DNA of 64,000 nt. It comes from Rhynchopus sp. YZ270_cl-10. Taxonomy: Eukaryota. The position numbers were made by a program, and so were the translations under genes. The DNA is taken from assembly GCA_964035575.1 (NCBI GenBank), contig OZ037836.1, positions 1,302,001 through 1,366,000 on the forward strand. Direction: 5' to 3'. Below are positions 1-64,000 of this stretch, one piece after another. Each line of letters begins with the position of its first letter. Positions within the stretch are counted from its first letter, which is position 1. Below the pieces are notes generated by a model. It ran no database searches and was not told where the DNA came from. It was given only the letters and a program-made list of their open reading frames with translations.

Positions 1-1
1 T

Positions 2-2983
2 CGTGAGTCTATGTTTCGTGCAGAAGTCCATCACAATGGCGCGGCCATCGCCTTCTGTGTGGTGTAGGCTGCAGCAGGTTTCTGGAGCGGCTCGCAGCGT
101 CTTGCACGAGTTACATCGCACTTTGCCGTGGGTCAGACAAGACAAGGTTTTGGCGCACTTTCTGGCGTCTGGAGGGGCCGTGCGAGGTGGGCGGGCCCGT
201 CCTGCAGCTCTGGCTTCAGTCGCTCTGCCTCGCCATCCTGCGGAGGCTTCAGTCCAGTCATCAGCGTAATGCTCTTGCGGCCGGAACTGGGCTGCCCAAG
301 CCTGGGTCTCCTCGTACAAGAGGGAGCGGCGGTTCCCTGCAAAGGCTGCTATGTGCGACTGTAGGTGGCGCAGTACCTCCTCAGTTTTGCTGTTGAGAAC
401 TGCTCGTTTGCTCACACCACTGGTCACCGAACCTCCGATGGCAGTAAGGCTAGTGACGTTGGTGTAGTGGCCGTACATCCAGGACTGTGGTTTGTACACC
501 TTCGCAAAGGTCTGCATCAGCTCGCCCAGTGAGAGTGACTTGGCCAACGCGCTTTGCAGGAAGGTGTCGCGTTCCGAGGAGGCAGCGGCAAGTTCTGCTT
601 GCTTCTGGTTCTCCACCTCATCCATTGCCTGGTTGCTGACAGCGTCAGCGTCCTTGTTTCGCTCTCGCGCGATGTGGCGGAACCCCAGGGTGAAACGGGG
701 TTGAACCTCTCTGATCAGTTCTTTAGCCACGAGGAACAGCGGTTTGAGGAAATCGTTGCAGTCAGCTACCCCCCGGAGCTGGTCCACAATCAGCTTGGAG
801 TCTCCGCTGATGGTGACCGGGCCTTGCAGCTCAGAGGGGAGTTCGTTGAGGAGGCGGAGGCCACTGATGACTCCTTCGTACTCCGCCACGTTGTTGCTTC
901 TGGCTGAGGGAAGTGGGGTGGCCACCGATGCGCTCTTGACACCATCCACATATACCACCGCTCCTGCCCCAGCCCTCGCGAAGACAGTTTTGTTCTGTCT
1001 TGCTCCGCCGTCAAAGAACATTTCCACCCCGCTGTGGTCCGCGATATGGTCCCTAACCGTGCACGACGAGGTAGAGGCTTTGAACTGCGGATAGCGGCGG
1101 CTGCCAACGTCTGGGAGCGGCATTCCTGTGGTGAGCTCAAAGTCCACTGCCAGCTCGATGAGGCTGATTGAGTGTTCGGACCCGACGTGGGCCCACTGAA
1201 GTCCTCGCACCCAGGAGTTTAGTGCATGCCAAAGGTCTTCGTTGTGTTTCCACTGTTGACGGACGCTCTCGTAGCTGTAGACTGGGAGATGTACCTGTCT
1301 GGGCTGGGGTGAGGACCAGCCCCACGGAAAGCTCTGCAGCCGGTGGTGTCTGGCAGATTCTTCGGGGCGGTCGGCACGGATCTGTCGCTCTTTTACCACC
1401 TCCACAAAGAAGCGTTGGAGACTCCTGACGATGAAGCATCTGTCGTCCGAGTTTTGCGGTAGCGCATTGTCCCCTTGTCGGAAGGCTGGGGCCACCCCAC
1501 ATATCGACAGGCAATTTGGCCAATTGGTTCGATCCTGCGATGTGATGCTGTGCCTGGCTCGCACCGACGACCACGCCTGGCAGTCCCACCAAAGATGCTC
1601 AACCGTCTCTCGTTCGCCAGACACGCAATAGGGGCAAGATGTTGTGCTGAGGCCTGAGCGGCCCGTGGTGTTCACCGCACCCGCGATGACTGATCTGAGA
1701 ATGCCTTTCTGGTAGCCGGTTAACTCGTTAGCAGAGTCCTCTAACAGGTGCCTGGTTGTGTGGCCATCGACACCATGCTGCAGGCCTTCGAAGTCGGGGC
1801 GCCTGTTAGCCATTTTTGAGAGTATCTCCGTACGGAGGAAGTGGCGGGCTTCTGCCTCCATTCCTGCCACTTGCTTGTCTGTGAGCGTACTCAGCTCCAA
1901 GGTAGCAGCGTCACCTGCCTCGTTCACAAAGCTAATCGACGTTGGAGACTGCCATGTCCAGCCGAGTGCTCGCAGGGTGAGCGAGATGAGATGGAATGGG
2001 CCACATGTCAGAGAGTCTCTATTCTGCCAAGCGGCTGTAGCGAGGGGTCTGCAACTTGCCTTTCTCATTTGTTTGGCCCATGCTCTTAGCCTGTGGAGGT
2101 GCAAGACCATGGAAGGGTCCATGCGATGTCCGTGTTGCAGGACGTGCAGTACAACTTCTGGCGCCCTTCTGTTGGTACCCGTCCACACCGCCGCTGTGAA
2201 CTTTGTCGTGAGGTTTTTCTGCTCTTTGGGGGACATGTACGTTGTGGAGGCAGCGTAGTAGCACTTCGACCCCGCACTCATGGACGCCACGTGGTCTCGG
2301 TGCTGAACTGGGGTGGGGAGGGATTTCACCCTTCGGAGGTTCTCAACTGCAGTTTCACGCCTCTTTGCAATGCGGTCTGAGACGGGCAGGTTGTCCACAT
2401 CCTGTGTTGGCTTCGCATGCACCATCGCACCCGTGCAGTCGAAGCTGTTTCGCTTTGGAAGGAAGATGGGTGGGGACTGACTTACCAAACACCGTGAGAG
2501 GGAGTCGTAGGCTTTGAGTTCGCATGGGGGGGTGTCGCAAGTCGAGAAGGTGTGCGACTTTGACGTGCTGATTGCCATTTGGGTCTTCTGCGAGAAGATG
2601 ACAGTACGGTCGGTGATGTCCTGCTGCAGCTCATGTGTGCTGGCAGTCGCGTAGATGTCATCGACATAAGAAGCGGCCTCGGCCCCCCGACTCTCCACAT
2701 CCCGCATCCAGACGCTGACTACGATGTTGATCAGGATAACGCTAAGCGGGCACCCCTGCATGATGCCATTCGTGGGGACGAATGGTTGCCCTATGGAGCC
2801 ATTGCACTTGAAATGCCTGGTCATTCTAGCGTAAGCCTCTCGTAGCGTGGTTAGCACCACTTCGTTGAATCCCAGCCGCGCCGCAAGCTGAAATGTGATC
2901 TCTATCGGCACTGTGTCAAAGCACTTTTGGAAGTCGATAGCGACTCCGTACATATCGCCCTCAGACAGATGCGCGCATTCCAG
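2..2983 (-). mobile_element. 5'-truncated non-LTR retrotransposon (LINE): RT, CCHC-like zinc motif, archaeal-type RNase H, Cys-rich tail; ORF runs off the window edge
   Basis: Manual translation of this minus frame (absent from the ORF track, apparently because it has no stop in the window) gives GVAIDFQKCFD, GIMQGCPLSVILIN, SYVDD (RT), CPYC..ETVEHLWWDC, and FFDGGAR..AGAG..SNNVAEYEG..GDSKLIVDQ..HIARERNKDADAVSN (RNase H, ~620-1025). At ~2983 it switches abruptly to the UBL-LRR upstream module. Confidence 0.93.
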
Positions 2984-4140
2984 GTGTGTGTGGTGGTGGG
3001 GTGTGGAGGACAACAAGCCTGCAGTCCTTTTCAATGGAGCTTGACAAAGAAAAACTGTGCGAAGAAGGGAGTTCAAAAGTGCAATATCATCCTCACAAAT
3101 AAGGCAACAACGGAACACCGAAATGACAACTTCGTAAACGTTGAGGATATGCAACACAACGATGCCCACTGTCCCTCTCCCCGACCCACAACCCACAACC
3201 CCCGACTTCAGATCTCTCTCCTCTCCATCCCCTCTCCCTGAACCAGTGCCCTTCACAGACGTTCCCTCCTCACGAAAGCAAACCCACCTTCCCCTGCCCC
3301 TCTCACGCACCGTTACCTGCCCCGTTCTGCACAAGAAACCCGCACAGCCTCCACGCTGTCTCCACCCACCCCACGCAAGGAAGAACGCCAAAGGTGCTCT
3401 CGTGCTGCAACCACAGACAAGCTGAGGTGCCAGACAAATGCACGAAAGCACCCCACCGCCAGACACAGCTTCCCCTCCCATCATCACCACAAAGGATCGA
3501 GGGAAGCGCCACACCCAAACCCCCCACACTCACAACACTGAACCCACAGACGTTCACCGCAACACATATCGCCCCTCCCTTCCCTCCCTGGTAACGGCAC
3601 ATACGTGACCCTCCCTCAACATCGTGTCGAGAGCATCTGTCCCCACTGGTCGCCAGCACCTCTCTCTGGTGGAGCCACGCCAGCAGTGATGTGCCACATC
3701 ATGCTGTCGGTGGTGGCACACATCTGATGCTCGTGTCCATCCGCGTTCCGAACCTGCCCCCTCCGCCCACGTCCCTTCCTCTGCAGCAAAGTGCACAGCA
3801 CCACACACCACACGTCACGTGTTGACACCATGTGGCTACGTGCCTTTTGCTGCACTCACACCCCTCCCTCCCTCCCTCCCTCCTTCCCTCCCTCCCTCCC
3901 TTCCCTTTGCCTCTGAACACATTCTAGCAACAGTGATTAGACACAGCTGAACACCATTCGCTGTGTAGGCAGAGAACACCCTGCTGTGTGGACGGACCCT
4001 GCCAAAACCTGCAAAAGTAACAATACAGTTCCCACCTGCACTGTCTCACATGCCACACTGTAGCCACATCGTATGGGCTCGACAGTCATCGTCGTTTCGG
4101 GTATTCAGGGAAGAAAACTGACATCCTCATCCTTTTCTAC
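2984..4140 (-). repeat. Upstream/intergenic module of the UBL-LRR tandem unit
   Basis: Near-identical to 7790-8815. Sub-blocks recur at ~25690-26100, 27478-27795, 50712-51150, 52630-53335 and 60540-61335. Confidence 0.9.
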
Positions 4141-4594
4141 CAGTACCCTGGTTCACGTACTGACCTTGTGCTGGATTGAGCTTTTTTGTGTAGAAAACAT
4201 TTCGCACTCGAAACCTGGAAAATAATGACAACACAGGAAGCAGGGGTTGTTTTAATTTCTGACATTTGCATATTTTTCTTATGACAAAGACAAGAGAAAC
4301 GTAAAAAGAGCAACACGCCGAGTGGCTGTGTGCCGGTAGAGCTAAAAGAAGCATGTATCCATGCTCCAGAGGGAGCTAAGAAACGTTATAAGAACGCCAC
4401 ATCGAGCGTGGCAGGGATATCGTAAGAAAGACACATGAAACGTATAACAAGCATTCAGTACTCTGTCCACTACGAGAGCACAGGAGCACTGCGTAAGAAA
4501 AAGACTCACCAACCTTCATGCATCAGAGAGAGCGAAGGGTGCAGAAAGCACCGGAAAAAAAAGGAAAGAAAACACCAGGGGGGCCGCCACCTAG

Positions 4595-4633
4595 TAAAGT
4601 TCTGTTGATGGTCAACAGAACTTTTTGAAAATG

Positions 4634-4668
<35 letters not shown>

Positions 4669-5190
4669 CTGTTGAGTGGTTCAGACCCGTTCTACTTGTC
4701 AAAAAATCTCAGGAGAAGAAGATATGGGGAGGTGAGTGCTCAAACGTTCCAAAAAAGTCAAAATCGGGTGGTGAAAAAAATAAAAGTTGCGTACCGTGCG
4801 CCTGCGGCGCAAGCAGCTCCCACCACCAACGCAGTTCCATTTTATGGGAACATTTTTTTAGAAATGTTGCGTACCGTGGCTTCGCCAGGAACCTTTGGGT
4901 GCCATGACCGCTGCTTACTGATAAGAAGGCTGACACACACTACGGCTTGTGGACGGCCACCGAAGAGTACAATGTACAGCCTGGTGAGAGAGAAAGAGCA
5001 AATGTCGCTGATTCGGAGGAACTCTGACCGGGCTTGGGGAACATGCGTCTCTCCGCCGGAGGCCACGAGACGGAGCTTTGTAGGGGTTTTCGCGCGAAGC
5101 GCGAAAATTTTTTTTGGACCATCAACAGAACTTTTTCAAAACCCAAAATCCTGGCGGCGGGGCTGGAAAACACAAAAAAAAAAAAAAAAA
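4595..5190. mobile_element. Non-autonomous dispersed element with terminal hairpin AAAGTTCTGTTGA-nnn-TCAACAGAACTTT
   Basis: An inverted, internally shorter copy lies at ~41440-41737. The internal motif AATGTTGCGnnCCGTGGCTTCGCCAG also occurs at ~28498 and ~28657. Confidence 0.65.
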
Positions 5191-5194
5191 AATC

Positions 5195-5655
5195 TATTTA
5201 TTCGACTTTTTATACAGTAGTTTTATTTTGCGATAATTTCACGCTAATTTTCGATGCGAGTGTGGTTAATTTGCCGAGCGAAGCGAGGCAAATTGAGCTC
5301 ACGAGCATCGAAAATTAGCGTGAAATTATCGCAAAATAAACTACTGTATAAAAATTCGAATAGGTGATTTTAATTTGCGTGTTACATAAAGTTCTAGTGG
5401 GGGCTCTGTTGGAAAAGGGTAACTTATTTGTTGCGCAATCCATTAATGCTGTTTTTCCTGTACAAAAATACAGTGAAAAAAAAAAAAAAAAAAAAAAAAA
5501 TCACGCTCCTACGTATTTTCCCACAGAAAATAAAAACACAAGTGAAAAAAAGTGAAAATACAGTAGTTTTATTTCCACAGAGACAAATTATCGACAATTA
5601 AAATTACCCTTTTCCAACGGAGCCCCACTAGAACTTTATTTAACAAGTGAATTAA
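5195..5655. mobile_element. Palindromic (Crypton-like) non-autonomous element
   Basis: A ~160-bp palindrome (5200-5362) centred on CCGAGCGAAGCGAGG is followed by a second inverted-repeat pair (ATAAAGTTCTAGTGGGG..GGAAAAGGGTAA near 5386 and its complement ending ~5640). Confidence 0.6.
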
Positions 5656-6460
5656 AAAAAAAAAAAAAAAACATCGGAGCGTCCCGTACTCTGTCCTGCA
5701 AGAGACCGCAAGCTCACTACCCAGGACAGCCCATAAGTGCTCTATCCAACCGACGACATCAACCGAGGTCTTAACTGAAGAACCACAGGTACAGACTCAT
5801 TTTACTTGATGCAGCAAAGAAGATAGCAAAACAGGGTGCAACAAGCACAGAGAAAAAGAACATGGGGGGGGGGGGGGGGGGGAAACAGACGAGCATCAAA
5901 TACTCAATACACACAAGAAACCACAAGAACTCTAACCCGTAAAAGATCCCCTACGACACTCAGCACCAGCACCAGGGCTCAACCAAGATATCTGCCCAAG
6001 CAGGACCGACAAGGATACACTCAGTATCTTACATGGAGCCGCTCGTCGGCTGTGTGCTGATCAAGCAGGTTGGCCAGTGAAGCATAATGTTTGAAGAATA
6101 AAGCAGGGGGAGAAGGGGGGGGGGAATGCTTTTTGATAAAAATTAGCGAAACACAAAAAACCATCTCGGGGAATAAAACACTATGTTGTCATTACAGAAA
6201 AAAAGGGGGGGTTGGGCGGGGAGGTACGTTGTAATGAATAAGACATGGGTTTTTGTGGGGATTTTGCAGAACAGAGTAAAATAACACAATGCGTGGAACG
6301 TCTTGCTCAGCACAGCTCTCCTCTCGCACCAAGTAGTAGTCAGTGCCACGGTGAGCAAGACTGTGCCCCTCTTCTTCTCCGAACCAGAGGACGCAAGCAG
6401 ACATACTGCCAGAGACCCTCCACCTCGGGGAGGTGCTGCCCTCCCACCAACACCACGTCG

Positions 6461-7762
6461 TCATTGTGCGTGTCTCCGTCGCTTCTGGCTTTGCTCGGGG
6501 GATTCGTCTCTGCTTCGTTTCGGACGTGCTTCAACCACAAGCTTACTCAGCTTCTTGTCGCTCCTCACATCCTCGGACACATCACTGCTGCAGCCGGAAA
6601 GGTAAATGCTCGTCAACGATCTGCAGTTCGCAGCAAAACACGACCTTCGCGTGCTAAAACAGTAACCAATCGACGTCACCTTGCTGAGTGGCGACAAATC
6701 CAAGGTAGTTAAGCTGCTGCAGTTGGAAAGGAATTTGAGTTCAATGTCCGTAACATTGCTGAGTGGAGATAAATCCAGGCTTGTTAAGCTGCTGCAGTAC
6801 TGAAGGAAGCTCTCAGCGACCTCCGTAACGTTGCTGAGTGGTGCTAAATCCAGGGCCGTTAAGCTGGTGCATTCGGAAAGGAAGTTGCTCTCGATCCGCG
6901 TCAGGTTGCTGAGTGGAGACAAATCGAGGGTCGTTAAGCTGCTGCAGCCGTCAAGAAAGCAGTCATCAATCTGCGTCACGTTGCTGAGAAGAGACAAATC
7001 CAGGGTTGTTAAGCTGCTGCACTTCTCCAGGAAGCCCGAACGAACGTGCGTCACGTTGAGTGGTGGTAAATTGACGGAGGTTAAGCTCTCGCAGCTGGCA
7101 AGAAAGTTGCCACCAAGCTCCGTAAGGTTGCTGAGTGTAGATAAATCCAGGGCTGTTAAACTGCTGCACTTCCAACAGAAGCCCGCACCAACCTGCGTCA
7201 CATTGCTGAGTGGTGGTAAATCCAGGTTCGTTAAGCTCCTGCACTTCAGTAAGAAGTGCTCACCAACCTGCGTCACATTGCTCAACCCAGAGATGTCGAC
7301 ACTTGTCACCGAGGTGCAGTATGCCAGGAAGCTGTCTCCAATGTGAGTCACAATGGACTCAGCACTGAGATCAAGTCTCGTCACCGTGTCTGCGAAGGGA
7401 GTACACAAGAACTTATCCGGAATGACAGTCGCAACCTCCGCCTGCAGAAGCAAACACGCCATCTTGGGATTCCACACATGCTTCAACTTCTCGGCTGTGA
7501 TGTCGGTCACACCCAACGCATGAAGCTCTGCAATGGCTTCTTGCTTCTGCGACGCCTTCGTGAGGATGATTGTGTCACCAGCACTCAGCTGCGTCATGTC
7601 CGCTCCTTCTCCCATCGCTTCGCCTCCGAAACTCATGCAAAAGCCGTCTTCAGGCAACCCCATTGCAGACGCCACCTTCCGCTGCAAGCCCTCCACTGTG
7701 TCATCTTCACCCACCTCGACTGTGTGCTGATTCGTGTCGAAACCCTTGATGTTCAGGTCCAT
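6461..7762 (-). CDS. Ubiquitin-like domain + BspA-type LRR protein, copy 1 (433 aa, ~11 LRR units), basic NLS-like C-terminus
   Basis: N-terminal UBL pattern (MDLNIK..TVEVGEDDTVEGLQRKVA..LSAGDTIIL), 23-aa repeats LDLSPLSNVTxIxxxFLxxCxSLT, and a C-terminal RPKRSR...KRRRH. Confidence 0.9.
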   Translation of the reverse strand: MDLNIKGFDTNQHTVEVGEDDTVEGLQRKVASAMGLPEDGFCMSFGGEAMGEGADMTQLSAGDTIILTKASQKQEAIAELHALGVTDITAEKLKHVWNPKMACLLLQAEVATVIPDKFLCTPFADTVTRLDLSAESIVTHIGDSFLAYCTSVTSVDISGLSNVTQVGEHFLLKCRSLTNLDLPPLSNVTQVGAGFCWKCSSLTALDLSTLSNLTELGGNFLASCESLTSVNLPPLNVTHVRSGFLEKCSSLTTLDLSLLSNVTQIDDCFLDGCSSLTTLDLSPLSNLTRIESNFLSECTSLTALDLAPLSNVTEVAESFLQYCSSLTSLDLSPLSNVTDIELKFLSNCSSLTTLDLSPLSKVTSIGYCFSTRRSCFAANCRSLTSIYLSGCSSDVSEDVRSDKKLSKLVVEARPKRSRDESPEQSQKRRRHAQ

Positions 7763-9782
7763 ATCTTTCTTGTGGTTTTGTGTTGTGATCTCTGTGTGTG
7801 GTGGGGTGTGGAGGACAACAAGCCTGCTGTCCTTTTCAAGAACCTTGATCAGCTTGACAAAGAAGAACTGTGCGAAGAAGGGAGTTCAAAAGTGCAATAT
7901 CATCCTCATAAACAAAGCAACAACGGAACACCGAAATGACAACTTCGCAAACGTTATCTCAGCACACATCCAAGGATATGCAACACAACGATGCCCACTG
8001 TCCCTCTCCCCAACCCACAACCCCCGACTTCAGATCTCTCACCTCTCCACCCCCTCTCCCTGAACCAGCGCCCTTCACAGACGTTCCCTCCTCACGAAAG
8101 CAAACCCACCTTCCCCTGCCCCTCTCACGCACCTTTACCTGCCCCGTTCTGCACAAGAAACCCGCACAGCCTCCACGCTGTCTCCACCCACCCCACGCAA
8201 GGAATAACGCCAAAGGTGCTCTCGTGCTGCAACCACAGACAAGCTGAGGTGCCAGACAAATGCACGAAAGCACCCCACCGCCAGACACTGCTTCCCCTCC
8301 CATCATCACCACAAACGATCGAGGGAAGCGCCACACCCAAACCCCCCACACTCACAACACTGTGCACCTCCACCTCCTCTCACACACAACCCACAGACGT
8401 GCACCCCAACACATATCGCCCCTCCCTACCCTCCCTGGTAACGGCACATACGTGACCCTCCCTCAACATCGTGTCGAGAGCATCTGTCCCCACTGGTCGC
8501 CAGCACCTCTCTCTGGTGGAGCCACGCCAGCAGTGATGTGCCACATCATGCTGTCGGTGGTGGCACACATCTGATACTCGTGTCCATCCGCGTTCCGAAC
8601 CTGCCCCCTCCACCCACGTCCCTTCCTCTGCAGCAAAGTGCACAGCACCACACACCACACGTCACGTGTTGACTGCCAAAACCTGCATGATTAACAGTGC
8701 AGTTCCCACCTGCACTGTCTCACATGCCACACTGTAGCCACATCGTATGGGCTCGACAGTCATCGTCGTTTCGGGTATTCAGGGAAGAAAACTGATATCC
8801 TCATCCTTTTCGACCAGAAGCCCCACGCCACGTTACACGCCCTGGTATACGCGTAGACGCTTTCGGCACCAATGAAGGAACCTACTCACAGGGTGCCATT
8901 ACCATCGTTGATAGAGCACAGGTCTTGATGTAAGATGTTTGACCCACAGCCAACGCTATGACATTACGCCATCACGAAAAACCGTGGCCAAGGTAAGAAG
9001 AGAAAAGAGGCTGGAGTAGGGGGTGTACTTTATTATTTTTTGGGAAATGTAGCTTTTTTTGTTTGTTCAAATACTGAACCCGCACTGGATTGAGCTTTTT
9101 TGTTGTTTTTTTGTTTTTGTTTTTGTTTTTGTTTTTTGTTTTTTTTCGGGGGAAAGCAATGGGGGGGAGTAAGGGACAAAGGAGAATGAGGGTAAGGGAA
9201 TGGGGAAACACACACAGAACACACGTGGTCAGTGTTCCCCTCTTAGGAACTGCCCACACCTGCGTTCAAACAAATACACATACACAGATACACCGCGTGG
9301 TCATTGTATAGTACAAAGTATGAGATTCGGGAACGCTTCTTTTGTTGTCTTTTATTGAAAAACTTGGTTTTTTTTTTTTTTTGAAAGCTTGGTTGTATTA
9401 GTGTAGCCACCCTAGAGTGTGCTCCACTATTTTATAAAAAAAAATTATATAAATATAAAAAATGTAACCACCTACCTCCAAGTAGGGCCTGTACTCGATG
9501 TCGCCTGGGGGCTTTTTCTTTTCCTTTTTATTTTGTTTGCCTGCACTCAAAAGGGAGCATAGATTCAGTTCATCCTCAGCTCAAGAAAGTTGCTTTTTGT
9601 TTTGTTTTGTTTTGTTTTGCTTTTTTATGAAAACTTGGCTTTTTTTTGTTGTATTAGTGTCGGCACCCTGAGGATAGGCATTACTATACGTAACGCAACC
9701 TCAAAATTGCTGTGTTTATGGTGTTCCTGAAACACCTGTCAAGGACATGTTAATCTAGGCCATCTCTGGAACACCAATTTAT

Positions 9783-10706
9783 CAGTCCTATTCGTGGTCA
9801 TTTACCCCCCCCCCTAAATTTACCCCCCCCCCTTATTTTACCCCCTTTTTCAGAAAAAAACGGTTCAGGCCAAAATAACATGGTAATTTACCCCCCCCCC
9901 CTTATAATACCCTGTTGTGGCTGGTACTTTACCCCCCTGGGGGGGTAAAGTACCAGCCACCAGGTAATTTTTGGGTAATTACGCCAGGTGGTGTTTTGTC
10001 ACGAGTGACCTAAACCCACGAGCGAAGCGAGGGGGTTCAGGGAACGAGTGGCAAAACACCACCTGGCGTGTAATTATGGGGTAATAGTTTCACTTAGTGC
10101 AGCGCATACCTGTTTTGTTTTATGGTTTGCTGGGAGGGGCTGATGTGTTCAGCGGGTCGTACATCCGGAGACTGTAGGACTCGTCTGATTTGAAGCTGGA
10201 GACAAGCTCGAAATGAGGAAAGGGGTAAAGTGCAAATAATCTTTCACCCTGTTTTACATCACGTGTGCAGGTAGATGGGTGCAGGTGGGTACGTTTGTGC
10301 TGCGTGGGCGATACGTTTGGGACACCTCACGGAATCTGAGGCAACACCGTGATCCCTGACCAGTCATGGTTCAGGCACGGGCAGAAAGATGATGTGGATG
10401 ATGTGGATCCATGATGCATGACTGCTTGCGATGTCGCAAGGAAGTGAGGAATTTTTTTCAGATGACACATTTGTCATGAGAGCATGTGTCGTCACACTGT
10501 GTTGTGCAAAATTTTACCCCACCGTGTATGAAAAAGTCCCCCCTTCCCACCCAAAAACATGACCTAACCCATAACATGGTAATTTACCCCCCCCCCCCTT
10601 ACCCCCTCATTTACCCCCCCCCCCCCCCTTATTTTACCCCCTTATTTCCAAAATTTCCGGTTCACCGACCCAAAGGGGGGGGGGTAAATGACCACGAATA
10701 GGACTG
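9783..10706. mobile_element. MITE with ~28-bp TIRs (CAGTCCTATTCGTGGTCATTTACCCCCC)
   Basis: Perfect TIRs flanked by AT on both sides. Contains an internal perfect hairpin at ~9917-9960 and a GCGAAGC-centred palindrome at ~9975-10077. Confidence 0.85.
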
Positions 10707-11022
10707 ATTATATTTATTATTTCATAATATTATGAATTCTTTTCTTTACGAAACAAAAAGAATGCAAAAGAGGGTGCAAAAAAGTGTACCCTTGCTTTTT
10801 TTGACATGTTTAGCAAAAAGTAAAAAGAGAAGTAAATGATTCATGCACAAAATCGAAACTTCAGTAGATTGGTTTCTAACATTAACCCTGTTTCTGTCCT
10901 TAAAACCATTTATAAAAATAAAAACATAAATATCAATTTGTGACCACAGCAGAGCGGGGTCGTAAAATTGAACACGCACTCTCATCAAAAAAGGGGGGAA
11001 AAGAAAAACACCCTTGCCGACG

Positions 11023-11736
11023 TACCTACTCCCCCCCGTGCATAAGTCCGACCCCCATGACCTGTGCATAAGTCCGATGACCCGTGTATAAGTCCGGGCA
11101 GATTTGGGCTCAGGATCGGACTTATGCACAGGCCGACTTATACACCGGTTTTGTGTACTGGTGGTGGGGAGAATTTTTTTTGGCGCGTTTTCCCGCTCGC
11201 GAAGCGAGCGGGGGGAAAATATTGGGTGTTTTTCCGCGAGCGAAGTGAGCGCAATTTATTTTTATTGGCGGTGTATTCACCAGGGATCATCTTCACGCTT
11301 CTCATGTCAATACATCATCCTCACAATTCTCAAAGATGTGAACCTGTTACTGCAAAATTGTGGAAAACTTTGCACCCCAAACAGTCTCAGCAGCCAAAAA
11401 AGGTGCCCCTTGTTGCTGGGAGTTGATTCTCATGTTTGATACCTGCACAGCACCGGCATTCTTCTGAGTCCAACGCTGGTTGGCCTGTCTGCTGCGTTGT
11501 ACCGAAGGTGCACGAAGAGGGTAAATTTTGCGGTGTCACATTCCCTCATGTGTGGGTCACTCACACTGAGGTCATGTCACACTGCATGGGTCTGGGTACC
11601 TGGGTGCACAAAACCGAACGGTGTATAAGTCTGATACCCGTGCATAAGTCCGAAACCCCGTGTATAAGTCCGGAGGCCCTCAGCCCCCCCAAAAATCGGA
11701 CTTATACGCAGACTTATGCACGGGGGAGGGTAGGTA
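11023..11736. mobile_element. MITE, TA-flanked, TIR core CCCCCGTGCATAAGTC with subterminal GTG(C/T)ATAAGTC repeats
   Basis: Inverted termini at 11023-11048 and 11711-11736. Internal ~11350-11610 is homologous to ~63245-63485. Confidence 0.8.
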
Positions 11737-12334
11737 TAAAAAAAAATAAAGGGAAAAAAATTGTAAGATGATCCCACGTCTCTCGATGCTTTCTCATCTA
11801 ATCATACATGGCACCCTTTTTCACCATTCCTTTTTAGGGAACACTGCAATGTACGGTCCTCAAAGCTCCAAGAAAAATGGGGTCGGCAGGGATCAAGAGG
11901 GAAGTTGCCTTATCCTAAACGTGCACACACAACTGGCCAAAGAGGCGTCACTCACCTATTGCGTCATCAATTGAAATAACATTGCTTACCAAAAATGGTA
12001 TAATACTGCCCCATTTTTCATTCGTATTTTTTTGCCCCCGCAAACCAACTGAACCATCAAAAATAAATTCACACACATGAACAAGGGTGCACATCGTTTT
12101 CAACTCACGCAAAAAAAAGTAATAAAACATAAATAAATAAATGACAGTTGCTCCGATGAACCCAAGCCTCACGCTCAAAGCCTGGCCTTACGCGGCTTTC
12201 TTCGCTGCTGCTACAGGCCTTCCGCGCCCGGCAGGGAAAGGCACGTCACCTTCGCCAGGCCCCTGTGTATGTGTGGTGCGTTTCATTTTGTCTAGTTTTT
12301 CAAAAATTACAATAGCAGCAACAGGTAGGTAATA

Positions 12335-12531
12335 CACGACGGTGAAGTAAACGACATGACATGTGCTTTTTACATGTGTATTACATGTTAAAACACATAT
12401 CATTTTACATGTAAAGTGACACGTGCCACAGGTAAAATGACCTGTTGAGTACATATCATTTTTATGTGGCGCATGTCATTGTTTTTCACATGTCATTTTA
12501 CATGTGGCATGTCATTTGCTTCACCGTCGTG
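12335..12531. mobile_element. Short MITE with CACGACGGTGAAG TIRs (CACTA/EnSpm-like termini)
   Basis: TIR pair with internal ACATGT repeats. Same family as 24917-25072 and 37871-38099. Confidence 0.75.
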
Positions 12532-12881
12532 TTTTTGCCGTTCCCAGAAGGGAGGGGGGTTAATAAAAAAGTGTTGAAAAACCATAAAATGGTTGGTTCT
12601 CTCTGTATTGCTTTGGCTTTTATTTTTTTTTGCCAAAAAAAAAGCATTTTAGTTTGAAAGTTAACATCCAGAAGGGAGGGGGTTTGAAAGTTTGTATGTT
12701 TTGTTTTTCTGCTACTCTGTTTACTTTGCATTATATTTCGTCATAATAACTTTGTAAGTTAAGAGGTTGGTGCACTTCTTTGTTGAGTGGATATGAACGG
12801 TCCACACGATGGGCTTTCTCGAGCACAATAATATCCGTAATCATCGTAATCTTTTTTTTTTTAATCTCCCCCTCTCCGTCC

Positions 12882-13430
12882 CAGGCATGAGAATAAGGTT
12901 AGGGGGGTGCGGGTCCGGGGTCCGGGGTCCGGGCTATTCTCACAAGGGGTGGGGTGGGGGTGAGGGGGTCTCGGTTTTTTGGAGTGCTGAACGACACGTT
13001 GGGTGTGGGGTGGGGTGAGGGGATCTCTAAGCTGACTCTAATCTATGTAAAGATTCACAAATGGGGCTTTCTCGGGACCCCCTCTTGACAGCGGGGGTGC
13101 CGGACAGGCTGTCATGTACAGCTGCCTGGGGTGATGACATAGTAAAATTTCTGTTGTGGATGTGTTGGTGCTGGGAATGGGTGGGGGTGTCGGGGTTTAA
13201 CAGGGTGCCGGGCAGGGTGCCGGGCAAGGTGCCGGGCAGAGTGCAAAATGAAAATACCAAAAAACACCGGCATTTGCATTTTCGGAATCCGTGCGGCCAG
13301 TGGTGGGGTCACTTTTCCAAAATGGACAAGTTCTTAGAGGGTGGGAAGGGAGCAAGAGTAGGGTAGGGGGGTGTGGGGTTCCGGGGGGCCGGGTCCGGGG
13401 TCCGGGGTCCGGGCCTTATTCTCATGCCTG
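12882..13430. mobile_element. hAT-like MITE, probably intronic in the RRM-R3H gene
   Basis: 17-bp TIR CAGGCATGAGAATAAGG with a near-perfect 8-bp TSD (CTCCGTCC / CTCCCTCC). It lies just past the GT donor at 13466. Confidence 0.8.
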
Positions 13431-13466
13431 CTCCCTCCCCTCTCCTCCCCTCCCCTCCCCACATAC

Positions 13467-15235
13467 CTTGCAGTGCACGATGTCTTCATGCTTTACCGCG
13501 AGCTTGTTCGGACGCTCCCTAACCACCCCTGCACCGCTTGCCCCAAAGGACCCATTCCCTGGAGTACGCGGAGGGGGTGTGCCGACCGAGGGTCTGTGCA
13601 CAGGGGTGCTGCGTGCCGACGCACCGCCTCTCTTGTGGGTGCACACTGTACCCTCCGCGAGATGACTCCATCTGAGGCTGTGTCGGTGACACAGCTTTCG
13701 GATGTGCACGTAGGCAGGGTCTGAACGAGGCACCATTAGCTCCTTTCTGTCGTCAGCCTCGGCAAAGGCGGCAATGATCTTCTCCAAGGCAATCTCACTC
13801 TCCCCTGGCTCCGTGGGGTCGTCGTGCGCTGTGTACGCGATGTGCTCAGTAGGCGCCAGTGCAGGGCTCACCGAAGGGCTTTTGCCTTCGTACGTTTGGT
13901 CAAGGGGAACCCCGCGACCGTGGCTGTCAGGGCGGACACCTTGCTTGTGTTTGAATTCAACTCGGATCTGTAGTGAATTTTTTTAGTTTCGGCTAATCAT
14001 ATAGGATAGAATGGTGTACACAAAAAGTCGTTCACTGTCGTTCACTCAACCCAACTGTGCTCCGCAACACCACTATAGAGGGATGTGGTAGTGTGTGTGG
14101 AAGCGTCAACGCATCAAACAACTACAGGAAAGGGGGGGGGTGAGGAAACAAAAATCGTGATTTTTTTTTTTTGCTGATCTGAAAACCTAGTCGTTTGGAA
14201 TATACCTTTCGCGCATGCACGCTTAATTGTTCTATCTGGAAACGTCCCACCTCGGCCTCAGCATGGGTGTCGTACTTTGCAAACGCTATTCCCTTAAACG
14301 CACCTCGCTCATCATGGTAATAGCGTACATAGGAAGGCTTGCACGAAAGCTTAATCTGTGTGTGTGTGTGTATTGTTTTTTTTCCAGTTTTTGGGAGAAT
14401 TTGGTAAAGGGGGAGGGAGAACAATTTTAAAAATGGGAACAAAAATCGAGAACAAAAATTTCGATTTTTTTTTTTAATCTTGGTTGTATTATTAAGAAGT
14501 AATCGAGATGCAATACCCTCCTCCGATATTGTCACTGTACCTAATGTCGCTTCCTCTACACACGCAAAGCAATCCTGCGAGCCTACGCCCACCACCCGCA
14601 ACCACAGAACAGGTGCCAAGCGCATGGAAGAAAGACCGTTTGCAAGAAATTATTACGCATGCACTCGACGTTTGGATAAAGAAAACTATGAAAGGGGGTT
14701 TGGGGGGAAGAGTTTAATTCTTGAACCCCCACACTCACACATGTCTTGTAAAAAAAAACCCCCCTTTTGTTTACCATTCCTTAGGGAACGGTGCAATGGG
14801 TCCTATGAAGGCGGAGAAGAAAACATTCTCAAAAGCTTCTGTGTCGGATTTCTCTTTCAAGGAAAAGAAGACACAAACTCCGAATGATACGGTACAACTT
14901 ACATACAGTCCCGCCTCTAATTAGTGAATTTATAATTTATAAATTCAACCAAATCTGAAAATATTTAAAAAACGCCATCAATTATAGGCGGGACTGTATG
15001 TGCCTTCTCTTGCCTCTTGCCATACCAATTCCTCCATAAGTTCTTCGTGTTGCAGCTGAAAGGGCAGGTTCTTAAGGACGAGTGTCGAGTGCACCTTCTC
15101 TCGCGCGCTCTCGAGTGAGGTGGCACTGTGGTTGAATGGGAACGCCATGTTGCGCATGGCTGCGATGCCCTCCTCTGCTGCTGTCCAGGAACGCGTGTGG
15201 AACACAAAGGACACACGTCGGTCGCCTGCCTCACT
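13467..15235 (-). CDS. Spliced RNA-binding protein, RRM + R3H-like (resembles fungal Pin4/Cip1); exons ~15235-15026, 14355-14206, 13967-13467; possible last exon ~12262-12188
   Basis: GT-AG phase-0 joins rebuild STLVLKNLPFQLQHEELMEEL|IKLSCKPSYVRYYHDERGAFKGIAFAKY...HARK|IRVEFK (RNP2/RNP1), followed by an R3H-like segment (FAEADDRKELMVP..HIRKLCHRHSL). The 5' and 3' gene ends are uncertain. Confidence 0.75.
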
Positions 15236-16086
15236 GTTTAGAAAGGGTGTGTGTTGGAATATTAGGGGTAATTCTTGTGCAGAATATGGCCTCAAAAAAG
15301 TGTGTTTGAGAACAGGTGTGGGTTGTCTGTAGCATTTGCCCCAAGTGTGTGTGTGTGTGTGTGTGTTTGATAACGGGTTTAGAGTGGGTAACGCCTGAAC
15401 GGAGTATGGCCCACTTGTCACTTCTACCAGCCATATTGAGGGAGAGGCTACGGCTTATTGATACGGTTTTGGTGACTCCTTACGAATAAAATAAAATAAA
15501 AAGGGGGAGGGTTCTTCGCGGACGATTGGAGCGGGGGGTATACAAAATCAATTTCTCCAACCGTCATTCAACATCAGGATTTGATCTTCACCCTGTGGGG
15601 TTTTCATCTTCGCGGGCACCTGCCCTGTGATACATGGCGGTATGACGCACTTACCATGAAACACCAACTAGTGGTGTAGCTGCGGCGCCTGTGACCATTT
15701 TGAACAGTCTCTGCGGAAAAAAGGTACTATGGCTAAATAAAAGTTGAATGTCTTTCCAGGCAGCACACCTCACCCGAGGATGTGGCAAGCTCCCTCAGTG
15801 CAATGAGCTTGGCCTGACTTTGGGCAGTTGTACAGTCGGCACACTTCACCACCCAGGGTGTGGCAATGGGGCCTGCGAGGTGCAATGCAGGTTGCCCACT
15901 GGACTGACCGTCACAAAACAAAAGGGGAAAAAAAAAGGGGGGTGACGTTTAACCCTCAGGGTTCTTCATAGGGCTTCTGGAGGCGCCATATACCCCCGGA
16001 TGCAATTTACCGTCCAGCCCAGGACGTGTGTGTGTGTGTGTGTTTGATAACAAGTAGGGGTAATTCTTGCTCAGAATATGGCCCCA

Positions 16087-16087
<1 letters not shown>

Positions 16088-16139
<52 letters not shown>
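16088..16139. repeat. (TG)n microsatellite, left flank of the YR retrotransposon
   Basis: Directly visible. Confidence 0.98.
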
Positions 16140-16141
<2 letters not shown>

Positions 16142-16512
16142 GGTCTCTTTAGGATAAAATATGGGGGGAAAGGTCTTTTTTGGTTAATAGCGCCGAAAAA
16201 ACGGCAGCGAGGTATGTGGTCATGAGGGCGAGACTGGGGAAACACCCGTCGCTCGTGCCCTGACCTGTGCCCAACTTTGACGCCACACTGAGGTAGCGTT
16301 CTCCACGTGAGAAGCATAATCTCCAATACTGTCTCATGACAGAAAACAACTCCGAACACAAAAAATATGGCACGAAAAAACGTAACGTAGGTAAAAAACA
16401 GCCCCACGCGAAACACACGCACGAAACATCAAAAACAACAACCTTGACTCGACCATTCGCACTCCGACGACCAGAAAAAACAAAGCCACACCCTAGAAAA
16501 TAGAAAAAACAT

Positions 16513-19500
16513 CTACTGCAGGACATCGTCAGACACTCTCATCCCCGACGCCTCCTCCACGACGTGACCAAACCTGTTGGGACTCAAACTCACGCCCTGA
16601 CCTGCCAGCTTCTGTCGGGACCCCCAGTCGGCGGGCATCTCGTCGGTCTTAATCCACCTGATGTGAAGGTGTGCCTTCGCTGCGGAGAGTCGCGTGCTCA
16701 TCCTCCTCAGAATGGAGTTGCCCAGGCGGGTGCGGGAGTGGCCTCTCCTGAGGACATACTTCACCGCCTCGTTGTCCACGAAAAGAACGATAGCTGTGTG
16801 GCCGCCCTCCAAAGCTGCTGCCATGCCCTTCTCAGCCGCACGCAGCTCCAACACAAACATCTCTCCAGAGGTGTGCGTCGATTCCCACCGTCCGTGCCTT
16901 TCGACGCCAGAAAAAGAGTTCTGCAGCTTCGACACCCAGCCCCAGCCTGTCGTGGACGCGTCGGTCCATACTGCGATGGAGAAATGTATCGGGGGCGGAG
17001 AGGGGAAGGGAACCGTCACACAAGTCTGAATGTTCGCCACAGCGAAAGCTGCCAACTCCTCCTTCGTCGCAACGTGCATGGCCACGTCGTCATCCCATGA
17101 CAGCTTCTTGCGGGAGACGAGTTGTGCTTTACTGCGCACGAACTGCAAAGTGTGGCAAAGAAAACATAGCTTGAAATCCAGGACGTACGCGGCTCTGAAC
17201 ACAAGTCCGCATACCTTCCACCATTTTCGTAGGGAACAGGTCTCCAGCTTCAGGGTGTCATGAATGATGCGTGATGACTTTAACCTCCACTCCTCTGGTA
17301 ACGAAAAAGATTGCAACGGAAGGTTCCACACTATGCCGATGAAGTCAACGACTTCAGCCGGTTTAGCCATGGACTTCTTCACGTTTACCTCCGCACCCGC
17401 ACGCTGCAGACGGTCACGCACAAAAGCCGTCTTAGCCGCCGCCTCAGCAGGATATGCACCCCACACAAAAATGTCGTCAAGGTACACAACACCCCATTTG
17501 TTCAGAATGGGGCCAAGAAAAATCTCAGAAGTGTTCTGCGCGATGTACGGCGCGTACGCAAAACCCATGGGTAGACGCGCCCATCTAAACCAACGTCCCC
17601 CAGCCTGCACACAAAAATATTTGGACACCTCGGGTGAGAGGGGGAACTGGTGGAAATACCCCTTTAGGTCGGTCTGTTGAGCAAAGCGTGCGTTTGACAC
17701 CTTAAGCATTGTTGCAAGCTTGTGGGGGTTGACCAGGGAGAAAGGCTGTGGCTTGGCGATCCTTTTGTTAACAGGACGTCCATCCACCACTAGCCTCCGC
17801 AGTTGCGGGTCACTCTTCGGGACGTCAAAAACGCAAACTGCGCCCTTCTTGCGGTCAGTCCGAGCAAGAGGAATCAATACCTTCGACTTCACGCACTCCG
17901 ACACAAAAGAATTTGGGATTTTTGACTTCGGGCCAGGGAGCGGGATCGGTCCAGATAAAGCATCTGCAATCTTACGTCCGGAAGTACACCACTGCAGGAA
18001 ATCAGAGTCCTTCCCTACCTCCTCAGCCATCCTGCGCACGGCCTCCAACACGATTAGGCCCGTGGGGAAAGAATCAAGGCTTTTCTTTATGATGGGGGGG
18101 GGCTTGCAGAGCCCCACGGGGAAGTAGTCGGGGTCAGGCACCTCTATCCCCTCGTCGCAGACTGGTAGGGGATATTTCGCCCCGTTGATCAGTGCAGCAA
18201 CTGCAGGGTCTTCAGCTCCTCCGTCTCCCTCATCCGTGCAGATACGTTCGTCGCGTTCAGGTATGCCGCTGTCTGCCCCACGTTGCTGTGTCGCAGGAGT
18301 AGACGCATTCTTTCGTTTGATGCCCCCTGCAGTTGAATCGCTTGCGCCGCTCCTCTCTTGAATGAGTGCATCCACGTCCCCTTTGGCATGACCTTGCGAA
18401 TGCGCTCCATCAGCGACTCGAACTCTCGTGTGTTGCCCCCCATCACGGTGTTGTGGTGTTGCACAGTTCTCCAAAAAGACACCGCGATTGCTGTTAGAGG
18501 ACCCGGAGGAAGATAGATGGGGGGGCGAGCCACCAGGACGCCCTTCTCCTTCGCAAATAGTTCTGCTCCTACCTTGATCGGCGACTCCCCTGCACAATGA
18601 ATCTCGCGCCAATCCGATTTGTTCAGAAAACGTAGGTCTGGGACGCGGGACCTCGTCATGTAGGACATCGCAGCTAAAGCGGCGGCATGTTGGTCTCCGG
18701 CCTTGACAAGCTTGTTCACGCCGGTGATGACATCGGAGGGAGGAAGAGGTGGCGCCTGTCTCGGACGTACCGCCGCAGATAGTCTTCTGAGCGCCTTCTT
18801 TGCCCCCAATACACGGACCGTTGCGACCCCTCTGATCCCTCGCCGCTTGCACTCTCGCAGGATCTTGCACATGTAGCCTACTACGGAGCGGGGGGCCGCC
18901 GTACGTAGCCTGCGGTGCGCGAACTGCAGAAGATGCACTTCCTTGCTCAGATGAGGAGCAGTTGCGCAGCCCCTCAGGAAATCGCTCCACACTCGTTGCA
19001 CCTCTCCTTGGGTCGTTGGGGCAGTCGCGTGCAGGTGCAGTTCGTCCCACGGAATCCTCTCGTGCATCGCCCTCCCCAGGGCCTTTCCATCCCTGATGGA
19101 GAAAAAGTTGTGGTCGACCAAATTGCGGGGACCTCCTTTCGCTCGTGGTAGCCGCGATGCGAATCTTGTCGTTGGGGAAGGTGGTGGAGACAGATTTGGA
19201 GGAGGGCATACGCCCCATCGTAGTGGTGCCGGCTCTTCTTCCGCTTGGTGCAGGCCAACGTGTAGGCTGTCTGGGCGCAAAGCTGCCTTGTTGTTCTTGT
19301 TTTGGCGCAAAGCTGCCTTCTTGTTGTTCTCTTTTGGGCGCAAAGCTGCCGAATTGTTGACCTTTTTGTCTTTGTCTTTTATCAGGCGCGAAGCTGCCAA
19401 ATTGTTTTTGTCTTTGTTGTTGTTGTTGTTGTTGTTGTTGTTTTTGTTCTTGTTTTTGATTTTGATTTTGTTTTTTCTCAGGCGCAACGAAGCAGCCGAT

Positions 19501-19734
19501 GTTTTTTGTCCCAGGTGCACTGAAGCCGCTGGTTCGCTCTCCCACTTCCATCTCTCTCTGGTCAGTGGTGCCGTAGTTACTACCTGCGAGGGGCGTAGGA
19601 ATGGTTCCGAAAAAACCAGTTCGGGCGTTGGTTGGCACCTCCTCTGGAGTGCCGCGGCTTGTTTTCTGTTCTCGGACGCTTAGGTGCCCTTCCTCCCTGT
19701 GCATGAGATGTCGGAGCCTTTCTCTTCTGTCCAA
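16513..19734 (-). CDS. Reverse transcriptase + RNase H of the YR retrotransposon (conserved domains ~16550-18190)
   Basis: RT motifs RLVVDGR, DLKGYFHQF, RLPMGFAYAPYIAQ and YLDD. DIRS-type RNase H motifs WTDASTTGWG, ELRAA, FVDNEAV and PADWGSR. The true start is uncertain. Confidence 0.92.
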   Translation of the reverse strand: MDRRERLRHLMHREEGHLSVREQKTSRGTPEEVPTNARTGFFGTIPTPLAGSNYGTTDQREMEVGERTSGFSAPGTKNIGCFVAPEKKQNQNQKQEQKQQQQQQQQQRQKQFGSFAPDKRQRQKGQQFGSFAPKREQQEGSFAPKQEQQGSFAPRQPTRWPAPSGRRAGTTTMGRMPSSKSVSTTFPNDKIRIAATTSERRSPQFGRPQLFLHQGWKGPGEGDAREDSVGRTAPARDCPNDPRRGATSVERFPEGLRNCSSSEQGSASSAVRAPQATYGGPPLRSRLHVQDPARVQAARDQRGRNGPCIGGKEGAQKTICGGTSETGATSSSLRCHHRREQACQGRRPTCRRFSCDVLHDEVPRPRPTFSEQIGLARDSLCRGVADQGRSRTICEGEGRPGGSPPHLSSSGSSNSNRGVFLENCATPQHRDGGQHTRVRVADGAHSQGHAKGDVDALIQERSGASDSTAGGIKRKNASTPATQQRGADSGIPERDERICTDEGDGGAEDPAVAALINGAKYPLPVCDEGIEVPDPDYFPVGLCKPPPIIKKSLDSFPTGLIVLEAVRRMAEEVGKDSDFLQWCTSGRKIADALSGPIPLPGPKSKIPNSFVSECVKSKVLIPLARTDRKKGAVCVFDVPKSDPQLRRLVVDGRPVNKRIAKPQPFSLVNPHKLATMLKVSNARFAQQTDLKGYFHQFPLSPEVSKYFCVQAGGRWFRWARLPMGFAYAPYIAQNTSEIFLGPILNKWGVVYLDDIFVWGAYPAEAAAKTAFVRDRLQRAGAEVNVKKSMAKPAEVVDFIGIVWNLPLQSFSLPEEWRLKSSRIIHDTLKLETCSLRKWWKVCGLVFRAAYVLDFKLCFLCHTLQFVRSKAQLVSRKKLSWDDDVAMHVATKEELAAFAVANIQTCVTVPFPSPPPIHFSIAVWTDASTTGWGWVSKLQNSFSGVERHGRWESTHTSGEMFVLELRAAEKGMAAALEGGHTAIVLFVDNEAVKYVLRRGHSRTRLGNSILRRMSTRLSAAKAHLHIRWIKTDEMPADWGSRQKLAGQGVSLSPNRFGHVVEEASGMRVSDDVLQ
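18189..19520 (-). CDS. Tyrosine recombinase (first in-frame ATG ~19067)
   Basis: Catalytic-type motifs TRSRVPDL (R), HSFKRG, LLRHS and TAAYL (Y nucleophile). Confidence 0.88.
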   Translation of the reverse strand: MHLGQKTSAASLRLRKNKIKIKNKNKNNNNNNNNNKDKNNLAASRLIKDKDKKVNNSAALRPKENNKKAALRQNKNNKAALRPDSLHVGLHQAEEEPAPLRWGVCPPPNLSPPPSPTTRFASRLPRAKGGPRNLVDHNFFSIRDGKALGRAMHERIPWDELHLHATAPTTQGEVQRVWSDFLRGCATAPHLSKEVHLLQFAHRRLRTAAPRSVVGYMCKILRECKRRGIRGVATVRVLGAKKALRRLSAAVRPRQAPPLPPSDVITGVNKLVKAGDQHAAALAAMSYMTRSRVPDLRFLNKSDWREIHCAGESPIKVGAELFAKEKGVLVARPPIYLPPGPLTAIAVSFWRTVQHHNTVMGGNTREFESLMERIRKVMPKGTWMHSFKRGAAQAIQLQGASNERMRLLLRHSNVGQTAAYLNATNVSARMRETEELKTLQLLH

Positions 19735-20697
19735 CCCCTGCTGCTGCCTTCAGGGCGGCTTTCCTGTCCGAGGAGACCCCGTTTGAGGCGGTCATGGATT
19801 TGGAGAAGGCCTGGGCCGCCTCCCATCCTTCCTTCGCCCGGATGCCTAGGTGCATCACAGAGTTGAGGAGACCGGACAGGATGTCGTTCGGTGGGGAACC
19901 TTCCAAGATGCTGAACATGATATCCATGCTCGCCTTGATGGCATCCCTGGCGTCCCCTTGCTCCCTTGGCAGGTACATCTCGGTGAGGCGGTTGCGGAGG
20001 GTAAGCAGCTGTACCTCCGAGAGCTCGTGCCATTTGTCCGGGACGAGCAGTACATTGTCCACTGTGAGCTTCTTGGTAGGGGCGGAAGCCTCGCCTTCGC
20101 TCTCGCTATCCCCGATGCTCGCATCCTTCTTCTCATCCTCTGACTTGTCCTCATGTGTAGGGAGGGGGGGGCGGGGGGGGCAGGGTGTTGTGTGTTGGAA
20201 CGAGGGGTGAAGTGCACGGTGAGGCGTTCGCGCTCCTCGTCCCTCTCTGCGTCTCTCACGCTCTCCGCCGCAAACGCTTCAGCAACGGTGTTCACGGAGG
20301 CGGGAGGGGTAGGCACTTCGGGGGAGTGAGGCAGCTCGGCGTCGCCCTCCCTCACGACAGCTCCAAAAAGCTCGTCTCCCAGCCTCTTCCGGAGGACTCC
20401 AAGGAGCAAAAGAAGACGCAGACAGGGAACATCTGTCCAGTCCGAGGGCACAGTTCCCGTGACGCGTGCCAACGCAGCGCGCACGTGTTCCTCCCCGAAA
20501 TCTTCCTTCTCCCCCCGGAAATCCTCAAACGTCCGGACGCACAGCGCGCCCGTGACGGACTCCCAGGCGTTTCCCAGTGCAGACTTCACGGCGTCCGACG
20601 AATCCGCAACGATGTTCGCAACATCTCGCGACATCCGGAACGACCGTGACCCACTCTTGGCCCTGAGCGACTCCAGCGCTTCATCCATAGTGGTCAT
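19580..20697 (-). CDS. Gag-like ORF1, split by one frameshift near the G-runs at ~20160-20180
   Basis: The ATG at 20697 (MTTMDEALESL) lies inside the 30-bp direct repeat. The acidic/helical continuation is in the 19580-20062 frame and ends in a basic tail. Assigned by position only. Confidence 0.6.
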
Positions 20698-20959
20698 GAG
20701 GGCGAGACTGGGGAAACACAACACAAAATACTGATGAAGGTGGTGGTGAGATTTCCCCGTAACGTCCTCAACCAACCTTGCCGAAGCAAGTGGTAAGCAA
20801 TAACAACAAAAGGGCACGTAGCAATAGAGAAATGGTACGCGCAAAAAAAAAAATATATCCATAGCGAAAAAGGGGGAGGGGGAAAAGACTTTCTTATTCG
20901 CGACATATTTTATCCTAGAGACCCCCCTGGCGTAGCAAAGCTACTTAAACAAGTTTACA

Positions 20960-22077
<1,118 letters not shown>

Positions 22078-23059
22078 GATATCAAGGGGTTATTGCCATA
22101 AAGGGAGGCTTCAAAACAAAAACAAAATCGAGCACATGCTTTGCTCTGAGCGTCCGTACTGTAAGAGAACGGAGGCGGTTCAGAACCGTTCGGCAAGCTC
22201 CGCAACCTCTTAAAAAAAAAAAAACAAAAAAAAACAAGTAATTGCTATCGGAAAAAAAACGGGGTGTGATGTGGAACTCCATCCTGTAGAAATAATCTAC
22301 AATAAGCCCAGCATTCTGCTCTTCTGCAGGTATGCTAACGCTCTTCGTACACTGCCAGACCCACTGGGACTCCAGCATCTGAAACGTTCAAGAAGGGGGG
22401 CTGTCCTCTTCGTCCAGCACCATCTGCTCGATAGCGTTGTTGGACGCCCGCTTGGCAGGCTCGGCGTGGTCCAGCTCGTTTTTGTCCACAGGCTCCCCAC
22501 ATTGTAGTCGTCGTTGGAGCAGTGCGGAAGGAACACAGAATGCACAGACTACAACACATCGATCACACCAGCAAATCGCCAGGATGCTACGGTGGTTTCG
22601 AAAATCGCGCGGAGTTTTCCACAGCACACCCGCTTTTTTCTTAGCAATTACTTGTCCTTGTTGTTATTGTTGTTTTCAACCACCTTCCTTCAACCCTTGT
22701 AGGATCAGTTGTTATTTTTTTCGCGAAAACATGAAATTACACATTTCAAGAGAACAAATTAAAAAGGGTCCTTATTTGCATTTTTGGGATCCGCCCGTGC
22801 AGTGGTGGGGTCAATCTCGAAAATTGGACAATTTTTTGAGCACTTAAATTTTGAGAAATATGAGCCCGGTTCCTTATACGTGGGCCCATTTTCGGCTAAA
22901 ATTTTCCTCAAAATCTGGTTTTGTAAAATTGACCCTTTACTCCCCCCCCACATCGATTTCAATACTATACCTTACTTCACCTACGGTTGCCCTTACAGGG
23001 GGGGTGAAGGAAGGTAAGTTGAAAAAAAAAAGAGAAAGTGAGTGTTCCATACAGAGAAA

Positions 23060-23810
23060 GGCCTGTGTTGAGGCTGAACTCACAAAGGTCATCTTCAGCG
23101 ATGTTTGATGATGGCTTCTGCGCGACTGGAGGTGTGTGTGGAGGTGCATAGAAGGAGTGCTCGTAGCTGATGTTCACCTGAGGGTGGTGGAGGGTGGAGG
23201 GTGGAGGGTGGGAAGTTGAAAAGTTGAAAAGTTGAAAATTATTACGCGTCCACTCGACGTTTGGATAAAGAAAACTAAAGATGAAAAAGGGGTTTGGGAG
23301 GGAAGAGTTTAATTCTTGAACGCATCCCCACACTCAGTCGCACGGTGGGAAGTTGAAAAGTTGAAAAGCTATTTCGTATACTGTCTATTCTACTGAACGG
23401 AAGGTCTACCAGGGTACTGGTACTACATGCACCCCCCCAAACTTTTTTTACTTTATGTGGATTTCTGATATTGGTGCTCCTGAAATAAAAAAATACAGTA
23501 CGCAAAAATGGGGTTTTCAGGAGCACCAGATATGTGAAAAAGTTGAAAAACGCTAACACCACATAACATACTGCTGCGAGCCTGCGCTCCACCTGATCGG
23601 ACACGTGCGCAACGAGCGCCGCATCGCTCTCATGGCTAGCTGGGGGCAGCGTCGCGTGCACGACAAAGCCTGGCTGCGAGTCAACCACCTTCGCCTCCTC
23701 ACGCTTCCCTCCTATAGGAGTCGACAGCGGGGTACGTCGACGCATGAAGCCTTCCAACGGGGGTGTGCTGGCCTCAGGGGTTCCCCGCCTCAAGCTGTGC
23801 GAAGAAGGGT
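23060..23810 (-). CDS. Putative exons of an unidentified spliced gene (~23810-23572 and 23177-~23070; other candidates near 25300-25152 and 22500-22300)
   Basis: GC-rich open segments with a GTATGT donor at 23571 and a CAG acceptor at 23178 that join in frame (ERRLAA|VNISYEHSF). No recognisable domain. Confidence 0.35.
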
Positions 23811-24297
23811 GGAATAAGAACGATGGAAACAAAATATTGCTTAGAATAGGTTAACCCTTTAGACCCCATGCCATTTCGACGATTTTGAGTTTTGGTTTTT
23901 TTGGGGGCTCTCCAACCGATAAAGGGACCCCAGATGCAAATTTATTTAGAATAAATGATTAAGATATTCTTTTCAATCGAAAGATCAAGATGGGGTTTTC
24001 CACCTTTCGATTCTTAGAATAAAGAAATAATCGCCTCCACAGAAAAAAAAAGAGGTGATGGTTGCCCATTGACGCAGAAGTATGGCTTGATATTCGGAGT
24101 GACTCCGGCATCCTCAATGCTCTCGAAGCTTCTGGGGGGGGACATTCAGTAGTTCGGCTGGTGTTCGGTTAACAGCAATGGCTAAAACGGAGAAGAAAAT
24201 TATTTCATATACTTTCTTTTCTTAAATGAAAAGAAAAGAAAGCAAAGAGGGTGCGACAAATGTACCCTTGCTTTTTTTTGGAGAAGAAAAAAAAAAC

Positions 24298-24335
<38 letters not shown>

Positions 24336-24916
24336 CTTGCAAAAAGCTAACTCCCAAACAAGATTGCGAACTGTTCGCATGATGGTGCACACGGTCTTCA
24401 AATGGATGTACCTATGCAAGCACCGTAGATGTCAATACGACAAACAAGAGATGAAGCTGACAGGTCTTCTTTGCCCTCCTCGAGTGTCACCTGATCCGGG
24501 CATATCCATTGTGGGGTTGTGAGGTCCATAAATCGCACCTAAAAAGATCGTCCTCTGTGAAGTGACTACTTCGGACTTATGAACGGGCTTAAGGCAATGG
24601 GATACAAGCGTGGTATACAAATGTAACATCCTCTTCCGGACAACGGCGAAGCGAAGGTGGTAAAATCGGGCTGACAATATGGCTGGGAAAAAAATCCAAA
24701 AAATGTATCCTAACAAAATGACCTTTTTTTATGGACTCAACCACAACCACTTCGTTACGGTCGATCCAAAACTTTGGGATTCAATAACTTTGATCAGAAA
24801 AAGCAGTGAGAGAGAGGGGGTTATTATGCGGTACTAGCTCCTTGGGGAACAAAGCTATTCGGGTGGGGAGATTGATTGGGTAAAGAAGAAAATAAATTCT
24901 GGTATTATTTCAGGCG

Positions 24917-25072
24917 CACGACGTTGAAGTAAATTACTTTACTTCTGGTTTTATGTAATTTTACTTGTGAAAATAGTTTACTTGTGGCACACGTAAAAAC
25001 ATAAGCGTACAGCTTAAACACAAAAAAATGACATGTAAAACCACAAGTAAAGTAATTTACTTCAACGTCGTG
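24917..25072. mobile_element. Short MITE, CACGACGTTGAAGTAAATTACTTTACTT TIRs, 2-bp CG TSD
   Basis: TIR pair and TSD visible. Confidence 0.8.
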
Positions 25073-26385
25073 CGCGATGTGCGCTGGGGGGAGGGTAGCT
25101 TTTATCATGACCAAAATCATAGCCGTACAGCAAGTACATACTCTGAGTTACCGACGCTCCCCCCTCCACGCCAGCTGCCTGTTTCCATATGGGGTCGGGT
25201 CTGGTTCGGTATTGCCATGGGAGTGCTACAGCTGTTGAAGCTGCCGTTCGCTGAAGGTGTCCCCGATGCCAAGCCATTGATTGGCTGTTTTCGGACAAGC
25301 TCTGTCGCCAACATCTTACACTAATGAAACAAAGACAAGAAAAAAAAAAAAGAAAAAAAAGCTCTAAACAAACGAACCTGAACCCTTTGTCAACAAGCCC
25401 TTTTCTCTCGCCAGATGAATGGCCAAAATCGAGGAAAAAAGGTTAAAAGCTGGGATGGGGGGGTGGGCGGTGGCGGTGGGGTGGGGTGGGGAGAGACGAT
25501 ACGGGACAGGTGACCCTGACGTGTTTTGTGTGTTTTTTTGAGTCACTGGAGAAGGTGGTTGATTGTGAGTGTGTTATTTTTGTACAGCAGGTGTCGGGTG
25601 TTCCCAGAGCAGTCCGCATATAGCCCGTGGTGCTGGTGGTGTGTCTGATAACTAGAAGGGGGAATTCTTGCGCGGAATAGGGGTCGTACGCCAAAGGTGC
25701 TCTCGTGCTGCAACCACAGACAAGCTGAGGTGCCAGACAAATGCACGAAAGCACCCCACCGCCAGACACAGCTTCCCCTCACATCATCACCACAAACGAT
25801 GTAGAGAACACCCAAACCCCCTACACTCACAACACTGTGCACCTCCACCTCCCACACCCCTTCCTCCAAGCACAAGAGTTGACTCCACACCCCAAGCACC
25901 CCAAGCACCCCAAGCACCCCAAGCACAACAAAGCGCGTCCTCCCCCCTGAGTCTCCCCAGTCACACCACGAAGTGAAAGCACGCCATCAGTGCATCAGAG
26001 CGCACAACGGAAGCCACTCGCCTCCGTCATCACACCTCACACCTCGTCAAGCAAGCTACCAAGAAGACAGTGAAAGACCACGTGGTGTCAACGAGTTCAG
26101 AGTGATGAATTACAGAAAAAAAAGTGGGGGTTGGGCGGGGAGGTACGTTGTAATGAATAAGACATGGGTTTTTGTGGGGATTCTTTTGCAGCACAGAGTA
26201 AAATAACACAATGTGTGATAACGTCTTGCTCAGCACAGCTCTCCTCTCGCACCAAGTAGTAGTCTGTGCCACGGTGAGCAAGACTGTGCCCCTCTTCTTC
26301 TCCGAACCAGAGGACGCAAGCAGACATACTGCCAGAGACCCTCCACCTCGGGGAGGTGCTGCCCTGCCACCAACACACCACGTCG

Positions 26386-27219
26386 TCATTGTGCGTGTCT
26401 CTGTCGCTTCTGGCTTTGCTCGGGGGATTCGTCTCTGCTTCGTTTCGGACGTGCTTCAACCACAAGCTTCCTCAGCTCGCCCTTCCTCACTTCGTCGGAC
26501 ACAACACTGCTGCAGCCGGAAAGGTAAATGCTCGTCAACGAAGTGCAGCGCGCAGCAAAATGCGCACTTCCAAAAGCCATAGTCATATGCGTCACGTTGC
26601 TGAGTGGAGACAAATCCAGGGTTGTTAAGCTGCTGCACTGCGAAAGGAAGCTCACACCCACCTGCGTCACCTTGCTGAGTGGTGACAAATCCAGGTTCGT
26701 TAAGCTCGTGCAGCACAACAGGAACTCTGCGCCAACCTCCGTCACATTGCTCAACCCAGAGAGGTTGATACTTGTCAACGAGATGCAGCCTGCCAGGAAG
26801 CTGTCTCCAATGCGAGTCACAATGGACTCAGCACTGAGATCAAGTCTCGTCAACGAAGTCCGTGCCAAGAAGTATTTCGGAATGACAGTCGCAACCTCCG
26901 CCTGCAGAAGCAAACACGCCACCTCAGGATCCCTCACACTCTCCAACTTCTCGGCTGTGATGTCGGTCACACCCAACGCATGAAGCTCTGCAATGGCTTC
27001 GTACTTCTTCGTTTTCGTGAGGATGATTGTGTCACCAGCACTCAGCTGCGTCATGTCCGCTCCTTCTCCCATTGGTTCGTCTCCGAAACTCATGCAAAAG
27101 CCGTGTTCAGGCAACCCCATTGCAGACGCCACCTTCCGCTGCGAGCCCTCCACTGTGTCATCTTCACCCACCTCGACCGCATGCTTCACTCCGTTCAACC
27201 CTTTGATAGTCAAATCCAT
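26386..27219 (-). CDS. UBL-LRR protein copy 2 (277 aa, ~5 LRR units)
   Basis: Start MDLTIKGLNG at 27219 by homology with the other copies. It has a different 5' flank. Confidence 0.9.
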   Translation of the reverse strand: MDLTIKGLNGVKHAVEVGEDDTVEGSQRKVASAMGLPEHGFCMSFGDEPMGEGADMTQLSAGDTIILTKTKKYEAIAELHALGVTDITAEKLESVRDPEVACLLLQAEVATVIPKYFLARTSLTRLDLSAESIVTRIGDSFLAGCISLTSINLSGLSNVTEVGAEFLLCCTSLTNLDLSPLSKVTQVGVSFLSQCSSLTTLDLSPLSNVTHMTMAFGSAHFAARCTSLTSIYLSGCSSVVSDEVRKGELRKLVVEARPKRSRDESPEQSQKRQRHAQ

Positions 27220-29615
27220 ATTTGATTTGTGGTTCGATGTTTTCCCTTGTTGTTGTACTGAGGTGATGTTGATGTGGAGAAAGTGTGGGAAAGAAACAAC
27301 ACAGCACATCTGCTCTCTATTTGTAACATGGAAGTGTGCGTAAACCCCCAGGGTGAACACAAGCAGAACTTGACAAACGCCAAGTCACCCAAGAACACTG
27401 GCATTTGCATTTCCGGAATCCGTCCCGTGGTGGGGTCACTTTCAAGAACAAAAAATCAGGGCCAAGAAAAGGGCATCCACCCCACGCAAGGAAGAACGCC
27501 AAAGGTGCTCTCGTGCTGCAACCACAGACAAGCTGAGGTGCCAGACAAATGCACGAAAGCACCCCACCGCCAGACACAGCTTCCCCTCCCATCATCACCA
27601 CAAAACGATGGAGGGAAGCGCCACACCCAAACCCCCCCACACTCACAACACTGTCCTCCACCTCCCACAAAGACAGCCGTTCACCCCAAGCACCCCAAGC
27701 ACCCCAAGCACCCCAAGCACCCCAAGCACCCCAAGCACAACAAAGCGCGTCCTCCCCCTGAGTCCCCCCAGTCACACCATCAAGTGAAAGCACGCGACCG
27801 CAGGCACACGGTACGCCACTTTTATTCTTTCGCCACGCTGCATGCTTCCTTTTCCTTCGGCGTTTGACCAATTGAGTCGTGTTCTGGTCTCCCACGGTGG
27901 GCCCTTGAGCCCCCAGGGCCTCTGCATCCGTGACACACCCTACGGTACAGTCGACGGAATGATGGAATGATGCCACCTTTTCCCCCTGGAACGATGAGAA
28001 AAAAAAAAAAAAATAAAAACGCCAAAAACCCGGAACGATGGAACGATGGTTAGCATAATGCCTGAAAAAACCAGCGCGTGTGGAAGAAAAAAGGAAAATA
28101 TTTTTTCTGATTCAAAGCAGGGATTTTTCTAATTGTGGATTTGGATATGGATTTCAGGAAAATAAAAAAATTCCCTGAAAAAAATTCCCTGTTTTTCCCT
28201 ACAGCAATTTCAGGTACATTCTACCCCACCCCACCCCCAGAGAGTTTCGCCTGTGGGATGCGATCGATCAACGCGATCAAATAAAGCGAAAAAAGGGGGG
28301 AACAAAAAACAAAAAGAATCCCGGATTTTTGAGAAAAAAATTGGCTCTGCAGGCGGTTGCTGTAGTTGTGGGTGCAGATGTTCACGTCAGTTGCAGGCAA
28401 ACGTCCAGCATCGGAGACATTTGAGGTTGTGCACAAGAAGAAGGAGAAGACGTGTCAATCGCATTCAATTATGAGGGTTGGAAGACGGAGGAGATCTCAA
28501 ATGTTGCGCACCGTGGCTTCGCCAGACTCTTTCGCTTTAGCAAAATATGAAAGCAAACTTGATGGCAATAATTTATTGAGGCGCCGATTTCCCGCGTGGG
28601 CATTTTCCTGATGATAATTACCAACGACAGGCCATTTTATGTCAACATTTTTTAGAAATGTTGCGTTCCGTGGCTTCGCCAGGAACCTTTGGGTGCCTTG
28701 ACTACCTTTTCTTACATAAATGTACTGAGGTTACTGATAAGGCTGACACCTACGATGGATCGTGGTTCACCAGCTTTCTACGATTTTGTGCATCAGGGGG
28801 AAGAAGCCTCACCTCCCTGCACTGGCAGGAAGTCGCGCGCGCGACGCGCGCGCAGCGACCGCTTTTACGGGGGGAAAGCTCGGGACCCCAAATCACCCCG
28901 TTTTGGCCAAAAGGGGTGATTGGCAAGAGTCCTGTCAACATGTCGAAAAAGTTTTGTGGGGAAAAAATTTTTTTCCCCCCGCAAAAAAGTCAAAAAAACA
29001 GCCCAAAAACTGTATCAAAAAAACAGGGAATTTTTTGGATTTGGATTTCGGAATTTAGCCAAAAAGGGTCGGATTTAGAGATATCCTTGATTCAAAGACT
29101 TTGAAAGTGGTGTTTACGTTTTGGGTACGGGGCGGAGAATAAAATCTGTTCGATAAAAGAAACGCAAACTTTTTTTTTTGTTTTATCTTGTTCAGAACTT
29201 ATTTTATTGCCTCCAAATATTGTGCCTCAAGCCAAAATGCTTTAGGGGGGCAGGAAATAAAGTAGGTTTTTTTCCCTGCATTTTTTAGCCGTAAATGGCT
29301 GGGGTGAGGGAAAAAAAGTAAATTTGAGCAGGGAATAAATAGTAAATAGCCGGGAACCCCAGCTAAAAAGGGGCAGGGAATAAAAAGTCTATTTTTCCCT
29401 GCTGTTTTTTTGATTTTTTGCCTTCTAAGGTGCGCCTCCGTACTAACTAGACTCTCGAAAATTTTTTTGGTCACACCCCTAAAAGTGCCCAATTTTGCAA
29501 TTCCAGCAAGAATTGAGCAGTTTTGAGCCTTTCTAGGGGTCTAAAACGCGTTTTTGAGGTTTTTTTCCACCCAAAAAACTTCCCAGAGGGATTTTAACGT
29601 CAAAACCACAAGATT

Positions 29616-29849
29616 ATGCCAAGGACTACCAAGAAGCAGGCCACAGATATCTATGAGGATGCTCAGAAGAAGGCGCCCACAAAAGAAACCCATGACATCG
29701 CTTTGCAAGGATTTCTGAAATTGTCGAAGATCAAGTCCCGCAAGCCACGTGAGAAGATTACACCGCTACTTCGATCACTTGCACAAAGAACGGAAATTGA
29801 AGTCAACACCATCTGGAGTTACTTCAGCCGTCTCAACAAAAAACACTAA
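29616..29849 (+). pseudogene. Fragment resembling the N-terminal domain of Crypton-type tyrosine recombinases
   Basis: LLRSLAQRTEIEVNTIWSYFSRL recalls the (S/N)TLWSxYSxL segment of Crypton YRs, as recognised from memory. It is adjacent to a ~150-bp palindrome (30013-30158) centred on CTCGCCTTCGGCTCG. Confidence 0.45.
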
Positions 29850-31385
29850 CAAAAGTATTCAGACATACAAAAAGACCCTCCTCTCCTAGTTTTCGGCTTC
29901 ATTTCTTTTTGTACGGCACCCCAAGCACCCACCAACAGATGTGCACACGCGGTGGGTCAAAACCCCCTAAAATTTTGGCTTTCGGCACTATTTGGAGGCA
30001 ATAAAATTACAAACTCCTGGGAGAAATTGAAGATTTTTCCCCTTGGGGGGTGCCAACTCCCTCGGATTCGTATTTCCCTCGCCTTCGGCTCGGGAAATAC
30101 ACATCCTTGGGAGTTGCACCCCCCTCGGGGAAAAAAAGCTTCAATTTCTCCCTGGAGTATATAACTATTTCATGCAACAGAGGGAAGTCATGTCAACTTT
30201 TCTTTTTTGAAGTTTTCTCGTTTTTCTTTTTGTTTTTTGGCATTTTTTTTCCGCAGTGGGAGTTGGGCCAGACAATAACATGGAGAAAAACAACTTCACT
30301 GAGTATTGCCCCAAAAACTAACTATTCTACTGAATAGAAGGTATAATAGGGTGCACTAAATGTGCCCAAACTTTTTTTTTACTTTCTGTGGATTGTTTGT
30401 TTCTGATAGTGACGTGACTCGTTTTTTGTTTTTTGTTTTTTGTTTTTGTTTTTTTTGGAAAACAAAGCTTCGTTCGCAGAGTAGAAAATATTTCAGATTT
30501 CCTCGTACTTGGCATCCACAATCTCGCCCTGACGCTGCCGTGTTTTGTCATAGCTGTTGTACCCTTTCACAGCCACATTCTTCGTCATTATAAAAGCACC
30601 ACAGCCTCAAAACCAGAACGCTAGAGCAAGGCCGTAGAACCGAACGGACGGAAACTGTGAAACCTTCGGGCCACCATACACCCCTAGCATGGTGGTCGAA
30701 GTCTTCACAAAGTCTTTACAATGTACTATGCTATCTGCGCCCACGCCCTCCCTCAAGGATAGCGCTCATTGAAAAACAAAAATGACTATTTATTAAATGA
30801 AAATCAGATCGCTTGATTTTCACGCGTGGGTGACTTTTTCACGAGTGAGGTTTACTTCACGAGCGAAGCGAGTGGAGTAATAGAAACGAGTGAAAAAGTC
30901 ACCCACAAGTGAAAATCTGCCTGATTTTCATTTAACCCTTTGGTTCCGAAGGACTTTTTTTCAAAAAAAAATTTTTTGGGCCCCCCCCGGCTCTTTTTGC
31001 AGTAAAAAAATTTCTGGTGCAAATTTTTGACCGATTCTGGTCGCATTTGAAAGATTTTGAACACCGCTTTCAAATTTTCAAAAAATCGAAAAAAATCGGG
31101 AAAAAATCAGTGGTCAAAAAAGTGGGGAGCTCGTCATGAACTTTTTCAAAAATCCCAAAAAATCGACTTAAAAAAATCGGAGTGTTTCAAATGTGGTCGA
31201 AACATGCTTTATTTGAAAGATTGGTGACAATCTACATATCCCGAAAAACTTAGTAAAAAAAGTTTACACAGAAATGAGCTCACAGCATGTTGCTGCTTGT
31301 TGCCGCCAGCAGATTACCCGTTTTCACACGTTTTGCGTTGAAAACCCAGTGGGAGGGGGTAAAAGGGGGTTGGGGGTAAGGTGAC

Positions 31386-32005
31386 CTAGGGCTCTACACC
31401 CGAGTCTCTTTTCCTCTTCATTGCGTTGCTGTTCTCGGTGTGGTACTTGCGATGACACTCGGCAGGGCATAAATAGACGCCGCAGGTCATGCAGCGGTAC
31501 GTCATCCGGACTCTCACAGGTGTACGTCATCCGGACTCTCACAGGTGCCTTTGAGCACACTTTGCAGTTCCTGGGAGTATCCATCTTTGCCAGGTCCATA
31601 CCCACGTGGGGGCAGCTGGCCTTCATCCCAGCCTCGTACGGACACTCCCGCTCAGAAAGCGTGCCAGGTGGGACAGCAGTGCAGGGGCGGGTATAGCAGC
31701 ACGGATGTCAAATGTGGGCTCCTTAGACAAACCACACCAGCTGCAGTGGCCACGGTGCTTGTCGAACGACTCTTTCGACACGTCAAGGATTGCAGCACGT
31801 TTGGTCTCATTGGCCGGGTACAATGCCATGAACTCGTAGTGTCGATCTAACGTCATCTTCGGACCCGAGCATTGCACAGGATGGCAACCACCAAGCTCAT
31901 TATTCGTTTTGCGGTTCAACCCGTCAATCGCCTGGTTCAGGTAGTTCACCGAGTACGACAGACCTGGCTTGTGTACCAGCATGATGAAGCTTAATGGTTT
32001 CGCCC
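31386..32005 (-). pseudogene. piggyBac transposase C-terminal remnant (cysteine-rich domain)
   Basis: Removing a 26-bp tandem duplication (~31497-31547) gives RNCKVCSK..MTYRCMTCGVYLCPAECHRKYH, the piggyBac CRD pattern. Confidence 0.8.
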
Positions 32006-32011
32006 CCCCTA

Positions 32012-33209
32012 GGGGATACGACTCCAGCCATTTTGGCTGGGACCAAACGCACGGAAAATTCATTTGGCATTATCTGGCCATCTCCAAGGCAACTGCGGGT
32101 GAAAAACACCCTCAGAGTGGGTCACAGGGGGCCTGTGGGTCGAAAAACGACCCAGAAGCCACCCCAGAATACAAAAAAATGGAAAAAAATAGTGAAAAAA
32201 CGGCTTTTTTCACGTTTTGGCCACTTTGGGCAAAATAGCGATTTTTCGAGAAAAAAATCAAAAACCGGGATATTTTTTGACATCACAAAGCCTCCTTTGG
32301 CACAAATATACCCCAAAAGTGGCCTGTGAGTCCATTCCAACCTGTTTTGGACATATTTGACACTTTTGGAAGTGTTTTTTTGGTGTTTTTAGGTCAAAAA
32401 AATGCCCAAGACGTCCCCAAGACATCCCCAAGACACTTTGCACACCCCCTGTTACGGTCATATTTTTTTCGTTTTTTTGCCTGAAACCCCCAAAATACCC
32501 CTCCCGGACCCCACATAGTCCCGAATATCCATCACACACCCACTCAGAGTGAGTAGAAGCACCCCAAAAAAAATATTTTTTAAAGCCCTAAAATTGTGCT
32601 TCAGTTTCGGCAGCATCCATGTTGAAGTTGAAGGGCTTTAAAAAATATTTTTTTTGGGGTGCTTCTACTCACTCTGAGTGGGTGTGTGATGGATATTCGG
32701 GACTATGTGGGGTCCGGGAGGGGTATTTTGGGGGTTTCAGGCAAAAAAACGAAAAAAATATGACCGTAACAGGGGGTGTGCAAAGTGTCTTGGGGATGTC
32801 TTGGGGACGTCTTGGGCATTTTTTTGACCTAAAAACACCAAAAAAACACTTCCAAAAGTGTCAAATATGTCCAAAACAGGTTGGAATGGACTCACAGGCC
32901 ACTTTTGGGGTATATTTGTGCCAAAGGAGGCTTTGTGATGTCAAAAAATATCCCGGTTTTTGATTTTTTTCTCGAAAAATCGCTATTTTGCCCAAAGTGG
33001 CCAAAACGTGAAAAAAGCCGTTTTTTCACTATTTTTTTCCATTTTTTTGTATTCTGGGGTGGCTTCTGGGTCGTTTTTCGACCCACAGGCCCCCTGTGAC
33101 CCACTCTGAGGGTGTTTTTCACCCGCAGTTGCCTTGGAGATGGCCAGATAATGCCAAATGAATTTTCCGTGCGTTTGGTCCCAGCCAAAATGGCTGGAGT
33201 CGTATCCCC
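32012..33209. mobile_element. Foldback MITE with apparently perfect ~578-bp arms and a 42-bp spacer, TA-flanked
   Basis: 32012-32589 is the reverse complement of 32632-33209, and identical ORFs appear on both strands in the track. Confidence 0.92.
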
Positions 33210-33395
33210 TACCCCCCCCCCCCTAGGCATACATAGCGTGCGAACGGCTCATTCGCATCATTCGCATCCTGTTCGCATTGGGTATTCGCATCCTGTTCGC
33301 ATTGGCCAATGCGAACAGGATGCGAATGACATGCGAATAACATTTATTATGGGGTGGCGACAGGCAAGTTCTCATTTTTTGGTCAATTTCCGCAC

Positions 33396-33650
33396 TACAC
33401 AGTATACACAGTACACACAGTACACACAGTACACACAGTACACACAGTACACACAGTACACACAGTACACACAGTACACACAGTACACACAGTACACACA
33501 GTACACACAGTACACACAGTACACACAGTACACACAGTACACACAGTACACACAGTACACACAGTACACACAGTACACACAGTACACACAGTACACACAG
33601 TACACACAGTATACACAGTATACACAGTATACACAGTATACACAGTATAC
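33396..33650. repeat. (TA(C/T)ACACAG)n 9-bp tandem repeat
   Basis: Directly visible. Confidence 0.97.
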
Positions 33651-34052
33651 CATAGCTGATAAGCTAATAAAGCCTAATAGGATATTAGCCTATTTAAGCC
33701 TTATAGAATAGGCTAATGAAACTGGAATAGGCTAATATTTTATTAGCCTATTCCAGTCCTTCCCAGCTACCACTGGTGGTACGGTGGTAGCTGGCTTAAC
33801 CCGTTAAACAAATCCGAAAAATCCAAAATTTAAGGCCAACTCCGTTACAGACACAACACAACTTATTTCTCTTGTGTTTTTCACTGATGAGCGTGAGTGA
33901 GGTGTATGTTACAGCACCGACTGCAGCCTACGTCTAAGATGGCATATAATAGGCTATTAGCCCAATATTAGCCTATTATAAGACATACTGTGGGTGTTAT
34001 AACGTTATCGATAACGTTATAACAAGTGTTATTTTGGAATAACGTTATTCAG

Positions 34053-36103
34053 CAGTACAGTACAGTACAGTACAGTACAGTACAGTACAGTACAGTACAG
34101 TACAGTACAGTACAGTACAGTACAGTACAGTACAGTACAGTACAGTACAGTACAGTACAGTACAGTACAGTACAGTACAGTACAGTACAGTACAGTACAG
34201 TACAGTACAGTACAGTACAGTACAGTACAGTACAGTACAGTACAGTACAGTACAGTACAGTACAGTACAGTACAGTACAGTACAGTACAGTACAGTACAG
34301 TACAGTACAGTACAGTACAGTACAGTACAGTACAGTACAGTACAGTACAGTACAGTACAGTACAGTACAGTACAGTACAGTACAGTACAGTACAGTACAG
34401 TACAGTACAGTACAGTACAGTACAGTACAGTACAGTACAGTACAGTACAGTACAGTACAGTACAGTACAGTACAGTACAGTACAGTACAGTACAGTACAG
34501 TACAGTACAGTACAGTACAGTACAGTACAGTACAGTACAGTACAGTACAGTACAGTACAGTACAGTACAGTACAGTACAGTACAGTACAGTACAGTACAG
34601 TACAGTACAGTACAGTACAGTACAGTACAGTACAGTACAGTACAGTACAGTACAGTACAGTACAGTACAGTACAGTACAGTACAGTACAGTACAGTACAG
34701 TACAGTACAGTACAGTACAGTACAGTACAGTACAGTACAGTACAGTACAGTACAGTACAGTACAGTACAGTACAGTACAGTACAGTACAGTACAGTACAG
34801 TACAGTACAGTACAGTACAGTACAGTACAGTACAGTACAGTACAGTACAGTACAGTACAGTACAGTACAGTACAGTACAGTACAGTACAGTACAGTACAG
34901 TACAGTACAGTACAGTACAGTACAGTACAGTACAGTACAGTACAGTACAGTACAGTACAGTACAGTACAGTACAGTACAGTACAGTACAGTACAGTACAG
35001 TACAGTACAGTACAGTACAGTACAGTACAGTACAGTACAGTACAGTACAGTACAGTACAGTACAGTACAGTACAGTACAGTACAGTACAGTACAGTACAG
35101 TACAGTACAGTACAGTACAGTACAGTACAGTACAGTACAGTACAGTACAGTACAGTACAGTACAGTACAGTACAGTACAGTACAGTACAGTACAGTACAG
35201 TACAGTACAGTACAGTACAGTACAGTACAGTACAGTACAGTACAGTACAGTACAGTACAGTACAGTACAGTACAGTACAGTACAGTACAGTACAGTACAG
35301 TACAGTACAGTACAGTACAGTACAGTACAGTACAGTACAGTACAGTACAGTACAGTACAGTACAGTACAGTACAGTACAGTACAGTACAGTACAGTACAG
35401 TACAGTACAGTACAGTACAGTACAGTACAGTACAGTACAGTACAGTACAGTACAGTACAGTACAGTACAGTACAGTACAGTACAGTACAGTACAGTACAG
35501 TACAGTACAGTACAGTACAGTACAGTACAGTACAGTACAGTACAGTACAGTACAGTACAGTACAGTACAGTACAGTACAGTACAGTACAGTACAGTACAG
35601 TACAGTACAGTACAGTACAGTACAGTACAGTACAGTACAGTACAGTACAGTACAGTACAGTACAGTACAGTACAGTACAGTACAGTACAGTACAGTACAG
35701 TACAGTACAGTACAGTACAGTACAGTACAGTACAGTACAGTACAGTACAGTACAGTACAGTACAGTACAGTACAGTACAGTACAGTACAGTACAGTACAG
35801 TACAGTACAGTACAGTACAGTACAGTACAGTACAGTACAGTACAGTACAGTACAGTACAGTACAGTACAGTACAGTACAGTACAGTACAGTACAGTACAG
35901 TACAGTACAGTACAGTACAGTACAGTACAGTACAGTACAGTACAGTACAGTACAGTACAGTACAGTACAGTACAGTACAGTACAGTACAGTACAGTACAG
36001 TACAGTACAGTACAGTACAGTACAGTACAGTACAGTACAGTACAGTACAGTACAGTACAGTACAGTACAGTACAGTACAGTACAGTACAGTACAGTACAG
36101 TAC
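34053..36103. repeat. (TACAG)n pentanucleotide array, ~410 copies
   Basis: Directly visible. Confidence 0.99.
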
Positions 36104-36435
36104 CCCTGCTAACGACCCACCCAGAGTGGGACAAAAAAAGCTCATCCCAAAATATGCCGATCACAAAAAAATCACAAAAAACCCCGATCAGCCAACAATC
36201 ACACACCCACAGAATTCACACACTACTATAACATTCGCACTACGTTCGCATCATTCGCACTATGTTCGCACTGTGTTCGCATCGTTCGCATCATTCGCAC
36301 ATGCGAATATAGTGCGAATATAGTGCGAATGATGCGAATGATGCGAACGACAATGCGAATGAATGCGAACAGGATGCGAATGCATTCGCACATGCGAATA
36401 TATGCGAATGGTCATTCGCACGCTATGTATGCCTA

Positions 36436-37838
36436 GGGGGGGTCACATCCCATGTTAAAAGTGAGGACACCGACCAAAAAAAATTTTTTTTGAGAAAAAA
36501 ATGGACATCACCCTGAAAAACCAGAAAATATGGTCCCCAGGTGACCTACAATTCAATTCCGCCTGGTTTTGGACACTTCTGAGCACTTGTGGGGGTCTAA
36601 TTCGGATTTTTCAAAAAAAAAAAAACGGCCTGGGACAGGGTTTGTACTTTGGCACCTTTCAAATCGGGGTACAATCAAAACCCATTAAAAACACCGTTGG
36701 AAGGCATTGAGAGGGCGGGAAAAGTGCCGGGGGCACTGGATTTGCAGTTCTACGCCAAGCCCGGTCTAAAATCCTTGTGTAGGCGCAGTGGAATGGCAGT
36801 AAAGGCAAAGCGCCATATCCACTGTGGAGTGGGCCTGCTGAAGGTGTCCTCAGAGGCGATTCTGCAAGCCCTGGGGAGATTGAGTTTAAGAAAACACGCG
36901 AAAAGGGGAGGAAAGTGATATGTGTGGCATTGGGCCTCCCACGCGTCCTCCTCGCGGGTCATTGCGCACGGCTTGTCGTCAAGCAGTCTGGCCTTGCCAT
37001 GTTGGAGCAGTGTGCCTAAGTTCCCAATACGGCGTTCCTTGCCCTTGTGAGCTTTGAGGACGTCTCGCTCTTGCCGCTATATTTTGTGGCGTGCCTGTCC
37101 GTCTTCACAAGGGATGTCTCTTTCCTCCCACAATAATCTGAGTGTGGGGTCTGAAGAAGACAAAGAAGACGAGGCAGATGCGGGGTCGGTGCTTTAGTCG
37201 AGTCTATGACTGGATACCTATATACGTGTCTAGTACAGGGCTATTGTAGACTGAACTGCAAAACCAAGGGGGGAATTGGTCATTGCAATATCTGAAAAGT
37301 CATACGAGGTGTTTTTTTCCGCAAGGGAAGGTACCTGAGGGACCGGGTGAGGCAGTGACGGCAGATCTGCTCTATAATTTACACCTGACTAATTTTCCTC
37401 CCTAAATTGATCACTCCCTGGCCTATTAATGGTGTGGGTACCTAAGCGCGTGTGTACATTGGTCACTACGACCCACAAAATACAGATGCCAGGTGACCGT
37501 CTTGTCTTCTTTTGGCTGTATTCAAACGCAATTAGATGACATTAGTCAAGATGTATCCTTTACTTCCTAAAATATGAGTCATGGGCTGTTGCCATGGCCA
37601 TATCTCGTTTATGTGCTAAAAAATAGGAATAAGCAAGGTACAGACCCTGTCCCAAGACCCCTTTTTTTTTCGGAATTTTGATTTTCTGGTCACTTCCGGT
37701 CACTATTTTTGGTATTTTTGGGCCTCCAGGACGTTTTCTAGGGGGTCTTGGGTAGTGACTTGTGGGGTCGGACACTGCGCTGCGCGTAGAATTCAAAAAC
37801 CCTGAAAAAGTGCATTGTCCTCCCCTTGTGACCCCCCC
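36436..37838. mobile_element. TA-flanked element, TIR GGGGGGGTCACA
   Basis: TIR pair. Shares AATTCCGCC(T/C)GGTTTTGG with the 43481-44672 element. Confidence 0.7.
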
Positions 37839-37870
37839 TAACCCCCCCCCCCCCCCCCCCGGGCTCCCCC

Positions 37871-38099
37871 CACGACGGTGAAGTAACGGGTGTTACAAGT
37901 GGAGTTACAAGTGAGTTACATGTAACTTTTGTTACATGTAACTCACTTGTAACTCACTTGTAACCCACCAGTTACAACCTGATTTTGCCTGTAATTCATG
38001 TATCCCACTTGTAACTCACTTGTAACTCACTTGTAACGGTTTTTCACTTGTAACGTTACATGTAACTTCACTTGTAATGTACTATACTTCACCGTCGTG
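37871..38099. mobile_element. Short CACGACGGTGAAGTA MITE, CC flanks
   Basis: TIR pair with internal CACTTGTAAC repeats. Confidence 0.8.
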
Positions 38100-40390
38100 C
38101 CCCTTCTAAAATATTAAGGGATGCACAAAAGTTTTCGATTTTTGCTTCTTTTGAAAGATTTGTGGAAAATATTTCCAAATATCAAAAATGTTTTCCCGAA
38201 GTTTAGTAGAAATTTATTTAAAGCATGTCGCCATTGGAGGATAGGGGACTAACACACTTTTTTTTACCATGTTCCGATTTTACCCCCCGGGCTCTCCCAC
38301 TTCTGAAAAATCAACAGATGTACAAAAAAAATTGATTTTTGCTTCTTTTGAAAGATCTGTGCAAAATCTATCAAAATGTGTAAACCCGAAATGTTCCGAA
38401 ATGTAGTAGAAATTTAGTCAAAATATGTCGCCATTGGAGGGCCGGGAAATATCACATTTTCCCTTTCATTTTCCCATTTTACCCCCCGGGCTCTCCCACT
38501 TCTCAAAAATCAACAGGTGCACATTTTTTTTTGATTCTTGCTTCTTTTGAAAGATCTGCACAAAATCTTTCAAAATATAAAAAAGTGTTTTCCCGAAATA
38601 TAGTAGAAATTTATTTAAAGCATGTCGCCATTCGTAAAGCCACGTATGTGGCTCGCAGGAACTAAAGGGTTAATACGTAATTTTATATCACTAGTGAAAT
38701 AAAGTCTCTGTGCATTTCTGATTTTTACCTGTAAAAGTGAGTGACGTAAAGTGGACTTTATGTCACTCACTTTCACTTTAAACTACTCATTTTGTACAGG
38801 CGTGACCTAGACGAATGAAGAAAAGTAAGTCTAACTAGTGAAATAAAGTTACTTTTCTTCACTCCACACTTTTGGGCGACTTTACCGTGTTCTGGTTGAA
38901 ATTTTGACCTGATAATTTTTTTCTGGATTTGGTCAATCTGAGGGCTTTTTTGGATTTTTGAGCCATTTTATGACGCGCCACTATTCCACAAACCCGCAGA
39001 TTCTTCACTACAGCATGTTGTCACACAATACGGTACCCACTTTTACAGGTAAATATCAGAAATGCACCTCGACTATTTCACGCGTAAAATAAAATTACGT
39101 ATTTGGCACAATAGTGCACTTTCCTTCACCTCGGTGGTGGTCCTGTCGAAGCTGAAGCTTGTTGCCACTCGCTTCGCTCGTGGCAACAACTCGAACTTGA
39201 TGTGACTCGCTTCGCTCGTACAGTAAGCCTTTCAGCTCCGACGTCCCACCACCTCAGTGACGTAAAGTACACTTTATTTCACCAAATAAATAGTCTTTAT
39301 TCAAAATTTGATAAAGTTGAGATGGAAAAAATGGATGAACGTGTGAAGGAGAAAACGTGGTGTGTCATAATAAACCCGTGGTGAGTGGTGTTTGCGAGGC
39401 AGAGGGTGGGTGGGGGGTAGGTACTACAGAAAAATACCCCCATTTTAAAAATACTCCCTGACCCCGTATCATGTAGGTGTTTAAAGTACTATGTGCGATG
39501 TGAACATCTCACATGTTGGTGCAGAGGAGCTAGGCTGCACTCTTTATGTTCTCTTTGACTCGGACATATTTGCAACACTTCATGTACTCCTTCTCGTGTG
39601 CGGTTGATGAAGCTGTTGCGAGCGTGTTATCCATTGCGGTGTCTGCCTCTTCCTTTATGCTGACTCCGTGTTCCTCATCACCCACGTCTTCGGCTTCCTC
39701 CCCATTGTTGTGAAGAAACAAGGACACAAAAGTTGTATGCACCGTGTTTTCTACCAATACTATTACTGGGGGGTCAAATAGTAGACCCCCCTGAAGAGTA
39801 GCCCCCTACGCAAAAATTAGACCACATTACCACAACTACTCAAAACATGAAACCTGTTGCTTTATTTGACTCATCGTGCATTTTTGAGACCTGGACATGG
39901 GGGTCAGACTCCACTTTAGAGCACCAAAAATAGGGTCAAAAAAAATTTTTGTAAGGGGGTGGATTTTTGAATTTGTGTGGGAAAACCCACTTTTGGCCGT
40001 GAGCGTGAAATAATGTTACTTTATTTTCACGGCCAGACTTTTTACGGCTAAAATACGTGTAATACTTTATTTCACGCCCGTGAAATAAAGTAAAACCTGA
40101 AATTACTCGCCCAGCCATTTTTTCCATAGAAACTTTATCAAATTGAATAAAAAAACAAAAATATTTTCATCATATGCAATCAATAAATTGATAGTATATG
40201 GTGAGGGATCAACAAAAATGGTCCCATCTTTCCTTTTATGGTGTGTGTTTTGCAAAACGTAGAAAAGAAAAGTAAAATGCTTCGTGCACAAGTTGAAACT
40301 TCAGTAGATTGGTTTCTGACATTAACCCTGTTTCAGAAAAACAAAAATAAAATAAAATAAATAAATAAAGCGGGTTTTCCTTCTTTACTA

Positions 40391-41323
40391 GGCTAGTTGA
40401 CGCCACGGGTCGGTTTAGGAATTTTCTGGGAAATCCTGTTCCGTACCATCCCGTACCGCCCTCGAACGCTCCCAAATCCCCCCATACCGTCCCATACCCT
40501 CCCATACCCTCCCACACTGTCCCATACCGTCCCATACTGTCCCATACCGTCCCATACCGTCCCGTACCGTCCCTAATCGGTGTGGGAGTTGCTCTCTTTT
40601 GCGTGCGAATTGTACACGAGAACTGCAAACCGGGCCGGTCTGGGTTTGAGGTATACGGAAAGGCCATAATTTGTGAATTTGCAGCTGGACGACGGCAAAT
40701 TGACCCCACCACAGCGCGGACAGATTCCGGAAATGCCAATCGCGGTATGTTTTGGGGCTGAAAAATTTTCACCTGAAAATGTTTTTCAGCAGCATTTTTT
40801 GGCCGAAAATGGGCCCCAGCTATTAGTGACTGGGCTCATATTTTCAAAAATTTAAGTGGTCAAAAAATTGTCCAATTTCGACATCGACCCCACCACTTTC
40901 TGGACGGATTCCGGAAATGCCAAAAAACTGTGTTTTGGGTCACCCGTTTTTGGGGCCCCTGAGGCGATTTTATATAAAAAACCCACAGGATCACCCTGTT
41001 CCCACAACTTTTTTGTCAACTTTTTTTCAGGAAAAACTTTTTTTTTTGCGCGCGCGCGCATTTTTTTTTCAGGGTCAGCGAGCGGGAAATGAAAAAAAAG
41101 TCGAGCTACCCTAAGTGCATGCACGACCCCCAAACCACTCCCAAACCTCCAAAAATCCTCCCATACCACTCCCATACCGTCCCATACTGTCCCATACCCT
41201 CCCAAACCCTCCCACACTGTCCCATACCCTCCCATACTGTCCCATACCGTCCCATACTGTCCCATACCCTCCCAAATCCTCCCATACCCTCCCATACCCG
41301 AATGTCCGTGACGTCAACTAGCC
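40391..41323. mobile_element. TA-flanked MITE, TIR GGCTAGTTGACG(C/T)CACGG, with 10-bp CCCATACnnT subterminal arrays
   Basis: TIR pair. Arrays at ~40480-40570 and ~41160-41298. Confidence 0.85.
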
Positions 41324-41777
41324 TATTTACGTTAGTAATGCCCAACTCCTACATTTTTTGTTAACACCCAGAAATAGCTCTCAGAGGTAAGCAAAAAGGG
41401 GGGGAAAGAAATTTTGAAAAATTTTGTTGCTTTTTTTTTTTTTTTTTTTAATTGCGTTCAGGCTCTCCGCTAGGATTCCCGATTTTGAAAATATTCTGTT
41501 GATGGTCCACGTTGGTGGGGTACATGCTTGCGCCGCAGGCGCACGGTACGCAACTTTTTTTTTTACCAACGCCCGATTTTGACTTTTTTGGGACGTTTGA
41601 GCACTCACCTCTCCATATCTTCTTCTCCTGAGCTTTTTTGACAGGTAGAACGGGTCTGAACCACTCAGCAGAACTTTTTTTTTTTTTTTTTTTCCCCCCA
41701 TTTTCAAAAAGTTCTGTTGACAATCAACAGAACTTTAGTACCTAGCGGAGTGCCTGATTGCGTTGGTTGCTCAATTA

Positions 41778-42151
41778 CAGTAAGACAACAAACACCGGTG
41801 GGGTAAAAATATAGGTGGGGTAAAAACATCGGAGGGGTAAAAACTAAGGTGGATTTTGGAATTTCAAAATTCTAAGGAGGGTTTTTACCCCTCCGATGTT
41901 TTTACCCCACCGGTGTTTTTACCCTGGGCATGAGAATTTTGATGGCAAGCCCCACCTCTTTCCCCAATATCTCACCTCATTTCCCCATATTTTCCATGTT
42001 GCCCCAAAGTATCATGTCCACTGGTATAAACACCGGTGGGGTAGGAACATAGGTGGGGTAAAAACACCGGAGGGGTAAAAACTAAGGTGGATTTTGGGAT
42101 TTCAAAGCTCTAAGGAGGGTTTTTACCCCACCGATGTTTGTTGTCTTACTG
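41778..42151. mobile_element. Tc1/mariner/pogo-like MITE (TIR CAGTAAGACAACAAACA(C/T)CGGTGGGGTAAAAA, TA TSD)
   Basis: TIR pair, TA flanks and an internal direct duplication. Confidence 0.88.
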
Positions 42152-43480
42152 TATACCTTGTGGTGATTGGCGACCGTATCGGAGGAACTATTTCTCCTTT
42201 TAAGCTACGATTGGTAGTATAAATAAAAAAAATGGGAATTAACGAAGTCCTGGGTATCAGGGGCTTGGGTATTCATGAAAGTTTACCCTAAATAAAACAA
42301 AAAAAAAATGATGGTTGAAGTGCAAACGGCTCTGTGGCCGCAGACACCAATAGAAAAGACAGTGGGAGAATAATGCAAAAAAAGAGCAAAATAAAAAAAA
42401 AGGGGGTAGCTGAGAAGGGATTCTTACAACTGTTTTACGCAACTTTTCGTACTTTTTTTTTTTCGAAACTTTTTTCACGCTTTCTTTTTCCCACATTATT
42501 ACGAGAGGGGTATAGTGCGATACAACGCGGGTAAAGTGGGAAAACATGTTGCAAAAACAGAGCAAAAAAGAGCGAATTTGAGGTTAACTCCCTTTCCAGC
42601 CACATTATTTTTTAAAAAATAGTTTTTGTTGTGTCGACAATCACCTGCTAGTGCAGGATCTGTACTCAATGTCGCCCGAAGGCTATTGTACTTAAAAGAT
42701 ATAGACGGAGGTCGTCCTCAACTCTGGAAAGTCGCTTTTATTTGTTGTTTATGCATTCGAGTGCTGTAATATACACAAAAGTTGCATCATCAAAGTTTGG
42801 GGGATAGGGTGGGTTAAAGGGGTCACGTGAGAAAATAAAGTAGTTGGTTAGAAATTCAGTACATCATGTTTCAGTCCTAACTGCATACATTGGTAGTATC
42901 AGAGGGGGACATCGTCAGTGCAAGACCCTCCGAGATGTAAAGAGTTTTAACCACTGTTGCTATTATCAAACAGTCTTTGCGCTCTACTTGTCTTTTCAAA
43001 AACTAAAACCTAGACCTGTCAACACAAAAATTATGAACGACTTAGCTTCTGTGAGCTCGCAAGGGAGGTGTCGCCACGCACCTGTCCGAAGACTGCTGCC
43101 CCGTTTTTTTTTATATAAAAAGGGGGGCGAGGGGACACACAAAGCTAGTCACATTCAGAGCAGTGTTTTTCTGTTGCCATTTTCCACGCTTCTTATGATC
43201 TGAACTCATGATATTTTCGTGAACGACGATGCACTGATATCATCACAATCGTGGGAGGGGAGTGTACCTCATTGATGATAGGTATTGTTCTTTGAAAACT
43301 TGGTTGGATTAGTGTAGCCACCCTAGAGTGTGCTCCACTATATGTTCTTTATTGGTCCACAATTTGCGAACAACATCATCGATTCGGTGTGGCAAATGGG
43401 ATGGGGAAAATAGCACGATTATTGACAACAGAAATGAAAGCCCTGCAATGAGGAGCGAACAGGAGGGGGGGGGGGGGGTA

Positions 43481-44672
43481 GGGGAGGGTCACTGTACTCG
43501 ATAAATGCGATTTTTCCGATTTTGATCCTCAGAACCGCAGAAGTCCCCGAAAACTATACCAAACCACCTAGGGGACCCAAAAAACGCACCAGCGCCCCAG
43601 TTTTGACACAGAAACACTCAGATAATGCCTGAAATGCAATTTTAAAAGAGTGCCTACAGAACTTGTACCTGCCCACCCCTGTAGATAGAGCAACTCACAC
43701 ATCCATCACGCCTCAGTGTGGGCCAGGGGCCAGAAAAGCCCCCAAAGCCACATATTTTCACCCCAGAACCTATCCCGAGGGGTACCCAGGCTGTTTCGGG
43801 GTGTTTAGAGGGACTTGGTGGAACTTAGAACCATGTTTCAAAAAGGGTACAAGTACTGTGCCAAGGGTTTTCCCACCCTAAGGTATCTGAAGCCGTCAAA
43901 AAGCGTGAAGTAGGCAATAAATCAAAAAATACCCCCTGAGGTCAAAAAAACCACACCATAGGCCCATTTGGACCCCAAAAATCGAATTCCGCCCGGTTTT
44001 GGGCACTTTTGACCACTTCTGAGCGACTTTTTTGCGTTTTTTAAAAGTGACCACCAACTTGTACCTGCCCACCCCCCCTGTAGATAGAGCAACTCACACA
44101 TCCATCACGCCTCAGTGTGAGCCAGGGGCCAGAAAAGCCCCCAAAGCCACATATTTTCACCCCAGAACCTATCCGAGGGGTACCCAGGCTGTTTCGGGGT
44201 GTTTAGAGGGACTTGGTGGAACTTAGAACCATGTTTCAAAAAGGGTACAAGTACTGTGCCAAGGGTTTGCCCTCTCAAGGGACCAAGTACTTGTACCCTT
44301 TTTGAAACATGGTTCTAAGTTCCACCAAGTCCCTCTAAACACCCCGAAACAGGCTGGGTACCCCTCGGGATAGGTTCTGGGGTGAAAATATGTGGCTTTG
44401 GGGGCTTTTCTGGCCCCTGGCTCACACTGAGGCGTGATGGATGTGTGAGTTGCTCTATCTACAGGGGTGGGCAGGTACAAGTTCTGTAGGCACTCTTTTA
44501 AAATTGCATTTCAGGCATTATCTGAGTGTTTCTGTGTCAAAACTGGGGCGCTGGTGCGTTTTTTGGGTCCCCTAGGTGGTTTGGTATAGTTTTCGGGGAC
44601 TTCTGCGGTTCTGAGGATCAAAATCGGAAAAATCGCATTTATCGAGAGATTTAACGTGCAGTGACCCTCCCC
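43481..44672. mobile_element. TA-flanked foldback element (TIR GGGGAGGGTCACTG; ~380-bp arms; extra direct copy of the inner arm at ~44058-44268)
   Basis: 43481-~43860 is inverted at ~44286-44672. Confidence 0.88.
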
Positions 44673-44944
44673 TAGGGGGGGGGGGGGGGAATTCTGGCCT
44701 CAGGCTGCAGAGACCAACCAAAGGAATGAATAAGGTGGTCAGACAGATGTATCATATGTGGAATGGTATCCATTCCTTGGTTGCAATGGTGAAACTAATA
44801 AAAAAAATAAAACAATTCTAAAGTGAAACTGATAGACACTGTTTCCGCGACACAAACGAAAGACATTCTTCCAAATAATAAAAAAGGTTACGCACAACGT
44901 GTTCAGCCCCAAGAGGAAAAGGACCTATCACGCAGCATGCATGC

Positions 44945-47900
44945 TCACAGCTTCCACACCACAAGGGTGCCGTCGCGGCTCACAGTTGCCAGGCGTGTGC
45001 CATCGGGGGAGAAGTCTAGGCGTGGCAGGACAGCCTGCGAGTGTCCCAGCAGCTCGTGCAGCACAGACCCGTCGTGCGACCACACCATCACGTCACCCTC
45101 GCCCACAGCAGCAATCATCTTCCCGTCGCGCGAGAACTTGCTGTCGTGCACAGCACCCGACAGCATGCTCAGAGACACACCGTCCACAGCACTGCCGTCA
45201 CCAATCGAGCTCCCGGGCAGCTGCGACACAAGGATCGTCCCGTCGCTCATCCCGCGCAGGAGCGCGTTCCCACCAAAGGACGAGAAGGACAGTGCCGTCA
45301 CACGTGCGGCAACAGAGGGCAGCGTAACAGCAGACGTCCCGTCCAGCCCCCACACAGTCGTCACCTCGTCCACCTCAGACCCGCGCACTGTCGCAAGGTG
45401 TGCACCGTCCACAGAGAACCCCACGTTGCGTGCATGGTGGTTGATCACAGACGACGCCTTCGTCCTGTCCGACGCAAGCATGTCGAACACACGTGTGCGT
45501 GCATCATGTCCACCCCCGCTCACCACGTAGCGCCCGTCCCTCGTGAACTCCACACGGTGCACAGGTGTGCTCCCCGATGCAGACATGTCCACCAGGGTTG
45601 CCTCCAGCACACCTGTCGCAGCGTTGCACACAACCACACGCCCGCCCTCCCCAGCAAGCGCCACCAGGTTGTTGTCTGGCGAGAACGCAATGTCGTGCAC
45701 CCTGAAGCCGTCTGCGCAGCCCAGCTGTCCCACCCGCACACCCGTGCGTGCGTCAAACACACGCACAAAACGGTCTGCTGACCCTGTCGCCACACGACGT
45801 CCGTCCCACGAGAACGCCACCGACAGCAGGCGTGCAGGGTGTCTCACCTCAAATGCACACGCACGCGACGTCCCCTGCCCGCAACGCTGCGGCACTGTGT
45901 CCACCCCACACTGCTGCTGTGGAGGAGGTGTCGGTGCTCTGCATTCGTACTGGAAGGCAAGGTACGACCTCCCGTAGTAGTAAGTGCTTCTGAACTGCAC
46001 AAACGCAGAACCACTCACCACAAGCTCCACACCCTCGAAGCCGGTGGTGTACGAGTACCAGTCATGCTCCAAGTTGAAGTTTGTGTCGTTCCCACTCCCG
46101 GTCCCTGAGTAGATAGACACGTGGGCATAGTAGTACAGCTGAATGTCAGAGAACTTGAGCACAACGTCGTAATCACACTCAATGTGCCAGCACTGCGTGT
46201 GGGAGCTGTTGTAGTTTTCATAGTTAACGTACCCAGTGCCTGTCCGGTCGCTGTGTCCCTCACAGACGTAGTTCACACCAGGTGCACGTGTGTCCGGCGC
46301 ATCTGTGGGTGGTGCTTGAGTGGTCGCATCCACACACACGTAGTCGAACTCAAGTCTTGACCACCCGGTGTAATAGGTGCTTCTGAACTGCACAAATGCA
46401 GAACCGTTCAGCACAACATCCATGGGAGTGTCGTAATAGTTGAACCTCTTCTCCAAGGTGAAGTCTGTTCCATTTCCAGAATCGTTCCCTGATGTGTACA
46501 GGTCCAGGTAGGAAGAGTAGTACAGCTGCATGGTCGAGAACGAGATGACAACATCCTTGTCACACTCAATGTGCCAGCACTCCGTGTGGTAGCTGTCGTA
46601 GTTCTGAAAGCTCACGTTCCCAGTCGCATTGTCCCCCAGGTCGTTGTGCTCCTCACAGACGTAGTCCACACCAGGTGCACGTGTGTCCGGCGCATCTGTG
46701 GGTGGTGCTTGGGTGGTCGCATCCACACACACGTAATCGAACTCAAGTCTTGACCACCCGCTGTAATAGGTGCTTCTGAACTGCACAAATGCAGAACCGT
46801 TCAGCACAACATCCATGGGAGTGTCGTAATTGTTGAACCTCTTCTCCAAGGTGAAGTCTGTTCCATTTCCAGAATCATTCCCTGATGTGTACAGGTCCAG
46901 GTAGGAATAGGTGTACAGCTGCATGGTGGAGAACGAGATGACAACATCCTTGTCACACTCAATGTGCCAGCACTCCGTGTGGTAGCTGTCGTAGTTCTGA
47001 AAGCTCACGTTCCCAGTCGTATTGTCCCCCAGGTCGTTGTGCTCCTCACAGACGTAGTTCACACCAGGTGCACGTGTGTTCGGCACATCTGTGGGTGGTG
47101 CTTGAGTGGTCGCATCCACACACACGTAATCGAACTCAAGTCTTGACCACCCGGTGTAGTAAGTGCTTCTGAACTGCACAAATGCAGAACCGTTCAGCAC
47201 AACATCCATGGGAGTGTCGTAATAGTTGAACCTCTTCTCCAAGGTGAAGTCTGTTCCATTTCCAGAATCGTTCCCTGATGTGTACAGGTCCAGGTAGGAA
47301 TAGGTGTACAGCTGCATGGCGGAGAACGAGATGACAACATCCTTGTCGCACTCAATGTGCCAGCACTCCGTGTGGTAGCTGTCGTAGTTCTGAAAGCTCA
47401 CGTTCCCAGTCGTATTGTCCCCCAGGTCGTTGTGCTCCTCGCAGACGTAGTTCACACCAGGTGCACGTGTGTTCGGCACATCAGAAGCGTACGGCACACA
47501 GGCAAACGACGACGACCATTCGCCCTCGCCTGTCGCGTTCGTGCTGTTTGAGCTTTGACACTGCAGAAAGCCCTGTGTTGCGTACCCAGGCTCGCACTCC
47601 ACAGAACAGAGTTGTCCGACGTAAGAATTATTGCAGTCGTAACCCGGCAGCACGTGGTCAAGCAGGTGTGCAGGAGGCGACGAGCAACGTGTGTTCAGGT
47701 CTGCGAAGGGCAGGTTCCAGTGCACTGAGCTCGACATCGCACACGGCATGTGTGATTCGTGTGAGTTCCACGTCGCGCCGAGTGGTGCTGCGCCGTTGCT
47801 GGGACTGCCGTCAATCCACACCTCGTGCACACCAACGTTGTCTGCCTTCACAATTGCAGCATGCCACGAGCTGAACCCGCTTCCGGGGTAGCACACCTCA

Positions 47901-48298
47901 AGAGAATCGTGGCCAACCCTCATCTCACCGAGAAGGGGAGTTGTGCCTGATTGGTAGCACACCACGCTGCTGTTGTTGGGGAAGGCCTGCCGATAGCCAC
48001 CGTCCAGATACAGGGAGATGTGACTGCAGGAGCTTTGCAAGACGTCCGAAATGTCGTCCACGTTTCTGTTGTTGTTCGTCGCCCTGCAGGACTGAAAGTC
48101 GGTTGTGCTGAGGTGCGCACCGCTCTCTGGGTCCACAACCTTGAGCACAGACGTCCTGTCCGTCTCAGTGTAGGAGTGATACGTTGCGAACCAGAGGGTG
48201 ACGAAGCCAGGCTGCTCCTCTGACTGTGAAGAGCACACCGTCATGATGTGTGCCTCCGTGCTTACACACAGCAGCGCTGCCAAGCATGCGCGCAGCAT
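44945..48298 (-). CDS. Signal peptide + Cys-rich/sushi-like region + 4 CUB-like repeats + C-terminal WD40 propeller (1117 aa)
   Basis: Hydrophobic N-terminus MLRACLAALLCVSTEA. 393-bp/131-aa repeats with NYxxxxxxCWHIEC..V.F..Y..LY..FVQFRS..Y.C. WD40 repeats such as VAFSWDGRRVATGSADRFVRVFD and FSPDGTRLATVSRDGTLVVW. Confidence 0.88.
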   Translation of the reverse strand: MLRACLAALLCVSTEAHIMTVCSSQSEEQPGFVTLWFATYHSYTETDRTSVLKVVDPESGAHLSTTDFQSCRATNNNRNVDDISDVLQSSCSHISLYLDGGYRQAFPNNSSVVCYQSGTTPLLGEMRVGHDSLEVCYPGSGFSSWHAAIVKADNVGVHEVWIDGSPSNGAAPLGATWNSHESHMPCAMSSSVHWNLPFADLNTRCSSPPAHLLDHVLPGYDCNNSYVGQLCSVECEPGYATQGFLQCQSSNSTNATGEGEWSSSFACVPYASDVPNTRAPGVNYVCEEHNDLGDNTTGNVSFQNYDSYHTECWHIECDKDVVISFSAMQLYTYSYLDLYTSGNDSGNGTDFTLEKRFNYYDTPMDVVLNGSAFVQFRSTYYTGWSRLEFDYVCVDATTQAPPTDVPNTRAPGVNYVCEEHNDLGDNTTGNVSFQNYDSYHTECWHIECDKDVVISFSTMQLYTYSYLDLYTSGNDSGNGTDFTLEKRFNNYDTPMDVVLNGSAFVQFRSTYYSGWSRLEFDYVCVDATTQAPPTDAPDTRAPGVDYVCEEHNDLGDNATGNVSFQNYDSYHTECWHIECDKDVVISFSTMQLYYSSYLDLYTSGNDSGNGTDFTLEKRFNYYDTPMDVVLNGSAFVQFRSTYYTGWSRLEFDYVCVDATTQAPPTDAPDTRAPGVNYVCEGHSDRTGTGYVNYENYNSSHTQCWHIECDYDVVLKFSDIQLYYYAHVSIYSGTGSGNDTNFNLEHDWYSYTTGFEGVELVVSGSAFVQFRSTYYYGRSYLAFQYECRAPTPPPQQQCGVDTVPQRCGQGTSRACAFEVRHPARLLSVAFSWDGRRVATGSADRFVRVFDARTGVRVGQLGCADGFRVHDIAFSPDNNLVALAGEGGRVVVCNAATGVLEATLVDMSASGSTPVHRVEFTRDGRYVVSGGGHDARTRVFDMLASDRTKASSVINHHARNVGFSVDGAHLATVRGSEVDEVTTVWGLDGTSAVTLPSVAARVTALSFSSFGGNALLRGMSDGTILVSQLPGSSIGDGSAVDGVSLSMLSGAVHDSKFSRDGKMIAAVGEGDVMVWSHDGSVLHELLGHSQAVLPRLDFSPDGTRLATVSRDGTLVVWKL

Positions 48299-48682
48299 TG
48301 TCTTTTGTTGTGTCCACAGAATATCTGTTAGTGTGTTATCGTGTTGTGGGGTTTATGCTCGTACTCTTAGAGGTCAAAAGAAGTGTCGGGTTTTCTTTCA
48401 GTGAAAAAAAGGCGTTGGGCGGGGAGGTACGTTGTAATGAATAAGACATGGGTTTTTGTGGGGATTCTTTTGCAGCAGTAAAATAGCACAATGTGTGGAA
48501 CGTCTTGCTCAGCACAGCTCTCCTCTCGCACCAAGTAGTAGTCTGTGCCACGGTGAGCAAGACTGTGCCCCTCTTCTTCTCCGAACCAGAGGACGCAAGC
48601 AGACATACTGCCAGAGACCCTCCACCTCGGGGAGGTGCTGCCCTGCCACCAACACACCACGTCGTCATTGTGCGTGTCTCCG

Positions 48683-49573
48683 TCACTTCTGGCTTTGCTC
48701 GGGGGATTCGTCTCTGCTTCGTTTCGGACGTGCTTCAACCACAAGCTTACTCAGCTCGCCCTTCCTCACTTCGTTGGACACAACACTGCTGCAGCCGGAA
48801 AGGTAAACGCTCGTCAACGAAGTGCAGTTTCCAGCAAAATGCGTACCTCCAGCACGGCTGCCGATATGCGTAACGTTCCTGAGTGGCGACAAATCCAGGG
48901 TTGTTAAACTACTGCAGTGCGCAAGAAAGCTCCCACCAACCTGTGTAACGTTGCTGAGTGGTGATAAATCAACTGTAGTTAATCTCACGCATGCGTAAAG
49001 AAAGCTGTTACCAACCTGCGTCACATTGCTGAGTGGCGACAAATCCAGGGTCGTTAAGCTGTTGCAGTTTTGAAGAAAGCACTCACTCACCTCCGTCACA
49101 TTGCTCAACCCAGAGAGGTCGATACTTGTCAACGAGGTGCAGCCTGCCAGGAAGCTGTGACCAATGCGAGTCACAATGGACTCAGCACTGAGATCAAGTC
49201 TCGTCAACGAAGTGAATGACAAGAACCGATTCGGAATGACAGTCGCAACCTCCGCCTGCAGAAGCAAACACGCCACCTCAGGATCCTCCACACTCTCCAA
49301 CTTCTCGGCTGTGATGTCGGTCACACCCAACGCATGAAGCTCTGCAATGGCTTCGTACTTCTGCGACTTCGTGAGGATGATTGTGTCACCAGCACTCAGC
49401 TGCGTCATGTCCGCTCCTTCTCCCATCGCTTCGTCTCCGAAACTCATGCAAAAGCTGTCTTCAGGCAACCCCATTGCAGTCGCCACCTTCCGCCGCAAGT
49501 CCTCCACTGTGTCATCTTCACCCACCTCGACTGTGTGCTGATTCGCTCTGAAATCCTCGAAGTGCACGTCCAT
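48683..49573 (-). CDS. UBL-LRR protein copy 3 (296 aa, ~6 LRR units)
   Basis: Start MDVHFEDFRAN by homology. Ends in QSQK*. Confidence 0.9.
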   Translation of the reverse strand: MDVHFEDFRANQHTVEVGEDDTVEDLRRKVATAMGLPEDSFCMSFGDEAMGEGADMTQLSAGDTIILTKSQKYEAIAELHALGVTDITAEKLESVEDPEVACLLLQAEVATVIPNRFLSFTSLTRLDLSAESIVTRIGHSFLAGCTSLTSIDLSGLSNVTEVSECFLQNCNSLTTLDLSPLSNVTQVGNSFLYACVRLTTVDLSPLSNVTQVGGSFLAHCSSLTTLDLSPLRNVTHIGSRAGGTHFAGNCTSLTSVYLSGCSSVVSNEVRKGELSKLVVEARPKRSRDESPEQSQK

Positions 49574-51343
49574 TTGTGTGTTGTGGTTTTGTGTTCTGAT
49601 TTCTGTGTGTGGTGGTGGGGTGGAGGACAAGACAAGAAACACCCTATTTTGCAGGGTTGTTTCAACCCTGGGCGCTACGGCAGGACAGACAGCAGACCTG
49701 CAACAGCTCATCAGACCGCCCCACACAGCATGCCACAGTTGGCATGGTGCTGGCAAAGGTGAATGCTGCAAGACACCTGTTCAGCGTCAGGGGACTGCCC
49801 TGGTGCGCAGCTCTGCAGAGGACACTACGCAAGCTGTGGACATCGTGCATGCGTTTGAACGCACTGCGAACACAGTGAAGGTGACGTCAGAAGCATGCAC
49901 CCTGGAGAAGAAGATGTGCTGGTCCTATGCACGCATACAGCCTTGTGGTGAGTAGGTTCGAAGAAGCCCCCCGCAAAAGGTGAAGCAGATTCTTGGCGGT
50001 GGCGTAGCTGGCCCAGGTGGAGGGTGGCGGTGCCCAATAATGCAAGCAAATGCAGTTAGCAACATGCTAGCATATTGTGCCGTGCAGAGCGGCATGCAAA
50101 CGCAAGTTACTCAGTGTGGTGCGCAGCGTGTAGCCCTAGGCACACACTGCATATGAATCGTTTGATTGGATTGGGAATTTTGGGCTGACGCAAAATTATT
50201 GAAAAACTACTTCCTCCCAATAAATTCCCAACTACCCTCATTGGCCCCATGGATGCACTCTGGGGATAGAAATGTCAAGTTTTTGCGGCGGGTTTGGCGA
50301 ACATCGGAAGAACACGAAACACCCAAAACAGATGCACATTCTACCGTGCACTGCAGGACGCGCAATACTGCTTCCAAAAGAACGTTGACTTGTAACACAA
50401 CAACCCGGTCGTGGCAGTGCATCTTTGTACATCACCGGCTGTACTGGGGTGGACCCCAACCATGCAGTCCTACATCCATTTCGTGGTTTACATCTGACAA
50501 GGCCTACCCCCGCTTCCACTCATCAGCCACATGGGCGGGGAGCATTGCAGACACAGGGTCATGCATGTGTCATGCGTGATGCGTGGGAGAGTCTATAAAG
50601 CACAATCCCTGCGTCGCCAATTTGGTCGGAACAAAAAAGAAAGCAATAATGGAGTGCACACATGCATTACGAAGAGGAACCAGACTGCAGGCTGTTTCTA
50701 TCTTACATACCCCACAGACGTTCCCTCCTCACGAAAGCAAACCCACCTTCCCCTGCCCCTCTCACGCACCGTTACCTGCCCCGTTCTGCACAAGAAACCC
50801 GCACAGCCTCCACGCTGTCTCCACCCACCCCACGCAAGGAAGAACGCCAAAGGTGCTCTCGTGCTGCAACCACAGACAAGCTGAGGTGCCAGACAAATGC
50901 ACGAAAGCACCCCACCGCCAGACACAGCTTCCCCTCCCATCATCACCACAAACGATGTGGAGAACACCCAAACTCACCCACACTCACAACACTGTGCACC
51001 TCCACCTCCCACACCCAAGGACAGCCCTGCAAAGCCATAGGTAATGCCGTTCACCCCAAGCACCCCAATCACACCTCACACATCTTCGTGCAAGTTACCA
51101 AGAAGACAGTGAAAGACCACGTGGTGTCAACGAGTTCAGAGTGATGAATTACAGAAAAAAAAGTGGGGGTTGGGAGGGGAGGTACGTTGTAATGAATAAG
51201 ACATGGGTTTTTGTGGGGATTCTTTTCCAGCACAGAGTAAAAGAACACAATGTGTGGAACGTCTTGCTCAGCACAGCTCTCCTCTCGCACCAAGTAGTAG
51301 TCCGTGCCACCAACACACCACGTCGTCATTGTGCGTGTCTCTG

Positions 51344-52159
51344 TCACTTCTGGCTTTGCTCGGGGGATTCGTCTCTGCTTCGTTTCGGACGTGCTTCAAC
51401 TACAAGCTTCCTCAGCTCGCCGTTCCTCACTTCGTTGGACACAACACTGCTGCAGCCGGAAAGGTAAATGCTCGTCAACGAAGGGCAGAACGCAGCAAAT
51501 TCCGTACCTCCAAAACCGCTACTAATCTGCGTCACGTTGCTGAATGGTGATAAATCTAGGGTCGTTAAGCTGCTGCAGTACGCAAGGAAGCACGCGCCAA
51601 CCTGCGTCACATTGCTAAGTGGTGATAAATCGACGTTGGTTAAGCTGAAGCAGCAGGCAAGAAAGCTGTGACCAACCTGCGTCACATTGCTCAACCCAGA
51701 GATGTCGACACTTGTCAACGAGTCGCAGTGGGTCAGGAACCTGTCTTCAATGTGAGTCACAATGGACTCAGCACTGAGATCAAGTCTCGTCAACGAAGTG
51801 CCTCCCAAGAACCGACTCGGAATGACAGTCGCAACCTCCGCCTGCAGAAGCAAACACGCCACCTCAGGGTCCTCCACACTCTCCAACCTCTCGGCTGTGA
51901 TGTCGGTCACACCCAACGCATGAAGCTCTGCAATGGCTTCTTGCTTCTTCGTCTTCGTGAGGATGATTGTGTCACCAGCACTCAGCTGCGTCATGTCCGC
52001 TCCTTCTCCCATCGCTTCGTCTCCGAAACTCATGCAAAAGCTGTCTTCAGGCAACCCCATTGCAGACGCCACCTTCCGCCGCAAGTCTTCCACTGTGTCA
52101 TCTGCACCCACCTCGACTGTGTGCTGGTTCGTGTCGAAACCCTTGATGTTCAGGTCCAT
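51344..52159 (-). CDS. UBL-LRR protein copy 4 (271 aa, ~5 LRR units)
   Basis: Start MDLNIKGFDTN at 52159. Confidence 0.9.
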   Translation of the reverse strand: MDLNIKGFDTNQHTVEVGADDTVEDLRRKVASAMGLPEDSFCMSFGDEAMGEGADMTQLSAGDTIILTKTKKQEAIAELHALGVTDITAERLESVEDPEVACLLLQAEVATVIPSRFLGGTSLTRLDLSAESIVTHIEDRFLTHCDSLTSVDISGLSNVTQVGHSFLACCFSLTNVDLSPLSNVTQVGACFLAYCSSLTTLDLSPFSNVTQISSGFGGTEFAAFCPSLTSIYLSGCSSVVSNEVRNGELRKLVVEARPKRSRDESPEQSQK

Positions 52160-54332
52160 GTCTTTGTTGTGGTTTTGTGTTCTGATCTCTGTGTGGTGGT
52201 GGGGTGTGGAGGACAACAAGCCTGCAGTCCTTTTCGAGAACTTTGCCAAAGAAAAACTGTGCGAAGAAGGGCCCCTCTCCCGACCCACAACCCCCGCACC
52301 ACTCTGGGTGTAATGTATGTACGTTAGCTTTTCCTCTCATTTTTCTTGTCAGAAATATTAGAAGTCCCCCTTACAGACACACTTGTCAGTCTTACAACCA
52401 TTTTACACGCACCTGAGTGCATCATGTATCCAGCGCATGGCCTCGCACGCCACAGCTGCGCTGGACCACTGGCAGGTGGGCGTTTCATTGCAGAAGGTAC
52501 ACCCAGTCACTCTTCGGTGGGCAAGTCTGGTCGCTGTCGAAGCAGCCCTCGTCGTCTCCTCTGCAGTGATGCCATGCGCAAGACTTTCATTGTGTATCCC
52601 CAGGCATACACAAAATTATTGAGAACGTATCTGCCCCTCTCACGCACCGTTACCTGCCCCGTTCTGCACAAGAAACCCGCACAGCCTCCACGCTGTCTCC
52701 ACCCACCCCACGCAAGGAAGAACGCCAAAGGTGCTCTCGTGCTGCAACCACAGACAAGCTGAGGTGCCAGACAAATGCACGAAAGCACCCCACCGCCAGA
52801 CACAGCTTCCCCTCCCATCATCACCACAAACGATGTGGAGAACACCCAAACTCACCCACACTCACAACACTGTGCACCTCCACCTCCCACACCCAAGGAC
52901 AGCCCTGCAAAGCCATAGGTAATGCCTGTGAAGAGGCTTCTCCTTGAAGCCCTCCTTCACAAACAAACGCTGTCTTCGCATGCAGGCCCACACCCCTGCC
53001 TCCAGCACAGCCTCACTCACAAGAGTTCCCTCCACACCCCAAGCACCCCAAGCACAGCAAAGCGTGTCCTCCCCCCTCAGTCCCCCCAGTCACACCATCA
53101 AGTGAAAGCACGCCATCAGTGCATCAGAGCACACAACGGAAGCCACTCGCCTCCGTCATCACAGCTCACACCTCTTCGTGCAAGCTACCAAGAAGACAGT
53201 GAAAGACCACGTGGTGTCAGCGAGTTCAGAACGATGAATTGCAGAAAAAAAGGGGGGTTGGGCGGGGAGGTATGTTGTAATTAATAAGACATGGGTTTTT
53301 GTGGGGATTCTTTTGCAGCACAGAGTAAAATAATTTTGTTTGCCTCTAGACTACTATCACTAGATAGCAGGAACGTTTTTGTCTTCACAGGATCCTTAAA
53401 AGAGAGCAAATAGAAGGAGTACGCTTTGCAGGAGGTGTCAGAATCCTTTTTTTAATTGAAAACTTGGTTGTATTAGTGTAGCCACACTGCTACAGTATTT
53501 TGTTTTGTGATGTTTTGTTTTGGGATAATTATTTGCATTTGCACCTTTGCACAAACATGTCTGCAGTCAACTCATTTAGAGTCACCCACGTGAACGTCCT
53601 TTAGCAGACCCTGCAGAAGCTCTCGTGTTGACCTTCGGGACAAAAGAGTAAACAACTTCATGCATATTGGAGTGGCCAATCCTCCTGTAGCATGCAAAAA
53701 GGCAAGATCTTAACGAACACACTCTGTTGATTCTAAAAACGGGGGTGGGGGAAATCGCGAATAGAAAAATGGGGGGAGACATTGAAAAGTTAAAACGCTT
53801 CCTCACCCCCACATCACACTAAAATACAAAGGTTTCGGTTTGAATTGCTATTCAAAAAGTATAATAACACCTCTCGAAATAGTTCAACATTGAACTGAGA
53901 AATATAAGAGGAAAACCCCAAACCCTCCCAGACCAAACGGTCTAACCTGTTGTATTGACATAGTGTGGGGAGAATGAGGAGCACAAGAATCGTCTTCGCG
54001 CATACTAAAAGATTTCCTAAGATATGTCACAAGTGTCATGTCCCCGAAAAATAGAAATAGAGTCATTGAGTGAGAAAACATCAATAAAAAGGCGTAAAGC
54101 CTAAAGGCAGAGGAGTGAAAAGAAAGCTTCACAATGGGGACACAGCGTAACATAACACAATGTGTGGAACGTCTTGCACAGCACAGCTCTCCTCTCGCAC
54201 CAAGTAGTAGTCTGTGCCACGGTGAGCAAGACTGCGCCCTCTTCTTCTCCGAACCAGAGGACGCAAGCAGACATACTGCCAGAGACCCTCCACCTCGGGG
54301 AGGTGCTGCCCTGCCACCAACACATCACGTCG

Positions 54333-55166
54333 TCATTGTGTGTGTCTCTGTCGCTTCTGGCTTTGTTCGGGGGATTCGTCTCTGCTTCGTTTCGGACGTG
54401 CTTCAACCACAAGCTTACTTAGCTCGCTGTTCCTCACTTCGTCGGACACCTCGCTGCTGCAGCCGGAAAGGTAAATGCTCGTCAACGAAGTGCAGTTCGC
54501 AGCAAAATACTTACCTCCAATACTGGTACTAATCTGCGTCACATTGCTGAGTGGTGACAGATCCAGGGTCGTTAAGCTGGTGCAGCTCGCAAGGAAGCTC
54601 ACACCAACCTGCGGCACGTTGCTAAGTGGTGATAAATCGACGTTGGTTAAGCTCGTGCAGCCGGCAAGGAAGCAGTTACCAACCTCCGTCACATTGCTCA
54701 ACCCAGACAGGTCGACCCTTGTCAACGAGGTGCAGCCTGCCAGGAAGCTGTGACCAATGCGAGTCACAATGGACTCAGCACTGAGATCAAGTCTCGTCAA
54801 CGAAGTGCCTCCCAAGAACCAAGTCGGAATGACAGTGGTAACCTCCGCCTGCAGAAGCAAACACGCCACCTCAGGATCCCTCACACTCTTCAACTTCTCG
54901 GCTGTGATGTCGGTCACACCCAACGCATGAAGCTCTGCAATGGCTTCGTACTTCTTCGTTTTCGTGAGGATGATTGTGTCACCAGCACTCAGCTGCGTCA
55001 TGTCCGCTCCTTCTCCCATCGCTTCGTCTCCAAAACTCATGTAAAAGCTGTCTTCAGGCAACCCCATTGCAGACGCCACCTTCCGCCGCAAGTCCTCCAC
55101 TGTGTCATCTTCACCCACCTCGACTGTGTGCTGATTCGTGTCGAAACCCTTGATGTTCACGTCCAT
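54333..55166 (-). CDS. UBL-LRR protein copy 5 (277 aa, ~5 LRR units)
   Basis: Start MDVNIKGFDTN at 55166. Confidence 0.9.
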   Translation of the reverse strand: MDVNIKGFDTNQHTVEVGEDDTVEDLRRKVASAMGLPEDSFYMSFGDEAMGEGADMTQLSAGDTIILTKTKKYEAIAELHALGVTDITAEKLKSVRDPEVACLLLQAEVTTVIPTWFLGGTSLTRLDLSAESIVTRIGHSFLAGCTSLTRVDLSGLSNVTEVGNCFLAGCTSLTNVDLSPLSNVPQVGVSFLASCTSLTTLDLSPLSNVTQISTSIGGKYFAANCTSLTSIYLSGCSSEVSDEVRNSELSKLVVEARPKRSRDESPEQSQKRQRHTQ

Positions 55167-57074
55167 GTCTTTGTTGTGGTTTTGTGCTCTGATCTCTGTG
55201 TGTGGTGGTGGGGTGTGGAGGACAACAAGCCTGCAGTCCTTTTCAATGAAGGGTTGAAGGGGAGGGGTTCTTTGAGTGGTCAGCAAAGTGTGAAGAAATA
55301 AAGTGGCTTAGAATGGGTGGGTAGGCAGACACACTTTGCAAGGCTCTCTCACTTTTTGTGCTAAGAATAGCTTTTTCTCCACGCCCGCACAGCACGCCTA
55401 GAGGGAGTGGGGGGAAGCAGAACACTTTTGAAAGATGAACCTGAGCCTCTCGTACTCAGTCACCTTTAGTCACAACCTTGAAGTCCAAAACAAAATAGGG
55501 GAGTCCTGAGGTAAAGGGGGAAAGACGTTTTGAATCATCGACAAAAAAATAAAGAAAGAAAAGCCCGCGTGCACAGCCCTCCCCCTTCCGCCCTTCAACA
55601 AGGTTAGATTCGTTGCCTTCGTTTCAAATAAGAACAGTTTGTCAGGTGAGCCTAAGCCTCTCGTGCTTAGTCACCTTGAGCACAAACGTTGTCGTATGAA
55701 AACAAAGTGTGCACGGACAAGACAAGAAAGGCACCAGCGGGAGGGCAGGGGGGCATGAGCTATAGCTACTTGAATGTCGACAACAATTGCCACCTCCCCA
55801 AAAAAGGGGTTAGATTTGGGTAAAGAAAGAGCAGTTGAAACTAAAATACAGCTCGGTCGTGCTCATGCAAAGGGTGGGTGTGAGTGGTCCGTACCGTAAA
55901 AGAACGGAGGCGGTTCACAACCACTCGGAAAAAGGCTAGATTTGTCTCAAAGAAAGGTTTACAAGATGAACCTAAGCAAAAAAAAGTTATATGCAACATC
56001 GAGCAGTGGGAAACATCCACCGGATGTAAAAATATATTTAAAAGAAGTTAGCGAACTGAGGAAACAGTGAAATGCAACACAGCAACTGCAGCGGAGTTCA
56101 CAGTAATCTCGTGAACTCAAGATGGCTGATGGCACTGCAGGGTTGCATGCATCCAGTTATTCCAGGCAGCCACAGGACTGGAAGATACATGCAACAAAAA
56201 TAAGAAATACTATCACGTTTGATCTGCCAAGGACGCAACTAAAGACCTCATCACTTGCACGGCCTCCAACACAATGTGTGGAACGTCTTGCTCAGCACAG
56301 CTCTCCTCTCGCACCAAGTAGTAGTCTGTGCCACGGTGAGCAAGACTGTGCCCCTCTTCTTCTCCGAACCAGAGGACGCAAGCAGACATACTGCCAGAGA
56401 CCCTCCACCTCGGGGAGGTGCTGCCCTGCCACCAACACACCACGTCGTCATTGTGCGTGTCTCTGTCACTTCTGGCTTTGTTCGGGGGATTCGTCTCTGC
56501 TTCGTTTCGGACGTGCTTCAACTACAAGCTTACTCAGCTTCATGTCGTTCCTCACTTCGTTGGACACAACACTGCTGCAGCCGGAAAGGTAAATCCTCGT
56601 CAACGAAGTGCAGTTCGCAGCAAAATACGTAACTCCAAATAACACACGAATAAACGTCACATTGCTGAGTGGAGATAAATCTAGGGTAGTTAAGCTGCTG
56701 CAGTTCTCAAGGAAGCACGCACCAACCTCCGTCACCTTGTGGAGTGGTGATAAATCGATGTTGGTTAAGCTCTTGCAGCTTTCAAGAAAGTTGCCATCAA
56801 TCTGCGTCACATTGCTGAGTGGTGACACATCCAGCGTAGTTAAGCAGCTGCACTTCTCAAGGAAGTTCGAACGAACGTGCGTCACCTTGCTGAGTGGTGA
56901 TAAATCTACGTTGCGTAAGCTCGTGCATCCGGCAAGAAAGCTGTGATCAATCTGCGTCACGTTGCTGAGTGGTGACAAACCCAGGGTCGTTAAGCTGATG
57001 CATTTCTGAAGGAAGCACGCACCAACCTGCGTCACATTGCTCAACCCAGAGAGGTCGACACTTGTCAACGAGAT

Positions 57075-57686
57075 ATTAAACTTGAAAAACGTGATCCACC
57101 CCCGCAAAAAGAAAAACCAGCAAAAGGGAAGGATGGCACCACGGTGTGCCAGAGAGTGGCTTGATCCCATTTGCTGACTTATACCCAACAAAGAAGCGAC
57201 ACCTAAGTGAACAGGGGCCGTATACCACCGCTGGTGGCCTAGGTCAGTATATAAGCCAGTTCAAGGTCCGCACTCTGGCAGCGTCAAAAGAAATAAACAA
57301 CAATAAAACCACCAGTCATTCCAATGGGAGGAACGAATGACTGGCATCTCCTAATTCTCTAAACTGCGGTGAGTGGAACACCCAACTGATGCAAACCACT
57401 GCCGCAGGTTAGCACCTACAAAAAGCAAAGAAAAGCAAAGAAAAGAAAAGCAAAAGCTGTGCATGGTCGTAAAGTAGGTGCAGGGTCGCTTAAATCCCTG
57501 AGGGCACAAAAAGCCCAGCATACACCTCCTCCAGTTGCTTTGGACCCTCCAGTATCATGTGCCCGGGTTTGCAAAAGTGCAATGCAACCATCCCACGCGT
57601 GGCCTTCGTTCACTCAAAAAAGAGATTATATCCGGGGACGCCAGGGCAAAAATGCCGGGGGGCTGCCACCTCACGTTTTTGTCCCC
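57075..57686 (-). mobile_element. 612-bp SINE-like retroposon with a 20-bp TSD
   Basis: TCGACACTTGTCAACGAGAT is duplicated at 57055-57074 and 57687-57706. Confidence 0.88.
57597..57686 (-). ncRNA. HDV-like self-cleaving ribozyme candidate at the retroposon 5' end
   Basis: P1 GGGGAC/GUCCCC, P2 GUGGC/GCCAC, P3 GCC/GGC, GG after P1 able to pair with CC in L3, P4 CUC/GAG, and J4/2 CGAAG. The element starts exactly at the first G of P1. Confidence 0.7.
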
Positions 57687-57878
57687 TCGACACTTGTCAA
57701 CGAGATGCAGCCTGCCAGGAACCAGTCTCCAATGCGAGTCACAATGGACTCAGCACTGAGATCAAGTCTCGTCAACGAAGTGCATGACAAGAACCAACCC
57801 GGAATGACAGTCGCAACCTCCGCCTGCAGAAGCAAACACGCCACCTCAGGATCCTCCACCTCCTCCAACCTCTCTGGC

Positions 57879-58484
57879 TATAAACGTTTTTAAAAATAGG
57901 ATGGAACACCCCGTTCCGAAGAGGAATGCAGCCACCCCGAAAAAGTGGGGGTGTGTCGCCAGTCTGCGGTGAGAAACTCCTCCCTGAGTCAAAACTGCCG
58001 CTGGTTAGCGCTGGCTAAGGTTCCCTTTTCACCCGGTCACAATCGAGTCTCGCTCCGTCGGCGTTGACTGCACTGCAAAGCCCCTTGGTCCACCGTCGTA
58101 AAAAGACACCACAAAAAGCGTAGGTAGGTGGGGGACCGGCAGGTTACAGACAGAGGCAGTACGGAGCTAAGGTGTCGGCGGTCGCGGGTTGCCGTGGAGG
58201 CCTGCCCCCCGTGGAGGTCTTGGGATCTGGGAGTTTTGTGGAAGTAATCGGCTCAGAGTACCCTGCATTCCATGCACGACTCGAGCTCCTTGTGGTAGGA
58301 TATTGGGGTCCCGGGAAGCACCCTTCGCCCCGAGGTCCCACCACCCCAGACAGTTTGTAGGTCTAAAAGCACAACGTACTTGTCCAGGACCTGGCCGCTC
58401 TTGGGTTCTCTCGAAAAAAAGATACTAATCCCGTACGCCCGTGCACCGCAAAAATGTGCTATGGGGGGCGGTCCGCCGTCGGGT
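57879..58484 (-). mobile_element. 606-bp SINE-like retroposon with an 18-bp TSD and a degenerate HDV-like/ingi-signature-like 5' end (~58392-58484)
   Basis: TCCTCCAACCTCTCTGGC is duplicated at 57861-57878 and 58485-58502. The 5' end reads CCCGACG...CGTACGGG-ATTAGTA-stem-GAACCCAAGAGC. Confidence 0.85.
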
Positions 58485-60115
58485 TCCTCCAACCTCTCTG
58501 GCGTCAGGTCGGTCACACCCAACGCATGAAGCTCTGCAATGGCTTCTTGCTTCTTCGTTTTCGTGAGGATGATTGTGTCACCAGCACTCAGCTGCGTCAT
58601 GTCCGCTCCTTCTCCCATCGCTTCGTCTCCGAAACTCATGCAAAAGCTGTCTTCAGGCAACCCCATTGCAGACGCCACCTTCCGCCGCAAGCCCTCCACT
58701 GTGTCATCTTCACCCACCTTGACTGTGTGCTGATTCGTGTCGAAACCCTTGATGTTCAGGTCCATGTCTTTGTTGTGGTTTTGTGTTCTGATCTCTGTGT
58801 GTGGTGGTGGGGTGTGGAGGACAACAAGCCTGCAGTCCCTTTCGAGAACCTTGCCAAAGAAAAACTGTGCGAAGAAGGGCCCCTCTCCCCGACCCACAAC
58901 CCCCGCACCACTCTGGGTGTAATGTATGTACGTTAGCTTTTCCTCTCATTTTTCTTGTCAGAAATATTAGAAGTCCCCCTTACAGGCACACTTGTAAGTC
59001 TTACAACCATTTTACACGCACCTGAGTGCATCATGTATCCATCAAACACCTGGCTGGCTTACTCACACAACAACAACAACAAAAATGAAAAGAGCTGCAA
59101 CCCGCCACCATCCAGGAGGATGCGGACACGGCAAGCACGTCATGTACTCGGTAAGGCTCAGCAACAACAGTGATGCACATCTGTGCGATCAAGCTGCGTA
59201 AGTTCCCGAGCCAAGCAAGCAGAACGGGAATTCCTTTACAAAGGCAGTCATTTGTGGCGGGAGTAGATGACCTGTCCGAAGATCGACATTGTACAGCTGC
59301 ACAATCAGCAGAACTGAAAACCCCAGAGGGGAAACGTACCACCAACGCCACCACGCCCACGAAGACTGCAGCCCCGAAAGACACGACCGCTCCCGGAGGG
59401 GAAAAGGTGAAGAGAGTAGACGAGCCAGACGTGACCTACTACAGGAAGAGCGAGAGCGCTGAGTGCCCATCATTATCTCTTTCACATCGCGAGCGGGATG
59501 CCGCACCCTCACCTCCTGCCACCTACAACAGACCTTCCACTACACTACACTGTCATATGTGACAGGGAAAGCAGCCTCTCGCCACCCGGGAGTACGAGCG
59601 GGTGTTCCAGATTCCTCTTTCGCCAGATTACATTTACCACAAAGCTGGCTGTTCGCGTAGAAGAGGGACATCGTGCAGGTGAAGGTGGGCCTGCGGGAGA
59701 AGCTCATGGTGGACACGGTGTCCCCGACACCATGGGCAACGCTGTTCAACGTCCCGAAGCACGACGTCACACTGGAGGACTCTGCAATACAAGAAAAGAT
59801 AATCACGTACCGCATCAACCCAGCACATCAGCGATTACTTCCTTCTCCTACTCAGCGCACTCTGAACGCATGAAGGCCGCACTGCAATCTGGCAATGGTG
59901 GGAGGCAGAGGGAGTGGCGGGATGACCAGCATCCAGAGCAACACGCTGCGCCTGGCCGTCACTACGCTAGAGACAGACCTGCAAGGTGGAAACCCCGCAC
60001 CCACCACTGCCGCCACACCGCCACACCCGACACCTCCCCCACGACACAACACCAGCACCACGCCCGCAAACACTCCTCTCCAGCAGATCGGGGAGTACGA
60101 AGAGGCTGGCAGTAA

Positions 60116-60262
60116 CCTCAGCCTCCTCAGCCTCCTCAGCCTCCTCAGCCTCCTCAGCCTCCTCAGCCTCCTCAGCCTCCTCAGCCTCCTCAGCCTCCTC
60201 AGCCTCCTCAGCCTCCTCAGCCTCCTCAGCCTCCTCAGCCTCCTCAGCCTCCTCAGCCTCCT
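60116..60262. repeat. (CCTCAGCCT)n 9-bp tandem repeat, ~16 copies
   Basis: Directly visible. Confidence 0.97.
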
Positions 60263-63200
60263 TCACGATCTTCCCCCAGAGGTGAGTGTCCAGGCAGTCT
60301 ATGGTCGAAGCTGACAATCGAGCACATCAAAGGGAACACAACCTGCAAGGAAGACCTCAAGCCCTACCTCCTGCGCAAAGCCCAGAAGCCTGCAACCCTG
60401 CTGCGCTAATGAATGGCACTACATCCGACGGAACTTCAATCACAGTTCTGGCAAACGGAGCCGTCATATCCGTTGTGCTTCGACTACTGGCGGCCAAGGC
60501 GTGCTGTAGCTCTGCAATGGGTTTCATGCGTCATGTCGCGACTTCAGATCTCACCTCTCCATCCCCTCTCCCTGAACCAGCGCCCTTCACAGACGTTCCC
60601 TCCTCACGAAAGCAAACCCACCTTCCCCTGCCCCTCTCACGCACCGTTACCTGCCCCGTTCTGCACAAGAAACCCGCACAGCCTCCACGCTGTCTCCACC
60701 CACCCCACGCAAGGAAGAACGCCAAAGGTGCTCTCGTGCTGCAACCACAGACAAGCTGAGGTGCCAGACAAATGCACGAAAGCACCCCACCGCCAGACAC
60801 AGCTTCCCCTCCCATCATCACCACAAAACGATCGAGGGAAGCACCACACCCAAACCCCCCCACACTCACAACACTGTGCACCTCCACCTCCCACACCCAA
60901 GGACAGCCCTGCAAAGCCATAGGTAATGCCTGTGAAGAGGCTTCTCCTTGAAGCCCTCCTTCACAAACAAACGCTGTCTTCGCATGCAGGCCCACACCCC
61001 TGCCTCCAGCACAGCCTCACTCACAAGAGTTCCCTCCACACCCCAAGCACCCCAAGCACCCCAAGCACAGCAAAGCGCGTCCTCCCCCCTGAGTCCCCCC
61101 AGTCACATCATCAAGTGAAAGCACGCGAGCAGTGCATCAGCACACTCGCCTCCGTCATCACACCTCACACCTCTTCGTGCAAGCTACCAAGAAGACAGTG
61201 AAAGACCACGTGGTGTTAACGAGTTCAGAGTGATGAATTGCAGAAAAAAAGGGGGGTTGGGCGGGGAGGTACGTTGTAATGAACAAGACATGGGTTTTTG
61301 CGGGGATTCTTTTGCAGCACAGCGTAACATAATTGTGTTTGCTAAAAAATTACTATCATTTTATTTCCCAACCCAACAACAATGATAAAGTATACTATCA
61401 ATGTAGTATCACTAGATATGGTTGTACAAAGTACTCGACGAGTAACGAGTACTCGAAAACGAAAAAAAATAGGCCACTCGACACTCAAGTGTAAAGGGTG
61501 TGACGGGTATATAATGTGGTGGAACTGTGGTGGTGGGGGTGGGTTGTGCTATTCAAAAAGTTGTGAAATGCAGGGGGGTTGTTTTCTTGTATTTGAAGTA
61601 TCGAAGATACTCCGCACTGTGCGGCCTTTGAGACTAACGAACCAATGAAGCGCCCTGCCTCGAAAATGTATTTTCATCACAATATTATGCAATCAATACA
61701 TTGATAGTATATGGTGAGGGATCAACAAAAATGGTCCCATCTTTCCTTTTATGGTGTGTGTTTTGCAAAACGTAGAAAAGAAAAGTAAAATGCTTCGTGC
61801 ACAAGTTGAAACTTCAGTAGATTGGTTTCCGACATTAACCCTGTTTCAGTCCTAAGAATCATACAGTTGTATTCAAAAGGGTGGACATCTTCAGTGATTT
61901 CCCTTTAAATGGTGGGTGAATATCGTGAAACCGATGTTCGTGTGAACATTTGGTACCTTCTACTTTAGTTTTTTGCTTCGGGAATACACAAAATACAAAA
62001 AGTTTGGGGAATAGTCAGTTATGCCCTACCCTTTTTTTGAAATGGTCAGAGATACCCGAAAATAAGTTCAGATATACCCGAAAACCAGAAATAGGGCATA
62101 ACTGACTATATCTGAACTTATTTTCGGGTATTTGAACTTATTTTCGGGTATATCTGAACTTTTTCCGGGTATCTCTGAACTTATTTGGGGTACCCACTTA
62201 TTTGGGGGTACCCCCTTTGATTTTTTGCCCAGTGGGTGAGTGACCCACCATGAGGGAATGCGACAGCAGAGACAGTATTGAAGCAGCATGGTATGATTTT
62301 CACCCCTCTACCCCACACACAGTTACTTTTAGTGGGGGTAAATACCCGCAAACCCGCAAACCCTTATACATGGTCCCTCGCTTCGCTTGGGAACCATTAG
62401 TGCAGCAGGAAACTCTCTGTAGCGTGAAAAAAGGCTACCTTATTTCGCGGAAATACATAGTTATTACCACTTTTTTCATTAACCTCACCCTTCCCGACTA
62501 CTGCGTTTGTACACCATACTTAATCACACCCCACATTTACACTCATCACAGGATCGTGAAATCTGAACTGCATCCGTGATTGCGATGAGCGCCGCTCTCC
62601 GACATTCAACAACTCAAAATACAAGGCTTCACCCAAATCAATCTATTCTAGATTTGTTTGTGGACGAAGACCTGGGGGTGGGAACACTTTGTCAGTCACT
62701 GCTATTGCCATTAACCCAGGGAGCATAGCTAGTGCAAGAAATTCGACTTTGGAAACCTTCCGGAAAGTCTGTCCTCTGCTTACGGAGGACGAGGCACAAG
62801 AAAATATTGCGTTCCCCCAGAAAACCAGTGCACATTTCACACTCCTTGTGGGTGGTCTTGTTGCCTTTTTTGTCAAGTAATTTTGGCCCAGGCATGCTCT
62901 CGAAGCATGACAATTTAGTGTGTATGGGGCAGGGTGTTGTTTTGTTCTGAATTCTCTTTGTTATAACATCTAAGTCAATCGCGGGTGGTGGTTTGTGTAG
63001 CGTGAGGCACTCTTTTTAGCAAACTTCCTGCGGCTGCTAAAGTGTTATTTCTTCGGATTTAACAACGTACAGCGTAACATAGTGGTTTAGCCTGGTCGAC
63101 ACAACCTTTGATAGATATGGGATAACCAACCCCCTTCGACCCCTCGTGGGTTCACTGAACAAGCCCTCGTGGTAGTTAAACGCGATTGACATTTACATTT

Positions 63201-63872
63201 CTTAGAGATGAAAGAACAAGATAACACTTCTGTACCCGCGCATCAAAATTGTGGAAAACTTTGCACCCCAAACACCCTCAACAACGCCCGCCAAAAGGCG
63301 CCCCTTGTTGCTGGGAGTTGGTTCTCATGATACCTGCACAGCGGGCATTCCTCTGAGTCCAACGCATGTTTGGCCTGTCTGCGGCGTTGTACTTCAGGTG
63401 CACGAAGACAGGGTCTGGTGGTAAATTTTGCGTAGTACTGCGACGTAGTGCTGCGTGGGTCTGGAAACCTGGGTACCTGGGTACAGGAAATTTGTTGTGG
63501 AAGACATCAACCACCATGCATTGAGGAGGGTAAGACAGTGTTCGCAGTTTCTACCTGATAGCATTACAACATTTAACTTCTCCACGGGGGTCTTGGGCCG
63601 TTCACTCGGTTCTACCTTGACTACCGGAAGATATTCTTGAGGCCTTTTTGGTCTCTAGAATATCCGGTCTTCCCGAACGGAGGCACACTTTGTGTGTTAC
63701 TACGACCTGGCAATTTCCAGCAGTAGGTTAAGTAATCTTTCTTGTAAATTGTTGGAACATTATCTCCTCAGTGCATGAATGCCCCACGTGACTGGACACT
63801 TTTGTGTTTGTCATGTGGAGCTGTGGTTGCTCTTTCACGACTTTTTTCCTGTTCCTGGGTACCTGTTCCTGG

Positions 63873-64000
63873 ACCTGGGTACCTGGGTACCTGGGTACCT
63901 GGGTACCTGGGTACCTGGGTACCTGGGTACCTGGGTACCTGGGTACCTGGGTACCTGGGTACCTGGGTACCTGGGTACCTGGGTACCTGGGTACCTGGGT
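63873..64000. repeat. (ACCTGGGT)n 8-bp tandem repeat running off the window
   Basis: Directly visible. Short copies also occur at ~11593 and ~63467. Confidence 0.95.

What the first reader, a model, noticed from the sequence alone, without database searches (positions are those of the whole stretch)
6461..58765. Hypervariable UBL-LRR-NLS gene family: candidate diversified intracellular recognition system
Seen: six paralogues have a largely conserved UBL, linker, LRR framework and C-cap, but 11/5/6/5/5/8 LRR units (69-bp modules). Variation concentrates around the xxFLxxC positions and in a loop in the last repeat: GYCFSTRRSC, TMAFGSAH, GSRAGGTH, SSGFGGTE, STSIGGKY, RVLFGVTY. Known: UBL domains can dock on the proteasome, and variable-number LRR solenoids with a variable C-terminal loop are how lamprey VLRs diversify binding. 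Inference: these could be nuclear or cytosolic adaptors that recognise diverse targets (viral, endosymbiont or TE proteins) and deliver them for degradation, diversified by module shuffling.
Basis: partly seen in the sequence, partly recalled or inferred. Interest (0 to 1): 0.8.

Follow-up and report, generated by a model that had tools for sequence, protein, structure and literature searches.

The report
Diplonemid variable-LRR binder gene family
A marine flagellate carries hundreds of related genes that join a ubiquitin-like head to a repeat coil whose one edge changes unusually fast, which likely makes them a set of intracellular binders for changing foreign proteins, although no target or link to protein degradation has been shown.

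Summary
Six same-strand paralogues have 11/5/6/5/5/8 repeat strands and the six quoted loops. Corrections: the unit is 75 bp (25 aa), not 69; copy 6 is split by two TSD-flanked inserts; three copies lose the second basic cluster of the NLS-like tail. The host is most likely a diplonemid. At least 283 protein clusters share the family's N-cap; every listed one is unnamed. The fold is ubiquitin plus a TpLRR/BspA solenoid. Diversifying selection is shown for seven positions per repeat and the last loop (omega 2-8, framework 0.2-0.3; site-model LRT 91). These sites lie away from the LxxLxL strand, which is conserved, unlike VLRs. Recombination is detected, but nearly every repeat is unique, so point change and repeat-number change dominate over cassette copying. 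A spliced-RNA run covers the family. Proteasome delivery is weakly supported: the Ile44 patch and the midnolin-type linker are both absent, and an acidic UBL face is conserved instead. Verdict: a real, apparently undescribed arms-race binder family; a new variant of known protist LRR expansions; targets unknown.

The parts
6461..7762 (-). Copy 1, 433 aa: UBL, N-cap, 11 repeat strands, C-cap, full basic tail
26386..27219 (-). Copy 2, 277 aa, 5 strands, full tail; N-terminal tract of another subfamily
48683..49573 (-). Copy 3, 296 aa, 6 strands, tail shortened by TGA; N-terminal tract of another subfamily
51344..52159 (-). Copy 4, 271 aa, 5 strands, tail shortened by TGA
54333..55166 (-). Copy 5, 277 aa, 5 strands, full tail (P0001; modelled)
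56466..58765 (-). Copy 6, 8 strands, interrupted by two inserts, tail shortened by TGA; probable pseudogene
57879..58484 (.). Insert 1 in the N-cap of copy 6, flanked by an 18-bp direct repeat (57861-57878, 58485-58502)
   Evidence: high contig depth in a DNA-like run
57075..57686 (.). Insert 2 in repeat 2 of copy 6, flanked by a 20-bp direct repeat, with 10-bp subterminal inverted repeats; the same insert starts at the same site in P0121 and P0122
6191..6460 (-). Shared 3' flank of the cassette (example: copy 1); first 170 nt differ by only 1.3% among copies
7763..8817 (-). Shared 5' flank / spacer of the cassette (example: copy 1)
2987..4143 (-). 5' flank of a seventh cassette, joined just before the start codon position to a 5'-truncated non-LTR RT-RNase H reading frame that runs off the window
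60539..61358 (-). Cassette spacer and flank without a gene body

Best explanation
This is a large, young, recombining gene family of a probable diplonemid whose products are predicted to be soluble, likely nuclear adaptors: a TpLRR/BspA coil whose fast-evolving edge likely binds many different and changing foreign proteins, and a constant acidic ubiquitin-like head that would hand the complex to one fixed host partner. Shown: architecture, family size, tandem clustering, diversifying selection on positions 14, 16-18, 21, 22, 24 of each repeat and on the last loop, recombination, repeat-number change, long-term constraint on the UBL, transcripts of the family. Inferred: that the variable positions form one binding stripe, that the drivers are intracellular parasites (symbiont effectors, viruses or transposon proteins), and nuclear import. 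The constant partner is most likely a protein-turnover factor that reads the acidic UBL face, not the Ile44-patch proteasome receptors; this last step is the weakest.
For: Fold: Pfam ubiquitin and LRR_5; AlphaFold pLDDT 89.6; best structural matches TpLRR 6mlx and 4fs7, Z 13.1, rmsd 3.0 and 2.8, 151 and 136 aligned. No hydrophobic N-terminus in 6 of 6 copies. Selection: fixed-site omega 7.8 or 2.8 (shared or free synonymous rate; p 2e-24, 0.004) on orthologous modules and 2.2 or 3.6 (p 2e-5, 3e-4) on 21 repeat units, framework 0.2-0.3; class defined from 146 non-window proteins gives the same seven positions; M1a/M2a LRT 91, 10 of 12 selected sites in that class and 2 in the N-cap; tree-free pN/pS 2.0, CI 1.3-3.4, neutral simulation P 0.03 or lower in 6 of 6 settings; loop pN 0.47, pS 0.14. 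Aromatic residues fill 28-30% of positions 18 and 21. Recombination: PHI p 0.001 on 126 proteins, 0.02 on six genes. UBL: 14 of 70 columns invariant in 126 proteins, 0.19 expected at uniform rate; acidic E16, D20, D21, E38, D39, D55, D63 kept at 96-100%. RNA: run X5 holds a contig spliced at GT-AG introns of the neighbouring gene and contigs on the copy-1 coding region at 88% likeness or more. Some diplonemids carry cytoplasmic symbionts with secretion systems and LRR proteins (10.1101/719211, passages).
Against: No target, localisation or partner is known. Among the six window copies the UBL and N-cap show no clear purifying selection (omega 0.71-0.94 and 0.87-1.85; few changes). About 18 of 165 listed ORFs are truncated and the search favours whole ones; an insert-bearing form exists in at least three paralogues, so broken copies also spread. 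29 of 165 keep only the first basic cluster. The RNA evidence is for the family, not for a given copy, and the run also has contigs on intronic or intergenic repeats. Codon tests rest on six genes.
Confidence: 0.5

Rival explanations
1. Midnolin- or RAD23-like direct proteasome adaptors: the LRR catches a target and the UBL or the basic C-terminal helix docks it on the 19S particle for ubiquitin-independent degradation.
For: Same domain order as midnolin: UBL, binding domain, C-terminal helix with NLS (PMC10617673 passages; predicted helix 266-276). A minimal midnolin with only these parts works (10.1101/2025.02.22.639686 section 6). Other genomes' notes report repeat solenoids fused to ubiquitin-system modules in giant viruses (unchecked).
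Against: Ubiquitin Ile44 position is S 131, G 19, R 3, N 2, C 1 of 156; Val70 position is T in 141 of 156. Midnolin needs buried linker residues V99, V102, A104 and a 12-residue linker; here the equivalent positions are polar or variable and a helix starts at residue 71. The tail helix is short and cut in many copies. UBL structural hits are tied across all ubiquitin-like folds.
Confidence: 0.15
2. Crinkler-like offensive effectors: the UBL is a delivery header and the NLS acts in a prey or host cell, where the LRR binds varied targets.
For: CRN proteins have a Ubl header without signal peptide, go to the nucleus, recombine and sit among mobile elements (PMC5289972 passages). D. papillatum is described as predatory (PMC10161547 passages).
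Against: No Crinkler Pfam match at E up to 1 in 3 of 3 N-termini; no enzymatic C-terminal domain; no delivery route known.
Confidence: 0.12
3. Mostly non-adaptive expansion: a cassette amplified by unequal crossing-over in a repeat-rich region, with variation simply tolerated at exposed positions.
For: Near-neutral omega for UBL and N-cap among six copies; very low flank divergence; truncated and insert-bearing copies.
Against: Tolerance gives omega near 1, not 2-8; other exposed positions (strand x sites) have pN 0.18 against pS 0.66; invariant UBL columns across subfamilies; RNA cover.
Confidence: 0.1
4. Internal-conflict or self-recognition family: binders of the organism's own fast-evolving nuclear proteins (transposon products, drive or incompatibility factors, paralogue decoys) with a sequestering rather than degrading output.
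For: NLS-like tail; dense association with a LINE, a YR-type element and TSD inserts; Tetrahymena LRR genes are likewise tied to a retrotransposon (PMC6564038 passages).
Against: Mobile elements insert in any permissive array; nothing links the proteins to them.
Confidence: 0.13

Closest known systems
BspA-like / TpLRR families (Pfam LRR_5; Trichomonas vaginalis 911 genes, PMC2843621 abstract and passages)
   Same: Same repeat class and fold; large expansion in one protist; variable repeat number; pseudogenes.
   Different: 25-residue unit; N-terminal UBL and basic tail; no signal or membrane segment. The Trichomonas family is framed as extracellular and the word ubiquitin does not occur in that paper's main text.
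UBL-DUF285 (PARCEL) proteins in the ESM Atlas; PARCEL repeats (PMC2996958, abstract)
   Same: Two Atlas clusters of 50 and 55 members carry ubiquitin (100%, 89%) plus DUF285 (96%, 100%), so UBL plus a 25-residue solenoid exists elsewhere.
   Different: Scores 0.82-0.85 are leads only; no DUF285 match in the six copies at E 0.01; TIGR02167 match below its cut-off; taxa mostly not recorded.
Tetrahymena 90-bp-exon LRR genes (PMC6564038, passages) and brown algal ROCO LRRs (PMC11378527, abstract)
   Same: Species-specific LRR expansion, repeat-number change by unequal crossing-over, association with retroelements, proposed immune role; diversifying selection in ROCOs.
   Different: Here the genes have no introns, use a TpLRR unit, and carry a UBL instead of kinase or GTPase domains; Tetrahymena genes are reported as mostly under purifying selection.
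Midnolin (PMC10617673 passages; 10.1101/2025.02.22.639686 passages and section 6)
   Same: Domain order UBL - binding domain - helix with NLS.
   Different: Single conserved gene with a Catch domain; its Rpn11-binding linker residues are not kept here; tail helix here is short and often cut.
Lamprey VLRs (features recalled; somatic assembly also stated in PMC9525666)
   Same: Variable number of LRRs, constant caps, variable loop near the C-terminal end.
   Different: No somatic assembly, intracellular rather than secreted or GPI-anchored, different LRR class, variation not on the LxxLxL strand, units not copied from a shared cassette pool.
FNIP / FGxxFN families of CroV and Dictyostelium (PMC9525666, first part and passages)
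   Same: Large repertoire with a conserved concave strand and variation at an edge of the repeat.
   Different: 22-residue unit, other consensus, no UBL reported in the passages read.

Membership tests
TpLRR / BspA (LRR_5) | Pfam LRR_5 above gathering score | tested here: met
   6 of 6 copies, 37.4-92.9 bits against 27.7
TpLRR / BspA (LRR_5) | TpLRR solenoid fold | tested here: met
   6mlx and 4fs7 Z 13.1; 4h09 12.3; 4cp6 12.2
TpLRR / BspA (LRR_5) | Surface targeting (signal peptide or membrane segment) as in many BspA proteins | tested here: not met
   crude hydropathy scan: no hydrophobic N-terminus, maximum 19-residue mean 1.3-1.7 inside the N-cap helix
Ubiquitin-like domain | Beta-grasp fold like ubiquitin | tested here: met
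   Pfam PF00240 above cut-off in 4 of 6 copies, below in 2; rmsd 1.4-1.6 over about 70 residues
UBL proteasome shuttles (RAD23, Dsk2 type) | Hydrophobic patch at ubiquitin Ile44/Val70 (its role in receptor binding is recalled; UIM/UBA use noted) | tested here: not met
   S or G in 150 of 156 at 44; T in 141 of 156 at 70 (register for 1-56, by motif for the last strand)
UBL proteasome shuttles (RAD23, Dsk2 type) | UBA or other ubiquitin-binding domain | tested here: not met
   none in Pfam scan of six copies
Midnolin | Catch domain | tested here: not met
   middle domain is an LRR
Midnolin | Extended hydrophobic linker after the UBL that enters Rpn11 | tested here: not met
   T68, K69, variable 70-71, K72, helix from 71 against V99, V102, A104
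Midnolin | C-terminal NLS helix that binds Rpn1 | tested here: inconclusive
   basic tail with predicted helix 266-276 at low pLDDT; full two-cluster form in 94 of 165 by pattern; binding untested
Variable lymphocyte receptors | Variation on the concave LxxLxL strand | tested here: not met
   strand x positions pN 0.18, pS 0.66; entropy 0.8-2.1 bits against 2.8-3.7 at six of the seven variable sites
Variable lymphocyte receptors | Incomplete germ-line gene filled from flanking cassettes | tested here: not met
   complete genes, no free cassettes in the window (tblastn)
Crinkler / RHS (CR) effectors | CR header profile and enzymatic C-terminal domain | tested here: not met
   no Crinkler match at E up to 1; no enzyme domain
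PARCEL / DUF285 | PF03382 or TIGR02167 above cut-off | tested here: not met
   no PF03382; TIGR02167 29 and 27.4 bits against 30
Any adaptor family | Binding to a target and to a constant partner in the cell | not testable with these tools
   needs pull-downs

The most novel reading that the evidence does not exclude
A single-celled euglenozoan has evolved a germ-line repertoire of several hundred one-chain nuclear 'catch and destroy' receptors: a hypervariable TpLRR edge picks out symbiont, viral or transposon proteins, and the UBL plus NLS helix feeds them to the proteasome or p97 without ubiquitination, a TRIM21- or midnolin-like intracellular immunity built from a bacterial-type surface repeat.
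Probability: 0.15. Interest if true: 0.88.

Novelty: new variant of a known kind. Interest (0 to 1): 0.55.

Why it matters
How free-living protists recognise intracellular invaders is largely open, and diplonemids are abundant marine flagellates with few genomes. This family gives a compact, intronless, testable set of candidate receptors with a clear selection signal on a non-canonical LRR surface. If the head couples to protein turnover through an acidic face, it would be a new way of using a UBL, and the scaffold would be a natural small binder library. If not, it is one more lineage-specific LRR expansion of unknown function.

Tried and rejected
No whole genome was held, so family-wide codon analysis was impossible; only six genes have DNA. 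The profile search of protein representatives never ran, so the range of the family outside this genome, including D. papillatum, is open; 163 of 283 and 532 of 652 hits were not listed. Viral contigs: no relative of the N-terminal module among 302 pattern matches or of the copy-1 repeats among 6. Metagenome contigs: none among 26. Prokaryote genomes: 1 weak LRR match (28%) among 103. Phages: none. These pattern scans find close relatives only. Rfam: nothing. The run search listed no holder on record as RNA; X5 was recognised as RNA only by its splice joints. In X5 the multi-copy 5' flank (7846-8527) had almost no cover (0.9-2.7 against thousands on the gene); as a part without cover this is not counted as evidence. 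X13 held next to nothing of the stretch; X8 and X9 had low cover and no splice joints. No contig joined across either insert of copy 6 within that copy among the 15 joints shown (80 not shown); the idea that the inserts are introns is unproven either way: insert 1's duplication holds AG|GT but with poor splice context, insert 2's does not. Single-sequence model of copy 1 was confident only in the repeats. No complex was folded. Literature searches for such a family listed no paper on it; the library lacks most subscription journals, and the supplements of the D. papillatum genome paper were not opened and may list LRR families. Four papers asked for by id were not held. An endogenous-virus origin was considered and dropped: host-like GC, shared flanks, no viral relatives found. 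Retro-duplication was dropped because upstream spacers are duplicated with the genes.
Full report
1. Observation. Six-frame scans and extraction give six minus-strand copies: 7762-6461, 27219-26386, 49573-48683, 52159-51344, 55166-54333 and 58765-56466. Three corrections. The unit is 25 residues, 75 bp (TRF period 75; 423 of 444 internal units in paralogues). Copy 6 is split by inserts of 624 and 632 bp with perfect 18- and 20-bp target-site duplications; apart from these its frame has no other break. Copies 3, 4 and 6 end at a TGA where the others have CGA, losing the second basic cluster. The genes sit in cassettes with shared upstream spacers and 3' flanks, and two further cassettes lack a gene body in the window.

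2. Host and family size. No genome was held. The neighbouring intron-containing RRM gene has 1 relative among 861 candidates, Diplonema papillatum DIPPA_17115 at 35%, so the host is most likely another diplonemid. The whole protein finds 652 of 1922 candidates; residues 56-114 alone find 283 of 295. Each search listed 120; together 165 distinct proteins, all unnamed, ENA or window-encoded. These are clusters at 90% identity and 152-485 aa, so 283 is not a gene count, may include alleles, and omits long members. Strand counts in 109 parsed proteins of the first 120 run mostly from 4 to 11.

3. Structure. AlphaFold with 81 sequences gives pLDDT 89.6: a beta-grasp domain (1-70), three helices (71-106), a solenoid with two strand positions per repeat, a cap, and a low-confidence tail helix. 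Foldseek matches the head to ubiquitin at rmsd about 1.5. VIA-align ranks TpLRR/BspA structures first (6mlx, 4fs7 Z 13.1) and aligns them from residue 85, so the 'linker' is largely an N-cap. There is no signal-like or membrane segment by a crude hydropathy scan and no C-terminal GG after the UBL.

4. Where the variation is. In 519 units from 146 non-window proteins the most variable positions are 21, 17, 18, 24, 22, 14, then 16; they alternate with the conserved I/V15, F19, L20, C23, as outward-facing residues would. The LxxLxL strand, the usual binding face of LRRs, is conserved: its x positions have pN 0.18 and pS 0.66. The last-repeat loop inserts 4-12 residues at the same register in 68 of 109 proteins and is absent or nearly so in 41.

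5. Selection. A fixed-site codon model on orthologous modules of the six copies gives omega 7.8 for the 20 variable codons with a shared synonymous rate and 2.8 with a free one (p 0.004), framework 0.2-0.3; on 21 repeat units 2.2 and 3.6. Without prior classes, M2a beats M1a by 91 (2 df); 12 of 227 sites have posterior above 0.8, 10 in the variable class and 2 in the N-cap. Recombination can inflate such tests, so a tree-free count was added: pN 0.46, pS 0.24, ratio 2.0 (CI 1.3-3.4), reached by neutral star-tree simulations with P 0.03 or less in 6 of 6 settings. The loop in the five equal-length copies has pN 0.47, pS 0.14. Against: UBL omega is 0.71-0.94 and N-cap 0.87-1.85 among these six, and at 25 family-conserved UBL columns the six copies show 2 amino-acid and 1 silent change. 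The copies are too close for power there; across 126 paralogues 14 of 70 UBL columns are invariant against 0.19 expected. Copy 6, probably a pseudogene, was included in all tests.

6. How diversity is made. PHI-type tests detect recombination (p 0.001, 126 proteins; p 0.02, six genes), and copies 2 and 3 carry N-termini typical of other subfamilies on the local body. Repeat number changes, with 150-bp periodicity stronger than 75-bp in copy 6 (82% against 70%). But 429 units carry 421 distinct seven-residue codes and each of 21 window units matches its best outside unit at only 17-22 of 25 residues. So selected point changes and slippage matter more than copying of ready cassettes. Birth and death is evident: 20 of 165 ORFs lack a cap by pattern, 2 of them likely pattern misses.

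7. Expression. Run X5 holds a 1928-nt contig spliced at three GT-AG introns of the RRM gene, so it contains mRNA, and its contigs lie on the coding region and 3' flank of copy 1 at 88% likeness or more, with joints that skip repeats as shorter paralogues would. This shows transcripts of the family in one run that was found with these genes. It does not show which copies are expressed.

8. What the head does. Ubiquitin aligns without gaps over residues 1-56. The Ile44 position is Ser or Gly in 150 of 156 and the Val70 position Thr in 141 of 156. The sheet face varies between subfamilies, whereas seven acidic residues are kept at 96-100%. Shuttle-type docking through the hydrophobic patch (role recalled; see also PMC4962041 passages) is thus unlikely. 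Midnolin has the same domain order and uses its NLS helix on Rpn1 and a hydrophobic linker on Rpn11 (PMC10617673 passages; 10.1101/2025.02.22.639686 passages and section 6); the linker residues are not kept here. A degradation output through another site or p97 (weak OTU1_UBXL match below cut-off) stays possible. I commit to: variable edge binds changing foreign proteins, constant acidic head binds one host partner, likely in the nucleus (0.5); direct proteasome delivery 0.15; Crinkler-like export 0.12; internal conflict 0.13; neutral expansion 0.1.

9. Comparison and novelty. Large LRR repertoires with proposed recognition roles are known in Trichomonas (PMC2843621, abstract and passages), Tetrahymena (PMC6564038, passages), brown algae (PMC11378527, abstract) and CroV (PMC9525666, first part and passages). 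Atlas clusters that join ubiquitin to DUF285 repeats exist (scores under 0.9, leads only), and unchecked notes of this scan describe repeat solenoids with ubiquitin-ligase modules in giant viruses. So the design is not categorically new. The searches listed no paper on a UBL-TpLRR family or on LRR expansions in diplonemid nuclei; the D. papillatum genome paper's main text has no 'ubiquitin' and its one 'leucine' concerns a codon (supplements not opened). It fails membership of VLRs, shuttles, midnolin, Crinklers and PARCELs, and is a member of the TpLRR/BspA class with a new domain setting.

10. Verdict. Real, large, under diversifying selection, transcribed as a family, apparently undescribed; function inferred only. 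New variant of a known kind; interest 0.55.

Noticed in passing
P0086, P0104, P0150, P0152, P0158, P0127, P0162, P0121, P0122, P0123; window 57075-57686: Possible insertion hot spot: of 20 listed ORFs without a C-cap, five break at the fifth codon of a repeat strand into one shared tail, two into another shared tail, and two into the tail of copy 6's insert 2. They lie on several contigs and in different repeats. Recalls retrotransposon hot-spot genes of trypanosomes; could also be non-canonical introns.
   Followed up: partly
window 2-2986 (-): 5'-truncated non-LTR element with RT and RNase H inserted just upstream of the start position of a seventh cassette; it reads in frame with the flank.
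   Followed up: partly
window 16513-20940 (-): Element with overlapping ORFs: RT ORF 16513-19749, a 496-aa ORF with a tyrosine-recombinase-like end by eye (no Pfam match) and a gag-like ORF, set among TG repeats with repeated flanks; looks like a YR retrotransposon (label recalled).
   Followed up: partly
window 11971-15233 (-): RRM gene with GT-AG introns; spliced contig in run X5; only relative found is D. papillatum DIPPA_17115 at 35%.
   Followed up: yes
window 44945-48352 (-): 1135-aa ORF with signal-like start, 3.5 repeats of 131 aa (CUB-like by eye) and a C-terminal WD40 propeller; high contig depth suggests it is also multi-copy.
   Followed up: no
window 43479-44674: 1.2-kb element with long terminal inverted repeats (361 nt at 99%), MITE- or foldback-like.
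   Followed up: partly
window 34053-36103: 2-kb perfect CAGTA satellite, next to a 9-bp related array at 33397-33647.
   Followed up: no
170 nt after the long-form stop of all six copies: 3' flank differs by only 1.3%, less than synonymous sites anywhere in the gene (3-24%): a conserved 3' UTR element or strong homogenisation.
   Followed up: partly
window 56658-56907: The copy-6-specific repeats have about half the contig depth of a unique stretch at 59012-59613 in two runs (60 against 122; 143 against 321), a weak hint that this copy differs between haplotypes.
   Followed up: no
window about 50446-50497: Short sequence with extreme contig depth (millions) in DNA-like runs; a very high-copy repeat end.
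   Followed up: no
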